A stretch of 64,000 nt of DNA from the human T2T-CHM13v2.0 reference genome, Homo sapiens (GCF_009914755.1 NC_060939.1); one strand, 5' to 3'. Positions 1 through 64,000 are shown, counted from the first letter of the stretch. A program made the numbers and translations. The notes: a model not told the origin generated them from the letters alone.

Positions 1-99
1 CCTAACTTTCTAGGAATAAACCATCCTAATGTTGAAAGATTAGGGAAAAAATATAACCAAACACTCATTTTCTTCTAAAATGCTTTCTCTGAAATATTT

Positions 100-551
100 T
101 GAAGAACAAGGAAAATAAAATTTTGGGACCCCAAACTCACTGTGCCAAAGGAAAAGTTGGAAACTGAGTCATGCTAATACTACCTTCCTTTTGTTCCCAA
201 AGAGTCAGCTGTAATTTCACAAGTTTGCCTATCTTATGTAAAATGTAGATCTACCACGCACAAGACAAATGCACAATTAACTTTTACCCCATTCCTCTTT
301 ACACATGCAACCTCTGGATGCAGTGAGTGCTAATTTGGATGTAACACTTGCCTCGCTGTCTTTCCCCCATTTCTTTATCCTCCATCCACTCCTCCCTGGT
401 CTCACCTCTATAAATATGGAAGTCAGCAAAACCTTCTTTGGAAAAAGCACAGGCCACAGAGCCTACTGTGACTTGTGTTTCTTTATCCTTAAACATGGCA
501 AAATAATTCTCTGAATTGAATGAGATCTGTGTCAGTCATTTTTGTTTTACA
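100..551 (+). mobile_element. Solo LTR, MER4 family (ERV1; MER4C/D-like)
   Basis: Starts TG..aaggaaaataaaattttgggaccccaaactcact..ccaaagg and ends ..tttgttttaCA, resembling MER4-family LTR termini. Confidence 0.65.
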
Positions 552-589
552 TAGTTCTGCACTAAACACTAAGTCAATATTTGCTACTA

Positions 590-2000
590 GTGACAGCTTT
601 TTCCAAGTAATTGCAAGAAGTATCGTATGTATCAACTGTAAAATACATCATTATTTTACATCACAATAAAAGCATAAAACTATTGAAAAACTATGACATC
701 ACAAAAATTTTATCTCATATATGTTGCAAATAACACTTTTTGTTTGAAATGCCTGTTCCTTGGTGCCATAAAGAAATACCACTTGAATATCATTTCCTCA
801 GCAAGGCCATTTTTATATTTTCTGCAGAAAGGGTACACTTGCCAGCAGTTTTGCAATGAGAGTACACCGAACAAAGGAGACAGGGTCATTTATAACCTGA
901 TGCTTCCACCCTACTGCTGTGTCCGGTTTCCATTGGCTGGAACAGGACCTCACATTCTATATTTGTCCCAACTGGCTAGCAACTTAGAACTTTTTAAAAG
1001 AGGCAAAGGCAGAGGAGAACAAAGGAAGGAGGAAGTAACTTTTGGAATCTGGAGAAAGGTAAAAACACCTTCAAATAAGGAAGAGGAACAGGCTATGACC
1101 TAATGCTTGCTTGGACCAGTATAAGCATGCCAGGGGAAATATTTAGGCTAAATTGTGGGAACTAAGAACATAAAGTACATTCATTTCTTTATTACGGCTA
1201 GCAGATATTTAAGAATGTTAGCACAGGTCTTTGAATAAATTTTGCTTCTAAGAGAAGTTACTATGTATTCCTAATGAGATGGGGAGGAAAGTCTTTGAAG
1301 AGGAATCTCTACTTTACTTTTTACACTTTTGAATATAAATGTGTGTATTTATGTTTTATCACTCCTATGATCATATGAGATAGAAAGTAAAAGCAAAATA
1401 GGTAATCAAGGTTTTCTAAAATTTCTCATATTTGGATAAAACTCTTCTAAATCACTGTGCGTCTCACCTTGTCCATGGATTCTTCCTACATTAGCATCAT
1501 CTCTGCTAATTAGGAGCTTTGCAGATGCCATATTTGTAGTGAGAGAACTATAAGAGTTTATGTTAGATTGTTTCTCATCTACTAACGTCCCTCTCCAAAT
1601 TATGATGTTAAAGATACCACCAGAATGTGAAAATGGAAGTTTTTTACATCAAGTTCACGTGTGTGCACAGAAAGTTGATCACATTATGACTGTCTTCTAA
1701 CCAATAGTCTTTTCAGAATATTATGATCCATCTCTATTTGGAAGATGTAAAAATATGCCTTATAAAATGAATGGAACACACTATTTTTTCTCTGTGACTG
1801 CCCCCTTCTCAGTATAAAATTTTGTTGGCTCATCATATATATTCTGGTCTATTACTGCAAAAACATGCTTAACTATAGTTTCAAATTAGTTGAACAACTA
1901 GATTTACCTGCTACCTCAGGATTAGAGAGAGAGTTATTATTGGGCTACTAGAATTCCTATTTTAAATGTTGCTGTGAATTGTTTTAATTTGATGTAACCT
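590..2000 (-). repeat. Inverted copy of the array tail module (Tigger-like DNA transposon remnant plus flank), interrupted by LTR10
   Basis: Reverse complement aligns by eye to 35520-36350 (gatttag.agagtt..atc..aat..gag..aattt.gaaaacctt; atcataggagtga.aaaa) and to 63430-64000. Confidence 0.7.
741..1325 (-). mobile_element. Solo LTR10 (LTR10C-like, HERV-I family)
   Basis: Minus strand starts TGTAAAAAGTAAAGTAGAG and ends ..GCATTTCAAACA; 585 bp; perfect 5-bp TSD CTTTT at 736-740 and 1326-1330; CCAAT boxes and TATAAA on the minus strand. Confidence 0.8.
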
Positions 2001-2923
2001 GGGCATTCATTTTCTACATAGTTTTGACATTCTCATACCAGAAATAGGGTTTAGAAATCCATGACATTTTCCAGTTTGTGGCCTCCTCCATGTTCCTCAA
2101 GGTGGTCATTGAACATAGCCCCTTATAAAACCTGCTCAAGGTTTTATAAGCTGTCCATATAAGCTGTCCATATAAGACAGCTGAATACCACCTTTATCTC
2201 ATCTCACTGTCCCCTGTGGGAACTGCACAGATATTCGGCAGTAACCACCTCTCAGTCACAGTTTGACTCTATGGAAATCATGGTTGCTTCACCTTAACCC
2301 AGCAATTTGAACTCCTCATGAGAAACCTGCTTGGGTGACACTCCAAAACCCAATGTGATGTTTAGTTTTAGGAGTCAACTAACTGTATTAAGGAATACCT
2401 AGAACACTGGCAAAGCTTTACTTCTGGTTTGTGAGGTTTCACCAGAAAGGTCTGAAATGTGAGTCGGTAGACAGAGTGGGTAAGATCCTGTGATGGAGCA
2501 GGGACCCTTTGTTAGGGGCCTGTAGCTTCCCCAAGCAGGGAAATAAAGGAAAATCATGAGTCCCTTCAAGGGAAATCCCTTGTACCTAGCTAGCACTGAG
2601 AAAGAAATGAGGAACTTGATAAGCAAGAAGGTAATAGTAGCCTAAACAATCGCCAAGGAAGTTACAGTCAGAAGATGTTTGTTTTGTTCCAAAGATCACA
2701 TCTTAACATGCATTCCTGAGTCATTTTTCATAAACCTAGACCCCCACCAAAGGCATCTGCTGACAAGTACACCTCAGATAAGGGGGGCCTGAAAACTGAA
2801 TTCTGACTGCCATTCTTTGTACTAAATTTCTTCTGAGGGGCCTAGAGGGAGGCAAATCCATTAGCCAAAGAGCTAACATTTTTTTCTCCTGACCCCCAAA
2901 TTTTAAAACAAACCTCCTTTTTT
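1463..2923 (-). repeat. Left arm of inverted segmental duplication (pairs with 62553-64000)
   Basis: Continuous reverse-complement match; the same spurious ORF appears at 2399-2626(-) and 62852-63061(+). Confidence 0.95.
2489..2923 (+). mobile_element. MER39/MER34-like ERV1 LTR, truncated at the L1 junction; preceded by an MLT2 LTR fragment (2354-2488)
   Basis: tgtgatggagcaggga..gaaataaaggaaaatcatgagtcccttcaagggaaat..; the full-length paralog is at 62217-62989. Confidence 0.65.
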
Positions 2924-2941
2924 CAGAAGGAATGGTACCAG

Positions 2942-4406
<1,465 letters not shown>

Positions 4407-4469
4407 TATGATGTTAGCTCCTTATTTTGCTCGTTAGTTGATGCAGTTTCTTCCCAGCCTTGATGGCCT

Positions 4470-5360
4470 TTACAATTTGGCATGTTTTTGCAGTGGCTGG
4501 TACCGGTTGTTCCTTTCCATGTTTAGTGCTTCCTTCAGGAGCTCTTTTAGGGCAGGCCTGGTGGTGAGAAAATCTCTCAGCATTTGCTTGTCTGTAAAGT
4601 ATTTTATTTCTCCTTCACTTATGAAGCTTAGTTTGGCTGGATATGAAATTCTGGGTTGAAAATTGTTTTCTTTAAGAATGTTGAATATTGGCCCCCACTC
4701 TCTTCTGGCTTGTAGAGTTTCTGCCGAGAGATCAGCTGTTAGTCTGATGGGCTTCCTTTTGTAGGTAACCCGACCTTTCTCTCTGGCTGCCCTTAACATT
4801 TTTGCCTTCATTTCAACTTCGGTGAATCTGACAATTATGTGTCATGGAGTTGCTCTTCTTGAGGAGTGTCTTTGTGGCGTTCTCTCTATTTCCTGAGTTT
4901 GAATGTTGGCCTGCCTTGCTAGATTGGGGAAGTTCTCCTGGATAATATCCTGCAGAGTGTTTTCCAACTTGGTTCCATTCTCCCCATCACTTTCAGGTAC
5001 ACCAATTAGACGTAGATTTGGTCTTTTCACACAGTCTCATATTTCTTGGAGGCTTTGTTCATTTCTTTTTATTCTTTTTTCTCTGAACTTCTCTTCAAGC
5101 TTCATTTCATTCATTTCATCTTCCATCACTGATACCCTTTCTTCCAGTTGATCACATCAGTTACTGAGGCTTGTGCATTCGTCACATAGTTCTCATGCCA
5201 TGGTTTTCAGCTCCATCAGGTCCTTTAAGGACTTCTCTGCATTGGTTATTCTAGTTATCCATTCCTCTAATTTTTTTTCAAAGTTTTTAACTTCTTTGCC
5301 ATTGGTTCGAACTTCCTCCTTTAGCTCGGAGTAGTTTGATCTTCTGAAGCCTACTTCTCT
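4470..5360 (-). pseudogene. LINE-1 ORF1, 5'-truncated and disrupted
   Basis: ORF pieces 5193-5411, 4842-5030 and 4470-4811 encode the L1 ORF1p coiled coil, RRM and CTD, ending ..ALNMERNNRYQPLQKHAKL. Confidence 0.92.
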
Positions 5361-5907
5361 GACTTTTTTATATTTATTTTCTACACCAATTACCTTGGCC
5401 ACATCCTCCAATACAGTGGTGAATAAAACTGTGAAAGTGATATCCTTCTCTTGTTTCTAATTTTACAAGAAAGTGTTTGAGCTTCTCAGAACATTTAGGA
5501 TGTCATGTGAGGTTTTCTGTGCTTTCATGATGAGGAAATTTTTCTTATTTGCCTAACTTGTTGCATGTTTTTATAATGAATGACATTTCACTTTAGCAGG
5601 TGCTTATTGCTCATCTTTTAAGATGGCCATGTGTATTGTGTCCCTTATCTCTTAATATAGTTTATGGCACTAATTCTTTTCGTATGTTGAACCAAATTTG
5701 CCTTTGTAAGATGTATACCTTCGTCAAAATTTATGAATTTTTACATGTCTGTTATTTGCTTTGATAGTATTTCCTTTAATTTTTGTGTTTATGTTCATAA
5801 GTCATATTGATCATAGTTTTTCTTCAGTAATTTTGTCTATCTATGGTATAAGGCTGATAATTCACATTGGAAATTGATCCATTCTTCACTGTTGTTCTTA
5901 CTGTTTT

Positions 5908-6718
5908 TTATGTGAAAGGTCTAAATTTATTTAGCACAAATAGAATTGAACACATAAAAAGGAGAAAAAAGTACACTTTTTCAAGCTAATTTTCAGACTT
6001 TGCAAACAATTATATTGTATAAGTGAATAAAACCAAATGAGAGTAGTAAAGAGATGTGATTGGGCTACATAGATGGAGATTTACAATACACTAGAAAGGG
6101 AGAGAGAAAGGTGGATGATAAATTACTCTTTTTAATATGATTTTCACTATTTTGCATATTTCTTTCTTTAAATACACTACCTACAAGTATAGAGAAAGAT
6201 GAAAATATGGGTTGACAAACAGGTGCTCATTAATTAGAAGAAATACAAGATTTAAATTCTGGTATTTCATTAAGGCCAATTTAGTTTGTATGCTTAGGAG
6301 ACCTAACCTGTAGACATTTGATGTGACACATTTTGTGAGCCTTCATAAATATCTATAAAAAATAGAAAATCAGAGTTTCTAAAAACTTAAAAATTGAACA
6401 AAACAAGGATTTAAATATTACTATTAAAGTTGTTACCTATTCCCAGATGAGGACTTAGAAAAACAAACAGTTGGCAAACCAGTGCAGCAGGTGACTTCCA
6501 TGAAGCCAGAGGCACACCCTGGGAACTGGGCTGTTGCTGGAGCCGACACTGCTGTGCTGCACATGTGGCTGCCACCAGTTTCCTCCCTCTCTGGGAACTG
6601 GAATTTGAAATGCAGGTGCTGATGGCTGATGGATGGAGGGACAAGAACACATTATCTCAAAATCCTTGGCTGGGTTGCTTGCTCCTCATTTCACTGCTAG
6701 ATGCCACAGGCTTGGGGT
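5908..6718 (-). pseudogene. 5'-truncated processed retrocopy (3'-UTR-like) of an unidentified transcript
   Basis: TSD TTACTGTTT at ~5899-5907 and ~6719-6727; minus-strand AATAAA (~5926-5931) about 15 nt before a short A-run; absent from paralogous positions in U2/U3/U4. Confidence 0.7.
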
Positions 6719-6815
6719 TTACTGTTTATTTGTTGAAAAATATATGATAAATTGGTATTAATTATTTGAAGATGTAAAATCATTCACTGGTGATGTCTTC
6801 TTGACCAAGTCAGGA

Positions 6816-7130
6816 ATTTTTTTTTTTTTTCAGAGACAGGGTCTCACTCCATCCAGGATTGAGCACAGTAGCATGAATGTAGCTCATTGCAGACTTGAAC
6901 TCCTGGGGTCAAGCAATCCTTTTGCCTCAGCCACTTGAGTAGCTGGGGCCACAGGCACATGCCACCATGTCTGGCTAATCTTTTTTCTTGTTTTCTTTTC
7001 TTTTTATTTTGGTAGAAACAGGTTCTCACTATGTTGCCCAAGCTGGTCCTGAACCCCTAGCCTCAAGTAATCCTCCTGCCTCAACCTACCAAAGCATTGG
7101 TATTACAAGTTTGACCCACCGTGATCAGTC
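6816..7130 (-). mobile_element. AluJ
   Basis: poly(T) followed by gagacagggtctcactc..ctcaagtaatcctcctgcctc; diverged. Confidence 0.85.
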
Positions 7131-7624
7131 CAGGGTAGGAAATGGAATCTTAACAACTATCACATGAACTTTGAGGGGATCCTTCTCTGGATGAGCCTTC
7201 AGTTGAGACCTCAGCCTTGGACATCATCTACATCTGGATTCCTGACCCAGAGCAACTGTAAGTAATGTATGTGTGGTTGTGAGCCACCGCACTATGTGGC
7301 AATTTGTTGTGCAGCAACTGATAACTAATACAAAAGATAGTACCTTTAATTTATACTACTACCCTGGATTAGATTCTGGAACAGAAAAATGGCATTACTA
7401 GAAAACCTGGTAAACTCAGAAGAAAGTCTGTAGTTCAGTTAATAGTTTTATACCACTATAAATTTATTAGTTTTCATAAATACACTATGGGTATATGAAT
7501 AAGATGTTAACATTCTAGTAAACTCCTGGGTATGTAAAACTAGCTGTACTATGTTTGCATCTTTATGTATATCAAAGTTATTTTAAAATGAAATCTTTGA
7601 TTGTTTATTTTTAATTAAAAAAGA

Positions 7625-7770
7625 CAGGCATGCATATGTTATCCCAGCTTCCGGGGAGGCTGACTTGGGAGGATTGCTTGAGCCCAGGAGTTCCAGGCTG
7701 AAGTGAGCCATGATTGTGTCACTGCACTCCAGCTTGGGAAACAGAGTGAGATCATGATTCAAAAAAAAAA
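7625..7770 (+). mobile_element. Alu monomer (FRAM/FLAM-like)
   Basis: ggaggattgcttgagcccaggag..actgcactccagc followed by an A tail. Confidence 0.75.
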
Positions 7771-8493
7771 TTGGCCTCAGGAGATGAATGGACATATAGG
7801 AAAAAAATTGCCAAGCAGATTTCCGCATTTATTTACCTTCCATACATACATCCATCTACTTCAGGAAGCCAGCATCAAACTCAAGGAACTCTTGTCCACA
7901 TTTGACCTCCCCATCACACTCTTTATTACCAAGTAACTCGTTTGAGTGTCAGTAACCTCTCTCTTTTCAGAGATATTTGCCTATGCCTCGCATACCCCAG
8001 AAAGGCCCATTTTCAGATATCATTTAGGAACATATCTACGGGTTCCCACTGAACATATTTTGGCAGACAAAGTTTCTGGATGCCAAAGACCAAGATTGAG
8101 GAATGTTAGTGACAAGAAATGTAAGTTATATTTTCATATTATGATTTTTTATTAATACAGGCTTAGTTTTCTAAAGATAATTCTGCCGTCAAGCCCTGTT
8201 GGAATTCTGTGATAATTTCTTTTCACTCCACGTTCTCCATCAGGAATTTTATGGAACCTTGTATTCTGTTGAGTAACAGAATTATATCAGCAATCCCAAA
8301 GTCACCAAATGGGCATCATCATGACAGCAGGTGGGTGGAATACAACATACATATATATGTATATATGATGGTTGGTGGTTTTGGCAGTTTCTACCTATCT
8401 GGACCTGGACAAAAAAATCTTTTCACACCAGATTTTTGGCAGCTGAGATTCAAAATAGGTTTTGCACAGGCATGGAAAACCTGATGCAGGCTA

Positions 8494-8905
<412 letters not shown>

Positions 8906-10174
8906 CAACATATCCCCAACCCTCCAGCAGTGATCTAAGAGATATACACAGGCTGAGTGGTGATTCTACATATGTGCTGGCTAAACAAAGAATCCCACAG
9001 CAGGAAGGACTCTCCACTCACCCCACACACAACTTCCTGTTCAACACGCTGCTGGACAGCACCAGGGTTGTTTCCAGGGACCATGCCTAAAAACCCACAA
9101 AGACATCAGACTTCATTCTGCACACCCATGGCCATGTATAATGACTTGTTTTTTGGTCTATAAACATGGGGACTATTGTCTACACCACAGTAATAGTGAC
9201 AGTGAGAAAATGAGCTCTTGTGACCTAGAAAATTGGAAGACACATTCAGCTTCATGGATGTCATTTCTCATTCTTAGATGAGGATAACTGTTACTTAGGT
9301 GGTGTTAATTGAGCATTTGTAATTCAAGAAAACTAACTTCTTTAAGCTCATACTTTATTACTTGAGACATGACAGCTTCATTTAAGGTTCCCATTTTAAA
9401 ACATGGTGAGTGTTTCCATTTATTTCATTTGAACTGGAGATACTATCATACTTAGGTGACTTGTCAAATCCCTTTTGTTCTTCATTTCAATGTATGTTTT
9501 CTAATCTATCATGATGAAGAGTGTGAAGATTGTCCTTCACCAAACAAGGAAGCAAGTAAAAAAAAAAAAGCTAGAATGGCAAACCATAATATAGACATAA
9601 GTAAATGCATTCAAGGTGTAACCCATCTCAATGTGGCATATCAGGGAGATGGAGACTGGAGAGATGAGGTTTAAAAGAAAACAGGCACTAAACTGAAAGC
9701 TGTGCTAACTGAAGTCACAGGCACAGATGACATCATGTTGTGCTCCAAGTTCCCAAACAACCTCTCTGACAGCACAAAAATTATGATTTCCCATAATATA
9801 CTAAGCTACCAGGTTTCAGAGTGGCTGTCCTGAATCATTGCAAACAAGCCGAATTCTTAGACCTCTTCACAAGGCAAGTACATAACACTCTTTCTCCATC
9901 CACACTTTAGACTGATTGGAAGTTAGAGTTTAATGGATGGGTGGCTCGTACAATTGAGACCATGATTTCATGTTCACTTTATTCAGTCTTCCTGAAGCCT
10001 TAAATCTCTGTCAGGGAAACATTCATGTAACTCATTACAATTCTACTTCCTCCTCAACAGATTTCTAGGACCATCATTTTTAAAATTATTTCTACATACG
10101 CAAAATAGGGATTTCATTACTCCACTAAAAGCTCTCCATTTTTAATAATTAGCATTCCATGGAGGGCAGGTCTT

Positions 10175-10603
10175 TGTAAACCTACCACCAAAATATGAGG
10201 AAGCTGAACAGCTGAAGATAGAGGCTGATATAACCAGTCCCTTAGAAAGAAACATTTAGTAGGGATTTATGAACAGATATTTGAGTCTCACATAGGACTT
10301 ATATACCATGGGGAAGGAATGTGTAGGAAAACTGAAGTCTACCTGTCAGGGAAAGGCAGAAATGCCATGTGAATCTAAGCACAGGATTTATAGTCATGGT
10401 GGTTCTGACCTAAGGGCAGGATTTACAGAAAAATAATGATTTTCACAAGGAACAGTAGACACAATAGAAATCTTATCCCCTAGTTTGCATATAAAGGAAA
10501 AAAATATTTATACCAAAAGCTTAGAGGCAGTCTCCAAACGGGGGTTAATCAGAAGTCAACATGATGAATTAGCTTTCAAGATTGAGTTGTTTTTGCCTCC
10601 ACT
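10175..10603 (-). mobile_element. Solo LTR, MER93/MER57-like (ERV1)
   Basis: Minus strand starts gtggaggcaaaaacaactcaatcttgaaagctaattcatcatgttgacttctgattaacccc. Confidence 0.6.
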
Positions 10604-11559
10604 GCTAGCTAGAGGGTAAATGCAGTTGGTCAGCTTATGTGAAAGTAGAAGTCTATTTCTTCAATAATATACTGTAATACAGAAGATGAGGTACCCCTTT
10701 TTCCAAGTAGTCATTGCCAGTCAAGGAGAAAAGTGCCATATTCCATTCCTCTTATGATACACATGTAACTGAGTGCAGGTCCGGCTGTTCTATGCATTCA
10801 AAAGCAATGACAAGGAGGACTTGCAGGGTGAAAGGAAAGTGACTTTATTTTTCAAATCCAGCAGTAGGGAAATGGCTGGATGACACCTGTATAAACCAGT
10901 TCACAAGGTTGGACTGAGGGCAGGTTTTTAAAGAAAGGGAAGCATAATGCATAACATGGGAGGCATGCAGGAGGTGTGCAGATTCAGGGAGTCTGTGTCT
11001 TACTCCCATGTGTATCTTGAGTTATGGTCCACCTGGAGCCACAGACTGATACCATCTTGATAGTGCCAGACCATAGGTATCCATCCAGAGGCAATCTTTA
11101 AGAGAGAGACAATACCACAGCTGGGCCTGTATGTTTGATTCATTTTAAATTAGCCTCTGGTATTTTTTGACAGGCATATAGTTAGATAATTATGCATTGT
11201 GTGAGTTTCGCCAGCATACAGTTAGATAAATGTGTATAAGGCATGGACATGTACAGTGGGAAACTGAATGGGGTGTGGTTCCAAAGTATATTTCAAGGTT
11301 CTACTTGAAGACTGAGGCAATGGTTTCTGCAGTTTGCTTCAAGGTTACATCCTGAGACTGGGAGGAAGGAAAAAAAAGAGAAAGGAAAAACTTAAGTGTA
11401 TTTTGAAGCAACATGACTCAATTACAATCCTGCACCATAAAAGACCATAGCATTTCCAAGGAACGTGGGCAACACAGTCCATCTAGTTTCTTCCTGCTGA
11501 GAAGGGGCACAGTTAGAGGGTATCAGATTGGAATCTGTTTACCTGGAGTTGGAAATATT

Positions 11560-12836
11560 CGTGGGTTCCCAGAATAATGTGAGAATGTTTTGGAGCATTA
11601 TAGTGTGGGGACCCAAAAGTTTCTGGGAAAGTTTTTCCTGCATCTCCATACAGATCTTGAAAAGCAACAAAAACTACAGCAACCAAACAGAACGGGGAGC
11701 AGAATACCAATTATACCATATATGAGAGTCTTCCATGGACATGGAAGTCGACTAAACCATGACATTGTGGGATCCTGGGAGAGGACATTTATAGCAGAAA
11801 TATGAGTATTCAGTGCATGCATACCTTGGATTATATCGTGAGAGTAATCTGGTGTATATACGCACCATTCAGTCTTAATGCACTGGTGTCACACTGGGCT
11901 GCAGTTAGGATATCTAAGGCCATAGGGTTCTACAGGGTCACTTGTCTAATCTACGAGTTCTTTCAGTGGGAAGGGTAATGTTGGGTTAGGTGTTATTACA
12001 GGCAGCAGCTCTATACTTAGGGTCTCTACTTATAATTCTACATCTATGTTTGCTGTCTGCGAGGAAAAGGCAGCTAGTGAGTAGAACCAACAGGGTGCCC
12101 ATTTTTGATGGTGTTGTCTGTCTTTCACATTTTCCCAGTGGTCAGGGAGAGAGTCCAGATGGGACAGGATGTGTCCTGGTAGGTAAGGGCACCCCCAGGT
12201 GTACCTGCCAATCCAGCTGTAAGGTAAGTAAGACCAGCTATGACTGCCTCACACCCATAGCTAACTCCAGGAGAAAGGATAGGCCCCATCATGTAGCTTG
12301 ATACTATTTTGCCATCCTAGCCACATATTATTATTCAGTTGATGGGTTTGGCCACATTACTAAGAGGTAACCATCCCTTAGCCTGGCTGCTAGTGTGGGG
12401 TGTGTTGCTCTTGTGTTTTTGGATGCGTAGAGGTGCCTGACCCATTGCCTGAATTTGCACCATCATCAGCCATCCTATGTTGTCATGTACAGCATAGTCT
12501 ATAGAGGGGGTGATATTAACCTGCTTACAAGCCACATGGAAGAAATGTTTCCAGGTTTCTCCAAAAGTGGAGCACTCATGGTGAGTGGTACTGTAATCAT
12601 AGATGGGAAATGGGTGAGAATTTTTACTCTTGTCCTATGTATAAACATAACTCCAAGTGCTCGAGGTGGTAGCTTGGATGTGCCATGGCAAGTCAGCAGT
12701 GGAGAAAGGGGTACCTCCCCCACAGACCCAGCAGTCTGTTTTGTTTTGGAGGAAAACCACTGTCTACACCCATTCGTGTAGTTTCAGCAAAGATCAAGTA
12801 TGTACTTATTACTCTAGAACTAATTGAGAACTTCAT
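11560..12836 (-). pseudogene. ERV env remnant
   Basis: Signal-peptide-like MKFSISSRVISTYLIFA; DCWVCG (CxxC, ~12718-12735); decayed ISD/CX6CC region LRQVTL*NP..LDILTAAQ..IKTEWCVY (~11850-11950); TM helix IYGIIGILLPVLFGCC. Confidence 0.85.
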
Positions 12837-12929
12837 GTTAACAAAAGTATATTGCTTATATCTCCTTCTTTTTCTTTTATTAATAACTTCAGATCTTTCC
12901 TTGGCGCACATAACCAGGTAGGCATCTGA

Positions 12930-15400
12930 GTGAAGCCCGCCTTTCAGTCTTTGAAGGGACTCAGCTCTTTGTACTATATCTCCTTTTTAGGAGGACTACA
13001 TTCCATCTTGGGATTGTTTGTTTGTAGTGCACAAGATGCATCCCTGTGTAATTTTCCGAGTGATGTTTTGAAAGTGTGGTCTACTGAGGTGTGGTTGTAC
13101 TAGGTTGGCGAGGACATCACTCCCATAGTGCATTCCTTTATGTAGATGTTTTGAGATTGGATAAACCAAGGCCTTGGGGTTTCATCATCCTGTAGGCGTT
13201 ATCTTATAGGTGTCAGTTTTCTAGGGGAATTGGAATCTCTTTTCTCAAACCCCTGGCTTGGGCACGTTTGGGATCTTGTTCAGTGTAATGAGGTTTAAAA
13301 TCTAGTAATTCCAAATGGAGTATTCATGTCCCAGGACCTGTGCCTCCCAAGCAGCTCATTTTGCAGCTTTGCCAGCTGCCTGGTTACCTTCGGTTGTGAA
13401 TTATGTCTCTGGTGTTGGGGAAGTGCATGATGGAAGCCTGGGCAGGCAAGGCAATTGCCTTTACTAGGTCCAGAATTTCTCTTGGGTGTTTAATGTCTGT
13501 ATTTTCTGATTTCAAGCAACCTCCTCTATGTTTCCAGATCACCCAATTGGCGTGCATTTCCAGGAATGCATATATGGAATCAGAATAAATCTTTACTCCC
13601 TTTTCCTGGGACAGTTCTAAAGACTCAGGTAAGAGCAATTAACTCAGCTCTTTGTGCGGAGGTAGCTGCAGGAAGGGTATGGACTACTATTACCCTTTTG
13701 GTAGTCACAGTGGCACATCCGGCTCTGTGCACATCTTTCATTAAGCTGCTCCCATCAGTGTAGTTCAAGTCCAGAGCACTCATTGTCTAGTTTGACAGGT
13801 TCAGCATGCTTGAATAAGCTGCATCAAGGATTTACAGTCATGCTTTAACCCAGGATTGTGTTCAGTGGCTGAGAGCAGTGTGGCAGGGTTTAGAGCCATG
13901 GTGGTTTGTAGGGTGATATTTGGATCATATAAGAGGATGGCCTGGTATCTGCCCACTCACCCCACAGTGAGCCAGTAGCCTCCCGTTTGTTCTAGCAGAG
14001 TCAGCACCTGATGGGGTACAAACAAGGTAACTGGCTGTCCCAGAGTAAATTGTTCTACTTCCTGTAGGACTTCACAGTGGGTGCTCTTGCCCAGAGGAAG
14101 GGGAGCCATCCCTTAATCTTTGGTGTAATTGTTTAGAGAAATAGGCCATGGATTGTGGGGCATCTCCCAGCATTTGCATTAGCACAACCCACACCTATGC
14201 TTTGTTTCTCTTGGATATAGAGTTTGAACAGCTTTTGGGAATTTGGTATCCCAGTGCAGGGGGTGATATCAGCTTTTCTTTGATGGTATAAAATGTTTGT
14301 TGACCTTTAGATGTCCAGAGAAGGGCCTCTGAGTCTAGTGAATCCTTTAAGGATTCATAAAGTGTTTTAGTCATTAGTCCAAACTTAGGAATCAAATCTG
14401 GCAGAAGCTAACCCTTTCTAAGAATCCCCATGGTTGCCCCCATTCTCTGGAGCTTTATGGCTGCTATTGCCTGTTTTTTGTTTTTTTTTTTTACCAGACC
14501 AGGCTCCTTTGGCCTTGCTTTAACCTAAAGCCAAGACAGGTTACTTTCTACTTACATATTTGGGGCTTCTTGGGAATACTTTGTATCCATATTGTACCAG
14601 GTGATTTAGAACTAAAATGACATCAGCTAAGCATTTCCTATAGTTGTGGCTGGCTATTAATTATCTATGTGTTGTAGCCAGGCTTCTTAATCTTGTTGTA
14701 GGTCTCCTAAGTCTTTTGCCAGTATTTCCCCAAAAATTGTTGGTGCATTTTTTAACACATTGAGACCCCACTGTCTAACAGTATTGAAAGGTTGTTTTAG
14801 TCTCTCGGTCCTGTCATTAAAAATAATAATGATAATTGTTGGGTCTTTTCTTCAATTGGAATGCAGAAGAAAACATCTTTCAGATCTAGCACTGAAAAGC
14901 ATTCATAATGTCTATATATAGCAGTCAGTAGAGTATCTGGGTTAGGCACCACTGGGTGAATATCCAAGACTATTTTATTAACGGTTCTCAGGTCTTGGGC
15001 AAATTGATATTTGTAGAAGTGTAGCTTCCTTACAGGCACGATAGGGCTATTATATGGGGATCTGCAAGGATGAATCAGTCCACTTCTCAAATTTTTGAAA
15101 GACAGGCTGTATTCCTTCTAAGGCTTCCTTTCTTAATGTATACTGATTTTTTTATTCGCCTCCTCCCCGCCGCCCAGGTCACAGTAGCCCCTTCTATTTT
15201 TTCTATATGCACTCACTGTATATTTCTTGTTTTTCCTGGGATTCCTTCTGCCTATTCACAATTACGCACTCTCTCATAGACTTCTGAGGGAGAATTCTTG
15301 TTTCTTCTTAAGGCAAGTGAGTAACATCTTAGTTGCAGTGCTTGCTTTAGCAGGACCTGCAGCCATAGTTGTTTCTCTGGGGATAAATTACTTGAGTATT
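12930..15400 (-). pseudogene. ERV pol remnant (RT, RNase H, integrase N-terminus only)
   Basis: SPYNSPIVPVRK..QDLRTVN..FSVLDLKDVFF (14797-15090); RNase H TDGS (~13750), [11 protein letters not shown] and IYSDSIYAF; HHCC-like stretch near 13030-13150. Confidence 0.9.
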
Positions 15401-15700
15401 TAATTTGCATAATGGGTCTTTTCCCAGCAAGGGAATTGGGCATTCTTACATATAGAAATAGCAGTGCCTTAGGTCCAAACTTTCTAGTTTGCATTCTAAA
15501 GGTTGTAGGAAAGCCTTTTGTTGCATTATTCTTGCAACTCCTATCACAGGTACAATCATTTTGGTGCTTTTTGCTCATAAAGTGTTAAAACTGAATAGTT
15601 TGCCCAGTATCAACCAGGAAATCAATTAACTTTTTCCTCACTGTCAGTTGTACCCAGGGTTCCTGTGGGGAAATTTTAATTGTCTCTGAGTGATTAAGGA
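15400..15700 (-). pseudogene. ERV protease remnant
   Basis: PQEPWVQLTV..IDFLVDTG active-site motif at ~15604-15670. Confidence 0.8.
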
Positions 15701-15749
15701 GAGTCCCCAGGCATCACTCTCTGTGGTCAGAGCAGTGACCCTGCTCCAT

Positions 15750-17083
15750 GATTTGACTTTGAGCTTTTTCCTCATCATATTCCTCCTTTTTCTGGCCCCT
15801 TGGTCCTTTCTTTTGGGACAGTCATCCTTTCAGTGGCCTTTCTCCTTACACTAGGCACACTGGCTGTGTTCCAGAGGCTTGCCTCGATTTTTCTGATGCA
15901 GAGGCTTCCTTGTTCATTCCACGTTTATGGTTGAAACTTCTGTTTCTTTGTCTCTGGAGCGGGGAAGGGGTCATTCCTAGTGAGGCTTCCTGTTTTGGTA
16001 CCCCTTTCCTGAGTCCAAACAGGAAGAATGTTTGTGAATATTCCAGATGGGCCATGTCCCCTTATCAATTGGAGCCCCAATTAGGGTTTGCATCCAGAAT
16101 GGTCCCTTCAGGTTTGGGGTATTTGGATTTGTTTCATGGAGGCACCAAGACTCTGGACCTTCTTTGGTCTGCAGTCAGAAACATATTTAGGAGAGACTAC
16201 ACATCTGCTCAGGTACGCTGGTGGGTAGCACAGATAGACACATAGAGATCAGTCATTTTCTGGGGATCCATTGTATAAAGTGGGGTGGAGTTTTTCCATT
16301 TCACAAGTTAGATGTTGAAAATGGGCTGGATGTCCAGTAATGTCTGACAGGTTGCCCACTCTCATCCAAGCCACCCATGGCCATCCCTGTAAACGGTAAT
16401 TCCTTTGCTCCGGCCATGGCAATTCCTTGCTAAATCATGTTCCCTGTCAAGCACTGGAGGGAGAGGCCGTCTCTGTTCTCTCATTATACTGAGGCGGCAG
16501 AGTAGCTCCCTCTTATTGGTCTGATGCCTCACTTGGTAGCATCAAGGCAATCCGGTCCAACGCAGAGGCCAGTGCTAAGGGCCCCGTATGGTGGTACTGC
16601 AGTGGGAGCTGTTGAGGTGGAGCAGAGGCCAGGTGCGTTCTGGCTGTGGTGGTTGGAGCTGCTAAAACAGCTTGGGTGTAGGACATTTAAAAGTCCTAAT
16701 TCTTCTTCATTGCTTTCTGCCTGAGTTTGGCTCTCTGGCTTGTGAAGAGCCTTTTTTCCATTCTGTCCTTTGGTATAGCTAGCAGCTGGCATCTTCCCTC
16801 ATGGTATGAATCCTGATTTTCGAAAAGCATGAAGGCTTGGACATATGGTAGTTTTTCCTAATTTTCCAGACCTCTGACAAAATGAGTCTAACTGCATTAA
16901 AGGCTAATATTGGTTGCGTCCATTCAGAGGTCAAAATTTATAACCTAACTTGTCCACAGTCCAAACAGCACTGCAATAATAGACCATTTTTCTGTTAGTC
17001 ATGGGCTGATAGCTATAGGCTCTACAGTTAGCTAGGGTATGCCCCAGGGGCCTCCCAGAGGTGATAGAGACCTTGTTTCCCCT
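15750..17083 (-). pseudogene. ERV gag remnant
   Basis: (M->R)GNKVSITSGRPLG..LAN..KMVYYC..VW matrix-like start; decayed CCHC zinc knuckle QCA*CKE-GH*KDDCP (~15815-15865). Confidence 0.75.
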
Positions 17084-18407
17084 CCTGACGTGGTTTCTAT
17101 GTCCATACTGCTCATCCCTGTGAAACAGTGATGACAACTTTTATTTGTTGTCTCTCTTCTGTTCTGCACTGCTCATATCCTTCAACCAGACCTCTATGGG
17201 TTGGAAAGACGTTTCTAGCTTCATATAAGCAGTGCAATTAATACCACTCATGGTCCTAAAAGGAAGACTTGTGGAAATCTCACCACACAGCTGGGACAGC
17301 CAAAGAGACCAGAGAATAAACTAGTTGGGCAGGCTAGTGATTAGCACCAGCTAGCACAGCACTCCCCCACCACCACCCTGCCCCCGCTCCACCCCCTGCC
17401 CCGGCCCACCAGCACATCAACTTCATCCCAAGTCCATGTTCTGCTGTCCTTAGTACCCTAGTAGATGGTAACCGAATGGCAACAAATTAAATGGTAAATT
17501 AGGCAGATAAAAAGGGCAGAGGGGTTGGAGTCAGGACTGCCTAAATACTTATCCCATATGCTGTTAAGCTTTTTTTCACATAAACAACATTAAGCACCAT
17601 AAGCATGGTGGCAAGCCCTTTAGATAACCTATGGAATTGTTCACATCCTTCCTTTCCCCATAAAAACTGGCACAGCTGTGAGAAGTACTCCAGGGCCCTA
17701 AAAAGAGTGACCCTGCTAGGGCAGTGGAGGCTGTTTCCCTCCAGGGCCGGATCCTGGATGGAGTGGGGCTTATGCAGATCACCCTGCAGAGGAAAGGAGG
17801 AGGAGGAGAGAGAGACAGAGATGAGGGCCTAAATGTAGATATTGTACCTTTTACAGTTGCAGGTTCAGACTGCACAGTCCCGGACAGATCCCCACTAAAG
17901 GGCTGGGTAAACGTCCTGAAATCTCCTCTCAATTTCAGATGCCCTCCTGCCAATCAGCTGACTCCAAGTGGAGCAAAGCCCAGGTCTTGACGTAGATACA
18001 GATACCATACATGCCCAGATGATGTCACAAGCAGCTATATGTAAACAGAGCAGAGGTCAGGTGACATCACAGAACAGGCAGAGGCAGTTCAGGGGGTATT
18101 CTGGTTGCCTTACCCAGCTCTGAAGTCTGTCAGCCTCTTCAGATGTCACTTGCCCTGTGGTAAGGAAGTGTAGTTGGCAGCTGGTGCAGTGGCAAGAAGA
18201 GAAAGGAGGTTCCCCAAGACAGAAATATCTCAGCAGGTAAAGAGAAATTCCCTAGAGCCTCAATCATGGGATCAGCTAGTTGGAAGCAGGTGGCATTCCT
18301 GGGTAGTTTCTTTCCCTTCCAGTGAGCAGAGCGGTTAAGCCTTGGTGTGCTTGTGTGTCTGATTGCCCCACTCATTGGAAACCAGACCAATGGTTTCAGG
18401 AACTCTG

Positions 18408-19252
18408 AGTGTGTTCTTCCCCTCTATGTGTCCATGTGTTCTTATCATTTAGCTCCCACTTATAAGAGAACATGGAGATATTTGGTTTTCTATTCCTGTG
18501 TTAGCTTGCTAAGAATAATGGACTGCAGCTCCATTCACGTCCCTGCAAAGGACATCATCTGGTTGTTCCTTATAGCTGCATTGTATTCCATGGTGTATAT
18601 GTGCCACATTTTCTTTATACAGTCTATCGTTGATGGACAATTTAGATTGATTCCATGTTTTTGCTATTGTGTATATTGCTGCAGTGGACATATGTGTTCA
18701 TGTGTCTTTATAACAGAATGATTTATATTCCTTTGGATATATACTTAGAAATGGGATTGTTGGGTCAAATGGAAGTTCTGTCATTAGGTCTTTTAGGAAT
18801 CATCACACTGTCTTCCACAATGGTTAACCTAATTTACACTCCCACCAACATTGTATAAGTGTTCCTTTTTCTCCACAATCTTGCCAGCCTCTGTTATTTG
18901 TTTGATTATTTGTTATTTGTTATTTTTTGACTTTTTAATATATACGTTCTGACTGGTGTTAGATGGTATTTCATTTTGGTTTTGATTTGCGTTACTCTAA
19001 TAATGAGCGATGTTGAGAAGATTCAAATAAATGCAATCAGAAACAACAAGGGTGATATTACCACTGACCCCACAGAAATATAAACAACCATCAGAGAATA
19101 TTATGAACACCTCCATGGACATAAATTAGAAAATCTAGAAAGAATGAAGAATTCCTGCACAAATACACCCTCCCAAGACTGAACCAGAGAGGAACTGAAT
19201 CCCTGAACAGACCAAGAATGGCTCTGAAATTGAGGCAGTAATAAATAGTCTC
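18408..19252 (-). mobile_element. Older L1P element with an internal inversion (minus 18408-19017, plus 19018-19252)
   Basis: Antisense L1 3' region (catttagctcccacttataag..) abruptly followed by sense ORF2 ([15 protein letters not shown]); poly(A) end missing. Confidence 0.85.
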
Positions 19253-19692
19253 AGTGACAAATTTTTAAAATGCCACTTAGAAAATGTACACATAATTTTG
19301 CTCTATTCAGCAAATATATCTGTAACAATCACTTTTAGGAAAGGTGTTAAAATATTTTATTATTTTTTCTCATTTAGCTTAACATTTTAAAAATACTTTT
19401 CTGCTGGCAACTATTTATATCTCCATTTTCATTGACATAGTCAATAATTTACCCACCTTTCTATTAAATAATAGTGGATCAACTGATGTGCATTATTTTA
19501 TACTGAACTTTGGCACTCTTGACATAATTCATATACGAATAGTCATCCAAATGTCTTGGCCAGTGAAGATGAGATTTGTCTGCCAAGGTTGAACAGGAGT
19601 TTTCCTACCTGAAAGCGGCAAGCAGTACAAAAGCAAGAACATGGTAGATGAAATTCAGGAGTCCCACAAGCAGATGAGGATTCATTTAGGGC

Positions 19693-20700
19693 CTGAGAAG
19701 GTGCAGGGACCCCTCATAGGGGCCTGTGTACCACCCCAAGCATGGAAATAAAGGAAAATCTTGAGTCCCTTCACAGAAATTCCAGGCACCTCTCTACCTC
19801 TGAGAAGTACACGAGCCACTGGACAAGCAAGAAGGTAAAACAGTAGCAAGGAATGGAGAGTCATGGGAATATGGGGTTCCCTATGGAAACTAAAAATCAA
19901 AGCTTAGCATATGTCCCTGAGTTGTTGTTCAGAAAGCTGCCCCTCTACTAAATGGATCCACTGGCACATAGACCTCAGATAAAGGGGATCTATGAAATGA
20001 ACTCTGCCATTCTTTATTCTCAATTTCTTCCTGAGTGGCCTATGGAATGTTACGTCTATGAGCCAAAAGTACCATTACTTTCTGCTGATCCCAAATTTTC
20101 TGACAAATTTTACTTTCTTAAATAATCACACATCAGAAAATCTCTGAATCCCCCTATGACCTGTAAGCTTCCACTTCAAGATACTTCATCCTTTTAGTCT
20201 AAAACCAATGTGTAACCTCAATATATTAATTTATGACTGTGTATTACCCCTCCCCTCTGTGTCTTTAAAATCCCCTACCTGTAAGCTGTCTGGTAGTTTT
20301 AGTCTTTATTTTATTTTATTATTTTATTTTATTTTGGGGATGGAGGTTTGCTCTCGTAGCCCAGGCTGGAGTGCAGTGACTCCATCTCAGCTCACTGAAA
20401 CCTTTGCCTCCTGAGTTCAAGCGATTTTCCTGCCTCAGCCTCCTGAGTAGCCAGGATTACAGGCAGGTGCCACCATGCCCAGCTAATTTTTGTATTTTTA
20501 GTAGAGATGGGGTTTCCCCAAGTTGGCCAGGTTCGTCTCGAACTCCTAACCTCAAGCGATCCGCCCTCCTCGGCCTCCCATGGTGCCGGGATTACAGGTG
20601 TTGGCCACCATGCCCGGCCTGTCTGTGTGACTTCTTAAATGTTCTTTGATATTCTCCTGCAAACCTCATGATGTTCTCTTGTTTCTCAGATTGTAACGTG
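19693..20700 (+). mobile_element. MER39/MER34-like LTR interrupted by an Alu
   Basis: tgagaaggtgcaggga..catggaaataaaggaaaatcttgagtcccttc; same family as 62217-62989. Confidence 0.65.
20300..20618 (-). mobile_element. AluS
   Basis: (TTTTA)n tail, cccaggctggagtgcag..ccaccatgcccggcc. Confidence 0.9.
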
Positions 20701-23700
20701 TTACATGAATTTATTCTTTCTATCCCATGCTTCCTTTTATTGATGCATTCTGTCCTTTAAGTAGTGCATTTAGAACATTGACATTTAAAGTGATTATTGA
20801 TATAGTTGGATTAAAAATCTACCAAATTTGTTACCATTTTTCAGTTGTTGATTTGTCTTTGTTCTTATTTTTGTATTTCACTCATTTTCTACCTTTTGTT
20901 GTTTTGAGCACTTTATATCAGTTCATCTCATTTCTTAGCATATCTCTATTTTTTTACCTTTTTAGTGACTAGTCTAGGTAATAATTTTATGCTTAATTAA
21001 TCTAACAAATAACAGCTTGTTAAAAACATTAGTTTGAATATATTTGATTAGATATGGTTAAATATATATCATTGTGTGTGTATATGTATACATACAAACA
21101 TTTATGTGCATTTATTCTTATGTAAGTGAGATGAATAACTGCAATAGGTGATAGAAGGAAAGAATGTGGGTTATTCTGTTACTGTAAGGTGTTCACACCA
21201 CATCTTAAGTGATATATTGTTACTTGAAAGGGGGCTTGGATTAGCCAGAATTTTAAATTGCAAACTGTAGGGCAGCCTCAGTTCCTTGCTGGCTGTTGAC
21301 TAGAGGCTGCATTCAGTTTCTTCCCATGTTGACTTCTCCCATGTGGCAGAATGCTCTATCAAAGCCATCAAGGCAAAGAGCTTGCTAGCAAGACCAAAAA
21401 AAAAAAAAAAAATCACAACTTTACGTAACATGATCAGTCGTGTGACATCTAATATTCTTGTATTATTGTGTTGTGTGAAAGCAAGTCACATTTCATGCCC
21501 ATACTCACAGGGAGAGGATTACAATACAAGGTCATGCACCCTGGCAGGTGGGGATCATTGGGCACCATCTTAAGGTCTACCAGCCACATCAGGTCCTGTC
21601 TGATGTGCAACAGTTTCCCAGTCTTCGTTTATCTTGAAGACTCTCAGCTGCTAAGAAAAGAACTGGTGAGGTATTTTATAGGAAGCATCACAATGTGGAT
21701 TCATCTGATGATTTCTCATTATTTGAATAGAATTATAGACTTATTTTGAACACCTTTATCTTAATTTGAAGACAATAAAAACTGAATATATTATTTAGAA
21801 ATATAAACATAGACATAAAAATAATACAAAAAGGAAATGACAAATAGGAAACTGAAAATAATAGTAACCTTCATGGGGGTAAAAAATGCCATGAAATTGG
21901 GGAGCTGCACATTTAGAGCATCAACAATATTGATAATATTCAGTTTGTTAAGGTCAGCAGTGAATTTTTAAAGAAAGAAAAAAAGCTTTTCTATTTTACG
22001 TTAGCTTTGGACTTACATAACAGTTGCATAGTCAGCATGGAGAGTTAATATGCAACCAACACAGAGTTTCCATCATTATTAACCTCTTATATGAGCATGG
22101 GTATTTGTCACAATTAACACACCAACATTATGCATTCTCATTCACTGATATCCACATATTAATCAGATTTCTTTTCTTCCTAATTACTGTTTGTTTTCTG
22201 TTCTAGGATCTCTTCCAGGATAACACCTTTAGATATCATGTCTCCTTAAGCTTTTTTTGTCTCTGCAGTTTCTCTGAATTTCCATGTTTTTCGTGGCATT
22301 GACATCCTCCATTTAGGATTTCTATGATTGTTTTTACTAACAATTAGACTGAATTTGTAGATGTGGAAGAAGAAGAGACAGGAGTGAGTGTAATACTCAT
22401 TATACCATGGGCATATATTCTCAAAATGCTTTTATCACTATTGATACTAATTTGAGCACCTGGATGAGGCAGTGTGTGTCCAGTTTCTCCACTGTAAAAT
22501 TAATTTTCCCCCTATCCACGTCGTACTTTTTGAAAAAAACGTCACTATGCACAGCGCATACTTAATATTGGGGAATTATTCTTCACCTCCTTAGGGCAGA
22601 ACTTGTATAGTATCGTTTGTATTTCATTATCATAGGCAATGTATCTCTTCTCCAGCATTTATTTAGTCAATTATTTATATTATATGGAATATTGGCAAAT
22701 AAAAAATATTTATTTCCCCTGTGATTAGACTAGTTTATTGTATTGTTCAAATTGTGCTAGTGCTGGTCATTAGAAGGCCTTTCAGTCAGCTGCTTTACCA
22801 CTTTGAAATACCCATATTATTGCTATTTGATTTGGTTTGTGTGGTGTGTTGTTTGGTTGTGTTGTTTAACTTTTTCTTACTTTCTGGCTCTACAAGGTAC
22901 TTAAGCTTAATAGTGTTGATTCCCTTCCCAGCCATGCCATTTACCATTTTCCCCCAAATTCCTAGTTCCTTTTTTGGTGAATGGCATTAGAAACAAAGGT
23001 CTCGGCAATGGTGTTGTCATTTCTGCCAGGCGTCTGTTAATTCTATGTTTTGTCATCTGACAGAACAAAGGATTATATGTATGTATGTAATTCACACTCA
23101 CATATGTATATGCATTTCTACAACATTTCTCCATTTATTCCTATGTAAAGTTCAGCATGAATTCTTATTAATGTTTCCAGCACCCATGATCTAATTCAAG
23201 ACTACATAAATCAGTTTCCCCATTCCCACTACTTGTATGTAACCTCCCACGCTAACAGTGAGATAGTTGGCCTCCTTTATATAATCAATGAGTCCAAAAT
23301 ACATGCAGAGTAGTTTTAGAATTGGTAATTCATACACCCATGGGAAAGAATGTTTCTAACTAAAGAAGAGAATTTATGTACAGATACTTTGACATTTAAA
23401 CTAAGAATCTCTCCTTATTTTTATATTTCTTAGGTTGGTCCCCTTTGCCCCCAAATGTCTGTTTCTTTTTCACAATATTTTAAATGGAATTGTTTTCTAT
23501 GTTTTATTTTAGATTAATTGACAATATATAGAAATGCAATTGATTTTTATTACTCTAGTATACTAAAGTGTTACTGAACTCATTTTTTGTTTCTAATCTT
23601 CTTTTAGTAATTTCCTTAGGATTTTCTATACATAGGATTATGTCATTTATGAATAGAGAAAGCTTAACTTCATCCTTTTCATTCTAGAAGTCTTATATTT

Positions 23701-26130
23701 ATGTTTCTTGCCTAATTACCCTGGCTACATGTTCCAATACAATACTTAATAAAAGTAGCAAGAGCATACATCCTTGTCCTGTTGCTAATTTTTTGAAGAA
23801 ATTACTGAAACATTCATAATATGGTGTGTTGTTGTGTGAGTTTTTCATAGATGCCTTTTATCACTTAAGAAAATTTCCTTTTATGCCTAATTTGCTCGGC
23901 ATTGTTATCATGAATGTGTTTTGGATTTTTCAACTGCTTATTCTGTATCTTTAGAGATAATTATGAAGCTTTTGTCCTTCACTCTGACAATATAGCGTAT
24001 TACAGTAATAGTTTTTGTATGTTTAACAAAACATATTTCAGGGACAAATGACTTTGCTCATAATGTCTATTTTTATTAGGTTACTGGTTTATTTTGATAG
24101 TATTTCCTTCAGAATTTTTGCCTCTGTTTCATGGGGCATATTTGTCTGTAATTTTCCTTTCTTGAAATCTCTTTGTCCAGTTGTGCTATCAGGGAAAACG
24201 GGCTTCATGCGGCATATTGGGAAGTGTTCTCTACTCCTCTGTTTTTATTTTTTTTTCTTGAAAGATTAGTTAATAAAGATTGTTATTAATTTTCAAAGGG
24301 GTTAGAATAATTCACCAGTGAAGTCATCACAACCTAGAAAAAAATTGAATCCTACCAACACTAACATGAGCTGGGAAAGGGATCCTTCCTCAGGGGATGC
24401 TTCGCTTGAAACCTCAGCCTGGGTCATCTGATCCAGAGAAAAGGTTAAGTAATAGTTACGTGTGGGTTTGAACATCTAAGCTGTTCAGTTATATGTTATA
24501 CAGCGACCTGTAGGTAATATACCTGAGAGTAAATGTAATTAGATTCTAGAAGAGAAAATGACATCAGTGGAAAACCTGGCAAAATATTAAGAAAGTCTGT
24601 CTTTCAGTTAATGCTTCAAAACTATTAACTGTATTTCAGGTAATAGTTTTGTACCACTGTCAATTTCTGAGTTTTCATAAATACATTCTGGTTACATGAG
24701 TTGTTAACATTTCAGAAAGCTGTAGATTATGTAAAACTGCATTATCTTTGAAACTTTCTGTAAAACTAAAATTATTTTCAAATAAAAATATTCTTAAAAT
24801 ATATTATTTAGGAACAAAAAAAAATACCAACACAGATGGACATAAACAACAAGAAACCTTGGACCAGAGGATGAGTGGAGATGCAGGGAGTGAAAGGCAA
24901 AGTACTTGCCTTATTATCCCCATTCCTACACAGGGCACCTGCTTCAGGCTTCAGGCACCTCATCAAGCTCCAGGGACTCTCATCCATTTTCTTCTTTCCC
25001 ATCATATGCTCCATTACCCAGTCACCAGTTCATACATCAGTAACCACTTTTTCAAAGAAAGGTGCCTGCCCCACATGTGTTAGAAGGCCCTATTTTCAGG
25101 CACTTTGTGGTAGTGTCTTTGTAGGATCTCACTAAAGACATTTTGAAAGACATGACTTCCAGACAAGATTGAGAAACACCAGTGATGGGGAACATAAATA
25201 ATATTTCTACATTAGGAGTGTTTTCTTAGTTCAGAGATTCTCTTGTTCAAGTTTTAAAGTTTTTAAAGCCTTTGAGAATACCCTATGATAATTAAGTTCT
25301 TTTTATTATGCAGACTCCATCATGAATTCATGGCACCACACAGTCCCCTGATGCTATAATATCATGGATTTCTTTTGTCCAGTGAGAGGCCCAAAAGCTG
25401 CAGCACAGACAATATCATAGTGTAGAAGGTTCACTAGCTATGAAAATAAAAGCTTCTAATCATGGGGTTGTAGGCTGATTCCTGCTTACAGAGACCTGAA
25501 ATGAACCTTCAGACACCAGGCATATGAAAGCGAGGCATGTTAGTGATACAGAGTGTGTTGTGCAGAGGTGGAAATAGCCTAATAGAAAAAAGGAAAGAAG
25601 AGCACAGTACAACATAGCCCAGCCCACCATGCAGTGATCTAAGAGATGGACACAGGCTCAGTGCAGACTCTGCATCTGTGCTGCTTAAACAAAGTTCTCC
25701 ACAGCAGGGAGGATTGTCCCCTCATCCCCCACACAGCTCCCCGTTCACAGGCCACACCACTTTATGGGAGGGCACCAGGGTTGTTCCAGGAACGATGTCC
25801 ACAAAGCTTACTAAGCCATGGGACTGTGTGCTGCACTCCCAAGGACATCCATGAAGTTAGGACTCTTTTTGCTTTTTCAGACCGTGATCATGGGCTACAT
25901 TCTCCATACCAGCTTCATAGCTCCAGTGAGAAAATAAATTCCTGCACCCAGGAGACGTGGAGTAAGAGATACAGCTGACCTTGACCACATTTCTTACTTC
26001 CAAGAAGATTGTAGCAATAATTCAGGTGCTACTATTTGGGACATTTATAATTCAATAAACCTGCTTACCCCTCTGAGCTTACAATTCACCCCATAGGAAG
26101 GAGAGCCTCATTTAAATTGATAATCTTAAA

Positions 26131-26432
<302 letters not shown>

Positions 26433-27736
26433 TTAGTAAATGGAAGTTTGCTCTTTTCATTTCATTATAAGAGGAGTTTCTATAAGGTAAGTGACTTGTC
26501 AAATCCCATTTTTCTCTTCATTTCTATGCATACATATGGTCTGTTATGATGTGTACTGTGAAGATCATTCATGACCAAACTGTTCAGGAAAAACAAAATC
26601 ACCAAGTGGCAGGCCATGAAGGAGATGGAAGTAGATTTGTCTAAGGAGAGACTCATCTCTAGGTAGCAAGAGGGTCAATGAGTTCTGAGTGCCCAGGGTT
26701 AAGATAGGAAATGTGATAGACACAAAACTGTGCTACCGTGATGTCCCTGGCACAGAGAACAAACACAGTGCTGAGCACCGAGCTCCGAAACTCTACCACC
26801 ATAGCATGGAAGTTATGATTTCTCACAAGACAGTAAACCACCTGTGACCACGTTGTACTGAGGCTGGATTGGCCACCAGAATTCTCAGAAAGATGCTATT
26901 GAAAACATCTCATTGTCTGACCACATCATGAGGCCTGAACCCAACCCCTCTCCACCCTCTACCCTGAATGGAGAATAAAGCTTAAAAGGTGCATGACTCC
27001 TATATTTGAAATTAGGGCTTTCTGTTCACTGAACTGAGCCCTCATAGAAGCTGAAACTCTCAGTGCAAATATGCTCAACATTCTAAATTATAAATTATAT
27101 GAGTTTCTTCTTCATGCAGTGCAGTCTTCAGGGAACACCAAGGCCTGTTTGATTTTCCAAGTATCAACAAGTGGAGTTGACAAGAGTGACAAATGGTCAG
27201 AGCAAAGCATTTCATGATGACTGTAACGTGCCTGCGTCAGCAGCGACTGCTTACAGTGAGATTCACATGACCATCGTTTATGACATAGGAAGAATAAAAG
27301 GAGAGGAGAAAAAGATAGGTAGTTGATCGAAATGAAGAACTGGATTTGGAAAGCAACTTCGAATAGTCTCTGCCTATATTTCTGAGATTAAGGCAAACAG
27401 TCTCAAGATGAGTATTTCTGTCTTGAGAGAGCTGCACTCTGCAACTCTGTAAACTTTCAAGTAACACTTTACCATTTCTATCTTCCTTCTCCATGGGATC
27501 TTCGAGCCATGATTTGTAAAATTACCTATACATCTATGTTGTATTTTTGTAGTATCTGATATTCTCTTGAGGTCTCTCTTGGGACAATGGCTTCAAATTA
27601 TAACGATGTCCAACAGGACTCCAGGAAATTGGTCCTGGATGTTGACAGTGCACCTTTCATAGGATACTTATTTATCCTTGCAGATGACACAATGCCTAAT
27701 TGTCCAGTCCTTTACCAGGCATCCTTCTTACTGTAA

Positions 27737-28156
27737 TTTTTTTTAATTTCCATACGTTATTCGGGAACAGGTGGTTTGGGTTACATGAGTAAGTTCTTTA
27801 GTGGTGATTTGTGAGATTTTGGTGCACCCATCACCCGAGCAATATACACTGCACCCTATTTGTAGTTTTTGATCCCTCACCCCCTTCCCACCCTTTTCTC
27901 CTGAGTTCCCAGAGTCCATTGTATCATTCTTAGGCCTTTGCATCATAACTTAGTTCCCACTTATGAGTGAGATCCTACGATGTTTGGTGTTCTATTCCTG
28001 AGTTACTTCACTTAGAATAATAATCTCTAATCTCATCCAGGTTGCTGCAAAAGCCATTAACTCATTCCTTTTTATGGTTGAATAGTAGTCCATTATATAT
28101 ATATATATACCGCAGTTTCCTTATCCACTCATTGATTGATGGGCATTGGGGTTGGA
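27737..28156 (-). mobile_element. L1PB1-like 3' end, 5'-truncated
   Basis: catgagtaagttctttagtggtgatttgtgagattttggtgcaccc; TSD TTACTGTAA at 27728-27736 and 28157-28165. Confidence 0.85.
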
Positions 28157-29184
28157 TTACTGTAAACTTTTAAATACTGTCAGATGCCCTTATGGCACTT
28201 TGCAGAACTGTGACCACTACATTCATATCAAGACAACCACTTTCTAGGAAAACTCTGAATTGGAAAAATGTTAAGTTCAGGTGTGTTGGTCATGTGAGAC
28301 ACAGAGGAGGCCACTCAACAGAGCACATGAGATAATGTAAGCGGTGTATTTCTTACAGGTGAGGTTCACTGGGCACCATCGTAGGGTCTACCTGACACAT
28401 CAAGTATTCTCTAATCTGCAGATTTCTCAGTCTTCACTTATTTTTTGTGAACTTGACTTTTTTGAAAACACAGGTCAGATATTATGTAGGTTTTCCCACA
28501 ATATGAATTTGTCTCATGATTTCTCATGATTAAACTGGGACATAAATACATTAAAACCATGCATGTGTGTTTGAAGACAAGAAAAATAAACATTATAGAT
28601 ATTAGAAATATAAACATAGAGGTAAATGTAATAAACACAAATTAGAGGATAACAAATAATTCACAGTAATAGCTATTTTCAGTGATTAAGGAAGATGGTG
28701 AAGCTCAGGAGATGCACTATGGGCCATCAAACATATTGCTCATGTTGTTTTATAAGGTCAACAGTGACTTTAAAGATAAAGAAACCTTATAAATTTAAGA
28801 ATAGTTTTAGGTTTACAGAACAGTTGTAGTACATAGAATTTCCACATATCCTACGAAGTTTCCATTTTTATGAAATTCTTACATTAATGTAGGACATTTG
28901 TCACAAGCAATCAGTTTTATAACACTATAACTACTCTTCATACTTTATTCATTTTTTTTTAGTTTTGACTTAATGTCCTGTTTCTATTCCAGGATTTCAT
29001 CCAGGATACCTCATCACAGGTACATGTCATGTCTCCTTAGAATTCTCTGACTGTCACAGTTTCTCAGAGTTTCCTTATTTTTGATGCCATTAATATTACT
29101 AATGTGGGATTTGTCTGATGTTTCTCTAATGATAAGACTGGATTTGTGGGTTTAGGGGAGGAAGATCACGAGGAAAAGTGTCAT

Positions 29185-29528
29185 TTTTATTTATTTATTT
29201 AATTTTGAGACAGTGTCTCACTCTCTCGCCTAGCCTGGAGTGCAGTGTCATGAGCTTGGCTCACTACAGCCTCCATCTTCTGAGCTTAAGGATCCTTCCC
29301 TCTCAACCTCCAGGGTAGCTGAGACTACAGGTATGTGCCACCAGGCTGGACTAATTTATTGTTGTTGTTGTTTGTTATTTTTTTTGGTAGAGGCAAGGTT
29401 TCACCATGTTGCCCAGGCCGGGGTCAAACTCATGGGCTCAAGTGATATTTATTTTGTTATAGAGATGGGGTCTTAATGTGGTGTCCAGGCTGGTCTGGGA
29501 TTACAGGCGTGAGCCACTGTGCCTGGCC
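29185..29528 (-). mobile_element. AluJ
   Basis: Diverged Alu; TSD aaaagtg(t/c)catt. Confidence 0.8.
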
Positions 29529-29719
29529 AAAAAGTGCCATTCTCATCATATCATACCAAGAGTAAAAACTGTCAACAAGGGTAGACAGTCATTATTGGCA
29601 GAATGTCTACAAATTCCTTTAAACCTTCACCGTAAACATGTGCCTATTCTCTTCCAATTATTTCATGTGTATTAATTTATTCACTTAAACATGCATCTTT
29701 TATTTATATCATTATCTAA

Positions 29720-30059
<340 letters not shown>

Positions 30060-30814
30060 TAATTGCACAAATTGTTCCAGTGTTGGCTATTGGAAGGTTT
30101 TTAAGTTGTCCCTTCTATCACTTTGAAATACCTGCATAATTAAAGTTTGATGTTGTGTGGTTGGTTGGTTTTGTTGTTGTTTGGCATTTTCTTTTGTTCA
30201 GTCACTATTATATGCTCCAGTCTGTGAATTTAATTCTGCTTCAGGGTAATTTGGTAATTTTATACTTTCTGCTAATGTTTCCAACACCATATGACCTAAT
30301 CCAGGACCATATAAATGGATCCACTCATTCTCATTTGTATGTGATCTAGCACTCCCTGCAAGCAAGTTGATGTTGTTAATTTAATCATGCTACCTGAACA
30401 AGGTATATGGCTATGTAGAAAAATAGAAGTTGAAACAGTCAAAATACTGTGTAATTCCATTTATATGACTCTCTAGAAAAGGAAAAAGTGTAGTGATAGT
30501 AAAGAGTTCAGTGGTAACAAGGGGCTTGGGAGAGATATAGGTGACATCAGTGAACTACCGAAGATTTCTTTGGGGCAGTGAAATTCCTCTTTGATACTGT
30601 AATGGTGGATACATCATAATGTTTTCCAAATCCTGAAGAACTTTGTAACACAAAGAGTGTAGCTAAATTATGCAAATTTAAAAGCTTATTTAGTAGGTAA
30701 CAAGTTTGCCTTTTCACAGTATTTTACCTTTTCCAACTTATATTTTTTAGCAATATGCTTTTTAGATTTTTGAAGTACACCTCATGGTTTTTAGATTTGC
30801 CTTCACCCAATTTT

Positions 30815-31333
30815 TGTAGGACAGGTGAGTCACAGAATTTTGGCTTATCCTGAGAGGGTTATTAGCTTTGTCCAAGAAAGAATTTAAGGGCTAGTGGGTG
30901 ATGTTAGACTGCAATATTTTATTGAATGGTACTGCTCCTAGCAGAGCAGGGCTAACTCTTAAGCAGTGTGTTCAGAGTTGGCAACATATAGGCCTCTTGG
31001 CAACTGTATTTATATGCAATCAAACCCACTTTTAATTATATGCAAATTGAGGGGCAAGTCAAGGCAAATTGAGGCAGGACAGGGGCAGTGACTTCTAGGT
31101 TGTCTCCATGGAAAGGGCAGTAACTTCTGAGTTGTGGCCATGGAATTTGTAAACACTTATGTGGTTGGTAGGAGTGTCTTATGTGAGTGACAAATGAAGA
31201 CTGCCAGGGATCACATTTACCGCAACGTACAGGCTTCTGCCAGTTTTTTCACTTTATCCTGTCTGGAGCAGATCTTATTTTGGTCATCAAGGTTGTGAAA
31301 CCAGAAAACAAATCCTTCCAGTCTCCTACCTCA
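30815..31333 (-). mobile_element. Solo LTR, MER66-like (ERV1)
   Basis: Minus strand starts TGAGGTAGGAGACTGGAAGGATTTGTTTTC and ends ..CCTACA; contains ATGCAAAT at ~31040. Confidence 0.6.
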
Positions 31334-31339
31334 TAATGA

Positions 31340-33140
31340 CAAAAGACATTGAGCATATTTTCATGTGATTTTGGATATGACTATGGCTTTCTTTTGAGAA
31401 TTGGCTATTTAAGATTTTGCCATTTTTGATTGGGATATTTGCCTTTTAAATTTTGAGTTGTAAGACATTGCATATTCTGGATAATAGACCATTATCACCT
31501 ATAAAATTTGCAATTTTCACATATTTTCTGCCATTCTTTGGGTGCCTCTTTATATTTGATGGTGGACTTTAAATTGCAAAAGGTTTTAATTCTAATGAAG
31601 TTTAATATTTCTATATTTTCTTCTTTCCTTTGTGTTTTTCAGTGTCATATCTTAAAACATTGTTTAACCAAAGACCACAAAGATGTATTCCTGTGTTTCT
31701 TTTTATGGGTTGGCTCTGTTTAGCTCTTATATTTAGATAGATTGTCATTTTGAGTCAATTATGTTTCTGGTATGAGGCAAGAATCTAACTTGCATGTGGA
31801 TATCCACTTGACCCAGAAACATTTGACAAGAAAATATTGCTTCATAACTAATTTATTTGGCCACAATATAAAAGCATTTCACCATAAATGTAAGGATTCA
31901 TTTTTGAGTATTATATTCTACTCCATTGATCAATACATATATCCCTACACTAGTACCACAAATCTTGATTACTATTACTTTGTAGTAAGTTTTGAAATCA
32001 GGAAGCATATGTCTACTATGCAAACCCTTTTTGTCTTTCTCAAGAGTATTTTGGCTGCTCAGGATCTATATTATATATAAATTTGAGGATAACCTTCTGA
32101 ATTTAGGGGAATGTTTTGAGAGAAGTTGCATTAATTCTATAGATCCATTTGGAAAATATTGCCAACCTAACAATATTAACCCTTGTAAACAATGAGCATT
32201 CAAAGATTTTCTATTAATTTTGTTCAATATGTGTTATATAGTTTTTAGTGTACATATCTTATACTTAATTTGATAAGCTTATTCCTAAGTATTTTTGATT
32301 CGATCTCAATTGGAACGGTTTTCTGAGTTTTGTTTTTAGATTGTTAATTGCTAGTATAGAGAAATTTAAAATATTTTATATATTTTATATACTGCAAATT
32401 TCTTTGAACTCGTCTTTAAATTCTAAACATATTTGATTAGAATTCTTTGGACGTTTTGTACATACGATCATGTCATTTGCAAACAGTCAGAGTTTGACTT
32501 CCTTTCCATATTAGAAACATTATATTTATTTTTCTAAGCCAATTGCCCTGTCTACATTCTCCAGTACAATGTTGCAAACTAGTGTCAACAGTGGAAATAT
32601 TTGACTTGTTTCTAATATCAGAGAAATTAGTGAACCTTTCAGATTACTTATGATGATATGTGAGCTTTTCATAGATGCCCTTTGAAATGCAGAAAGTTCT
32701 CTTATCTGCCTAATTTGCTGCATGTTTTTATAATATGGAATCTGGGAATTTTCAAGTGCTTGTTGCATACCTTCTGAGATGATTGTGTAGTTTTTATTCT
32801 TTATTAATATAGTGTATGACTTTAGTTGTATCCTATATTGAACCAAATTTGCATTCCTGAGGTAAATACCCTTTACCATAGTGTATAATACTTTCTACAT
32901 GTTGCTGATTTCATTTGATAATATCTCGCTGGTGATTTTTGTCTCTGTATTTATAAGGCATATTGGTCTTCATTTTCCTTATTTGAAATGTCTTTGTGTA
33001 GTTGTTCAATCAGGGTAAACTAATTCATAGTATACAATGGGAAGTGATCTATTTTCTACTTCTTTATTATTATTGTATTGTTTTGAAATATTTTTGATAA
33101 ATTAGTATTAATTTTATGTGATTTTAATAACACATCAATG
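31340..33140 (-). mobile_element. Ancient L1M ORF2-region fragment (paralogs at 5361-6810, 23450-24330, 46520-47680)
   Basis: Decayed ORF2-like peptide in ORF 32526-32879 (LETSQIFPLLTLVCNIVLE, cf. GTRQGCPLSPLLFNIVLE). Confidence 0.75.
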
Positions 33141-36100
33141 AGTTCCTGATGAGGGCAGGGAGGTGAATCCTAAGAACAATCATGTGAGTTTGGAAGGAGA
33201 CCCTTCCCCAGCTGAGCCTCAGCCTGAGCCATCACCTACATCTAGACCGAAGACCCAGAGAAACTGTGAGTAGTATGTGTGTGGTTTTGAGCCACTAAGG
33301 TATGTGGTAATTTGTTATGCACCAAGTAGTAAGTAATATACCTGACAGTAATTGTAAGGTGGTATTCTGGATTAGGTCCTGGAATAGATAAGTATATCAT
33401 TATTAGAAAACCTGGTAAAATATGAAGGAAGTTTGTAGATCAGTTAATAGTCTTGAAAAACAGTTAAATTCTTAGTTTTCATGAATATGCTATGGTTATA
33501 ATAGATACTAACATTCTAGTTATCTGAATGGTATATGAAACTGTCTGTACTTACCTATGTGCATTTATGTAAATCTGCAGTTATTTCAAAATAAATATTT
33601 TTTTAATATTATTATTTTGTTTTTTTTTAAAAAGTAAGCAAGTAAAGACATCAGCAAAAAACTTTTGCCTCCAAATACAAGTGGGCATGTAGGGAGAGAA
33701 CAGTAAACTAGCTTTTCTTTTCTAGGCAACATTTGAAACCCAGGAGCCACTGCTTCAGGAAGGTACCTTCAAGCTCCAAGGACTCTTATCCTCTTTCTCC
33801 TTCCCCACTACCTAGTCATTAGAGTGTCAGCATCCACTTCTTGAAAGGAAGATGCCTGTTTTTCACATATCCCAGAAAGCCCCATTTTAGGACAGCATTT
33901 AGCAGAGTATATTCAAGATCCCACTAACCTTTTCGGAAGACATGAATTCCAGATGATATAAGGCAAGAATAAGAAATTTCAGTGTCAGGGAACATAAATC
34001 ATATTTCTGCATTCAGGATCACGTTTTCTTGGTACAGGGATTTCTTCTTCAAGTAATCCAAAGACAACTTTACTTTCAAACCTTTCAGAAAACCTGTTCT
34101 AATTTACTTTGCTTCATTCTACAGGCTCCATCAGGAACTGTTCAGGACCATGCACTCTGTTGATACTCACATGGTGGAATTATATTGCCCTTGGCCAACC
34201 CTAAAGCCATCAAGATAGCAGGTAAACAGAGTACAAAAAATATTTCTAATAAGTTGCTTTAGGGCAGTCCCTGCTTCCAGAGGCCTGGGAATAAATCTTT
34301 ACAACAGGGTTTTTGCAGGTGAATGCTACTGAGTGATATATACATGTTGTGCACAAAAAGAGAAATCTCATTAGGTGAAAAACAAACAAAAAAAGAAAAC
34401 AATATACAGCATATCTCCAACCCTCCATGCAGTGATCTGAGAGACAGAAACAGGCTGTGTTTGTTTCTGCATGTGTACTGGCTGCCCACTAATTCTCCAC
34501 ACAGCTTCCTATTAAGAGGCCATTGCACCCTTCTTAGTAGCAGCAGAGTTGTTTTCAGGAACCATGCCTAAAAGGCCTACAAAGCCATGGAACTACATAT
34601 ATGGAACTACGTATGTCAACTCCCATTGACTTCCATAAATCTTGAATAGCATGATGTCACAGGCACAGATGACAAAGTGCTGAGCACTGAGTCCCTAGAC
34701 AAACTTTCACTGCATGGAAGATATGATTTTGCACAGTATCCTAAATCAACTGTTGTATAGAGGCTGGTCTGGACACAAGTCTACAACAGATGCTATTGCA
34801 AACAAACTACATTTTTAGACCACATCATGAGGCAAACCCAATGCTCTGTCTCCACACTCTAACCTGATAAGAAGATTGAGTTCAAGGAAGGAATGTCTCA
34901 TATATGTAATGACATGACTTTGTGTTTACTTAATTCAACCTTCCTGGAGTCTAAAACTCTAGGTGAAATTTCAGTCAACCTCCTTAACTGTGACTGTATG
35001 AGTTTTTTTATCACTCAGTGTACTCATGAGGGGATACCGAAACCGATTCCAATATCCAAGTACCCAAAGTAGAGTTGACCAGAGTAGCAAGGGGCCAGAT
35101 CAAAATATCTTATAAAGACCATTATGCATTCACTTCTGCAGTGACTAATCATGAGGTGATTTCTACGATCACCAGCCATGTGATTAAAAGGACAAATGTG
35201 AATGAAGAAAAAGATACACAAATGTTACATCCGAAAGAATGGAATCTGTAAGGAAGTTTACAGGAAGGATTGCTCATATTTCTAAGATTACAGTTTAAAG
35301 TTTCAAAATACTTTTTTCCAGGTCTTTAGAGAGCTACCACGCCAGTGAATTTTTCAAGTAGCTCTTTACAATTTTCATCTCCGTCTTCAATGGATTTCTT
35401 AAACCATGGTTCATAGAACTATATTTCCATACGTGACATAAGAATTCTAGTACTCCACTAATAACTCTAATGTGTCTAAAATTATAAATGCAGTTTATAA
35501 CACCTCTCTGGACACTCACTTTAATGAGAAGTGAACAAACTGGACTTCCCTAATGGAGGACAGCGGTGAAGCTCCCAGGTAGAATATAAATGCAGTTTAT
35601 AAATTTATGTGATAAGATTTAAGCATATTTCCTCAATAACAAACAAGAATATAGCCAATGAGCCACCATAATTTAACACTGAGAAAAGAGCAGTCACAGA
35701 GAAAACAGTGTATTCCATTCATTGTAGAGTGCACATTTTCACATCTATCAAATACAGATGCATCTTAAATTTGAAAGCGTTAAAACACTATTGACGAGAA
35801 GGCAGTCATAATGTGATTGTCCTCATTTACCTGTATAAACTTGGTCTGCAAACCTCCTGTCAATGTTTTTGGGTGATGTCATCAACATCAGCATCAAATC
35901 TTGCACGGGAGGTTTCAGAAGGTTGAAAATATAAACTCGCAGGAGCAACGTAGGAATATCACAGGAAATGCAGCATCACCAAATCCTCAGATTAGCACAA
36001 ATGATGATAACATGGGGAACACCATGAGCAAGATGAATTGAAGATTGATTTAGGAGAGTTGGATCTGAATGGGAGAAAATTTAGGAAAACCTTTGTCGGT

Positions 36101-36959
36101 GTATTTTCCTTATGTGTTCCATCCCATGTAATCATAGGAGTGACAAAAGACAAGAGAAATATCCACATATATATGTCTTGAAAATAGCTTTTTTTCCAAT
36201 AATTATAATATAATGATGTTATTATTATACAATGTATTTCCACATGATAAAAGTATTAGTTTCATTGTTGGTGGTTTTGTTCTTTCATTCTGATACAGAA
36301 AATAATGACATGTTACAACTGATGCAATTGATACATCTCACAATTTACTAGAATATTGATTTCTCGGGGTTAGTGTAGGCTTAGTAATATACTGCATGGT
36401 TTATATGTTACCATTTCATACAATCCACCTGCCATCTCAGAAAGTAAGGACTATTCCTGCTCCTCTGGTCCATTTCTAAGTCTGAGCTAAATCTCCACAG
36501 GAGAGGCCTAACAGAACCTTGAGTTTGATTCTATATGCCCTAGAGTCTTTGCTGACATCAACTACATAGAATATGTTTTGTCTTATATGTTAAATGCTTT
36601 TCAGGTCTAGTTTCAGACAGCTTAGCCTACCTCATGGTCTTGAAGTTATTTTCCTGAATTGTGTTCTGTATACTCTACTACATATTTTTGTATTTATGTC
36701 TATGAACTGACTATAATTAATTTTGTGTGTAATGTCAGGTCATAGGTCAGATTTTAGTTTCTCCCTGTGGATATTCAATACCCTGGAATATTTTAATAAA
36801 AATCCAATTTTCCCCCATTCAGCAACTTAAATATATGCTTATATATGCATACGTCTGTTTTTTAAGTTATTGGCTGTTTATTCTATCTCTGTGCAAATAC
36901 CACACTCTTATTATTAAGAGAGTCTATTCAAGAATTTTCTCTCTAGAGATTGTTCTTTC

Positions 36960-37257
36960 TCTTCTTTTTTAAGAGATAATTTTGTTCTGTCACACCAACT
37001 GGGGTACAGTGGCACAAACACAGAACACATTCTGTGTGTGAGCTGCTGGACTCAAGTGATCCTCCCCACGCAGTCTCCTGAGTAGCTGGCACTACAGGTG
37101 CAAGCCACCATGCCCGGCTAATTTTTAACTTTTTTAGTGGAGAGGAGGTCTCTCTTTGTTGCCCAGGCTGATCTAGAACTCCTGGCCTTAAGCAATCCAC
37201 CCTCCTTAGTCTCCCAAAGTGTAGGAATTGCAAGCGTGATCCATTGTGCCTGGCCCA
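36960..37257 (-). mobile_element. AluJ
   Basis: Diverged dimer ending ..gtgcctggcc. Confidence 0.8.
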
Positions 37258-38329
37258 GGGCCTGTTCTTTTTAACCACTGAGCTGCTCTATAATGAGGTG
37301 AAAGAAGTTCAGACCTGCATGCCTTGCACTTACACCAATCCTTTCAGCTGTACCTTGAATGAGGCTGTGGATATACAACTTTAGAACGTTGCCATTGACT
37401 CTGAAATCTCTACGTCCTTGTGAATCTTAGGCAGTCTCCCAACACCACTGCCCACCTTATGTATTTAGTATCTTTGACAACAGCCAAGGTTGTTGAAAAC
37501 CTAGAGAGGCAACCCTGGCTCCCTTCTGCCCTGCTGTAGATGATCCTGTGAACAGGGTCCCCCTCCAGACCATGCCCAACAGAGGCAGGTTCACAGGGGA
37601 GCCTCTGAGCTCAGAGCCTCTCTGGGGGCTCTGCATGCACAAGGACAGCACCTCCCTGCCTTGGTTGTGGGGTGAGGTAGGGAATTCAAGTCTTTTAAAA
37701 AAGGCTCAGTTTGTTCAAAAATGATTCTGTTTGCTGACCAATGACACCTTAAGACTTTAGATTTTACATCGTGATATTTCTCCTTGATTTTGATTTAATT
37801 TGTTGTGCAAATGTCTTAAATGCTTGTGTATAAATATTCTCTTTTGTTGGTCATATAAACATCATCTAAAACCAAATATTTATTTTTGTATCATAGATTT
37901 AAGGCCTTTATTTCTCTATTTTAAATATGCATTCATAATTATTTTTCAGTGAACCGTATCAATTATTTTCATCTTTACTCCTATTTCTCTTTCATAAATT
38001 GAACGTTAATATCACTTTTATTAGAAGCGACAGACGTTACACATTCTGTTTTATGATTTTCCAGAGATTTCCTCTTAAATAGCTCTGGTTAAAAAGAAGG
38101 ACAGAAACTATTCTATAAGCCACAAGGCAAAATTGTCCCACATTAAAAAGATCTTCTTATGTTTAAAAAGATCTGTCAAACTTTCTATTCTATGGCTTAG
38201 TTTGCTGTACATGTCAAAGGTTAGGTAGATAAACATTTAAATAATTTAGGATTAAGGCACAGAATAAATTATATTTCATATATTCCTATTTCAGATAGAG
38301 GCAAAATTATTAAATAAAGTATAATACAG

Positions 38330-41300
38330 GCCTGTCCCTGTGTTGCTTGAAAGCAGTGTACTTTGATTATTGCCTTTGCTTGAGTCTAAAGATGAGGCTT
38401 TGGTTAAGTTGAGTTTGATGTTAGATGCTGGCAGAAGTCTGTTTCTCCTTTAGAGGAGCTACATGTATCCAGGAGTCAATTCCTTGTACCTTAACACCAC
38501 AAAAATTAGTTAATAGCACCTGATAAGAACTTCTTCAGGGTGTTGGAGGTGGTGATACACTTCACAGTGATTAATGTTTTTTAGCTTTGATAAGCCCCAG
38601 CAATAAGTCAGAGACTTAATTTAGGATTCAATTTGGGAGATGTCTGTGAAAGATGTTAGAAAGCTTAAAATATTTCATCAAAACTAAACCACAGGTCCTT
38701 GTAAAACAATAGTTATTCATTTAACCAAAGTGATCATTGAAAGACGTTAAAGGCAATATAAAAAGTTACTCAGGTCTAAAAACCTTACTCCTTTCAAATT
38801 TCGGGTTTTTTTTTTAAAAGCAATTAAACACTTAATAAAGGCAGCATAGGAACTATCTTGATAAAATGTAAAATCTTGTTTCTTAAGCCAGTTACCAAAA
38901 AGTCAAAGGAAAACCTTTTTTAGTGTGACTGCCTCTCCTTAGAAGAAAGCCCATTTAGATAATCTGGAAGTACAATTTAAGATAAAAAGTGTTTGAATTT
39001 AATCAAACATGGAAAGAGTGTGTACAAGGTTATGAGTAGAACTGGGGAATACATGACTCTTAGTAGCTGCATGATAATTTTCCTGATTACAGTGAAAATT
39101 TAGACACAAAATAACAACAACAAAAAAACCCCCAAGAGTATAGAATCAGGTTATCCTGGAGGAAAACTTTTCTTTTATAGACCTCTAAGATAAAATATTT
39201 CAGCATCAGCCACAACAACATTTAGAAGTAAGGAGACAAGTTACAGGAGCTGACAAGAAGCTGAAGGATAGATTTATCATCCCAGGCCACATCAAAGGGA
39301 GAAAAAGCTGATAGCAACAAGACAACAATTGAACATTTGAGATATGAATCTCAGAAGTTTTCAAAAGAAGTAGATTATAGAATAGAAAATCAAAATTTAT
39401 TGTAATTTTATTAAGAGTAAATTGATACCTTAAGAAAATCTTGATTTAACATAGGGGACCATTCTTTAGAAAGACTATTCTCCTTTTTAATTATGGCTAG
39501 CTTAATTGCATACAAAATTTCTTTTATAAATTCCTCTTCATGAGCCTTATCATGACTTACACAGACCATCTGTCACATGCTTGGACTGTATACTTGTCCT
39601 GTAGTACCTGTTTCTTTTTTAATTTTTTTTCAATTTTCTTTTTCTAGATTAACTTTGTAATAAGAATCTGTTGCTTAAATAACCAGTCATTTTACTTTAG
39701 GAGAATAATTTCCCATACAAGATTCTTTCTCATAGAAAATTACTCTTTTTCCTTTATAACCTTCCTTACCAAAAGTATATGTTCCTTTCTGTATCTTTCT
39801 TCACAACTCTGTTCACCACTTACTGCTTCCTTCCCAGCTTGTTTCATAAATAACCTTTTCAAACCCGTAATTTGAATAAACTTTTATATAACTTTGGAAT
39901 TAGACAAAATAATTCTTTTTCTCAATAAGGACACCTCTTCTTTGGCACATTTGATAGAAACCTAGGAAAAAAGAAATCCTGAACTATCAGATATTAGTAT
40001 TGTATAGATGAGAACCATTTCACAATTTTTAGAACAGTTTTCTCTATATAATAACCCTTTCTTAATTGGAAATGACCTAGACATCTAGTAAGCATCCAAA
40101 ATGATTTTAAGATTTTAAATTATACAAAAATTTCACTTAGAAACATTGATCTCATTTATGTGTACTCAGCTTTTCCATTTTACCAGTTTACCTAGAGTAC
40201 TTTTGAAAACTGGGATATTACATCAAAGTAGTAATTATTTATTTATGTCCCTATGACCCATTTTTAAAGTCTGTGGACATTAGGTGTTTTACCTAAGTAA
40301 GAACCTTAAAGTTCAATATATGGGCATTTTGTCAATAGCACAGAAGATTTAACTGTTTTCACTGAACTAGTAATATTAAATTAGTCTAACTCATCTGTAA
40401 AATCACACAAACAAAAATGATTCTGTTTTTGGCTGGGTTTATGGTCTTATAACCTTTATGTCATATCCTGACACCTGATGATATAGACAGAGATAAATAC
40501 AAAATCATTTGTTCAGTAAACTCAGATAAAAATATATGCTGATCATTTTGAAGATATTTCCAATATTACGTCACGAATAATCTTAAAACCAATTTTATTT
40601 GTCAAGAATTACTAAATTTATGTGAACTTGAAAAGCATCCTGACTTAATTTATGAGCACTTATTTACTTGTAAGTCAATTTGGTAACAGGCTAGACATAA
40701 CACATAATACACATACATACACACAAACATATCTAACTAAATATGTATATACACACAAGCAAAGGTCTAATAGCTTTTACCTTGGGATTCTATCCATAAA
40801 ATAACAGTACACACTCAGTATTTTATAAAAATAGCTGGATACACATTATTGTCTGACAAAACTGAAACCTGTTTCCATGGTTAAATTTTGTTTTCTCCAA
40901 TATATAATACAATGAAAGCTGTGAACCAAAATTTGGGTAAAGCAATCTTTATGGCAGTTTTGTTTTTAAAAAAGCATCTTTTTCCTTTCTTTCCTTCAGT
41001 TTTAAACAAGTTTCCTATGTTTACTTTCTAGTTAGTCCATAAATAATGAGTCTTATCACAGCACCAACAGCTTAGTAACATCCAATTTGAAGCAGGCAGA
41101 AAAGAAAACAGAGGAAGAAAGAGAGGTTTTGATGACTCTGCTTAACTTAATAGTTGCAGTTAACCATTTGAGCTCTAAAGTTTTCTTGCTAGAATTTGCC
41201 TATCTGTTTAAAATATTCACAAAAGTAGGTCTTAATAAGTAACCAGCTGAAATCCCAAAGAGAATGAGAATATGAAGTTCCTGCCAGGCCTTTTAAAAGG

Positions 41301-42702
41301 AAGGAAAGAAAAAGAAAGAAAAGGAGGTTTGTGAACCTTCTAGCGCTGCATGGTATAGGGTTGGCACCCCCACCACTCTTGCTTACATCCCATCAGGGAG
41401 AGCCCCACTACCCTAGACATGCACAGTGTGAGATGAATCCCTCCCACCTCTGCCATCATGGGGGAAGGAAACTGTTTACAGCTGGAGAGAGCTAAGGGTA
41501 CCTTTGACTGAGATGATTAAGGCTGTAGGTGGCTTCCAAGACAGTCAAGAAGATGAAGTTGGAAGTGAAAAGGATAGGAAGAGATCAGGGCCCACACTCA
41601 AAGGTCTTATACACTCACACTTACAAACAAATGGTGAGCTTCCAAACAAACACCAGTTAAGGGGCTGAGTAGAATCCTGAATTTCTCTCCTCTGTTCAAA
41701 ACAGCTCCATGGGTGTCTGAGACCAAATGGAGCCATGCCCAGTAGTGCCACAAATACAAATCCGTAAAACACTCAGATGATAGTCCCATTAGTGGACCAG
41801 ACGAAACAGCAGAGCCCCAGCAACACCCCAGAAGACACAGGAAAGCCGGGTGCACTCTACTAGCTCACTTGGTTGCAAGGGCTGCCAGCTTCTTCAGAGG
41901 TCACATTCTTTGTACCAGCAAAGTGTTGATGGCTGCAGAAGTTGTGCAAGGAAGTGAAAGGGAGGGTCTAGGAAATGAAAGATTTTCAGCAGCTGCTTGG
42001 AAGTTCCCTAACATTCCTGCCATGGGGTCTGCTGGCCTTCAGCTGCTGGTGCTCACAGGCAACCCTCCACCTTGGTAGCAAAACCAGGCTCACAGGCTTG
42101 GGTTGCCCAGAGCACATAATGCTCCCCATACAGGCCACCAAATTTGTTACCAAACACAGGTTTGGCCACTTGTCACTTACCGTATCAAATAACAAGCAAG
42201 AGGGTGGTAAAAAGAAAGTGACTTTATTTCACAGCTTAGCAATGGAGAAGAACCAGGTTCATATCTAAAGGAGCCGCTTCAGTTTTCCGGGAAGAAAGCA
42301 GGGTTTTAAGAAGAGAAACTTTCTTGTGCAGGGTATGCAGAAGGAACATGGAGGTGCGGGGTCTATGTGACTTGCTGTAAAACTTAGCTAAGGGGTCATC
42401 TGTTAGTCTGACCAGTGTCATTGAGGAAAGAGTCGGAATGTGGATTAACTATTGTCTTGAGACAGTCTCCCTGTGAGGGAGAATTCTGGATGTTGCCTGC
42501 TTTGGTTCAACATTTGGTCCTTAGAATTTCTAAGGAAACATATACTTAGATAAGCTGGCAATACTTGCAGGTTGTTTCACTGGTGGAAACGAAGGAAGGA
42601 AAAGGTTACATTTGCATTTCTGAGGAGCTAAGCAAGAGGTGAACACTGAGAAAAAGAAAAAATGCAAAGGTAATTTTTAGGAAAATAGTATACTGGGTTA
42701 CA
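38330..42702 (-). mobile_element. Non-coding MER4-group ERV1 element: internal region plus 5' LTR (42144-42702)
   Basis: AT-rich MER4-int-like sequence related to 52513-58380; LTR with TG..CA ends; PBS adjacent; 3' LTR absent. Confidence 0.75.
42123..42140 (-). promoter_or_regulatory. Primer-binding site, tRNA-Ile type
   Basis: Minus strand TGGTGGCCTGTATGGGGA versus tRNA-Ile(AAT) complement TGGTGGCCCGTACGGGGA; two CpG-decay changes; 3 nt from the LTR end. Confidence 0.75.
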
Positions 42703-44332
42703 ACTTAACTTAATTTCACTGTGTCTAAAGAGCAACCCTATACTTCATGCAAACTACATAGCCTGGGGCATTCATGTGGTGAAGAACAGAGAAAAAATAT
42801 TTTTAAGATGCAAAGGAAACTGGAGATTTTTTTAAGGAAAATCAATGAAGGAAGAAACCTTTATTGGCTTCTCCTTTTGGTGACAAATGTATTGTTCTCC
42901 TATAAGTAGAAAACTATACTTTAATTATTTCGTAATGTAGTGATTTTACCAGCCACAACTAACAGGATAACATAGGAAAGGCAGGTTGGTGTCCACACAG
43001 GGTGACTGAATCTACCTAACACACCATTTACTTTGTTTCTAAACAGTGTGTATTCCTTCATTCTTGGGTTGGATGCAAGATCACTGAGTCATGGAAAACT
43101 TTGTCTTTTTGTAGTCAGAAATTAGGCGAAAGCATAAAGGTGAATTACTCTTTATTAAAGAAATCATTTAAATTACTTTTCTTTGTATCTTTGCTTTTTG
43201 TTTCTGTACTGCTCCAGTACTCCTGTGAACCATGTCTCAGTGGAGTAATGATGGCACCACAGTCCAGCCTGCATGGCTGTTGGCATGCATGCTCCCTCCT
43301 CCTGCAGCCATGGAGAATGGCTTTATGAAATTCAGCCACCTCTTTGTCCAGACTGTCAGTTCCATCTTCTCAACTCCAAGTATCTTCCAGAGTCCGTGCC
43401 ACACCACAGCCTGGAAACTCTCCCCAAGCAGTAACCTGAGGCAACAGTAGCCCTCATTGTTTCACGTCTCTCAGATGTCACTGTCCTTCATTGTTTGATG
43501 TGCACTCTCTTGCAATCCATCCTTCCAGATAAATCATCCATTTTTACCTGTGATAAGCCATGTCCAATTGCCATAAGTTTTTCCACAACATTTTGTTTCA
43601 TTCTTCCTGCAATTACTCGATCATTACTATACCACCGCCTATATGGATGTACCTGTCAATGTGAAGCTGGGTAAGGAACAATGTGCGCCAAACTCACAGA
43701 GAAAGACAAGCGAGCTGGCCTTTATATCACTAAAGGGAAGCTCAGATTGGTAAATATGTAATGTCTGTAGTAGTCTTGTTGGGGACATCCACAGTATGTC
43801 AATGAATCAAAGACTTAAGAAGAATCTCAAAGAAAGAATAATATCTCTCTCTCAACCCTTATACACATAATAGACTTATTTACCCTTATTGAAAAAGTCC
43901 TTCTAGAATTTTAAATTTACACTTTATTCATATAAAAATGAAAGCAATATTGAAATTAATTCATAAATTCACACGTATCTTGGTATTCTGATTATGATTG
44001 TTCTGAATTAGGTGTTGACACTTTTTCAAAGTGATGATTGATATAGTTGGATGAATATCCACCATGCTTGTTACTATCTTTTAGTTTTTGCGCTGCCTCT
44101 GTTTCCATTTTTGTCTTCCATTCATTTTCCTTTTTTTGTGGTTTTTATTCAGCATTTAAAAAATTCAATCTTCTTTCTTAGCATCTCAGACTTTTTAATA
44201 CTTTTTTATTGGTTTCTCAAGATAATAAAAACTTTTAATTTCCATATTCTTAATTGATCTTACATATAACAGCTTATTTAAAATAATTATATTCAATAGC
44301 AGACAGGTGCCTTTCAAAAAAATAGTAGGAAT

Positions 44333-44632
<300 letters not shown>

Positions 44633-45996
44633 GCAGCAATTAATTTAACTATATTTTCATAAGTATAAGATCTATATAGATATGGGTATAGATATACATA
44701 TAAGTAAAATGAAAGGTACGAAAAGAGGGACAAAAGGAAAAATACAGGAAAAAGGAAGAAATAGAACTATTATTTTATAAGATGGTTACACTACTTCTGA
44801 GGCAGTATACTTTTATATGAAAGGAGCTTAGATTAGTTGTAAATATAAATTGCCACCTCTAGGGCAGGATACTGGACCAGGAGCCTCAGTTTTTTGCTGT
44901 CTGTGGCCAGAGGCTGCATTCAGTTATTTCCCATGTTGGCTTCTCTCCCATGGCAGAATGTGTCATCAAAACCACCATGACAGAGAGCTTGCAGCAAGAC
45001 AGGTATCATAATCTTAGGTAACATGATTACCCAAGTGACATCCTATCAGGTTGTAGTCTTCTGATGTATCAAAGCAAGTCTCAGTTTCTCCCCAACGTCA
45101 CAAGAAAAAAGATTAGATATTCTAATTAAGCTCTGAGGATCATCGTGCACCATCTTAGAGATCACCTGCCAATGTCAGGTCTTGCTTAATCTGGGACAGG
45201 TTCTCAGTCCTCACTTTGTGAGAAAACAGGTCACATAGTTTGTAAAATGTATCAAAATCTGGATTTCTCTGAATGTTTCTCATAATTTTACTGAGCAATA
45301 TAGATAGAGACATGTAATTATCTATTTGTGAAGACAAGAAACAGCAAACAGGACATTATTTACAAATACAAATTTAGAGACCAAAACTAAGAAAGAAAAG
45401 TTTGCGAATGGGAAAAGGAAAATTAAAAATAATAATAATGTTCGCCAGGGTAACAAAAAGGGTGGGAATGGGGAGGTGAGCACCTGGGACGCTACGAGAT
45501 CGACAATGTTCTGCTTAGTAAGCTCAATAGTGTAATTTTTTTTAAATATATATTTTATTTATTTTTTAAATCTATGTTAGAATAGTTTGGATTTACAGAA
45601 TAGTTAGAAGTACATACAGAGAGTTTATATATATTCAACACATAATTTCCCTTTCATAAATTCTTACATTCATTTGAGACATTTGTCGCAATTGATGAAC
45701 CAGTATTATACATTATCATTCAGCAACATTCACAATTAATCAGATGTTCTGTTTTCACCTAATGTCCATATTCTGTTCCAGGATTCCGCCCAGGACACCA
45801 CATCACGTTTAGGTATCGTGTGCCAGTTTCTCAGATTTTCCTTATTTCTGATATCATTGAAATCCTTTGGGATGTCTCTGGTGTTTTCCTAATGATTGGA
45901 TGGCTGTTGTGAATTTAGCAGAGGAAACCTACAGAGGGAAACTTTTATTCTCATGATGTTATAACAAGAGTACATAGTGTCAACATGCTGTATCAC

Positions 45997-46308
45997 TTTT
46001 TTTTTTTTTTTTTTTTTTTTTGAGACAGGGTCTCACTCTGTTGCTCAGGCCGGAGTGCAGTGGCATGAACAAAGCTCGCTGCAGCCTCGAACTCCTGGGC
46101 TTGAATGATCCTCCACCTCAGCCTCTTGAGTAGATGGGACTACAGGCATGTGCCACCACATCTGGGTGATTTAATTTTACTTGTACTTTTGTAGAGGCAG
46201 AGTCTCACGACATTGCTCAGGCTGGTCTCTAAGTCCTGGCCCCAAGCGATCCTCTCACCTCAGGCTCCCAAAGTGCTGGGATTACAGGTGTGAGCCACTG
46301 TGCCCAGC
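45997..46308 (-). mobile_element. AluJ
   Basis: Long poly(T), gagacagggtctcactctg..gcagcctcgaactcctggg. Confidence 0.85.
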
Positions 46309-48681
46309 TGCTTTATCATGGTTAATGTTATTTGATCACATGGATGAGGCAGTTTAGCTCAGTTTTCTCCACTATAAAATTAATATTATTCCCCTTTTCA
46401 TGTTATACCTTTTGGAAAAAACATCACTATGCACAGCACATACATAAAAAGTGGGGAATTATGCCTCTTTCCCCTATGGATGGACCTTCTATAAATGTCA
46501 TTTGTGTTTCTGTAAAAAATATTTAACATTCCTTGGGCTGTTCTGGATCAATTGTGTTTTTCTGTGCATTTTAGGATCAGTGGTCCAAGAACTGCTAAAA
46601 ATGAGAAAAAATTAAAGTTAGAACTTTAGTAGGGCTTGTATTGAATCTGAAGATGCATTTAGAAAGTATAAGCATCTTGGTTAATACTTAATAACTTTCT
46701 AATCAATGAAAATGTAGTTCATATAGTATATTACACTAATTCTTTTATTCATTTATTTAGGATTTCTTTAATACTTCAATATTATTTGTAATTTTCAGTA
46801 TATATATCTTGCAGTTATATTGTTTATTTTCAAATATATTTCCTTTTGATGCCATGTTAAATGAAATTATTTTCTGAGTTTCATTATTTGATTAGTTTCT
46901 ATTGTATAAGAATGCAATTTATTACATTGATCATGCATACTGAATTTTTTTTTGTTCCAACCTTATTTTAGTGAATTTTTTAGGATTTTCTATACATTAG
47001 ATTATGTCACTGGCCAATAGATGTTTGACTTCTTCCCTTTCAATTTGGAAGTCTTATATTTATTTTTCCAGCCTAATTTTATAAATTACATCCTCAAGCA
47101 TAATGTTTAGTTGAATTAGTGGAATAGATAACCTTTTGTGTTTATAATTTTGGGAAAATTACTGAGACCTACTTGATACCATGTGTTGTCATATGAATTT
47201 TTCATAGGTGCCTGTGTTAGTAAGAACATTCCCTTTATGCAAAATTTGTTTGGTGTTTTTACTGCGAGTGGGTTTTTGAATTGGAAAGTGTTTATTCCAT
47301 ATCTTTAGATGTGATAAAGAAAATTTTGTCATTTATTATATTAATATAGTGATTACACTAATTCTTTTTATATGTTTTACCAAACTTGTGATCCTGGATA
47401 AATAAATAAATAAATAAGTTAGTGTTTAATTATGTTTTACGATCCTGATCTTTGTTCAGACTGTTTGCTCGAGAATTATTGCTTGGGTATCCATAAAGCA
47501 TATTAGTTTATAGTTTTACTTTTTTGGACTGTCTCTGTTTGGTTGTGGCCTCAGAGGAAACTGCCTCATAGAATGTATTGCACACTGATCTCTTCTCTAT
47601 TATTTTATTTTTTGGAGAACAGTTAGTAAAAAATTGCTGTTGATATTTTAAAGGTTTTGAATAATTCATCAGTGAAGTCTTCTCAACCAGGTCAATCACG
47701 AGAACTTAGAAGATGATTCCTCCCCAGCTGATCCTCAGGTGAGACCTCAGCCTTGGCCATCATCTACATCTGAATTCCTGACTCAGAGAAACTGTGAGTA
47801 ATTTGTATGTGCTTTTGAGCCACTAAGCTATGTAGTTATTCGCTATGCTGCAATAAACAATAATACACTTTATGTAAACATAATATGTTATCCTTGATTA
47901 GATCCAAAAAAAGGAAAAATGGCATTAGTGGAAAACCTGGTAAAATATGAAGACAGTCAGTACTTTGGTTAATAGTTTAGTGCCTTTATCAGTTTCTGAG
48001 TTTTCGTAGATAGTCTGTGGTTCTGTGTGTGATATTAATATAACAGGAAATTGAAGGGTATATACAACTTTATGTAAGATTTTAACAACTCTCTGTTAAT
48101 CTAAAATTATTTCAAAATAAATAGAAGTGTAGACATGGCTCATATATTTGAGATCAGGTCTCCCTGTTAACTTAATTGAGCCTACATGGAACCTAAATCT
48201 CATGGTACAAATGCAATAATATTATAAAATATAAATCAGATGAGTTTCTATTTTACTCTCTTCTTCAGGGAACACTAAAGCCCATTCTTCCTCTCAAGTA
48301 ACCAGAAATAAAGTTGATCCAAGTAACAAGTGGACAGCATAAAAGATTGTATGGAAACTATAATGCATCTACATCTGCAGTAACTAATCATAAAATGATT
48401 TGTATGATCATTCTTCACATGATTAGGATGACTATGGGAAAGAAGAAAAAGAAATGCAACTTTCTTGATTTAAAAATTGTATCTAAGGGGCATGAAGCAC
48501 CTTTCTGGGGCAATGGTAAGATTTTTTGAATCTTGACAGCAGTGATGTTTATATTCCTGTATTCATTGTCCAAATGAATAAAATAGTTCATGTAAAAGGG
48601 TGAATTTTGCTGTACAAAACAATGTAATAAATTTGACTTTAAAAGCCAAAAAAAAAAAACATAAAATAAAAATTGTATCTG

Positions 48682-48852
48682 TGCAAGTGTGGTGGCACAC
48701 ACCTATAGTCAGTCCCAGCTGCTAGGGAGGGTGGGTAGGATGAACATGTGGTACCAGGAATTTGAGGCTGTGTAGTGTGCTGTGCTTGTGCCAGTGAATA
48801 ACCAGTGCACTCCAGCCTGGGCAACGTAGTGAAACGCCATTGAATGAATGAA

Positions 48853-48903
<51 letters not shown>
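48682..48903 (+). mobile_element. FAM-like fossil Alu monomer with (TAAA)n tail (48851-48903)
   Basis: gaggctgtgtagtgtgctgtg..gtgaataaccagtgcactccagcctgggcaac, a 7SL-like insert typical of FAM. Confidence 0.7.
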
Positions 48904-48958
48904 GTTATAGAGATCATTCTTTGTATCTCTATCATTAGGGCTGAAATCCTCTAGATAA

Positions 48959-49257
<299 letters not shown>

Positions 49258-49399
49258 CTGAGATTTTTCTTTATCGTTGGAGAGCTGCCACCCCAGTGCA
49301 AACTTTCAAATAATGCCTTGCCAGTTTTACTTTCCCTCTCAAGGATTCCTGAAACTATAGTTTCTAAAATTATCTCACAGCATGTGTTTTATTTTTACT

Positions 49400-49906
49400 T
49401 CTGTTTGCTGTTAAGGCCCCTCTGGATGGTGGCTATAACCTATAGCCTTGCCCAATATGACTCAGGGTTTGGTACTGGCTGTGCCTTTCATGGGATGCTT
49501 ACTTATCCTGGTCGATGGCCTAAAGCCCAACTGTCCAGCTTACATCCAGGTATCCTTCTCACAGAGTACTTGTTTATACTGTAAGACACCCTGTGGCTCC
49601 TGTCTGACCTGTGTCTAGTTTATTTCTACCAAGGTAACCACTCTCTAGGAGAGTGCTAAGTGGGAGAAAAGTGATGTCCATGTGTGTTTGTAAAGTGAAA
49701 TACAGAGGAGGCAGCTCAACAAAATGTGTATAATGGCATGAGTCATGTATTACTAACCAATCCCAGTAAGAAGAGGGCAGCATTCCTTGAAGTGCAGATG
49801 GAAAGAGAAGAGCTCTCCAGGACATACACTCATAAGCAGCAGGGGTGGTGGAGGAGCAACTAGAGAAAGACATAGTATTGCACCATTTGGCTGAAGTCTT
49901 TATGGG
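49400..49906. mobile_element. MER74/MER54-like ERVL LTR, first part; appears to resume at 63126-63400; paralog at 27560-28355
   Basis: acagaggaggc..ctcaaca motif and gtgc..ctttcat.ggat.ctta.ttatcct shared with U2. Confidence 0.5.
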
Positions 49907-52900
49907 TGTATTTGTCATTTTTTTTTCAGAGAGACAGAACTACAGGGAGGTAGATAGGTAGGTAGGTAGATAGATAGATACATAGATGGAGAGTTGATAG
50001 ATAGATAGACAATAGTTAGATGAAAGGCATTTTGTTTGGGGATTTACTCATGTAACATTGTAGAGACAGAGCATTCCCAAGACAGCCATCTGTGAGTTTA
50101 AGGACCTTGGATGCTGTAGCGTGGTGGCTCAGTCCAAAGCTGAAATCTTCAGAACCAGGGAAGCCCTTGGTGTAATTCTCAGTTTGGGACCAATGGCCTG
50201 AGAATCCAGGGCATTTACTGGTATAAGTTCTGGAGTTTCAAGGCCATAGATCATGGAGTTCTGTTTTCCAAGGGCAGGAAAAGGAGTATAACTTCTTCAG
50301 GAGAGAGGACAGAAAAAGGAGTATAACTTCTTCAGGAGAGAGACAGGAAGACTTGAAAAAAATTTTTAATTTTTGGTTCTATTTGGTCCCCAAGGAGATT
50401 GTATGCTGCCTTCCCCCATTGAGGGTGGATTTTTCCCACTAAATTACCTGACTCATACACCAATCTCCTCTGGAAACACCCTGGCAGACACACCCAGAAG
50501 TAATGCTTCACCAATTCTGTAGGTATTCTTTAATCCAGTCAGCATCTTAAATTAACCATGACAAGTCCAGCACCTTTCTAGTTGGCACCTATATGTATCA
50601 CCTTAAGCCCTAACTAATCTTCAGATACAGACAATAACAAGGCAATAGTTCTACCTAACATGATGCAACGATCCTGTGTGCAACGAGAACACACTATACT
50701 ATTTTTCCTAAGAGTAGTAGAAGTTTGTGGGTGATGGTTACTCTTCTCCTGATACCCCATAACTTCAATAGAAATATGTTAAACTACTAACACTTAACTG
50801 CTAATATCAAGTTAATACATTCTTGTGTTATGTGACAAAAGAAGAAGAGAGAAATAAAAACAATGTTATTTGTCTAATATATTTATATATAACATGAAAA
50901 TGTATTCTTAAAGTTGATAGGAAATACTAGTGACAATTTTAATCCTTGTTTCTGTAACTGGTCACCTGGTCCTGTCTGCTATTTGTAACTCCCTTCTACT
51001 GCTACCCATTCAGTATTCTCTTTGTCTTCAGCAAGCCCCTCTGCTGGTCCTGGGTCTTTACCTGGCAGGGTGATGCAAACCTTCATTCCTGAAAGGTCTG
51101 GATCATTTGTATTCTTGTCTGGAATGGTTGTAATAATCCATTGAACTTAATAACAGGTCATAGTAATACTAAGACTTTGTTTTAGTCCATTTTCTGTTAC
51201 TTATAACAGAATACCTGAAACTGAGTAGTTGATAAAGAAAACACATGCATTTCATACAGTTATGGAGGCTGAAAAGGCTGAGGTTGAGAGGTTGTATGTG
51301 GCGAGATCCTGTTGCTGGTTGGGACTCTCTGAAGAGTTCTGAAGCCTACAGGGTATCATATGGCAATGGAGTAGAGCTTGCTGACATGCAACATCATGTC
51401 TCCCTTCTTATAAGCCACTCTTCTCTCATAGTAGACTATTAATCTTTAAATATTAATTTATTAATCCATGAAAGGATTAATTCATTTATGGGTCAAACTC
51501 TTCATGATCCAGTCACCTTTTAAAGGTCTCACAATTCAGTACTACCACGTTAGGGATGAAATTTCAGCATAAATTTTGGAGGGAAGCAATATTCCAACCA
51601 CAGGGCTCCACTTCTGACTCTAAAAATCTCGTCCTGTCACTTACAAAAAGTTTATTTCATTCCTATCGTTCAAAGGCTTAGATTGTTCCAGCACCAACAG
51701 AAAGTTCCCACAGCTAAAGTCTCCTCTGTCAGCCCATGAAATCAAAACAAGTTATCTTCATACAAAATTCAGCAGTTGGGTTGTTAATGGCCAATGGGTT
51801 CATGTTGGCTGCTGCCCAGATAGAGCCACTTCACCAAGATAGGGGAATTGCTGTAGAGAAAATTTTATACATGTAGAGCTGGCTAAAGGAGAGAGCAGAG
51901 TTTTCCTATTACTCAAAACTGCTTCTCCAAATATTCAGAGGCTAGAGTTTTTATAGATAGTTTTGTGGGCAGGGGTTAGAGAAAGGGACATGCTGATTGG
52001 TTGGGTCAGGGATGAAATCTTAGGAAGTCAAAGCCATCTTCTTTTCTGACTCAGCTCCTGGGTGTGGGCCACGTATCCAGATGAGCCAGTTTACTGGTTT
52101 GGGTGGCACCCGCTGATCTGTCAGGATGCAAGTTATGAAAAATACCTCAAACACCAATCTTAGGTTTTACAATAGTAATGTTATTTATAGGAGCCATTGG
52201 GGAGGTTATTAATATTGTGGCCTCTGATTGTATGACTCCTGAGCCATACTTTCTAATATTGTGGTTAATTTGTTAGTTTTACAAAGTTGATGTGGTCCCC
52301 AAACAATGAGGGGTTTTGTTTCAGAGGGGAGCTGTTATTATCTTTGTTTCAAAGTTAAGCTACAAAGTAAATTTCTCCCGAAGTTAGTTTGTTTTTGCCC
52401 AGGAATCAGCAAGGGCCTCTTGGAGGTTAAATGCAAGATGAAGTCACTTAGGTCATATCTCTCTCCCTATCATAATTTTCTTACTGTTACTGTTTTTGCA
52501 AACGTGATTCCAATTTCCCCTTGCAAGTTTCATTGCATCTTATTCTTAATGGGTGAGGTACAGAGTTGGGAAAAGGCCAAAGACCATTCTAACTTCTTCC
52601 TGCTGACAAGGGGTATACTTGGGATAGGGTTTGGCCCCAGAGTAAATGGAATGAAACTGCTTTGCAGCTGCCTGCATGTATTCACAGGTGCCTGGTTGGG
52701 GTTCCTAGGCTTGCATGACCAAGACGTTAGTACTCTCATCCACAGTTTTAGTACAGCACTTAAGTGAACAGCTGACTATAGGATAATGAATCCTAATATA
52801 AGGAGTGGAAGTCCTAGCTTCAGAAGTCCTTATATAATTTGTCTAAATCCCTGAGCGATTCGGGTGAATAGCGCCAAGAACCAGTCAGACATGGGGTCCA

Positions 52901-54182
52901 TGGTCAAGAGAGATATGGGTGAGAGATTGTTAGAAAGACAAATTTGGATAAACAGGAAAGAGCAAATTTAAATATACCATCTCATATCTTTTTAGTTAGT
53001 TTCCTAGTCCTCAGAATAGATCCTAGCTGTGTTTCATTCCAGGAGGTGTCACTGCAAATGAACTAGGCCCCCTTATGTGATTAAGGCAAAAAATATTTTT
53101 AATAACAGGCATTTGTATGGAAATAGAAAATAATAACAAAGGTTGATCTTGGGAACAATGCATCCAGATGTTAGATTCAAAGCATTTTTAAGTTGCAAAG
53201 GAGGATAGTGATGACAATCTCACATATTTCGCATCTGTATCTCAAGGGATAAGCTTCAGCCTGCAGGGCCTCAGGAAGAAGTTCGTAGCCATTTCATTGA
53301 GTCCAGGTCAGAAAAGTGGAAGAAAAATGTGAATGTGTTAGTTTGAGGACTTTAGCTCTGAGAGGTTTCAGGATTCAGTCCAAAGTGCAGAAAACAATAA
53401 AAAGCTCAAAAACAATAGACAAGACTAGAATGTAACAATAAGTGTGCTATAGTATTTTTCTGACATACAATCTTTTGCTCTCTAGTTCTCATTTTTTTAA
53501 GACATATGATAGTAGGACACATGTATTTGCAAAATACATTTTGTTATTATTATACTTAGCCTGACTATTTGTGTAAAGTTCAGCAAGAGTAATTATTTGC
53601 CGTATTAGCCCTTTCTAAATTGGGTTTGCTGGAACTTTGTTCCCTAAGGAATCTTGGATTGGACTTTTTTAAAGCCTTCAAGGGATGTATCTGTGCCTGC
53701 AAATACTTGTACAGATTGCTTGAATTTCTCTCTTCTTCAGCTCCCAAGATAATTTAGGAATCATAGGCCTGTCAGAATGTGACATTTTTTACTAACCACA
53801 GGTCAAGAACCCTGTACAAGGCCTGTGTAGACAGTTAGGAGGTCAGTTTCTTAAGGGGCTTTTATCAACTCTGTTAGTCAACTTTAATTCCTCCAGCTTG
53901 TCTGTTTGTATCTGAAAGTAGGTCATTCGACTGGTAACATAACCACAGCTTTGGTAAAATAATCAGTGTCTCTAATTGTGTTCTGTTACAAAAGAAATCA
54001 GATTCTTATTGTACTTATGTAAATAACTATATCGCCATAGCATGGAATACTCATAAATAGTTTTCAAATTCTGGAGAAATCAAGTAGAGAAAATGAAATA
54101 TCCTTCATCTTTTGTTCACAGGAATATACTTTACTCAACCATGAAAAGCTGTAAATAGCTGAAAAGAAAAATGTGGTCTTGA

Positions 54183-54485
54183 GGTCGGGCACGGTGGCTC
54201 ACGCCTGTAATCCCAGCACTTTGGGAGGCCGAGGCGGGTGGATCACGAGGTCAGGAGATCGAGACCATCCTGGCTAACACGGTGAAACCCCGTCTCTACT
54301 AAAAATACAAAAAATTAGCCAGGAGAGGTGGCAGGCGCCTGTAGTCCCAGCTACTCGGGAGGCTGAGCCAAGAGAATGGCATGAACCCCAGGGGGTGGAG
54401 CCTGCAGTGAGCCCAGATCGCGCCACTGCACTCCAGCCTGGGTGACATCGAGACTCAATCTCAAAAACAAAAATAAAAAAGAAAA
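54183..54485 (+). mobile_element. AluY, AluYe-like
   Basis: gagaggtggc and ggggtggagcctgcag variants; ~20-bp TSD aaaagaaaaatgtggtcttga. Confidence 0.85.
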
Positions 54486-54825
54486 AAGAAAAATGTGGTC
54501 TTGACTCTGAAAAACAACAAAAAGGATCAGCAGCATTTCCAGCAACAAGTCATAAAATGATTATTGTGGTCTTCTATTAGTTCAGTCCATGCAGTGAACT
54601 TTGTCTGACATTGGGCCTGCAGTCCCCATAAACATACCAGCTATCTCTGACAGTCCTGGAGGTTTGTTTGTTTGGTTTTGTTTTTTTCCTATTTCAATGC
54701 CACAATCTTTGGTTATCAGAAACCTGTATTCAAGAGAACATTTCAAAGAGCAAACACCTTTTGAATAGTTTAAAAAAAAAGAGCACAATAATCTGTGGAT
54801 GACAATAATCTCAGGACAGTCATTG

Positions 54826-55170
54826 TTTTATTAATTTTACTTTGATTTTGTTGAGACAGGGTCTGAAGCCATGCAGGCTGGAGTGCAGTGGCACAATTAT
54901 GGCTCACTGTAGCCTCACCTTCCTGGGATCAAGCAATCCTCTTTCTTCAGCCTCCAGAGGAGCTGGGACCACAGGCAAGTGCTACCACATCCAACTAATT
55001 TTTTGATTTTTTTGTAGAGAAAAGGTCTCACTATCTTCCTCAGGCTGATCTCAAACACCTGAGCTCAAGCAATCCTCCCAACTTAGCCACCTAAAGTTCT
55101 AGGATTACAGACATGAGCCACCGTGCCCAGTGAGGACATTACAGGCATGAGTCACTGTGTCCAATGAGGC
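54826..55170 (-). mobile_element. AluJ with tandemly duplicated 5' end
   Basis: attacag(a/g)catgag(c/t)cac(c/t)gtg(c/t)cca(g/a)tgagg occurs twice (55104-55170). Confidence 0.8.
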
Positions 55171-58100
55171 CATTGTTAAAGACACAATCGACAAAGAAAT
55201 CTGTTCATTTCTGTGGCACATAACAATTCAGCATAATAATAATAATTATGACTGATAACATATACTAAGACATATTAGAATTATAGGAACCATATAATTT
55301 TGGAATACATACTAATAACATATTTATATAAATATAACCCAAAGAAAGTTAAACATGATTTTATATTTGACAGTGTTTTCTGTAGGTTAATATACCAAAT
55401 AAGCCAAATATATCTCTTTTGGACTTCAGGGGACGTAATATTTAAAAGGCTAATGAGTTAAAATAAAAATTCTTAGTTTATAATTTTATTTTTCAAAGTG
55501 TGCAAATATTAAAGTTTTAAAACACTTCATATCACAAAATAGAATCCCAGATAACCACAAATCATTTGTTTAGCCAAAATGATAGCTCAAAAATTTAAAA
55601 AGGCAAAAGCCTTTATTCATTGGTAGAGAGGAGACTCAGCTCCCAAACAACAGGACCAAGTAACGACTGCATGAGGCCATCTGAATCTGTGTCTTCTCTC
55701 TCCCCTACTTTTTTCAGTTTATTTAAAAGACAAATAAAAAACATTTTATTATCTGTCAGTATTATACAAAAATATTGTTTAAAGAGAAAACCAAATTTTA
55801 CCTTTTATTAATGTTTTATTAGTGTTTTATTAATTAGTGTTTTATTAATGTCAAACACAATTTTTCATAAAACCTTATAAACAAATCTATCCAATCTAAA
55901 TCAGTTAGACCATAACTGTTTACAATTTTCTACTAAACAACTGATTAATGCTCCATGAAAACTCTGTTGATCACACCTAAGGGGGCAGATTCTGGGCCTG
56001 TATCACTGTGATTTTTACATTAATGATCATTCTGTAGAAAAACTAAGTAACCTGCTTCAAGTTTTGGCAAGTTGCTCACACTCACACACAGAACTTTCTT
56101 TACTAGACCAATCTTTTACAAACCTTTTATAACCTGCTTAAACCTTCAGTTTTCTCCTATTATTTTTTAACTTAAGACAATTTTTAAAACCTCTAATTTA
56201 GACAAGATTACTTTTTTAAACAAAAACAATATCTTCAGGTCTTTTTATAACTTTTTACAAAAACACATTTTATAATTTTTATATACCTTGAATGTCAATC
56301 TTTTCTCAGCAGTGTCAATCACATGTGTTACAATGTTAAATCTTCACAACTTTTATTTTTAGTGAAAGCAATTTTAATTTCGTACCAAGTGCAGAGCCTA
56401 GGACACAGGACAGAAATGAAGATAATGTCTGACTGTTTCCAACATAGCTCGGGGGCGTGGCTAACTCAGCACGTCCCCAGGCTTTACCTAGAAGCTGCTG
56501 GCTCTAATGCAGGCAGGTTGGACACTTACAAAAAGTCATAGATATTTGTAACCTTAAAACAGCAAAGAGAATATCTGACCTGCCTAATTTAGACCAAATG
56601 TCTAAATGTTGAAGAAATAATTTTATTGTACCAATAATCTTTAAAGCTATCTTTATCATTCAAAGATTATTAGAGTCATGTGAACAAAAAGCAGTTTAGT
56701 TAAATTTTTTCTGATAAAATATTTTATTTAAGTGCATATATACGCCCATTTATTAGAGCTCTTTTATATAGTTTGTCAGCAAAATATTGCATATATGGAG
56801 CATATAAATACACAGACATAGAGAAGCAGATCTGGTAGAGTTATATGGATTCTTCATTTGTCAGTTTTTAAGTTTTTCTTTTTCATTTTAGATCATCAGT
56901 CTCTTGATTACCTGTTCCCTGCCCTAAAAAGTTTTTAACCAGGCAGTTCCACACTTTTATTTTAAAGGGATAATTCTTAGGTGAAATAATTATAGAGAAT
57001 TTATATTTTATCTAAAGCAAGGAAAAATGTGGGGGTAAAAGTTCAGTGAGGATGGCCAGGAAAAGCAGACACTCTTACATGTGGAGATTTTCTTAAAGTT
57101 GTTAAGTTTTTAAATGGGATTATTGCCTTTGGGGTGGAACCTCTTAAGGAAAAGAACGAGGAAAGCATGCAGTTTCTAGGTCCTAGTAATCAGGCAGAGG
57201 TGGAAGGCAAAACAGATTCCCCTAAATGATGAATCTTATTTTTGTACTGAATCCTGGGTCCCCTAAAGAGGCAAACAATATGGCATTCTATGGCATGACA
57301 CAGTGCAATGCTTCCACAGTGTATTTCATTGTAAGGACATTTCCTCAAGGCCGCTGGACAACCCAGCACGCATCAGCCCACTCTGTAATCAGCTCATAAG
57401 AGCACATCCTTCTTATTTAAATGTACAAATAAAAGAGTATCACCCTGTAGTAATAATCACTTACTATAAGCAACTACCATTAGTCATTTCAAAAAGTATA
57501 TTTTTCATCTAGTTATTACACATCAAGGTTAAGTTTTTTTTCATAATGCAAAGTAATTTCAGGTCTCTGCAAGTCAAAAAGGTTAGATACAAGAGGAAGG
57601 AGGAACAGACAGGAGTAAATGGAGGATCAGAAAGAATTCCACTGAATGAGAAACTTTTACAGAGGGAGAGCAAAGGCTTTAAAATAGTATCTGTACACAT
57701 GTAGCTCAATATCAGCCTTAATCAAGTTGATTTTTGATTACAGAGATCTCCAAAGAAAATCTGCTGAAATCTTTTATTAATAGATTTTAGCCAGGACAAA
57801 TAGGTAGTATTTTTGGCTTTAAACTTTTCCAGAGGTAACTTCCCATGAGAAACTTATAAGCCTAACTAAGGTTATGACTTAACCATGGATGCATGAGGTG
57901 TCTCACAGAGATGGCAAGCAGTTTTTGCAAGATTGAGAATTTCCCCAAAGATAGCTTAGAAAGGAAAATTTAAGACAGAAAGTGAGAAGATGTCCATGGA
58001 GAAGAAAATCATCGAATGAATGGCAAACAGTCTCCAAATATCACACTAGAAAGGGCTTAGTGCTTGAGTTGAAAATCAAACCCAGGCTGCTGCAGTAAAA

Positions 58101-61100
58101 GGGAAAAACCTTAGTTACTGAGCTACAGCATGGGGCAGTTGCTGTTGGTCAGAAATAATGTAGGTCAGTCAGCTCCAAGCTTCAAGGATTGTAACTGCTC
58201 AAGAGAATCCTTAAAGCTAGCTGTGACATTATTATGTATCCTTTCAGACTGGCTGCCTGAACTGAATCCAGAAATTCCAACCCTGTGTATGTGGGAGAAC
58301 AAGGGACAGCATCCTCACATGGTTACTAAGTCAAGTTTTCAAGGACATAAAACAAGATAAGAGGGAAACTTCAACTTTTTTGTTTCAGGGAGGTGTAGCA
58401 AATTTTGTAACTAACAAGTCTGCAGGGCCAGCCCAAACAGTGGGCTTATAGGGATCCTAGGCCCCTTAGGTTCACAGTATGAATGCTGTCTCTAGGAACA
58501 ATTGAGGATGTTAGTAATCTTATGGCCTCTGGCTGTATGGCTCTTGAACCATATTTTCTAATCTTGTGGTTAATTTGTTGGTTTTACAAAGGTGATCTGG
58601 TCTCCAAGCAATTAAGGGATTTGTTTCAAGGAGGGGCTGTCATCTTTGTTTCAAAGTTAGGCTATAATTTTAATATTCCCTTTGTCCAGGAACAAACATG
58701 GGCAGCTTGGAGATTAAAGGCAAGATGTATTCAGTCAGGTCATCTCTCTTTTACAGTCATAATTTTCTCACTGTTAGAATTTTTTCAAAGGTGATTTCAG
58801 GATAAACATAATGTACACATTCCCATTCTATAAGAGAGAAATAGACACAAAGAAAACAGTAACAGCCCCTAAGTAAATTTGAAGTCCAGGAGGGCAAACA
58901 TTACATCTTAAAGCTGGAGAGCCTATTTTTTTTTTAACTCCTTAACACACTGAGGTGAGGGTTGGAGTGGCAAGCCCTAGGCAGTGTCACCCCTACGGTT
59001 CCCCTTGGCGAATCACCTGTGGGTGCTTGTACTGGTTGAAATTTTCCCAGGCAGGCATTGAATGCCACAGGGGACTTCACAATCCTGGGATCCTGGTATT
59101 GGCACCACTAGGCATTACCCATGTGGAACTCTCTGCAGTGATTTCACTGCTGTGGCTTCACTTGGCATTGCCCTGGTGGGGACTCTTTGCAGCAGCTCCA
59201 ACCCCACATATGTGTTTGGCATCCTTCTACTGGGGGCTCTCTGCAGTGGATCTAGCCGTGTGACAACTCTCTCTCTGGACTCCCAGGCTGTCAAAAAAAA
59301 TACTTTGAAATTTGTGGAGGCTGCCAAGCCATCATTTGTGCCTTAAGTGTAAGAAATACATTTATTTTCTTTATAAATTACCCAATATTTTGTATTCTGT
59401 TTTAAGCAACAAATAAGGGACTAATACAGAAAACTGGTAATGACAAGTAGGTTATTACTGAAAATGAATACCTGAAAATATGAAAGTGTCTTTCAAACTG
59501 GGTGATGGGCAGAGGCTAAAAGAATCTTGGAGAGGCAGACTAGTAAAAGCCTGTATTCTTGTGAGGGTTTAGAAGATAGGAAATATTTGGGAGTCCTCAG
59601 AGATTGATAAAGTGTTTGTGACCACACTGCTTCGGGAGAAATGGCGCCATATAATGCATGCTGGTTCAGAGCATATACAGCCTTCTAGAGAACCTTGCCC
59701 CACAGTTAACACAGTATTGTCATCTAGCAGGTGCTGGAACTGTAACTCCCAAAGGTCATTCCACCATTGTTTCAAGTGAGTTGCTTCAGGATTATAGGGA
59801 ACATGGTGAATTCACTGAAGTTTCTGAGCATGAGCTCATTTCTGCCCTTCTTTGTGTGTGAAGTGAGTTCCTTGTTCAGAAGCAATGCTGTGTGGAATAC
59901 CATGATGGTAGATAGACATTAAGTCCATGGGTGGTAGTTTCCACAGAATACTTGCATGCAAGGAAGTAAAATTTATAGACAGAGTAACTGTCTTACTATT
60001 CCAGGAAGAACTAAATGCTGCCCCTTCCCTGACGAAAGCTGCCCAATGTAATCAACCTACCACAAGGAAATTGGCAGATCTTCCTGGGGAATGGTGCCAT
60101 ATAGGGGCTCGGTGTTAGTTTCTGCTGCTGACAGTTGGAACACTCAGAGGGGTCTGTAACCTGGTTGGCCATGGTGAAAGGAATTCCAGATTGCTGTGTG
60201 TATGCAAAACCTCAGTCCCTACCACAGTGGCCACTTTATTCATAAGCCCGGTGACTGATGACATAGGTGCCTGGGAAAAGAGGCTGACTACTGTCAGAGA
60301 ATGCATGATCACATCCACCGGATGATTACAGTCCAGAAGAGCTATGGTAAGAGAGTGAGTCAGTTTTCCTCTGTTTCCCAGCACAGTTTACCCAATGTTC
60401 TCTTTAAGCTTTAAGTGGCTTTTTCTGCTTCTCCTGAGGCCTGGGGTCTCCCTGCTGTGTGGAGTTTTAAGGGGATTTCTAGGCCTTGGGCTACCTTTTG
60501 AGTAATTTAAGATGTAAAAGCTCTCCCATTGGCCAGGCACGGGTCAAGAGACAAATGCACTCTGGAGTTCCATTTGTTCTAAGCCTTTAAATCTCTGCCT
60601 GTATGTTAGTCCAAGGGAGATCAGGCATATCCAACTGGCTAAATAAGGGCCATCTTTTGATTCATGGTTCAGCCAACCAACCGTTAGGGCCCTTTCTAAT
60701 TTCCCATGCTGCAAAACTACAAGCAGTATCTTTTTTAATGAGTCCATATCAATAAATCTGGGTGATCCAACTTTATGTTTCCTCCACTATTATCCTAACT
60801 CTTAATACCCTTTTCCACACATGTTCTCCAGATTTCTGCTTGTATAAATTATAAAGTCAAATAGTTTTCTTGAACTGTCATGAACCTCCCATGGGCCAAA
60901 CTTTGTATACCATTTTTAAGGGCATTTTGAGGTTTGAGTCTACTTATAGGCCTAGAAGCAAAAAGGAGTGGTGGGTGTGGGGCCTTAGGAGAATCTGCAT
61001 TGCATTCCTCGGCAACTGCCTCAGGGGAGTCCATTAACTTTCCCTCAGGCAATGCTGGCGTAATCCCTTCAGACAGAGGTGGAACCACCTATACCAGTGT

Positions 61101-62216
61101 GGGTGAAGAGGCTACTGCCAAGAGGGTGTCAGTAGGGGGTCAGGTCTACTGGCAAAGAAGACATCGGAATTTCAGAGCTCAATGTCTCCAGCCTCAACAT
61201 GGTCTCTCAAAATGTTCCCAACCCACTCTACAGAGTTCCATTCTTCTCGGTACAGTGCTGTAAATTTACAGTAGGTACCTTGCCAGGCTGAAAGTTCAAC
61301 TTTCATAGTAACTCAGCCAACTGCACGGTGAAGGTTTGTGTTTGACTTCTAGCGTTTTCAGCCCCGTGACTATAGGAGATATAATTCTCACTCAGAGCGC
61401 TGTAAGAAGCTCTAAGGCTTTTTATGTGAAGCTGAATTTTGAAATTCTGAAATTTGAATCTCTTAGCTTATCTTTTTTATCGATCACTTTACTCATCAAT
61501 GCTAGAAGCAGAGGCCTTGATTTTCCACAGACGTTTAAAGATGTGCTGTCAGAGTCACCAAGTTCCTTGTCTTTTATCAGTGTTGATTAGGAGTGTCAAA
61601 GCTAGATGTTTGCATATCTCTTAAGCAGTTTATGACATGGACTAGCAATGTTTTCTGGACTATTAGAAATGGAGTCTTTAGCATTTTTACGTATCATCAG
61701 TTTAGAGACCTAAGTTTAGAAACCCCAAAACCAATGAAAGAAACTCGTTCCTAAAATTCCAGTTCTCTGCAATCATTCATGGTTTAAAAAATAAAACCTG
61801 TTTTAGCATTCTTCAGAGATACAGGACCAATAGGATACATATATAGGTAGACAGATGGGGGGGGCATTAATTAGATAAATTGGGTCACATTATGATGGAA
61901 GCCAAGACAGGTCTTCTGTAAGCTATAAACCATGGAGTACCAGTAGCATGGCTCATTCCAAGGCTGAAAGTATGAGAATGAGGAAAGCTGACAGTGTAAT
62001 TCTCAGTCTGAGGCCAAAGGCCTGAGAATGTGGAGGGATGCAGAAGTAAGTCCTGGAGTCCCAAGGAAGAGAGTCTGTGGTTAAGATGTCCAAGGGCAGG
62101 AGGCAGAGAGTGTATCAGCTCCAGGAGAGAGGGAGAGCAAAATCATTCTCATTACTTTTTCATTCTATCAGTACTCCCAGCCCACTGGATCGTGCCTACC
62201 CACATAGAGGGTGGAT

Positions 62217-62989
62217 TGTTATAGAATTCAGCTCAGGTCTGCTCACCCAGTACAGTAAGACTAGATACCTACACTGACATTTGCAGTGGGAGAAAAGGAG
62301 GTGTTTATCTGGACATTGTGAAGCAAGGCGGATGAGGCAGCTAATGCTTAAGTTCCCACTTCCCCAGTGGCTTGCAGGTAAGGGTTTTTTTAAAGCAGGG
62401 GTAAATTTCAGGAAAGCAGAAGTTACTGGCAAAATTATAAATCAGTACATGGAGTTTACACATTGGTTTTGTCCTGAAAAGTCACGATATTTTGAAGCAG
62501 GGGCTTACAGGCCATACATAGATTCAAGGGTTTTCTGATTTGTAATTGGTTAAAGAAAAGAGGGTTTGGTTTAAAATTTGGGGGTCGGCAGAAAAAAAAT
62601 GTTAGCTCTTTGGCTAATGGATTTGCCTCCCTCTAGGCCCCTCAGGAAGAAATTTAGTACAAAGAATGGCAGTCAGAATTCAGTTTTCAAGCCCCCTTAT
62701 CTGAGGTGTACTTGTCAGCAGATGCCTTTGGTGGGGGTCTAGGTTTATGAAAAATGATTGAGGAATGTATGTTAAGATGTGATCTTTAGAACAAAACAAA
62801 CATCTTCTGACTGTAACTTCCTTGGTGATTGTTTAGGCTACTATTACCTTCTTGCTTATCAAGTTCCTCATTTCTTTCTCAGTGCTAGCTAGGTACCAGG
62901 GATTTCCCTTGAAGGGACTCATGATTTTCCTTTATTTCCCTGCTTGGGGAAGCTACAGGCCCCTAACAAAGGGTCCCTGCTCCATCACA
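62217..62989 (-). mobile_element. Full-length MER39/MER34-like solo LTR inserted into the MLT2 LTR
   Basis: TG..CA ends; 4-bp TSD GGAT at 62213-62216 and 62990-62993; MLT2 sequence is continuous across it. Confidence 0.8.
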
Positions 62990-64000
62990 GGATCTTACCC
63001 ACTCTGTCTACCGACTCACATTTCAGACCTTTCTGGTGAAACCTCACCGACCCAGAAATAAAGCTTTGCCAGTGTTCTAGGTGTTCCTTAATACAGTTAG
63101 TTGACTCCTAAAAGTAAACATCACATTGGATTTTGCAGTGTTACCCAAGCAGGTTTCTCATGAGGAGTTCAAATTGCTGAGTTAAGGAAAAGCAACCATG
63201 ATTTCCACAGAGTCAAAGTTTGACTGAGAGGTAGTTACTGCTGAATATCTGTGCAGTTCCCACAGGGGACAGTGAGGTGAGATAAAGGTGGTATTCAGCT
63301 GTCTTATATGGAGTAGTCACCTTGAGCAGGTTTCATAAGGGGCTATGTTCAATGACCACCTTGAGGAACGTGGAGGCAGCCAGAAACTGAAAACTGTCAT
63401 GGGTTTCTAAACTCTATTTCTGGTATGAGAATGTCAAAACTATGTAGAAAATGAATGACCAGATGATATAAAATTAAAACAATTCATAGGAACATTTAAA
63501 ATAGGAATTCTAGTCGCCCAATAATAACTCTCTCTCTAATCCTGAGGTAGCAGGTAAATCGAGTTGTTCAACTAATTTGAAACTATAGTTAAGCATGTTT
63601 TCACAATAAGAGACCAGAATACATATGATGAGCCGACAAAATTTTGTACTGAGAAGGCGGCAGTCACAGAGGAAAAATAGTGTGTTCCATTTATTTTAAA
63701 AGGCATATTTTTTACATCTTGCAAATACAGATGAATCATAATATTGTAAAAGACTATTGGTTAGAAGACAGTCATAATGTGATCGACTTTGTGTGCACAC
63801 AAGTGAACTTGATGTAAAAAACTTCCATTTTCACATTCTGGTGGTATCTTTAACATCATAACTTGGAGAGGGACGTTAGTAGATGAGACACATAATCTAA
63901 CAGAAACTCTTATAGTTCTCTCACTACAAATATGGCAACAGCAAAGCTCCTAATTACCAGAGATGATGCTAGTGTAGAAAAAATCCATGGACAAGGTGAG
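62553..64000 (+). repeat. Right arm of inverted segmental duplication (pairs with 1463-2923; runs off the window)
   Basis: The last 20 nt of the window reverse-complement to 1463-1482. Confidence 0.95.

What the first reader, a model, noticed from the sequence alone, without database searches (positions are those of the whole stretch)
5361..64000. Hidden ancient tandem array of a ~7-8 kb non-coding unit (4 direct copies plus 1 inverted tail)
Seen: the same ordered series recurs at U1 5361-10765, U2 20720-28355, U3 28356-36350 and U4 43980-64000: old L1M fragment, MLT1 tail (gacccagagaaactgtgagta-like at ~7243, 24428, 33251, 47780), L1M 3' end, modules D, E, F, G/H, LTR, Tigger-like tail. Junctions between unrelated TEs are shared, so these are duplications and not independent insertions. 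Each AluJ is private to one unit. Inference: amplification came after the MLT1/L1M/MER74-like insertions and before the AluJ wave. A repeat annotation would show only scattered TEs. Old arrays often carry a payload (small RNA, alternative first exon, enhancer), but none is identified here.
Basis: partly seen in the sequence, partly recalled or inferred. Interest (0 to 1): 0.8.

Follow-up and report, generated by a model that had tools for sequence, protein, structure and literature searches.

The report
Fossil tandem array upstream of SNRPN
The window is part of a roughly one-megabase stretch between NDN and SNRPN on human chromosome 15 that was built long ago by copying one non-coding block of about 12 kb head to tail dozens of times, and the copies have since decayed with no sign of a conserved cargo.

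Summary
Four direct unit copies lie in the window at 5366-10766, 20629-28356, 28352-38223 and 42698-49906 (tail at 62517-64000), plus an inverted tail at 1138-2959. They are collinear at 59-71% identity.

- **Extent.** Whole-genome searches place each unit module at 32-34 places, all on C15:21.55-22.61 Mb. 53 of 54 and 38 of 39 are on the + strand.
- **Shared junctions.** Dispersed-repeat pieces sit at fixed unit positions between locus-specific flanks.
- **Alus.** All 13 Alu-like pieces are private to one copy.
- **Unit size.** The ancestral unit was about 11-12 kb or more, not 7-8 kb.
- **Layers.** K2P is about 0.43 for the original array, about 0.2 for a block duplication and 0.02-0.04 for recent duplications. 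ERV-like, L1 and Alu insertions fall between them.
- **Payload.** None found. Conservation is flat, Rfam gives 0 hits and there is no CpG island.

Most likely this is a neutrally decaying tandem amplification of early-eutherian age, now used for PWRN-type lncRNA exons. A link to SNRPN upstream exons remains open.

The parts
1138..2959 (-). Inverted copy of the unit's tail module. Its part 1463-2959 is a young inverted duplicate of 62517-64000.
   Evidence: 1138-1916 matches 36357-35577 at 62.4%, and 1463-2959 matches 64000-62517 at 91.9%; minus-strand matches to the tail of upstream units.
5366..10766 (+). U1, a partial unit covering U2 coordinates about 3063-6905 plus the start of the tail. 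It carries three private Alu pieces.
   Evidence: chain at 62.4% to U2. for the Alus.
20629..28356 (+). U2, the unit body used as reference. It carries one private Alu (26131-26430) and a younger dispersed repeat of about 420 bp (27730-28155).
   Evidence: One search shows the 420-bp repeat is absent from the 80-81% paralogs and present in the 94-96% ones.
28352..38223 (+). U3: body 28352-35477 (U2 coordinates 913-6949) followed by the tail module 35575-38223.
42698..43873 (+). Pre-unit module. In upstream units it lies directly before the next unit body.
   Evidence: matches at 66-67% to four upstream units, just ahead of their bodies.
43873..49906 (+). U4 body. It covers U2 coordinates 1-7728 but lacks about 24790-26992, and it carries three private Alus.
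62517..64000 (+). Tail module belonging to U4, separated from its body by about 12.6 kb of inserted sequence.
   Evidence: 35577-36036 matches 63545-63999 at 64.6%; 63125-64000 matches the tails of three upstream units.
10800..19030 (-). Interrupting insert between U1 and U2: an old ERV-like element that carries PWRN2. It is not part of the ancient unit.
   Evidence: no match to upstream units for 10001-18400; collinear dispersed copies at 66-75% on C14, C5, C12, C18 and C7; weak RVT_1 and RNase_H matches on the - strand, both below the curated cut-offs.
38224..42200 (.). Interrupting insert between the U3 tail and the pre-unit module: a piece of a dispersed ERV-like family.
   Evidence: collinear copies at 68-78% on many chromosomes; depth 0-1 against upstream units.
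51780..58800 (+). Interrupting insert between the U4 body and its tail: an ERV-like element with an LTR-like pair at 52159-52512 and 58465-58799.
   Evidence: collinear copies on C18, C8, C13, C17 and C4, and many solo hits to query bases about 1980-2700; the LTR pair is 75.7% identical.
2870..5387 (-). Younger L1 5' portion abutting the start of U1.
   Evidence: L1 ORF1 domains at 4473-4841 (E 2e-46) and the ORF2 endonuclease at 2945-4087.

Best explanation
The window is a piece of a fossil tandem array.

Shown: a non-coding block of at least about 11-12 kb was copied head to tail many times at one locus. The block had a body of about 7.7 kb, a tail and a pre-unit module. It was already a mosaic of a few interspersed-repeat pieces and unique sequence.

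Inferred: the mechanism was unequal crossing-over or replication-based tandem duplication, and the time was around the base of the eutherian radiation.

Shown: the copies then diverged to 62-70% identity. They were split by ERV-like, L1 and Alu insertions, trimmed by deletions such as the direct U2|U3 junction, and re-duplicated as multi-unit blocks at least twice (K2P about 0.2 and about 0.02-0.04).

Shown: the result fills C15:21.55-22.61 Mb of T2T-CHM13. This is the PWRN4-PWRN2-LOC105370733 lncRNA region that ends about 92 kb before SNURF exon 2. Nearly all units point the same way as SNURF-SNRPN.

Inferred: the array has no sequence-conserved cargo. It decays neutrally and works only as raw material. 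Its splice-site-like motifs and inserted repeats are picked up here and there as exons of long, weakly defined non-coding transcripts.
For: **Array is real and locus-specific**
- 54 of 55 matches of window 24250-25830 are on C15:21.55-22.55 Mb, and 53 of those 54 are +.
- 39 of 46 matches are on C15, 38 of them +. The 7 others cover only a 240-330 bp dispersed repeat.
- 33 of 47 matches are on C15, all +. The 14 others stay within the first 765 bases of the query.
- for the tail module, every match outside the locus lies within its Alu.
- 32, 34 and 25 places per module, and 43 merged places.

**True tandem order**
- Four contiguous near-full units lie upstream at 21612722-21684530, with periods of 15.4-21.3 kb.
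- Adjacent periods share 7.7-12.0 kb of collinear alignment.

**Layers**
- The distance matrix gives 0.38-0.52, 0.18-0.23 and 0.02-0.04.
- U2, U3 and U4 each pair with successive upstream copies at 21704210, 21708792 and 21712735. This shows duplication as a block.

**Order of events**
- Alus are private (0 of 13 shared).
- The ERV-like insert at 51780-58800 is absent from ancient paralogs but present in the 80% paralog.
- The 420-bp repeat is absent from the 80-81% paralogs and present in the 94-96% ones.

**No payload**
- Identity of 12 ancient copies to U2 is flat at 0.51-0.76 outside the Alu. The tail is 0.52-0.76.
- Across 8 ancient lineages, 25-column windows have mean 0.794, sd 0.049 and maximum 0.92. 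There is no outlier.
- Rfam at gathering threshold gives 0 matches.
- There is no CpG island and GC is 38.4%.
- No Pfam match falls in unit ORFs.

**Orientation and distance to SNURF:**

**Domain age from the literature:** the PWS-AS region was assembled 105-180 MYA in early eutherians (PMC1626109, passages).
Against: - **Dating is indirect.** It rests on distances from one 1.45 kb segment and on neutral-rate figures that I recall rather than measured. No non-human genome could be searched, so the early-eutherian age is unconfirmed.
- **Coverage is partial.** The rest is known only from search tables that score 37-40 best candidates per query. Copy counts are therefore lower bounds, and the distal third is sparsely sampled.
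- **Flat conservation does not exclude other functions.** The array could act through position, transcription itself, chromatin state or short degenerate motifs.
- **A splice-donor-like motif persists.** It is the donor of annotated exon 7016-7257. This is mild evidence for retained exon potential.
- **Annotated exons favour units.** All 5 window exons of the listed LOC105370733 transcript fall inside U1 or U2.
Confidence: 0.7

Rival explanations
1. The array carries a working cargo. Each unit is, or once was, a weak alternative promoter and first-exon cassette of the SNURF-SNRPN upstream type (human u1A/u1B and PWRN1 exons, mouse U1-U9). Amplification would then multiply the start sites for transcription that runs towards and through the PWS imprinting centre.
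For: - Units point the same way as SNURF (+).
- The most distal unit pieces (22552448-22552924; 22604734-22606314) lie about 92-146 kb before SNURF exon 2. This is the zone where upstream SNRPN exons are described (PMC12229668 passages; PMC3248558 passages).
- Mouse has nine U exons spread over more than 580 kb upstream of Snrpn (PMC3248558).
- The title of Farber et al. 1999 says the IC region underwent multiple duplication events. I saw only the reference-list entry.
- A donor-like motif is kept in 5-6 of 8 ancient lineages and is used by exon 7016-7257.
- A + strand lncRNA spans 440 kb of the array (hub annotation).
Against: - No block is conserved above background in 8 ancient lineages.
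- There is no CpG island.
- The donor motif is lost in 2-3 lineages. It also occurs with 1 mismatch in a non-unit minus-strand copy at 21772915, so it may simply be a well-kept piece of a dispersed repeat.
- Annotated exons in U1 and U2 sit at different unit coordinates.
- The positions of u1A, u1B and PWRN1 exons in unit coordinates could not be obtained.
Confidence: 0.2
2. The amplification is much younger, within primates only. It looks old because the locus mutates fast or because local alignments understate identity.
For: - No cross-species data were available.
- NPAP1 in the same interval is primate-specific (PMC3942032 passages).
- The locus clearly kept duplicating into recent times (K2P 0.02-0.04).
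Against: - All 13 Alu pieces post-date the ancient layer.
- An ERV-like insert whose LTR-like ends are only 75.7% identical also post-dates it.
- Ancient distances (0.38-0.52) are about twice the mid layer.
Confidence: 0.08
3. There was no duplication. The similarity comes from independent copies of common interspersed repeats, or from one long dispersed element that happened to insert several times.
For: - Parts of the unit are dispersed repeats.
- Identity of unit copies (65-69%) is no higher than that of the best dispersed copies of the same repeat piece (67-70%).
Against: - 54 of 55, 39 of 46 and 33 of 47 matches lie in one 1.06 Mb interval, almost all +.
- Alignments run through the edges of the dispersed pieces into locus-specific sequence only on chr15.
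- Whole periods of 15-21 kb are collinear.
Confidence: 0.02

Closest known systems
SNORD116 and SNORD115 tandem arrays in the same imprinted domain
   Same: Both are locus-specific head-to-tail amplifications of a non-coding unit within the eutherian PWS-AS domain, transcribed in the SNRPN direction. PMC7536080 (passages) gives about 30 and 45 copies.
   Different: Those units are small and each keeps a conserved snoRNA. Here the unit is about 11-12 kb or more, Rfam finds nothing and no block is conserved. The copies are far more diverged.
Alternative upstream exons of SNURF-SNRPN (human u1A/u1B, mouse U1-U9)
   Same: Both are repeated elements spread over hundreds of kb upstream of SNRPN in its orientation. 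Mouse U1-U9 span more than 580 kb (PMC3248558). The distal array pieces lie 92-146 kb before SNURF exon 2.
   Different: Homology between those exons and any unit position was not tested because neither exon coordinates nor a mouse genome were available. No conserved exon-like block was seen.
Segmental duplications (1 kb or more, 90% identity or more; definition recalled)
   Same: The youngest layer meets this definition, with 93-97% paralogs of window parts at about +75, +216 and +388 kb and elsewhere.
   Different: Identity-based duplication tracks would therefore not list it.
Macrosatellites and the composite-element arrays described for the T2T assembly (recalled, no paper read here)
   Same: Both have kilobase-scale units made partly of transposable-element pieces, arranged head to tail at one locus.
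   Different: Those arrays are kept similar by ongoing exchange. This one shows no homogenisation of its old layer (K2P 0.38-0.52) and is broken up by later insertions.

Membership tests
Tandem repeat array (macrosatellite-like) | Copies lie head to tail in one orientation at one locus | tested here: met
   53 of 54, 38 of 39 and 33 of 33 chr15 matches are on the + strand. Depth on + is 4-17 against 0-1 on -.
Tandem repeat array (macrosatellite-like) | Contiguous units with a recurring period | tested here: met
   Four contiguous upstream periods of 15.4-21.3 kb share 7.7-12.0 kb of collinear alignment. In the window, U2|U3 are adjacent and U3-to-U4 is one period with an insert.
Tandem repeat array (macrosatellite-like) | High identity between copies, kept by homogenisation | tested here: not met
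   The ancient layer is at 62-70% identity, K2P 0.38-0.52.
Segmental duplication (1 kb or more, 90% or more; recalled definition) | Identity of at least 90% over at least 1 kb | tested here: not met
   Not met by the layer in the finding (59-71%). Met only by the later layer (93-97%).
Independent interspersed repeats | Copies scattered over the genome in both orientations | tested here: not met
   Only short sub-pieces are dispersed: query bases 1-765 and 958-1283. The rest is confined to C15:21.55-22.61 Mb.
snoRNA or small-RNA host array (SNORD116/115 type) | A conserved small RNA in each unit | tested here: not met
   Rfam at gathering threshold gives 0 matches in 64 kb. No conserved block in 8 lineages, with a maximum of 0.92 against a mean of 0.794 and sd of 0.049.
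SNRPN upstream-exon repeat (u1A/u1B, mouse U1-U9) | Lies upstream of SNRPN in the same orientation | tested here: met
   SNURF exons are at C15:22698777 and 22704589 on the + strand. The array ends at 22606314.
SNRPN upstream-exon repeat (u1A/u1B, mouse U1-U9) | Units carry homologous exons that splice to SNRPN exon 2 | not testable with these tools
   No exon coordinates outside the window, no transcript data and no mouse genome were available. Farber 1999, Wawrzik 2009 and Landers 2004 are not held.
Named TE families in the unit (L1M, MLT1, MER74, Tigger, AluJ) | Match to the family consensus | not testable with these tools
   No repeat library is on hand. Only 'dispersed' against 'locus-specific' could be shown. 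Alu-like pieces were found by similarity to one window Alu.

The most novel reading that the evidence does not exclude
The array is the human remnant of an early-eutherian repeat that also gave rise to the mouse Snrpn U1-U9 exons. On this reading one ancestral unit carried a weak promoter and splice donor. Its amplification, soon after the PWS-AS domain was assembled, created a redundant battery of upstream start sites. Their transcription through the imprinting centre sets the maternal mark in oocytes. PWRN1-4, LOC105370733 and u1A/u1B would all be surviving members.
Probability: 0.18. Interest if true: 0.75.

Novelty: new member of a known kind. Interest (0 to 1): 0.5.

Why it matters
The roughly 1 Mb between NDN and SNRPN is usually drawn as an empty stretch with a few poorly understood PWRN lncRNAs. 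This work suggests several consequences.

- **One origin for the interval.** Nearly all of it descends from one amplified block. That explains why its transcripts are long, repetitive and hard to map.
- **PWRN2 mapping.** PWRN2 has three full-length (or nearly so) copies and one partial copy at 93-95% identity. This matters for read mapping, probes and CNV calling in a clinical deletion region.
- **A testable hypothesis.** The repeated upstream exons of SNRPN in mouse and human may share this origin. If so, the array's origin would tie into how the maternal imprint is set.
- **A gap in standard annotation.** Identity-threshold duplication tracks would not report amplifications at 62-70% identity. 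This follows from the recalled 90% threshold and was not checked here.

I found no description of the array in print. The papers most likely to bear on it (Farber 1999, Buiting 2007, Wawrzik 2009, Landers 2004) could not be read.

Tried and rejected
- **Fetching the whole locus.** I tried to fetch all of 21.58-22.64 Mb for a full dot-plot. Only the first 200 kb was granted.
- **Payload searches.** All of the following were negative:
  - 100-bp identity profile of the body and of the tail;
  - 25-column scan over 8 lineages;
  - Rfam and CpG islands;
  - Pfam on 10 and then 75 open frames. These hit only the L1 and, weakly, the ERV-like insert.
- **Exon 7971-8120 as a conserved unit exon.** It maps to a modest identity peak. 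The alignment shows that its GTAAGT donor is peculiar to U1, so I rejected it as an ancestral exon.
It is kept in most lineages but lost in 2-3. It is also present in a non-unit copy, so I do not count it as a payload.
- **Locating u1A/u1B through primers or guide sequences in open papers.** No usable sequence was found.
- **A single long TE as the explanation.** Rejected because the matches are confined to chr15.
Full report

A blastn self-comparison of the window, and a more sensitive one (plotted), show + strand off-diagonals that link four stretches in the same order.
- U1 5366-10766 aligns in five to seven collinear pieces to U2 23691-27140 and to U3 32520-35738.
- U2 21541-27577 aligns to U3 28352-35477. 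One single 2.4 kb piece (23464-25825 against 32290-34594) is at 64% identity.
- U2 20629-28356 aligns to U4 43873-49757.
- U3 aligns to U4.
- Identities are 59-71% and E-values reach 1e-124 and lower.

None is expected from shuffles.
- The inverted tail is there. 1138-1916 matches 36357-35577, and 1463-2959 matches 64000-62517 at 92%.

**2. Duplication or independent repeats?**

The window's own genome could be searched. The window is C15:21886001-21950000 of G000.
- **Window 24250-25830.** The search gave 55 matches. 54 lie on C15 between 21.55 and 22.55 Mb, and 53 of those are on the + strand. One is a 165-bp hit on C7.
- **Window 21022-22453.** The search gave 46 matches, 39 on C15 and 38 of those +. 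The 7 elsewhere cover only query bases 958-1283, a small dispersed repeat. Chr15 copies cross both of its edges.
- **Window 23482-25326.** The search gave 47 matches, 33 on C15 and all +. The 14 elsewhere, on both strands, stay within query bases 1-765. Chr15 copies continue to base 1845.
- **Tail module 35575-38223.** It behaves the same way. Every match outside the locus falls within its Alu.

Dispersed pieces sit at fixed places between locus-specific flanks in dozens of copies.

In the DNA I held, every 100-bp bin of U2 outside three dispersed repeats has 4-17 + strand matches against 0-1 on the - strand. Binomial values for the strand counts are 6e-15, 1.5e-10 and 8e-23.

These searches score only the 37-40 best candidates each, so all counts are lower bounds. 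I could not name the repeat families because no repeat library is available.

**3. Extent and unit**

Clustering the tables gives 32, 34 and 25 places for the three body modules. Merged, they make 43 places from 21549986 to 22605782. A few copies are inverted, at 21547372-21551249 and 21784481-21792980.

I fetched 200 kb upstream.

In that stretch four near-complete units follow one another at 21612722, 21634020, 21653126 and 21669137. Partial ones run up to 21715008.
- The self-plot has 202 + against 50 - pieces of 450 bp or more. Its diagonals run through whole periods.
- Adjacent periods of 15.4-21.3 kb share 7.7-12.0 kb of collinear alignment.

The ancestral unit was therefore at least about 11-12 kb. 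It consisted of the 7.7 kb body, a tail (window 35575-38223) and a pre-unit module (42698-43873). The direct U2|U3 junction lacks these and the first 912 bases of the next body, so it is a later loss. The +388 kb paralog shares that junction.

**4. Layers and order of events**

I used a 1.45 kb segment from 14 copies. It gives three layers of Kimura distance.
- **0.38-0.52** between ancient lineages.
- **0.18-0.23** for a middle layer. U2, U3 and U4 pair with successive upstream copies at 21704210, 21708792 and 21712735, so at least three units were copied as a block. The flank 49261-54157 continues the match at 78-79%.
- **0.02-0.04** for recent copies. Window parts have 93-97% paralogs at about +75, +216 and +388 kb and elsewhere.

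Insertions fall between the layers.
- All 13 Alu-like pieces are private to one ancient copy. The U2 Alu lies within the single unbroken alignment (89.6% over that length) to L002, the paralog matched at 94-96%.
- The ERV-like element at 51780-58800 is absent from ancient paralogs. It is present in the 80% paralog, and its LTR-like ends are 75.7% identical.
- The 420-bp repeat at 27730-28155 is absent from the 80-81% paralogs and present in the 94-96% ones.

I recall human-lineage neutral divergence since the human-mouse split as about 0.17 per site; this was not checked here. Half of 0.43 per lineage then puts the first amplification somewhat before that split, roughly 100 Myr ago. That would fit the assembly of the PWS-AS domain in early eutherians, dated 105-180 MYA (PMC1626109, passages). 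This dating is inference. No other mammal could be searched.

**5. Is there a cargo?**

I found none.
- Identity of 12 ancient copies to U2 in 100-bp windows is 0.51-0.76 outside the Alu, with a mean of 0.669.
- The tail and pre-unit modules give 0.52-0.76.
- In block alignments of 8 ancient lineages, 25-column windows have a mean majority fraction of 0.794, sd 0.049 and maximum 0.92. There are no outliers.
- Rfam at gathering threshold finds nothing in the window.
- No window reaches CpG-island criteria, and GC is 38.4%.
- Pfam hits only the young L1 at 2870-5387 and, weakly, the ERV-like insert.

Against a purely neutral view:
- All five window exons of the listed LOC105370733 transcript lie in U1 or U2, at different unit coordinates.
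- A GT(A/G)AGT-type site is kept there in 5-6 of 8 ancient lineages.
- However, it is lost in the others, and the motif also occurs in a non-unit minus-strand copy. It may just be a well-kept part of a dispersed repeat.
- The donor of exon 7971-8120 is peculiar to U1.

**6. Setting**

SNURF exons 2 and 3 are at C15:22698777 and 22704589 on the + strand. The units therefore point towards SNRPN. The last detected pieces (22552448, 22604734-22606314) lie 92-146 kb before SNURF exon 2.

That is the zone where upstream SNRPN start sites u1A and u1B are described (PMC12229668, passages). Mouse has nine U exons over more than 580 kb upstream of Snrpn (PMC3248558, passages). The title of Farber et al. 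1999 speaks of multiple duplication events in the IC region, but I saw only the reference entry.

Whether those exons sit at a common unit position could not be tested.

**7. Explanation and verdict**

The best reading is an old tandem amplification by unequal exchange. It was followed by neutral decay, insertions and later block duplications. The decayed copies supply occasional exons for PWRN-type lncRNAs.

The main rival is a repeated promoter and first-exon cassette related to the SNRPN upstream exons. I put it at about 0.2. Independent insertion is excluded.

Seven literature searches and passages of nine papers gave no description of this array. Four likely sources were not held. No supplements were consulted.

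I file it as a new member of a known kind, a fossil tandem duplication array. It is of moderate interest because of where it lies.

Noticed in passing
window 10800-19030 (PWRN2 at 12852-18023, - strand): PWRN2 lies inside an old ERV-like element on the same strand. Collinear dispersed copies at 66-75% exist on C14, C5, C12, C18 and C7. Weak RVT_1 (14800-15117) and RNase_H (13387-13638) remnants fall inside its long exon, both below Pfam cut-offs. The block has 93-95% paralogs at C15:21971910, 22113120 and 22285048, plus a partial one at 22075987. PWRN2 reads and probes can therefore multi-map.
   Followed up: partly
window 1463-2959 and 62517-64000: An inverted pair at 92% identity brackets about 59.6 kb of the window. 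Pairs like this can mediate inversion by recombination between the arms. Whether it is polymorphic was not tested.
   Followed up: no
window 2870-5387 (- strand): This is the 5' part of a fairly young L1. It has clear ORF1 domains (E 2e-46) and the ORF2 endonuclease, but lacks the rest of ORF2. It ends next to the boundary of the inverted duplicate at about 2959, so the 3' part may have been lost in that rearrangement.
   Followed up: partly
window 51780-58800: An ERV-like element with an LTR-like pair (52159-52512 and 58465-58799, 75.7% identical) separates the U4 body from its tail. It is shared with the 80% paralog at C15:21715711-21719639. That dates it between the first amplification and the middle block duplication.
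   Followed up: partly
window 38224-42200 and 11450-12900: Both stretches hit the same dispersed loci (for example C3:129978457-129984362, C14:85907729-85912836 and C16:81789230-81795264). They are therefore pieces of one ERV-like family, or of two related ones, inserted at two places in the array.
   Followed up: no
window 7016-7257, 7624-7747, 27120-27823: Annotated lncRNA exons draw on inserted repeats. The acceptor of exon 7016-7257 lies in an Alu (6817-7120). Exon 7624-7747 overlaps an Alu fragment (7642-7770). Exon 27120-27823 runs into the young 420-bp dispersed repeat (27730-28155).
   Followed up: partly
window 20905-25378 against L-held C15:21685057-21687638 and 21704158-21705988: U2 is a mosaic with respect to the middle layer. 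Its 5' half is 77% identical to one upstream copy. Its 3' half is 75-80% identical to another copy about 17 kb further on. The direct upstream counterpart of the 5' half is only 64% identical. This points to rearrangement or exchange between copies.
   Followed up: no
window 49800-55285 against C15:21879826-21884954: A 95% paralog of this stretch lies only about 1-6 kb before the window's start. The recent duplications are therefore interleaved at short range as well as at the +75, +216 and +388 kb offsets.
   Followed up: no
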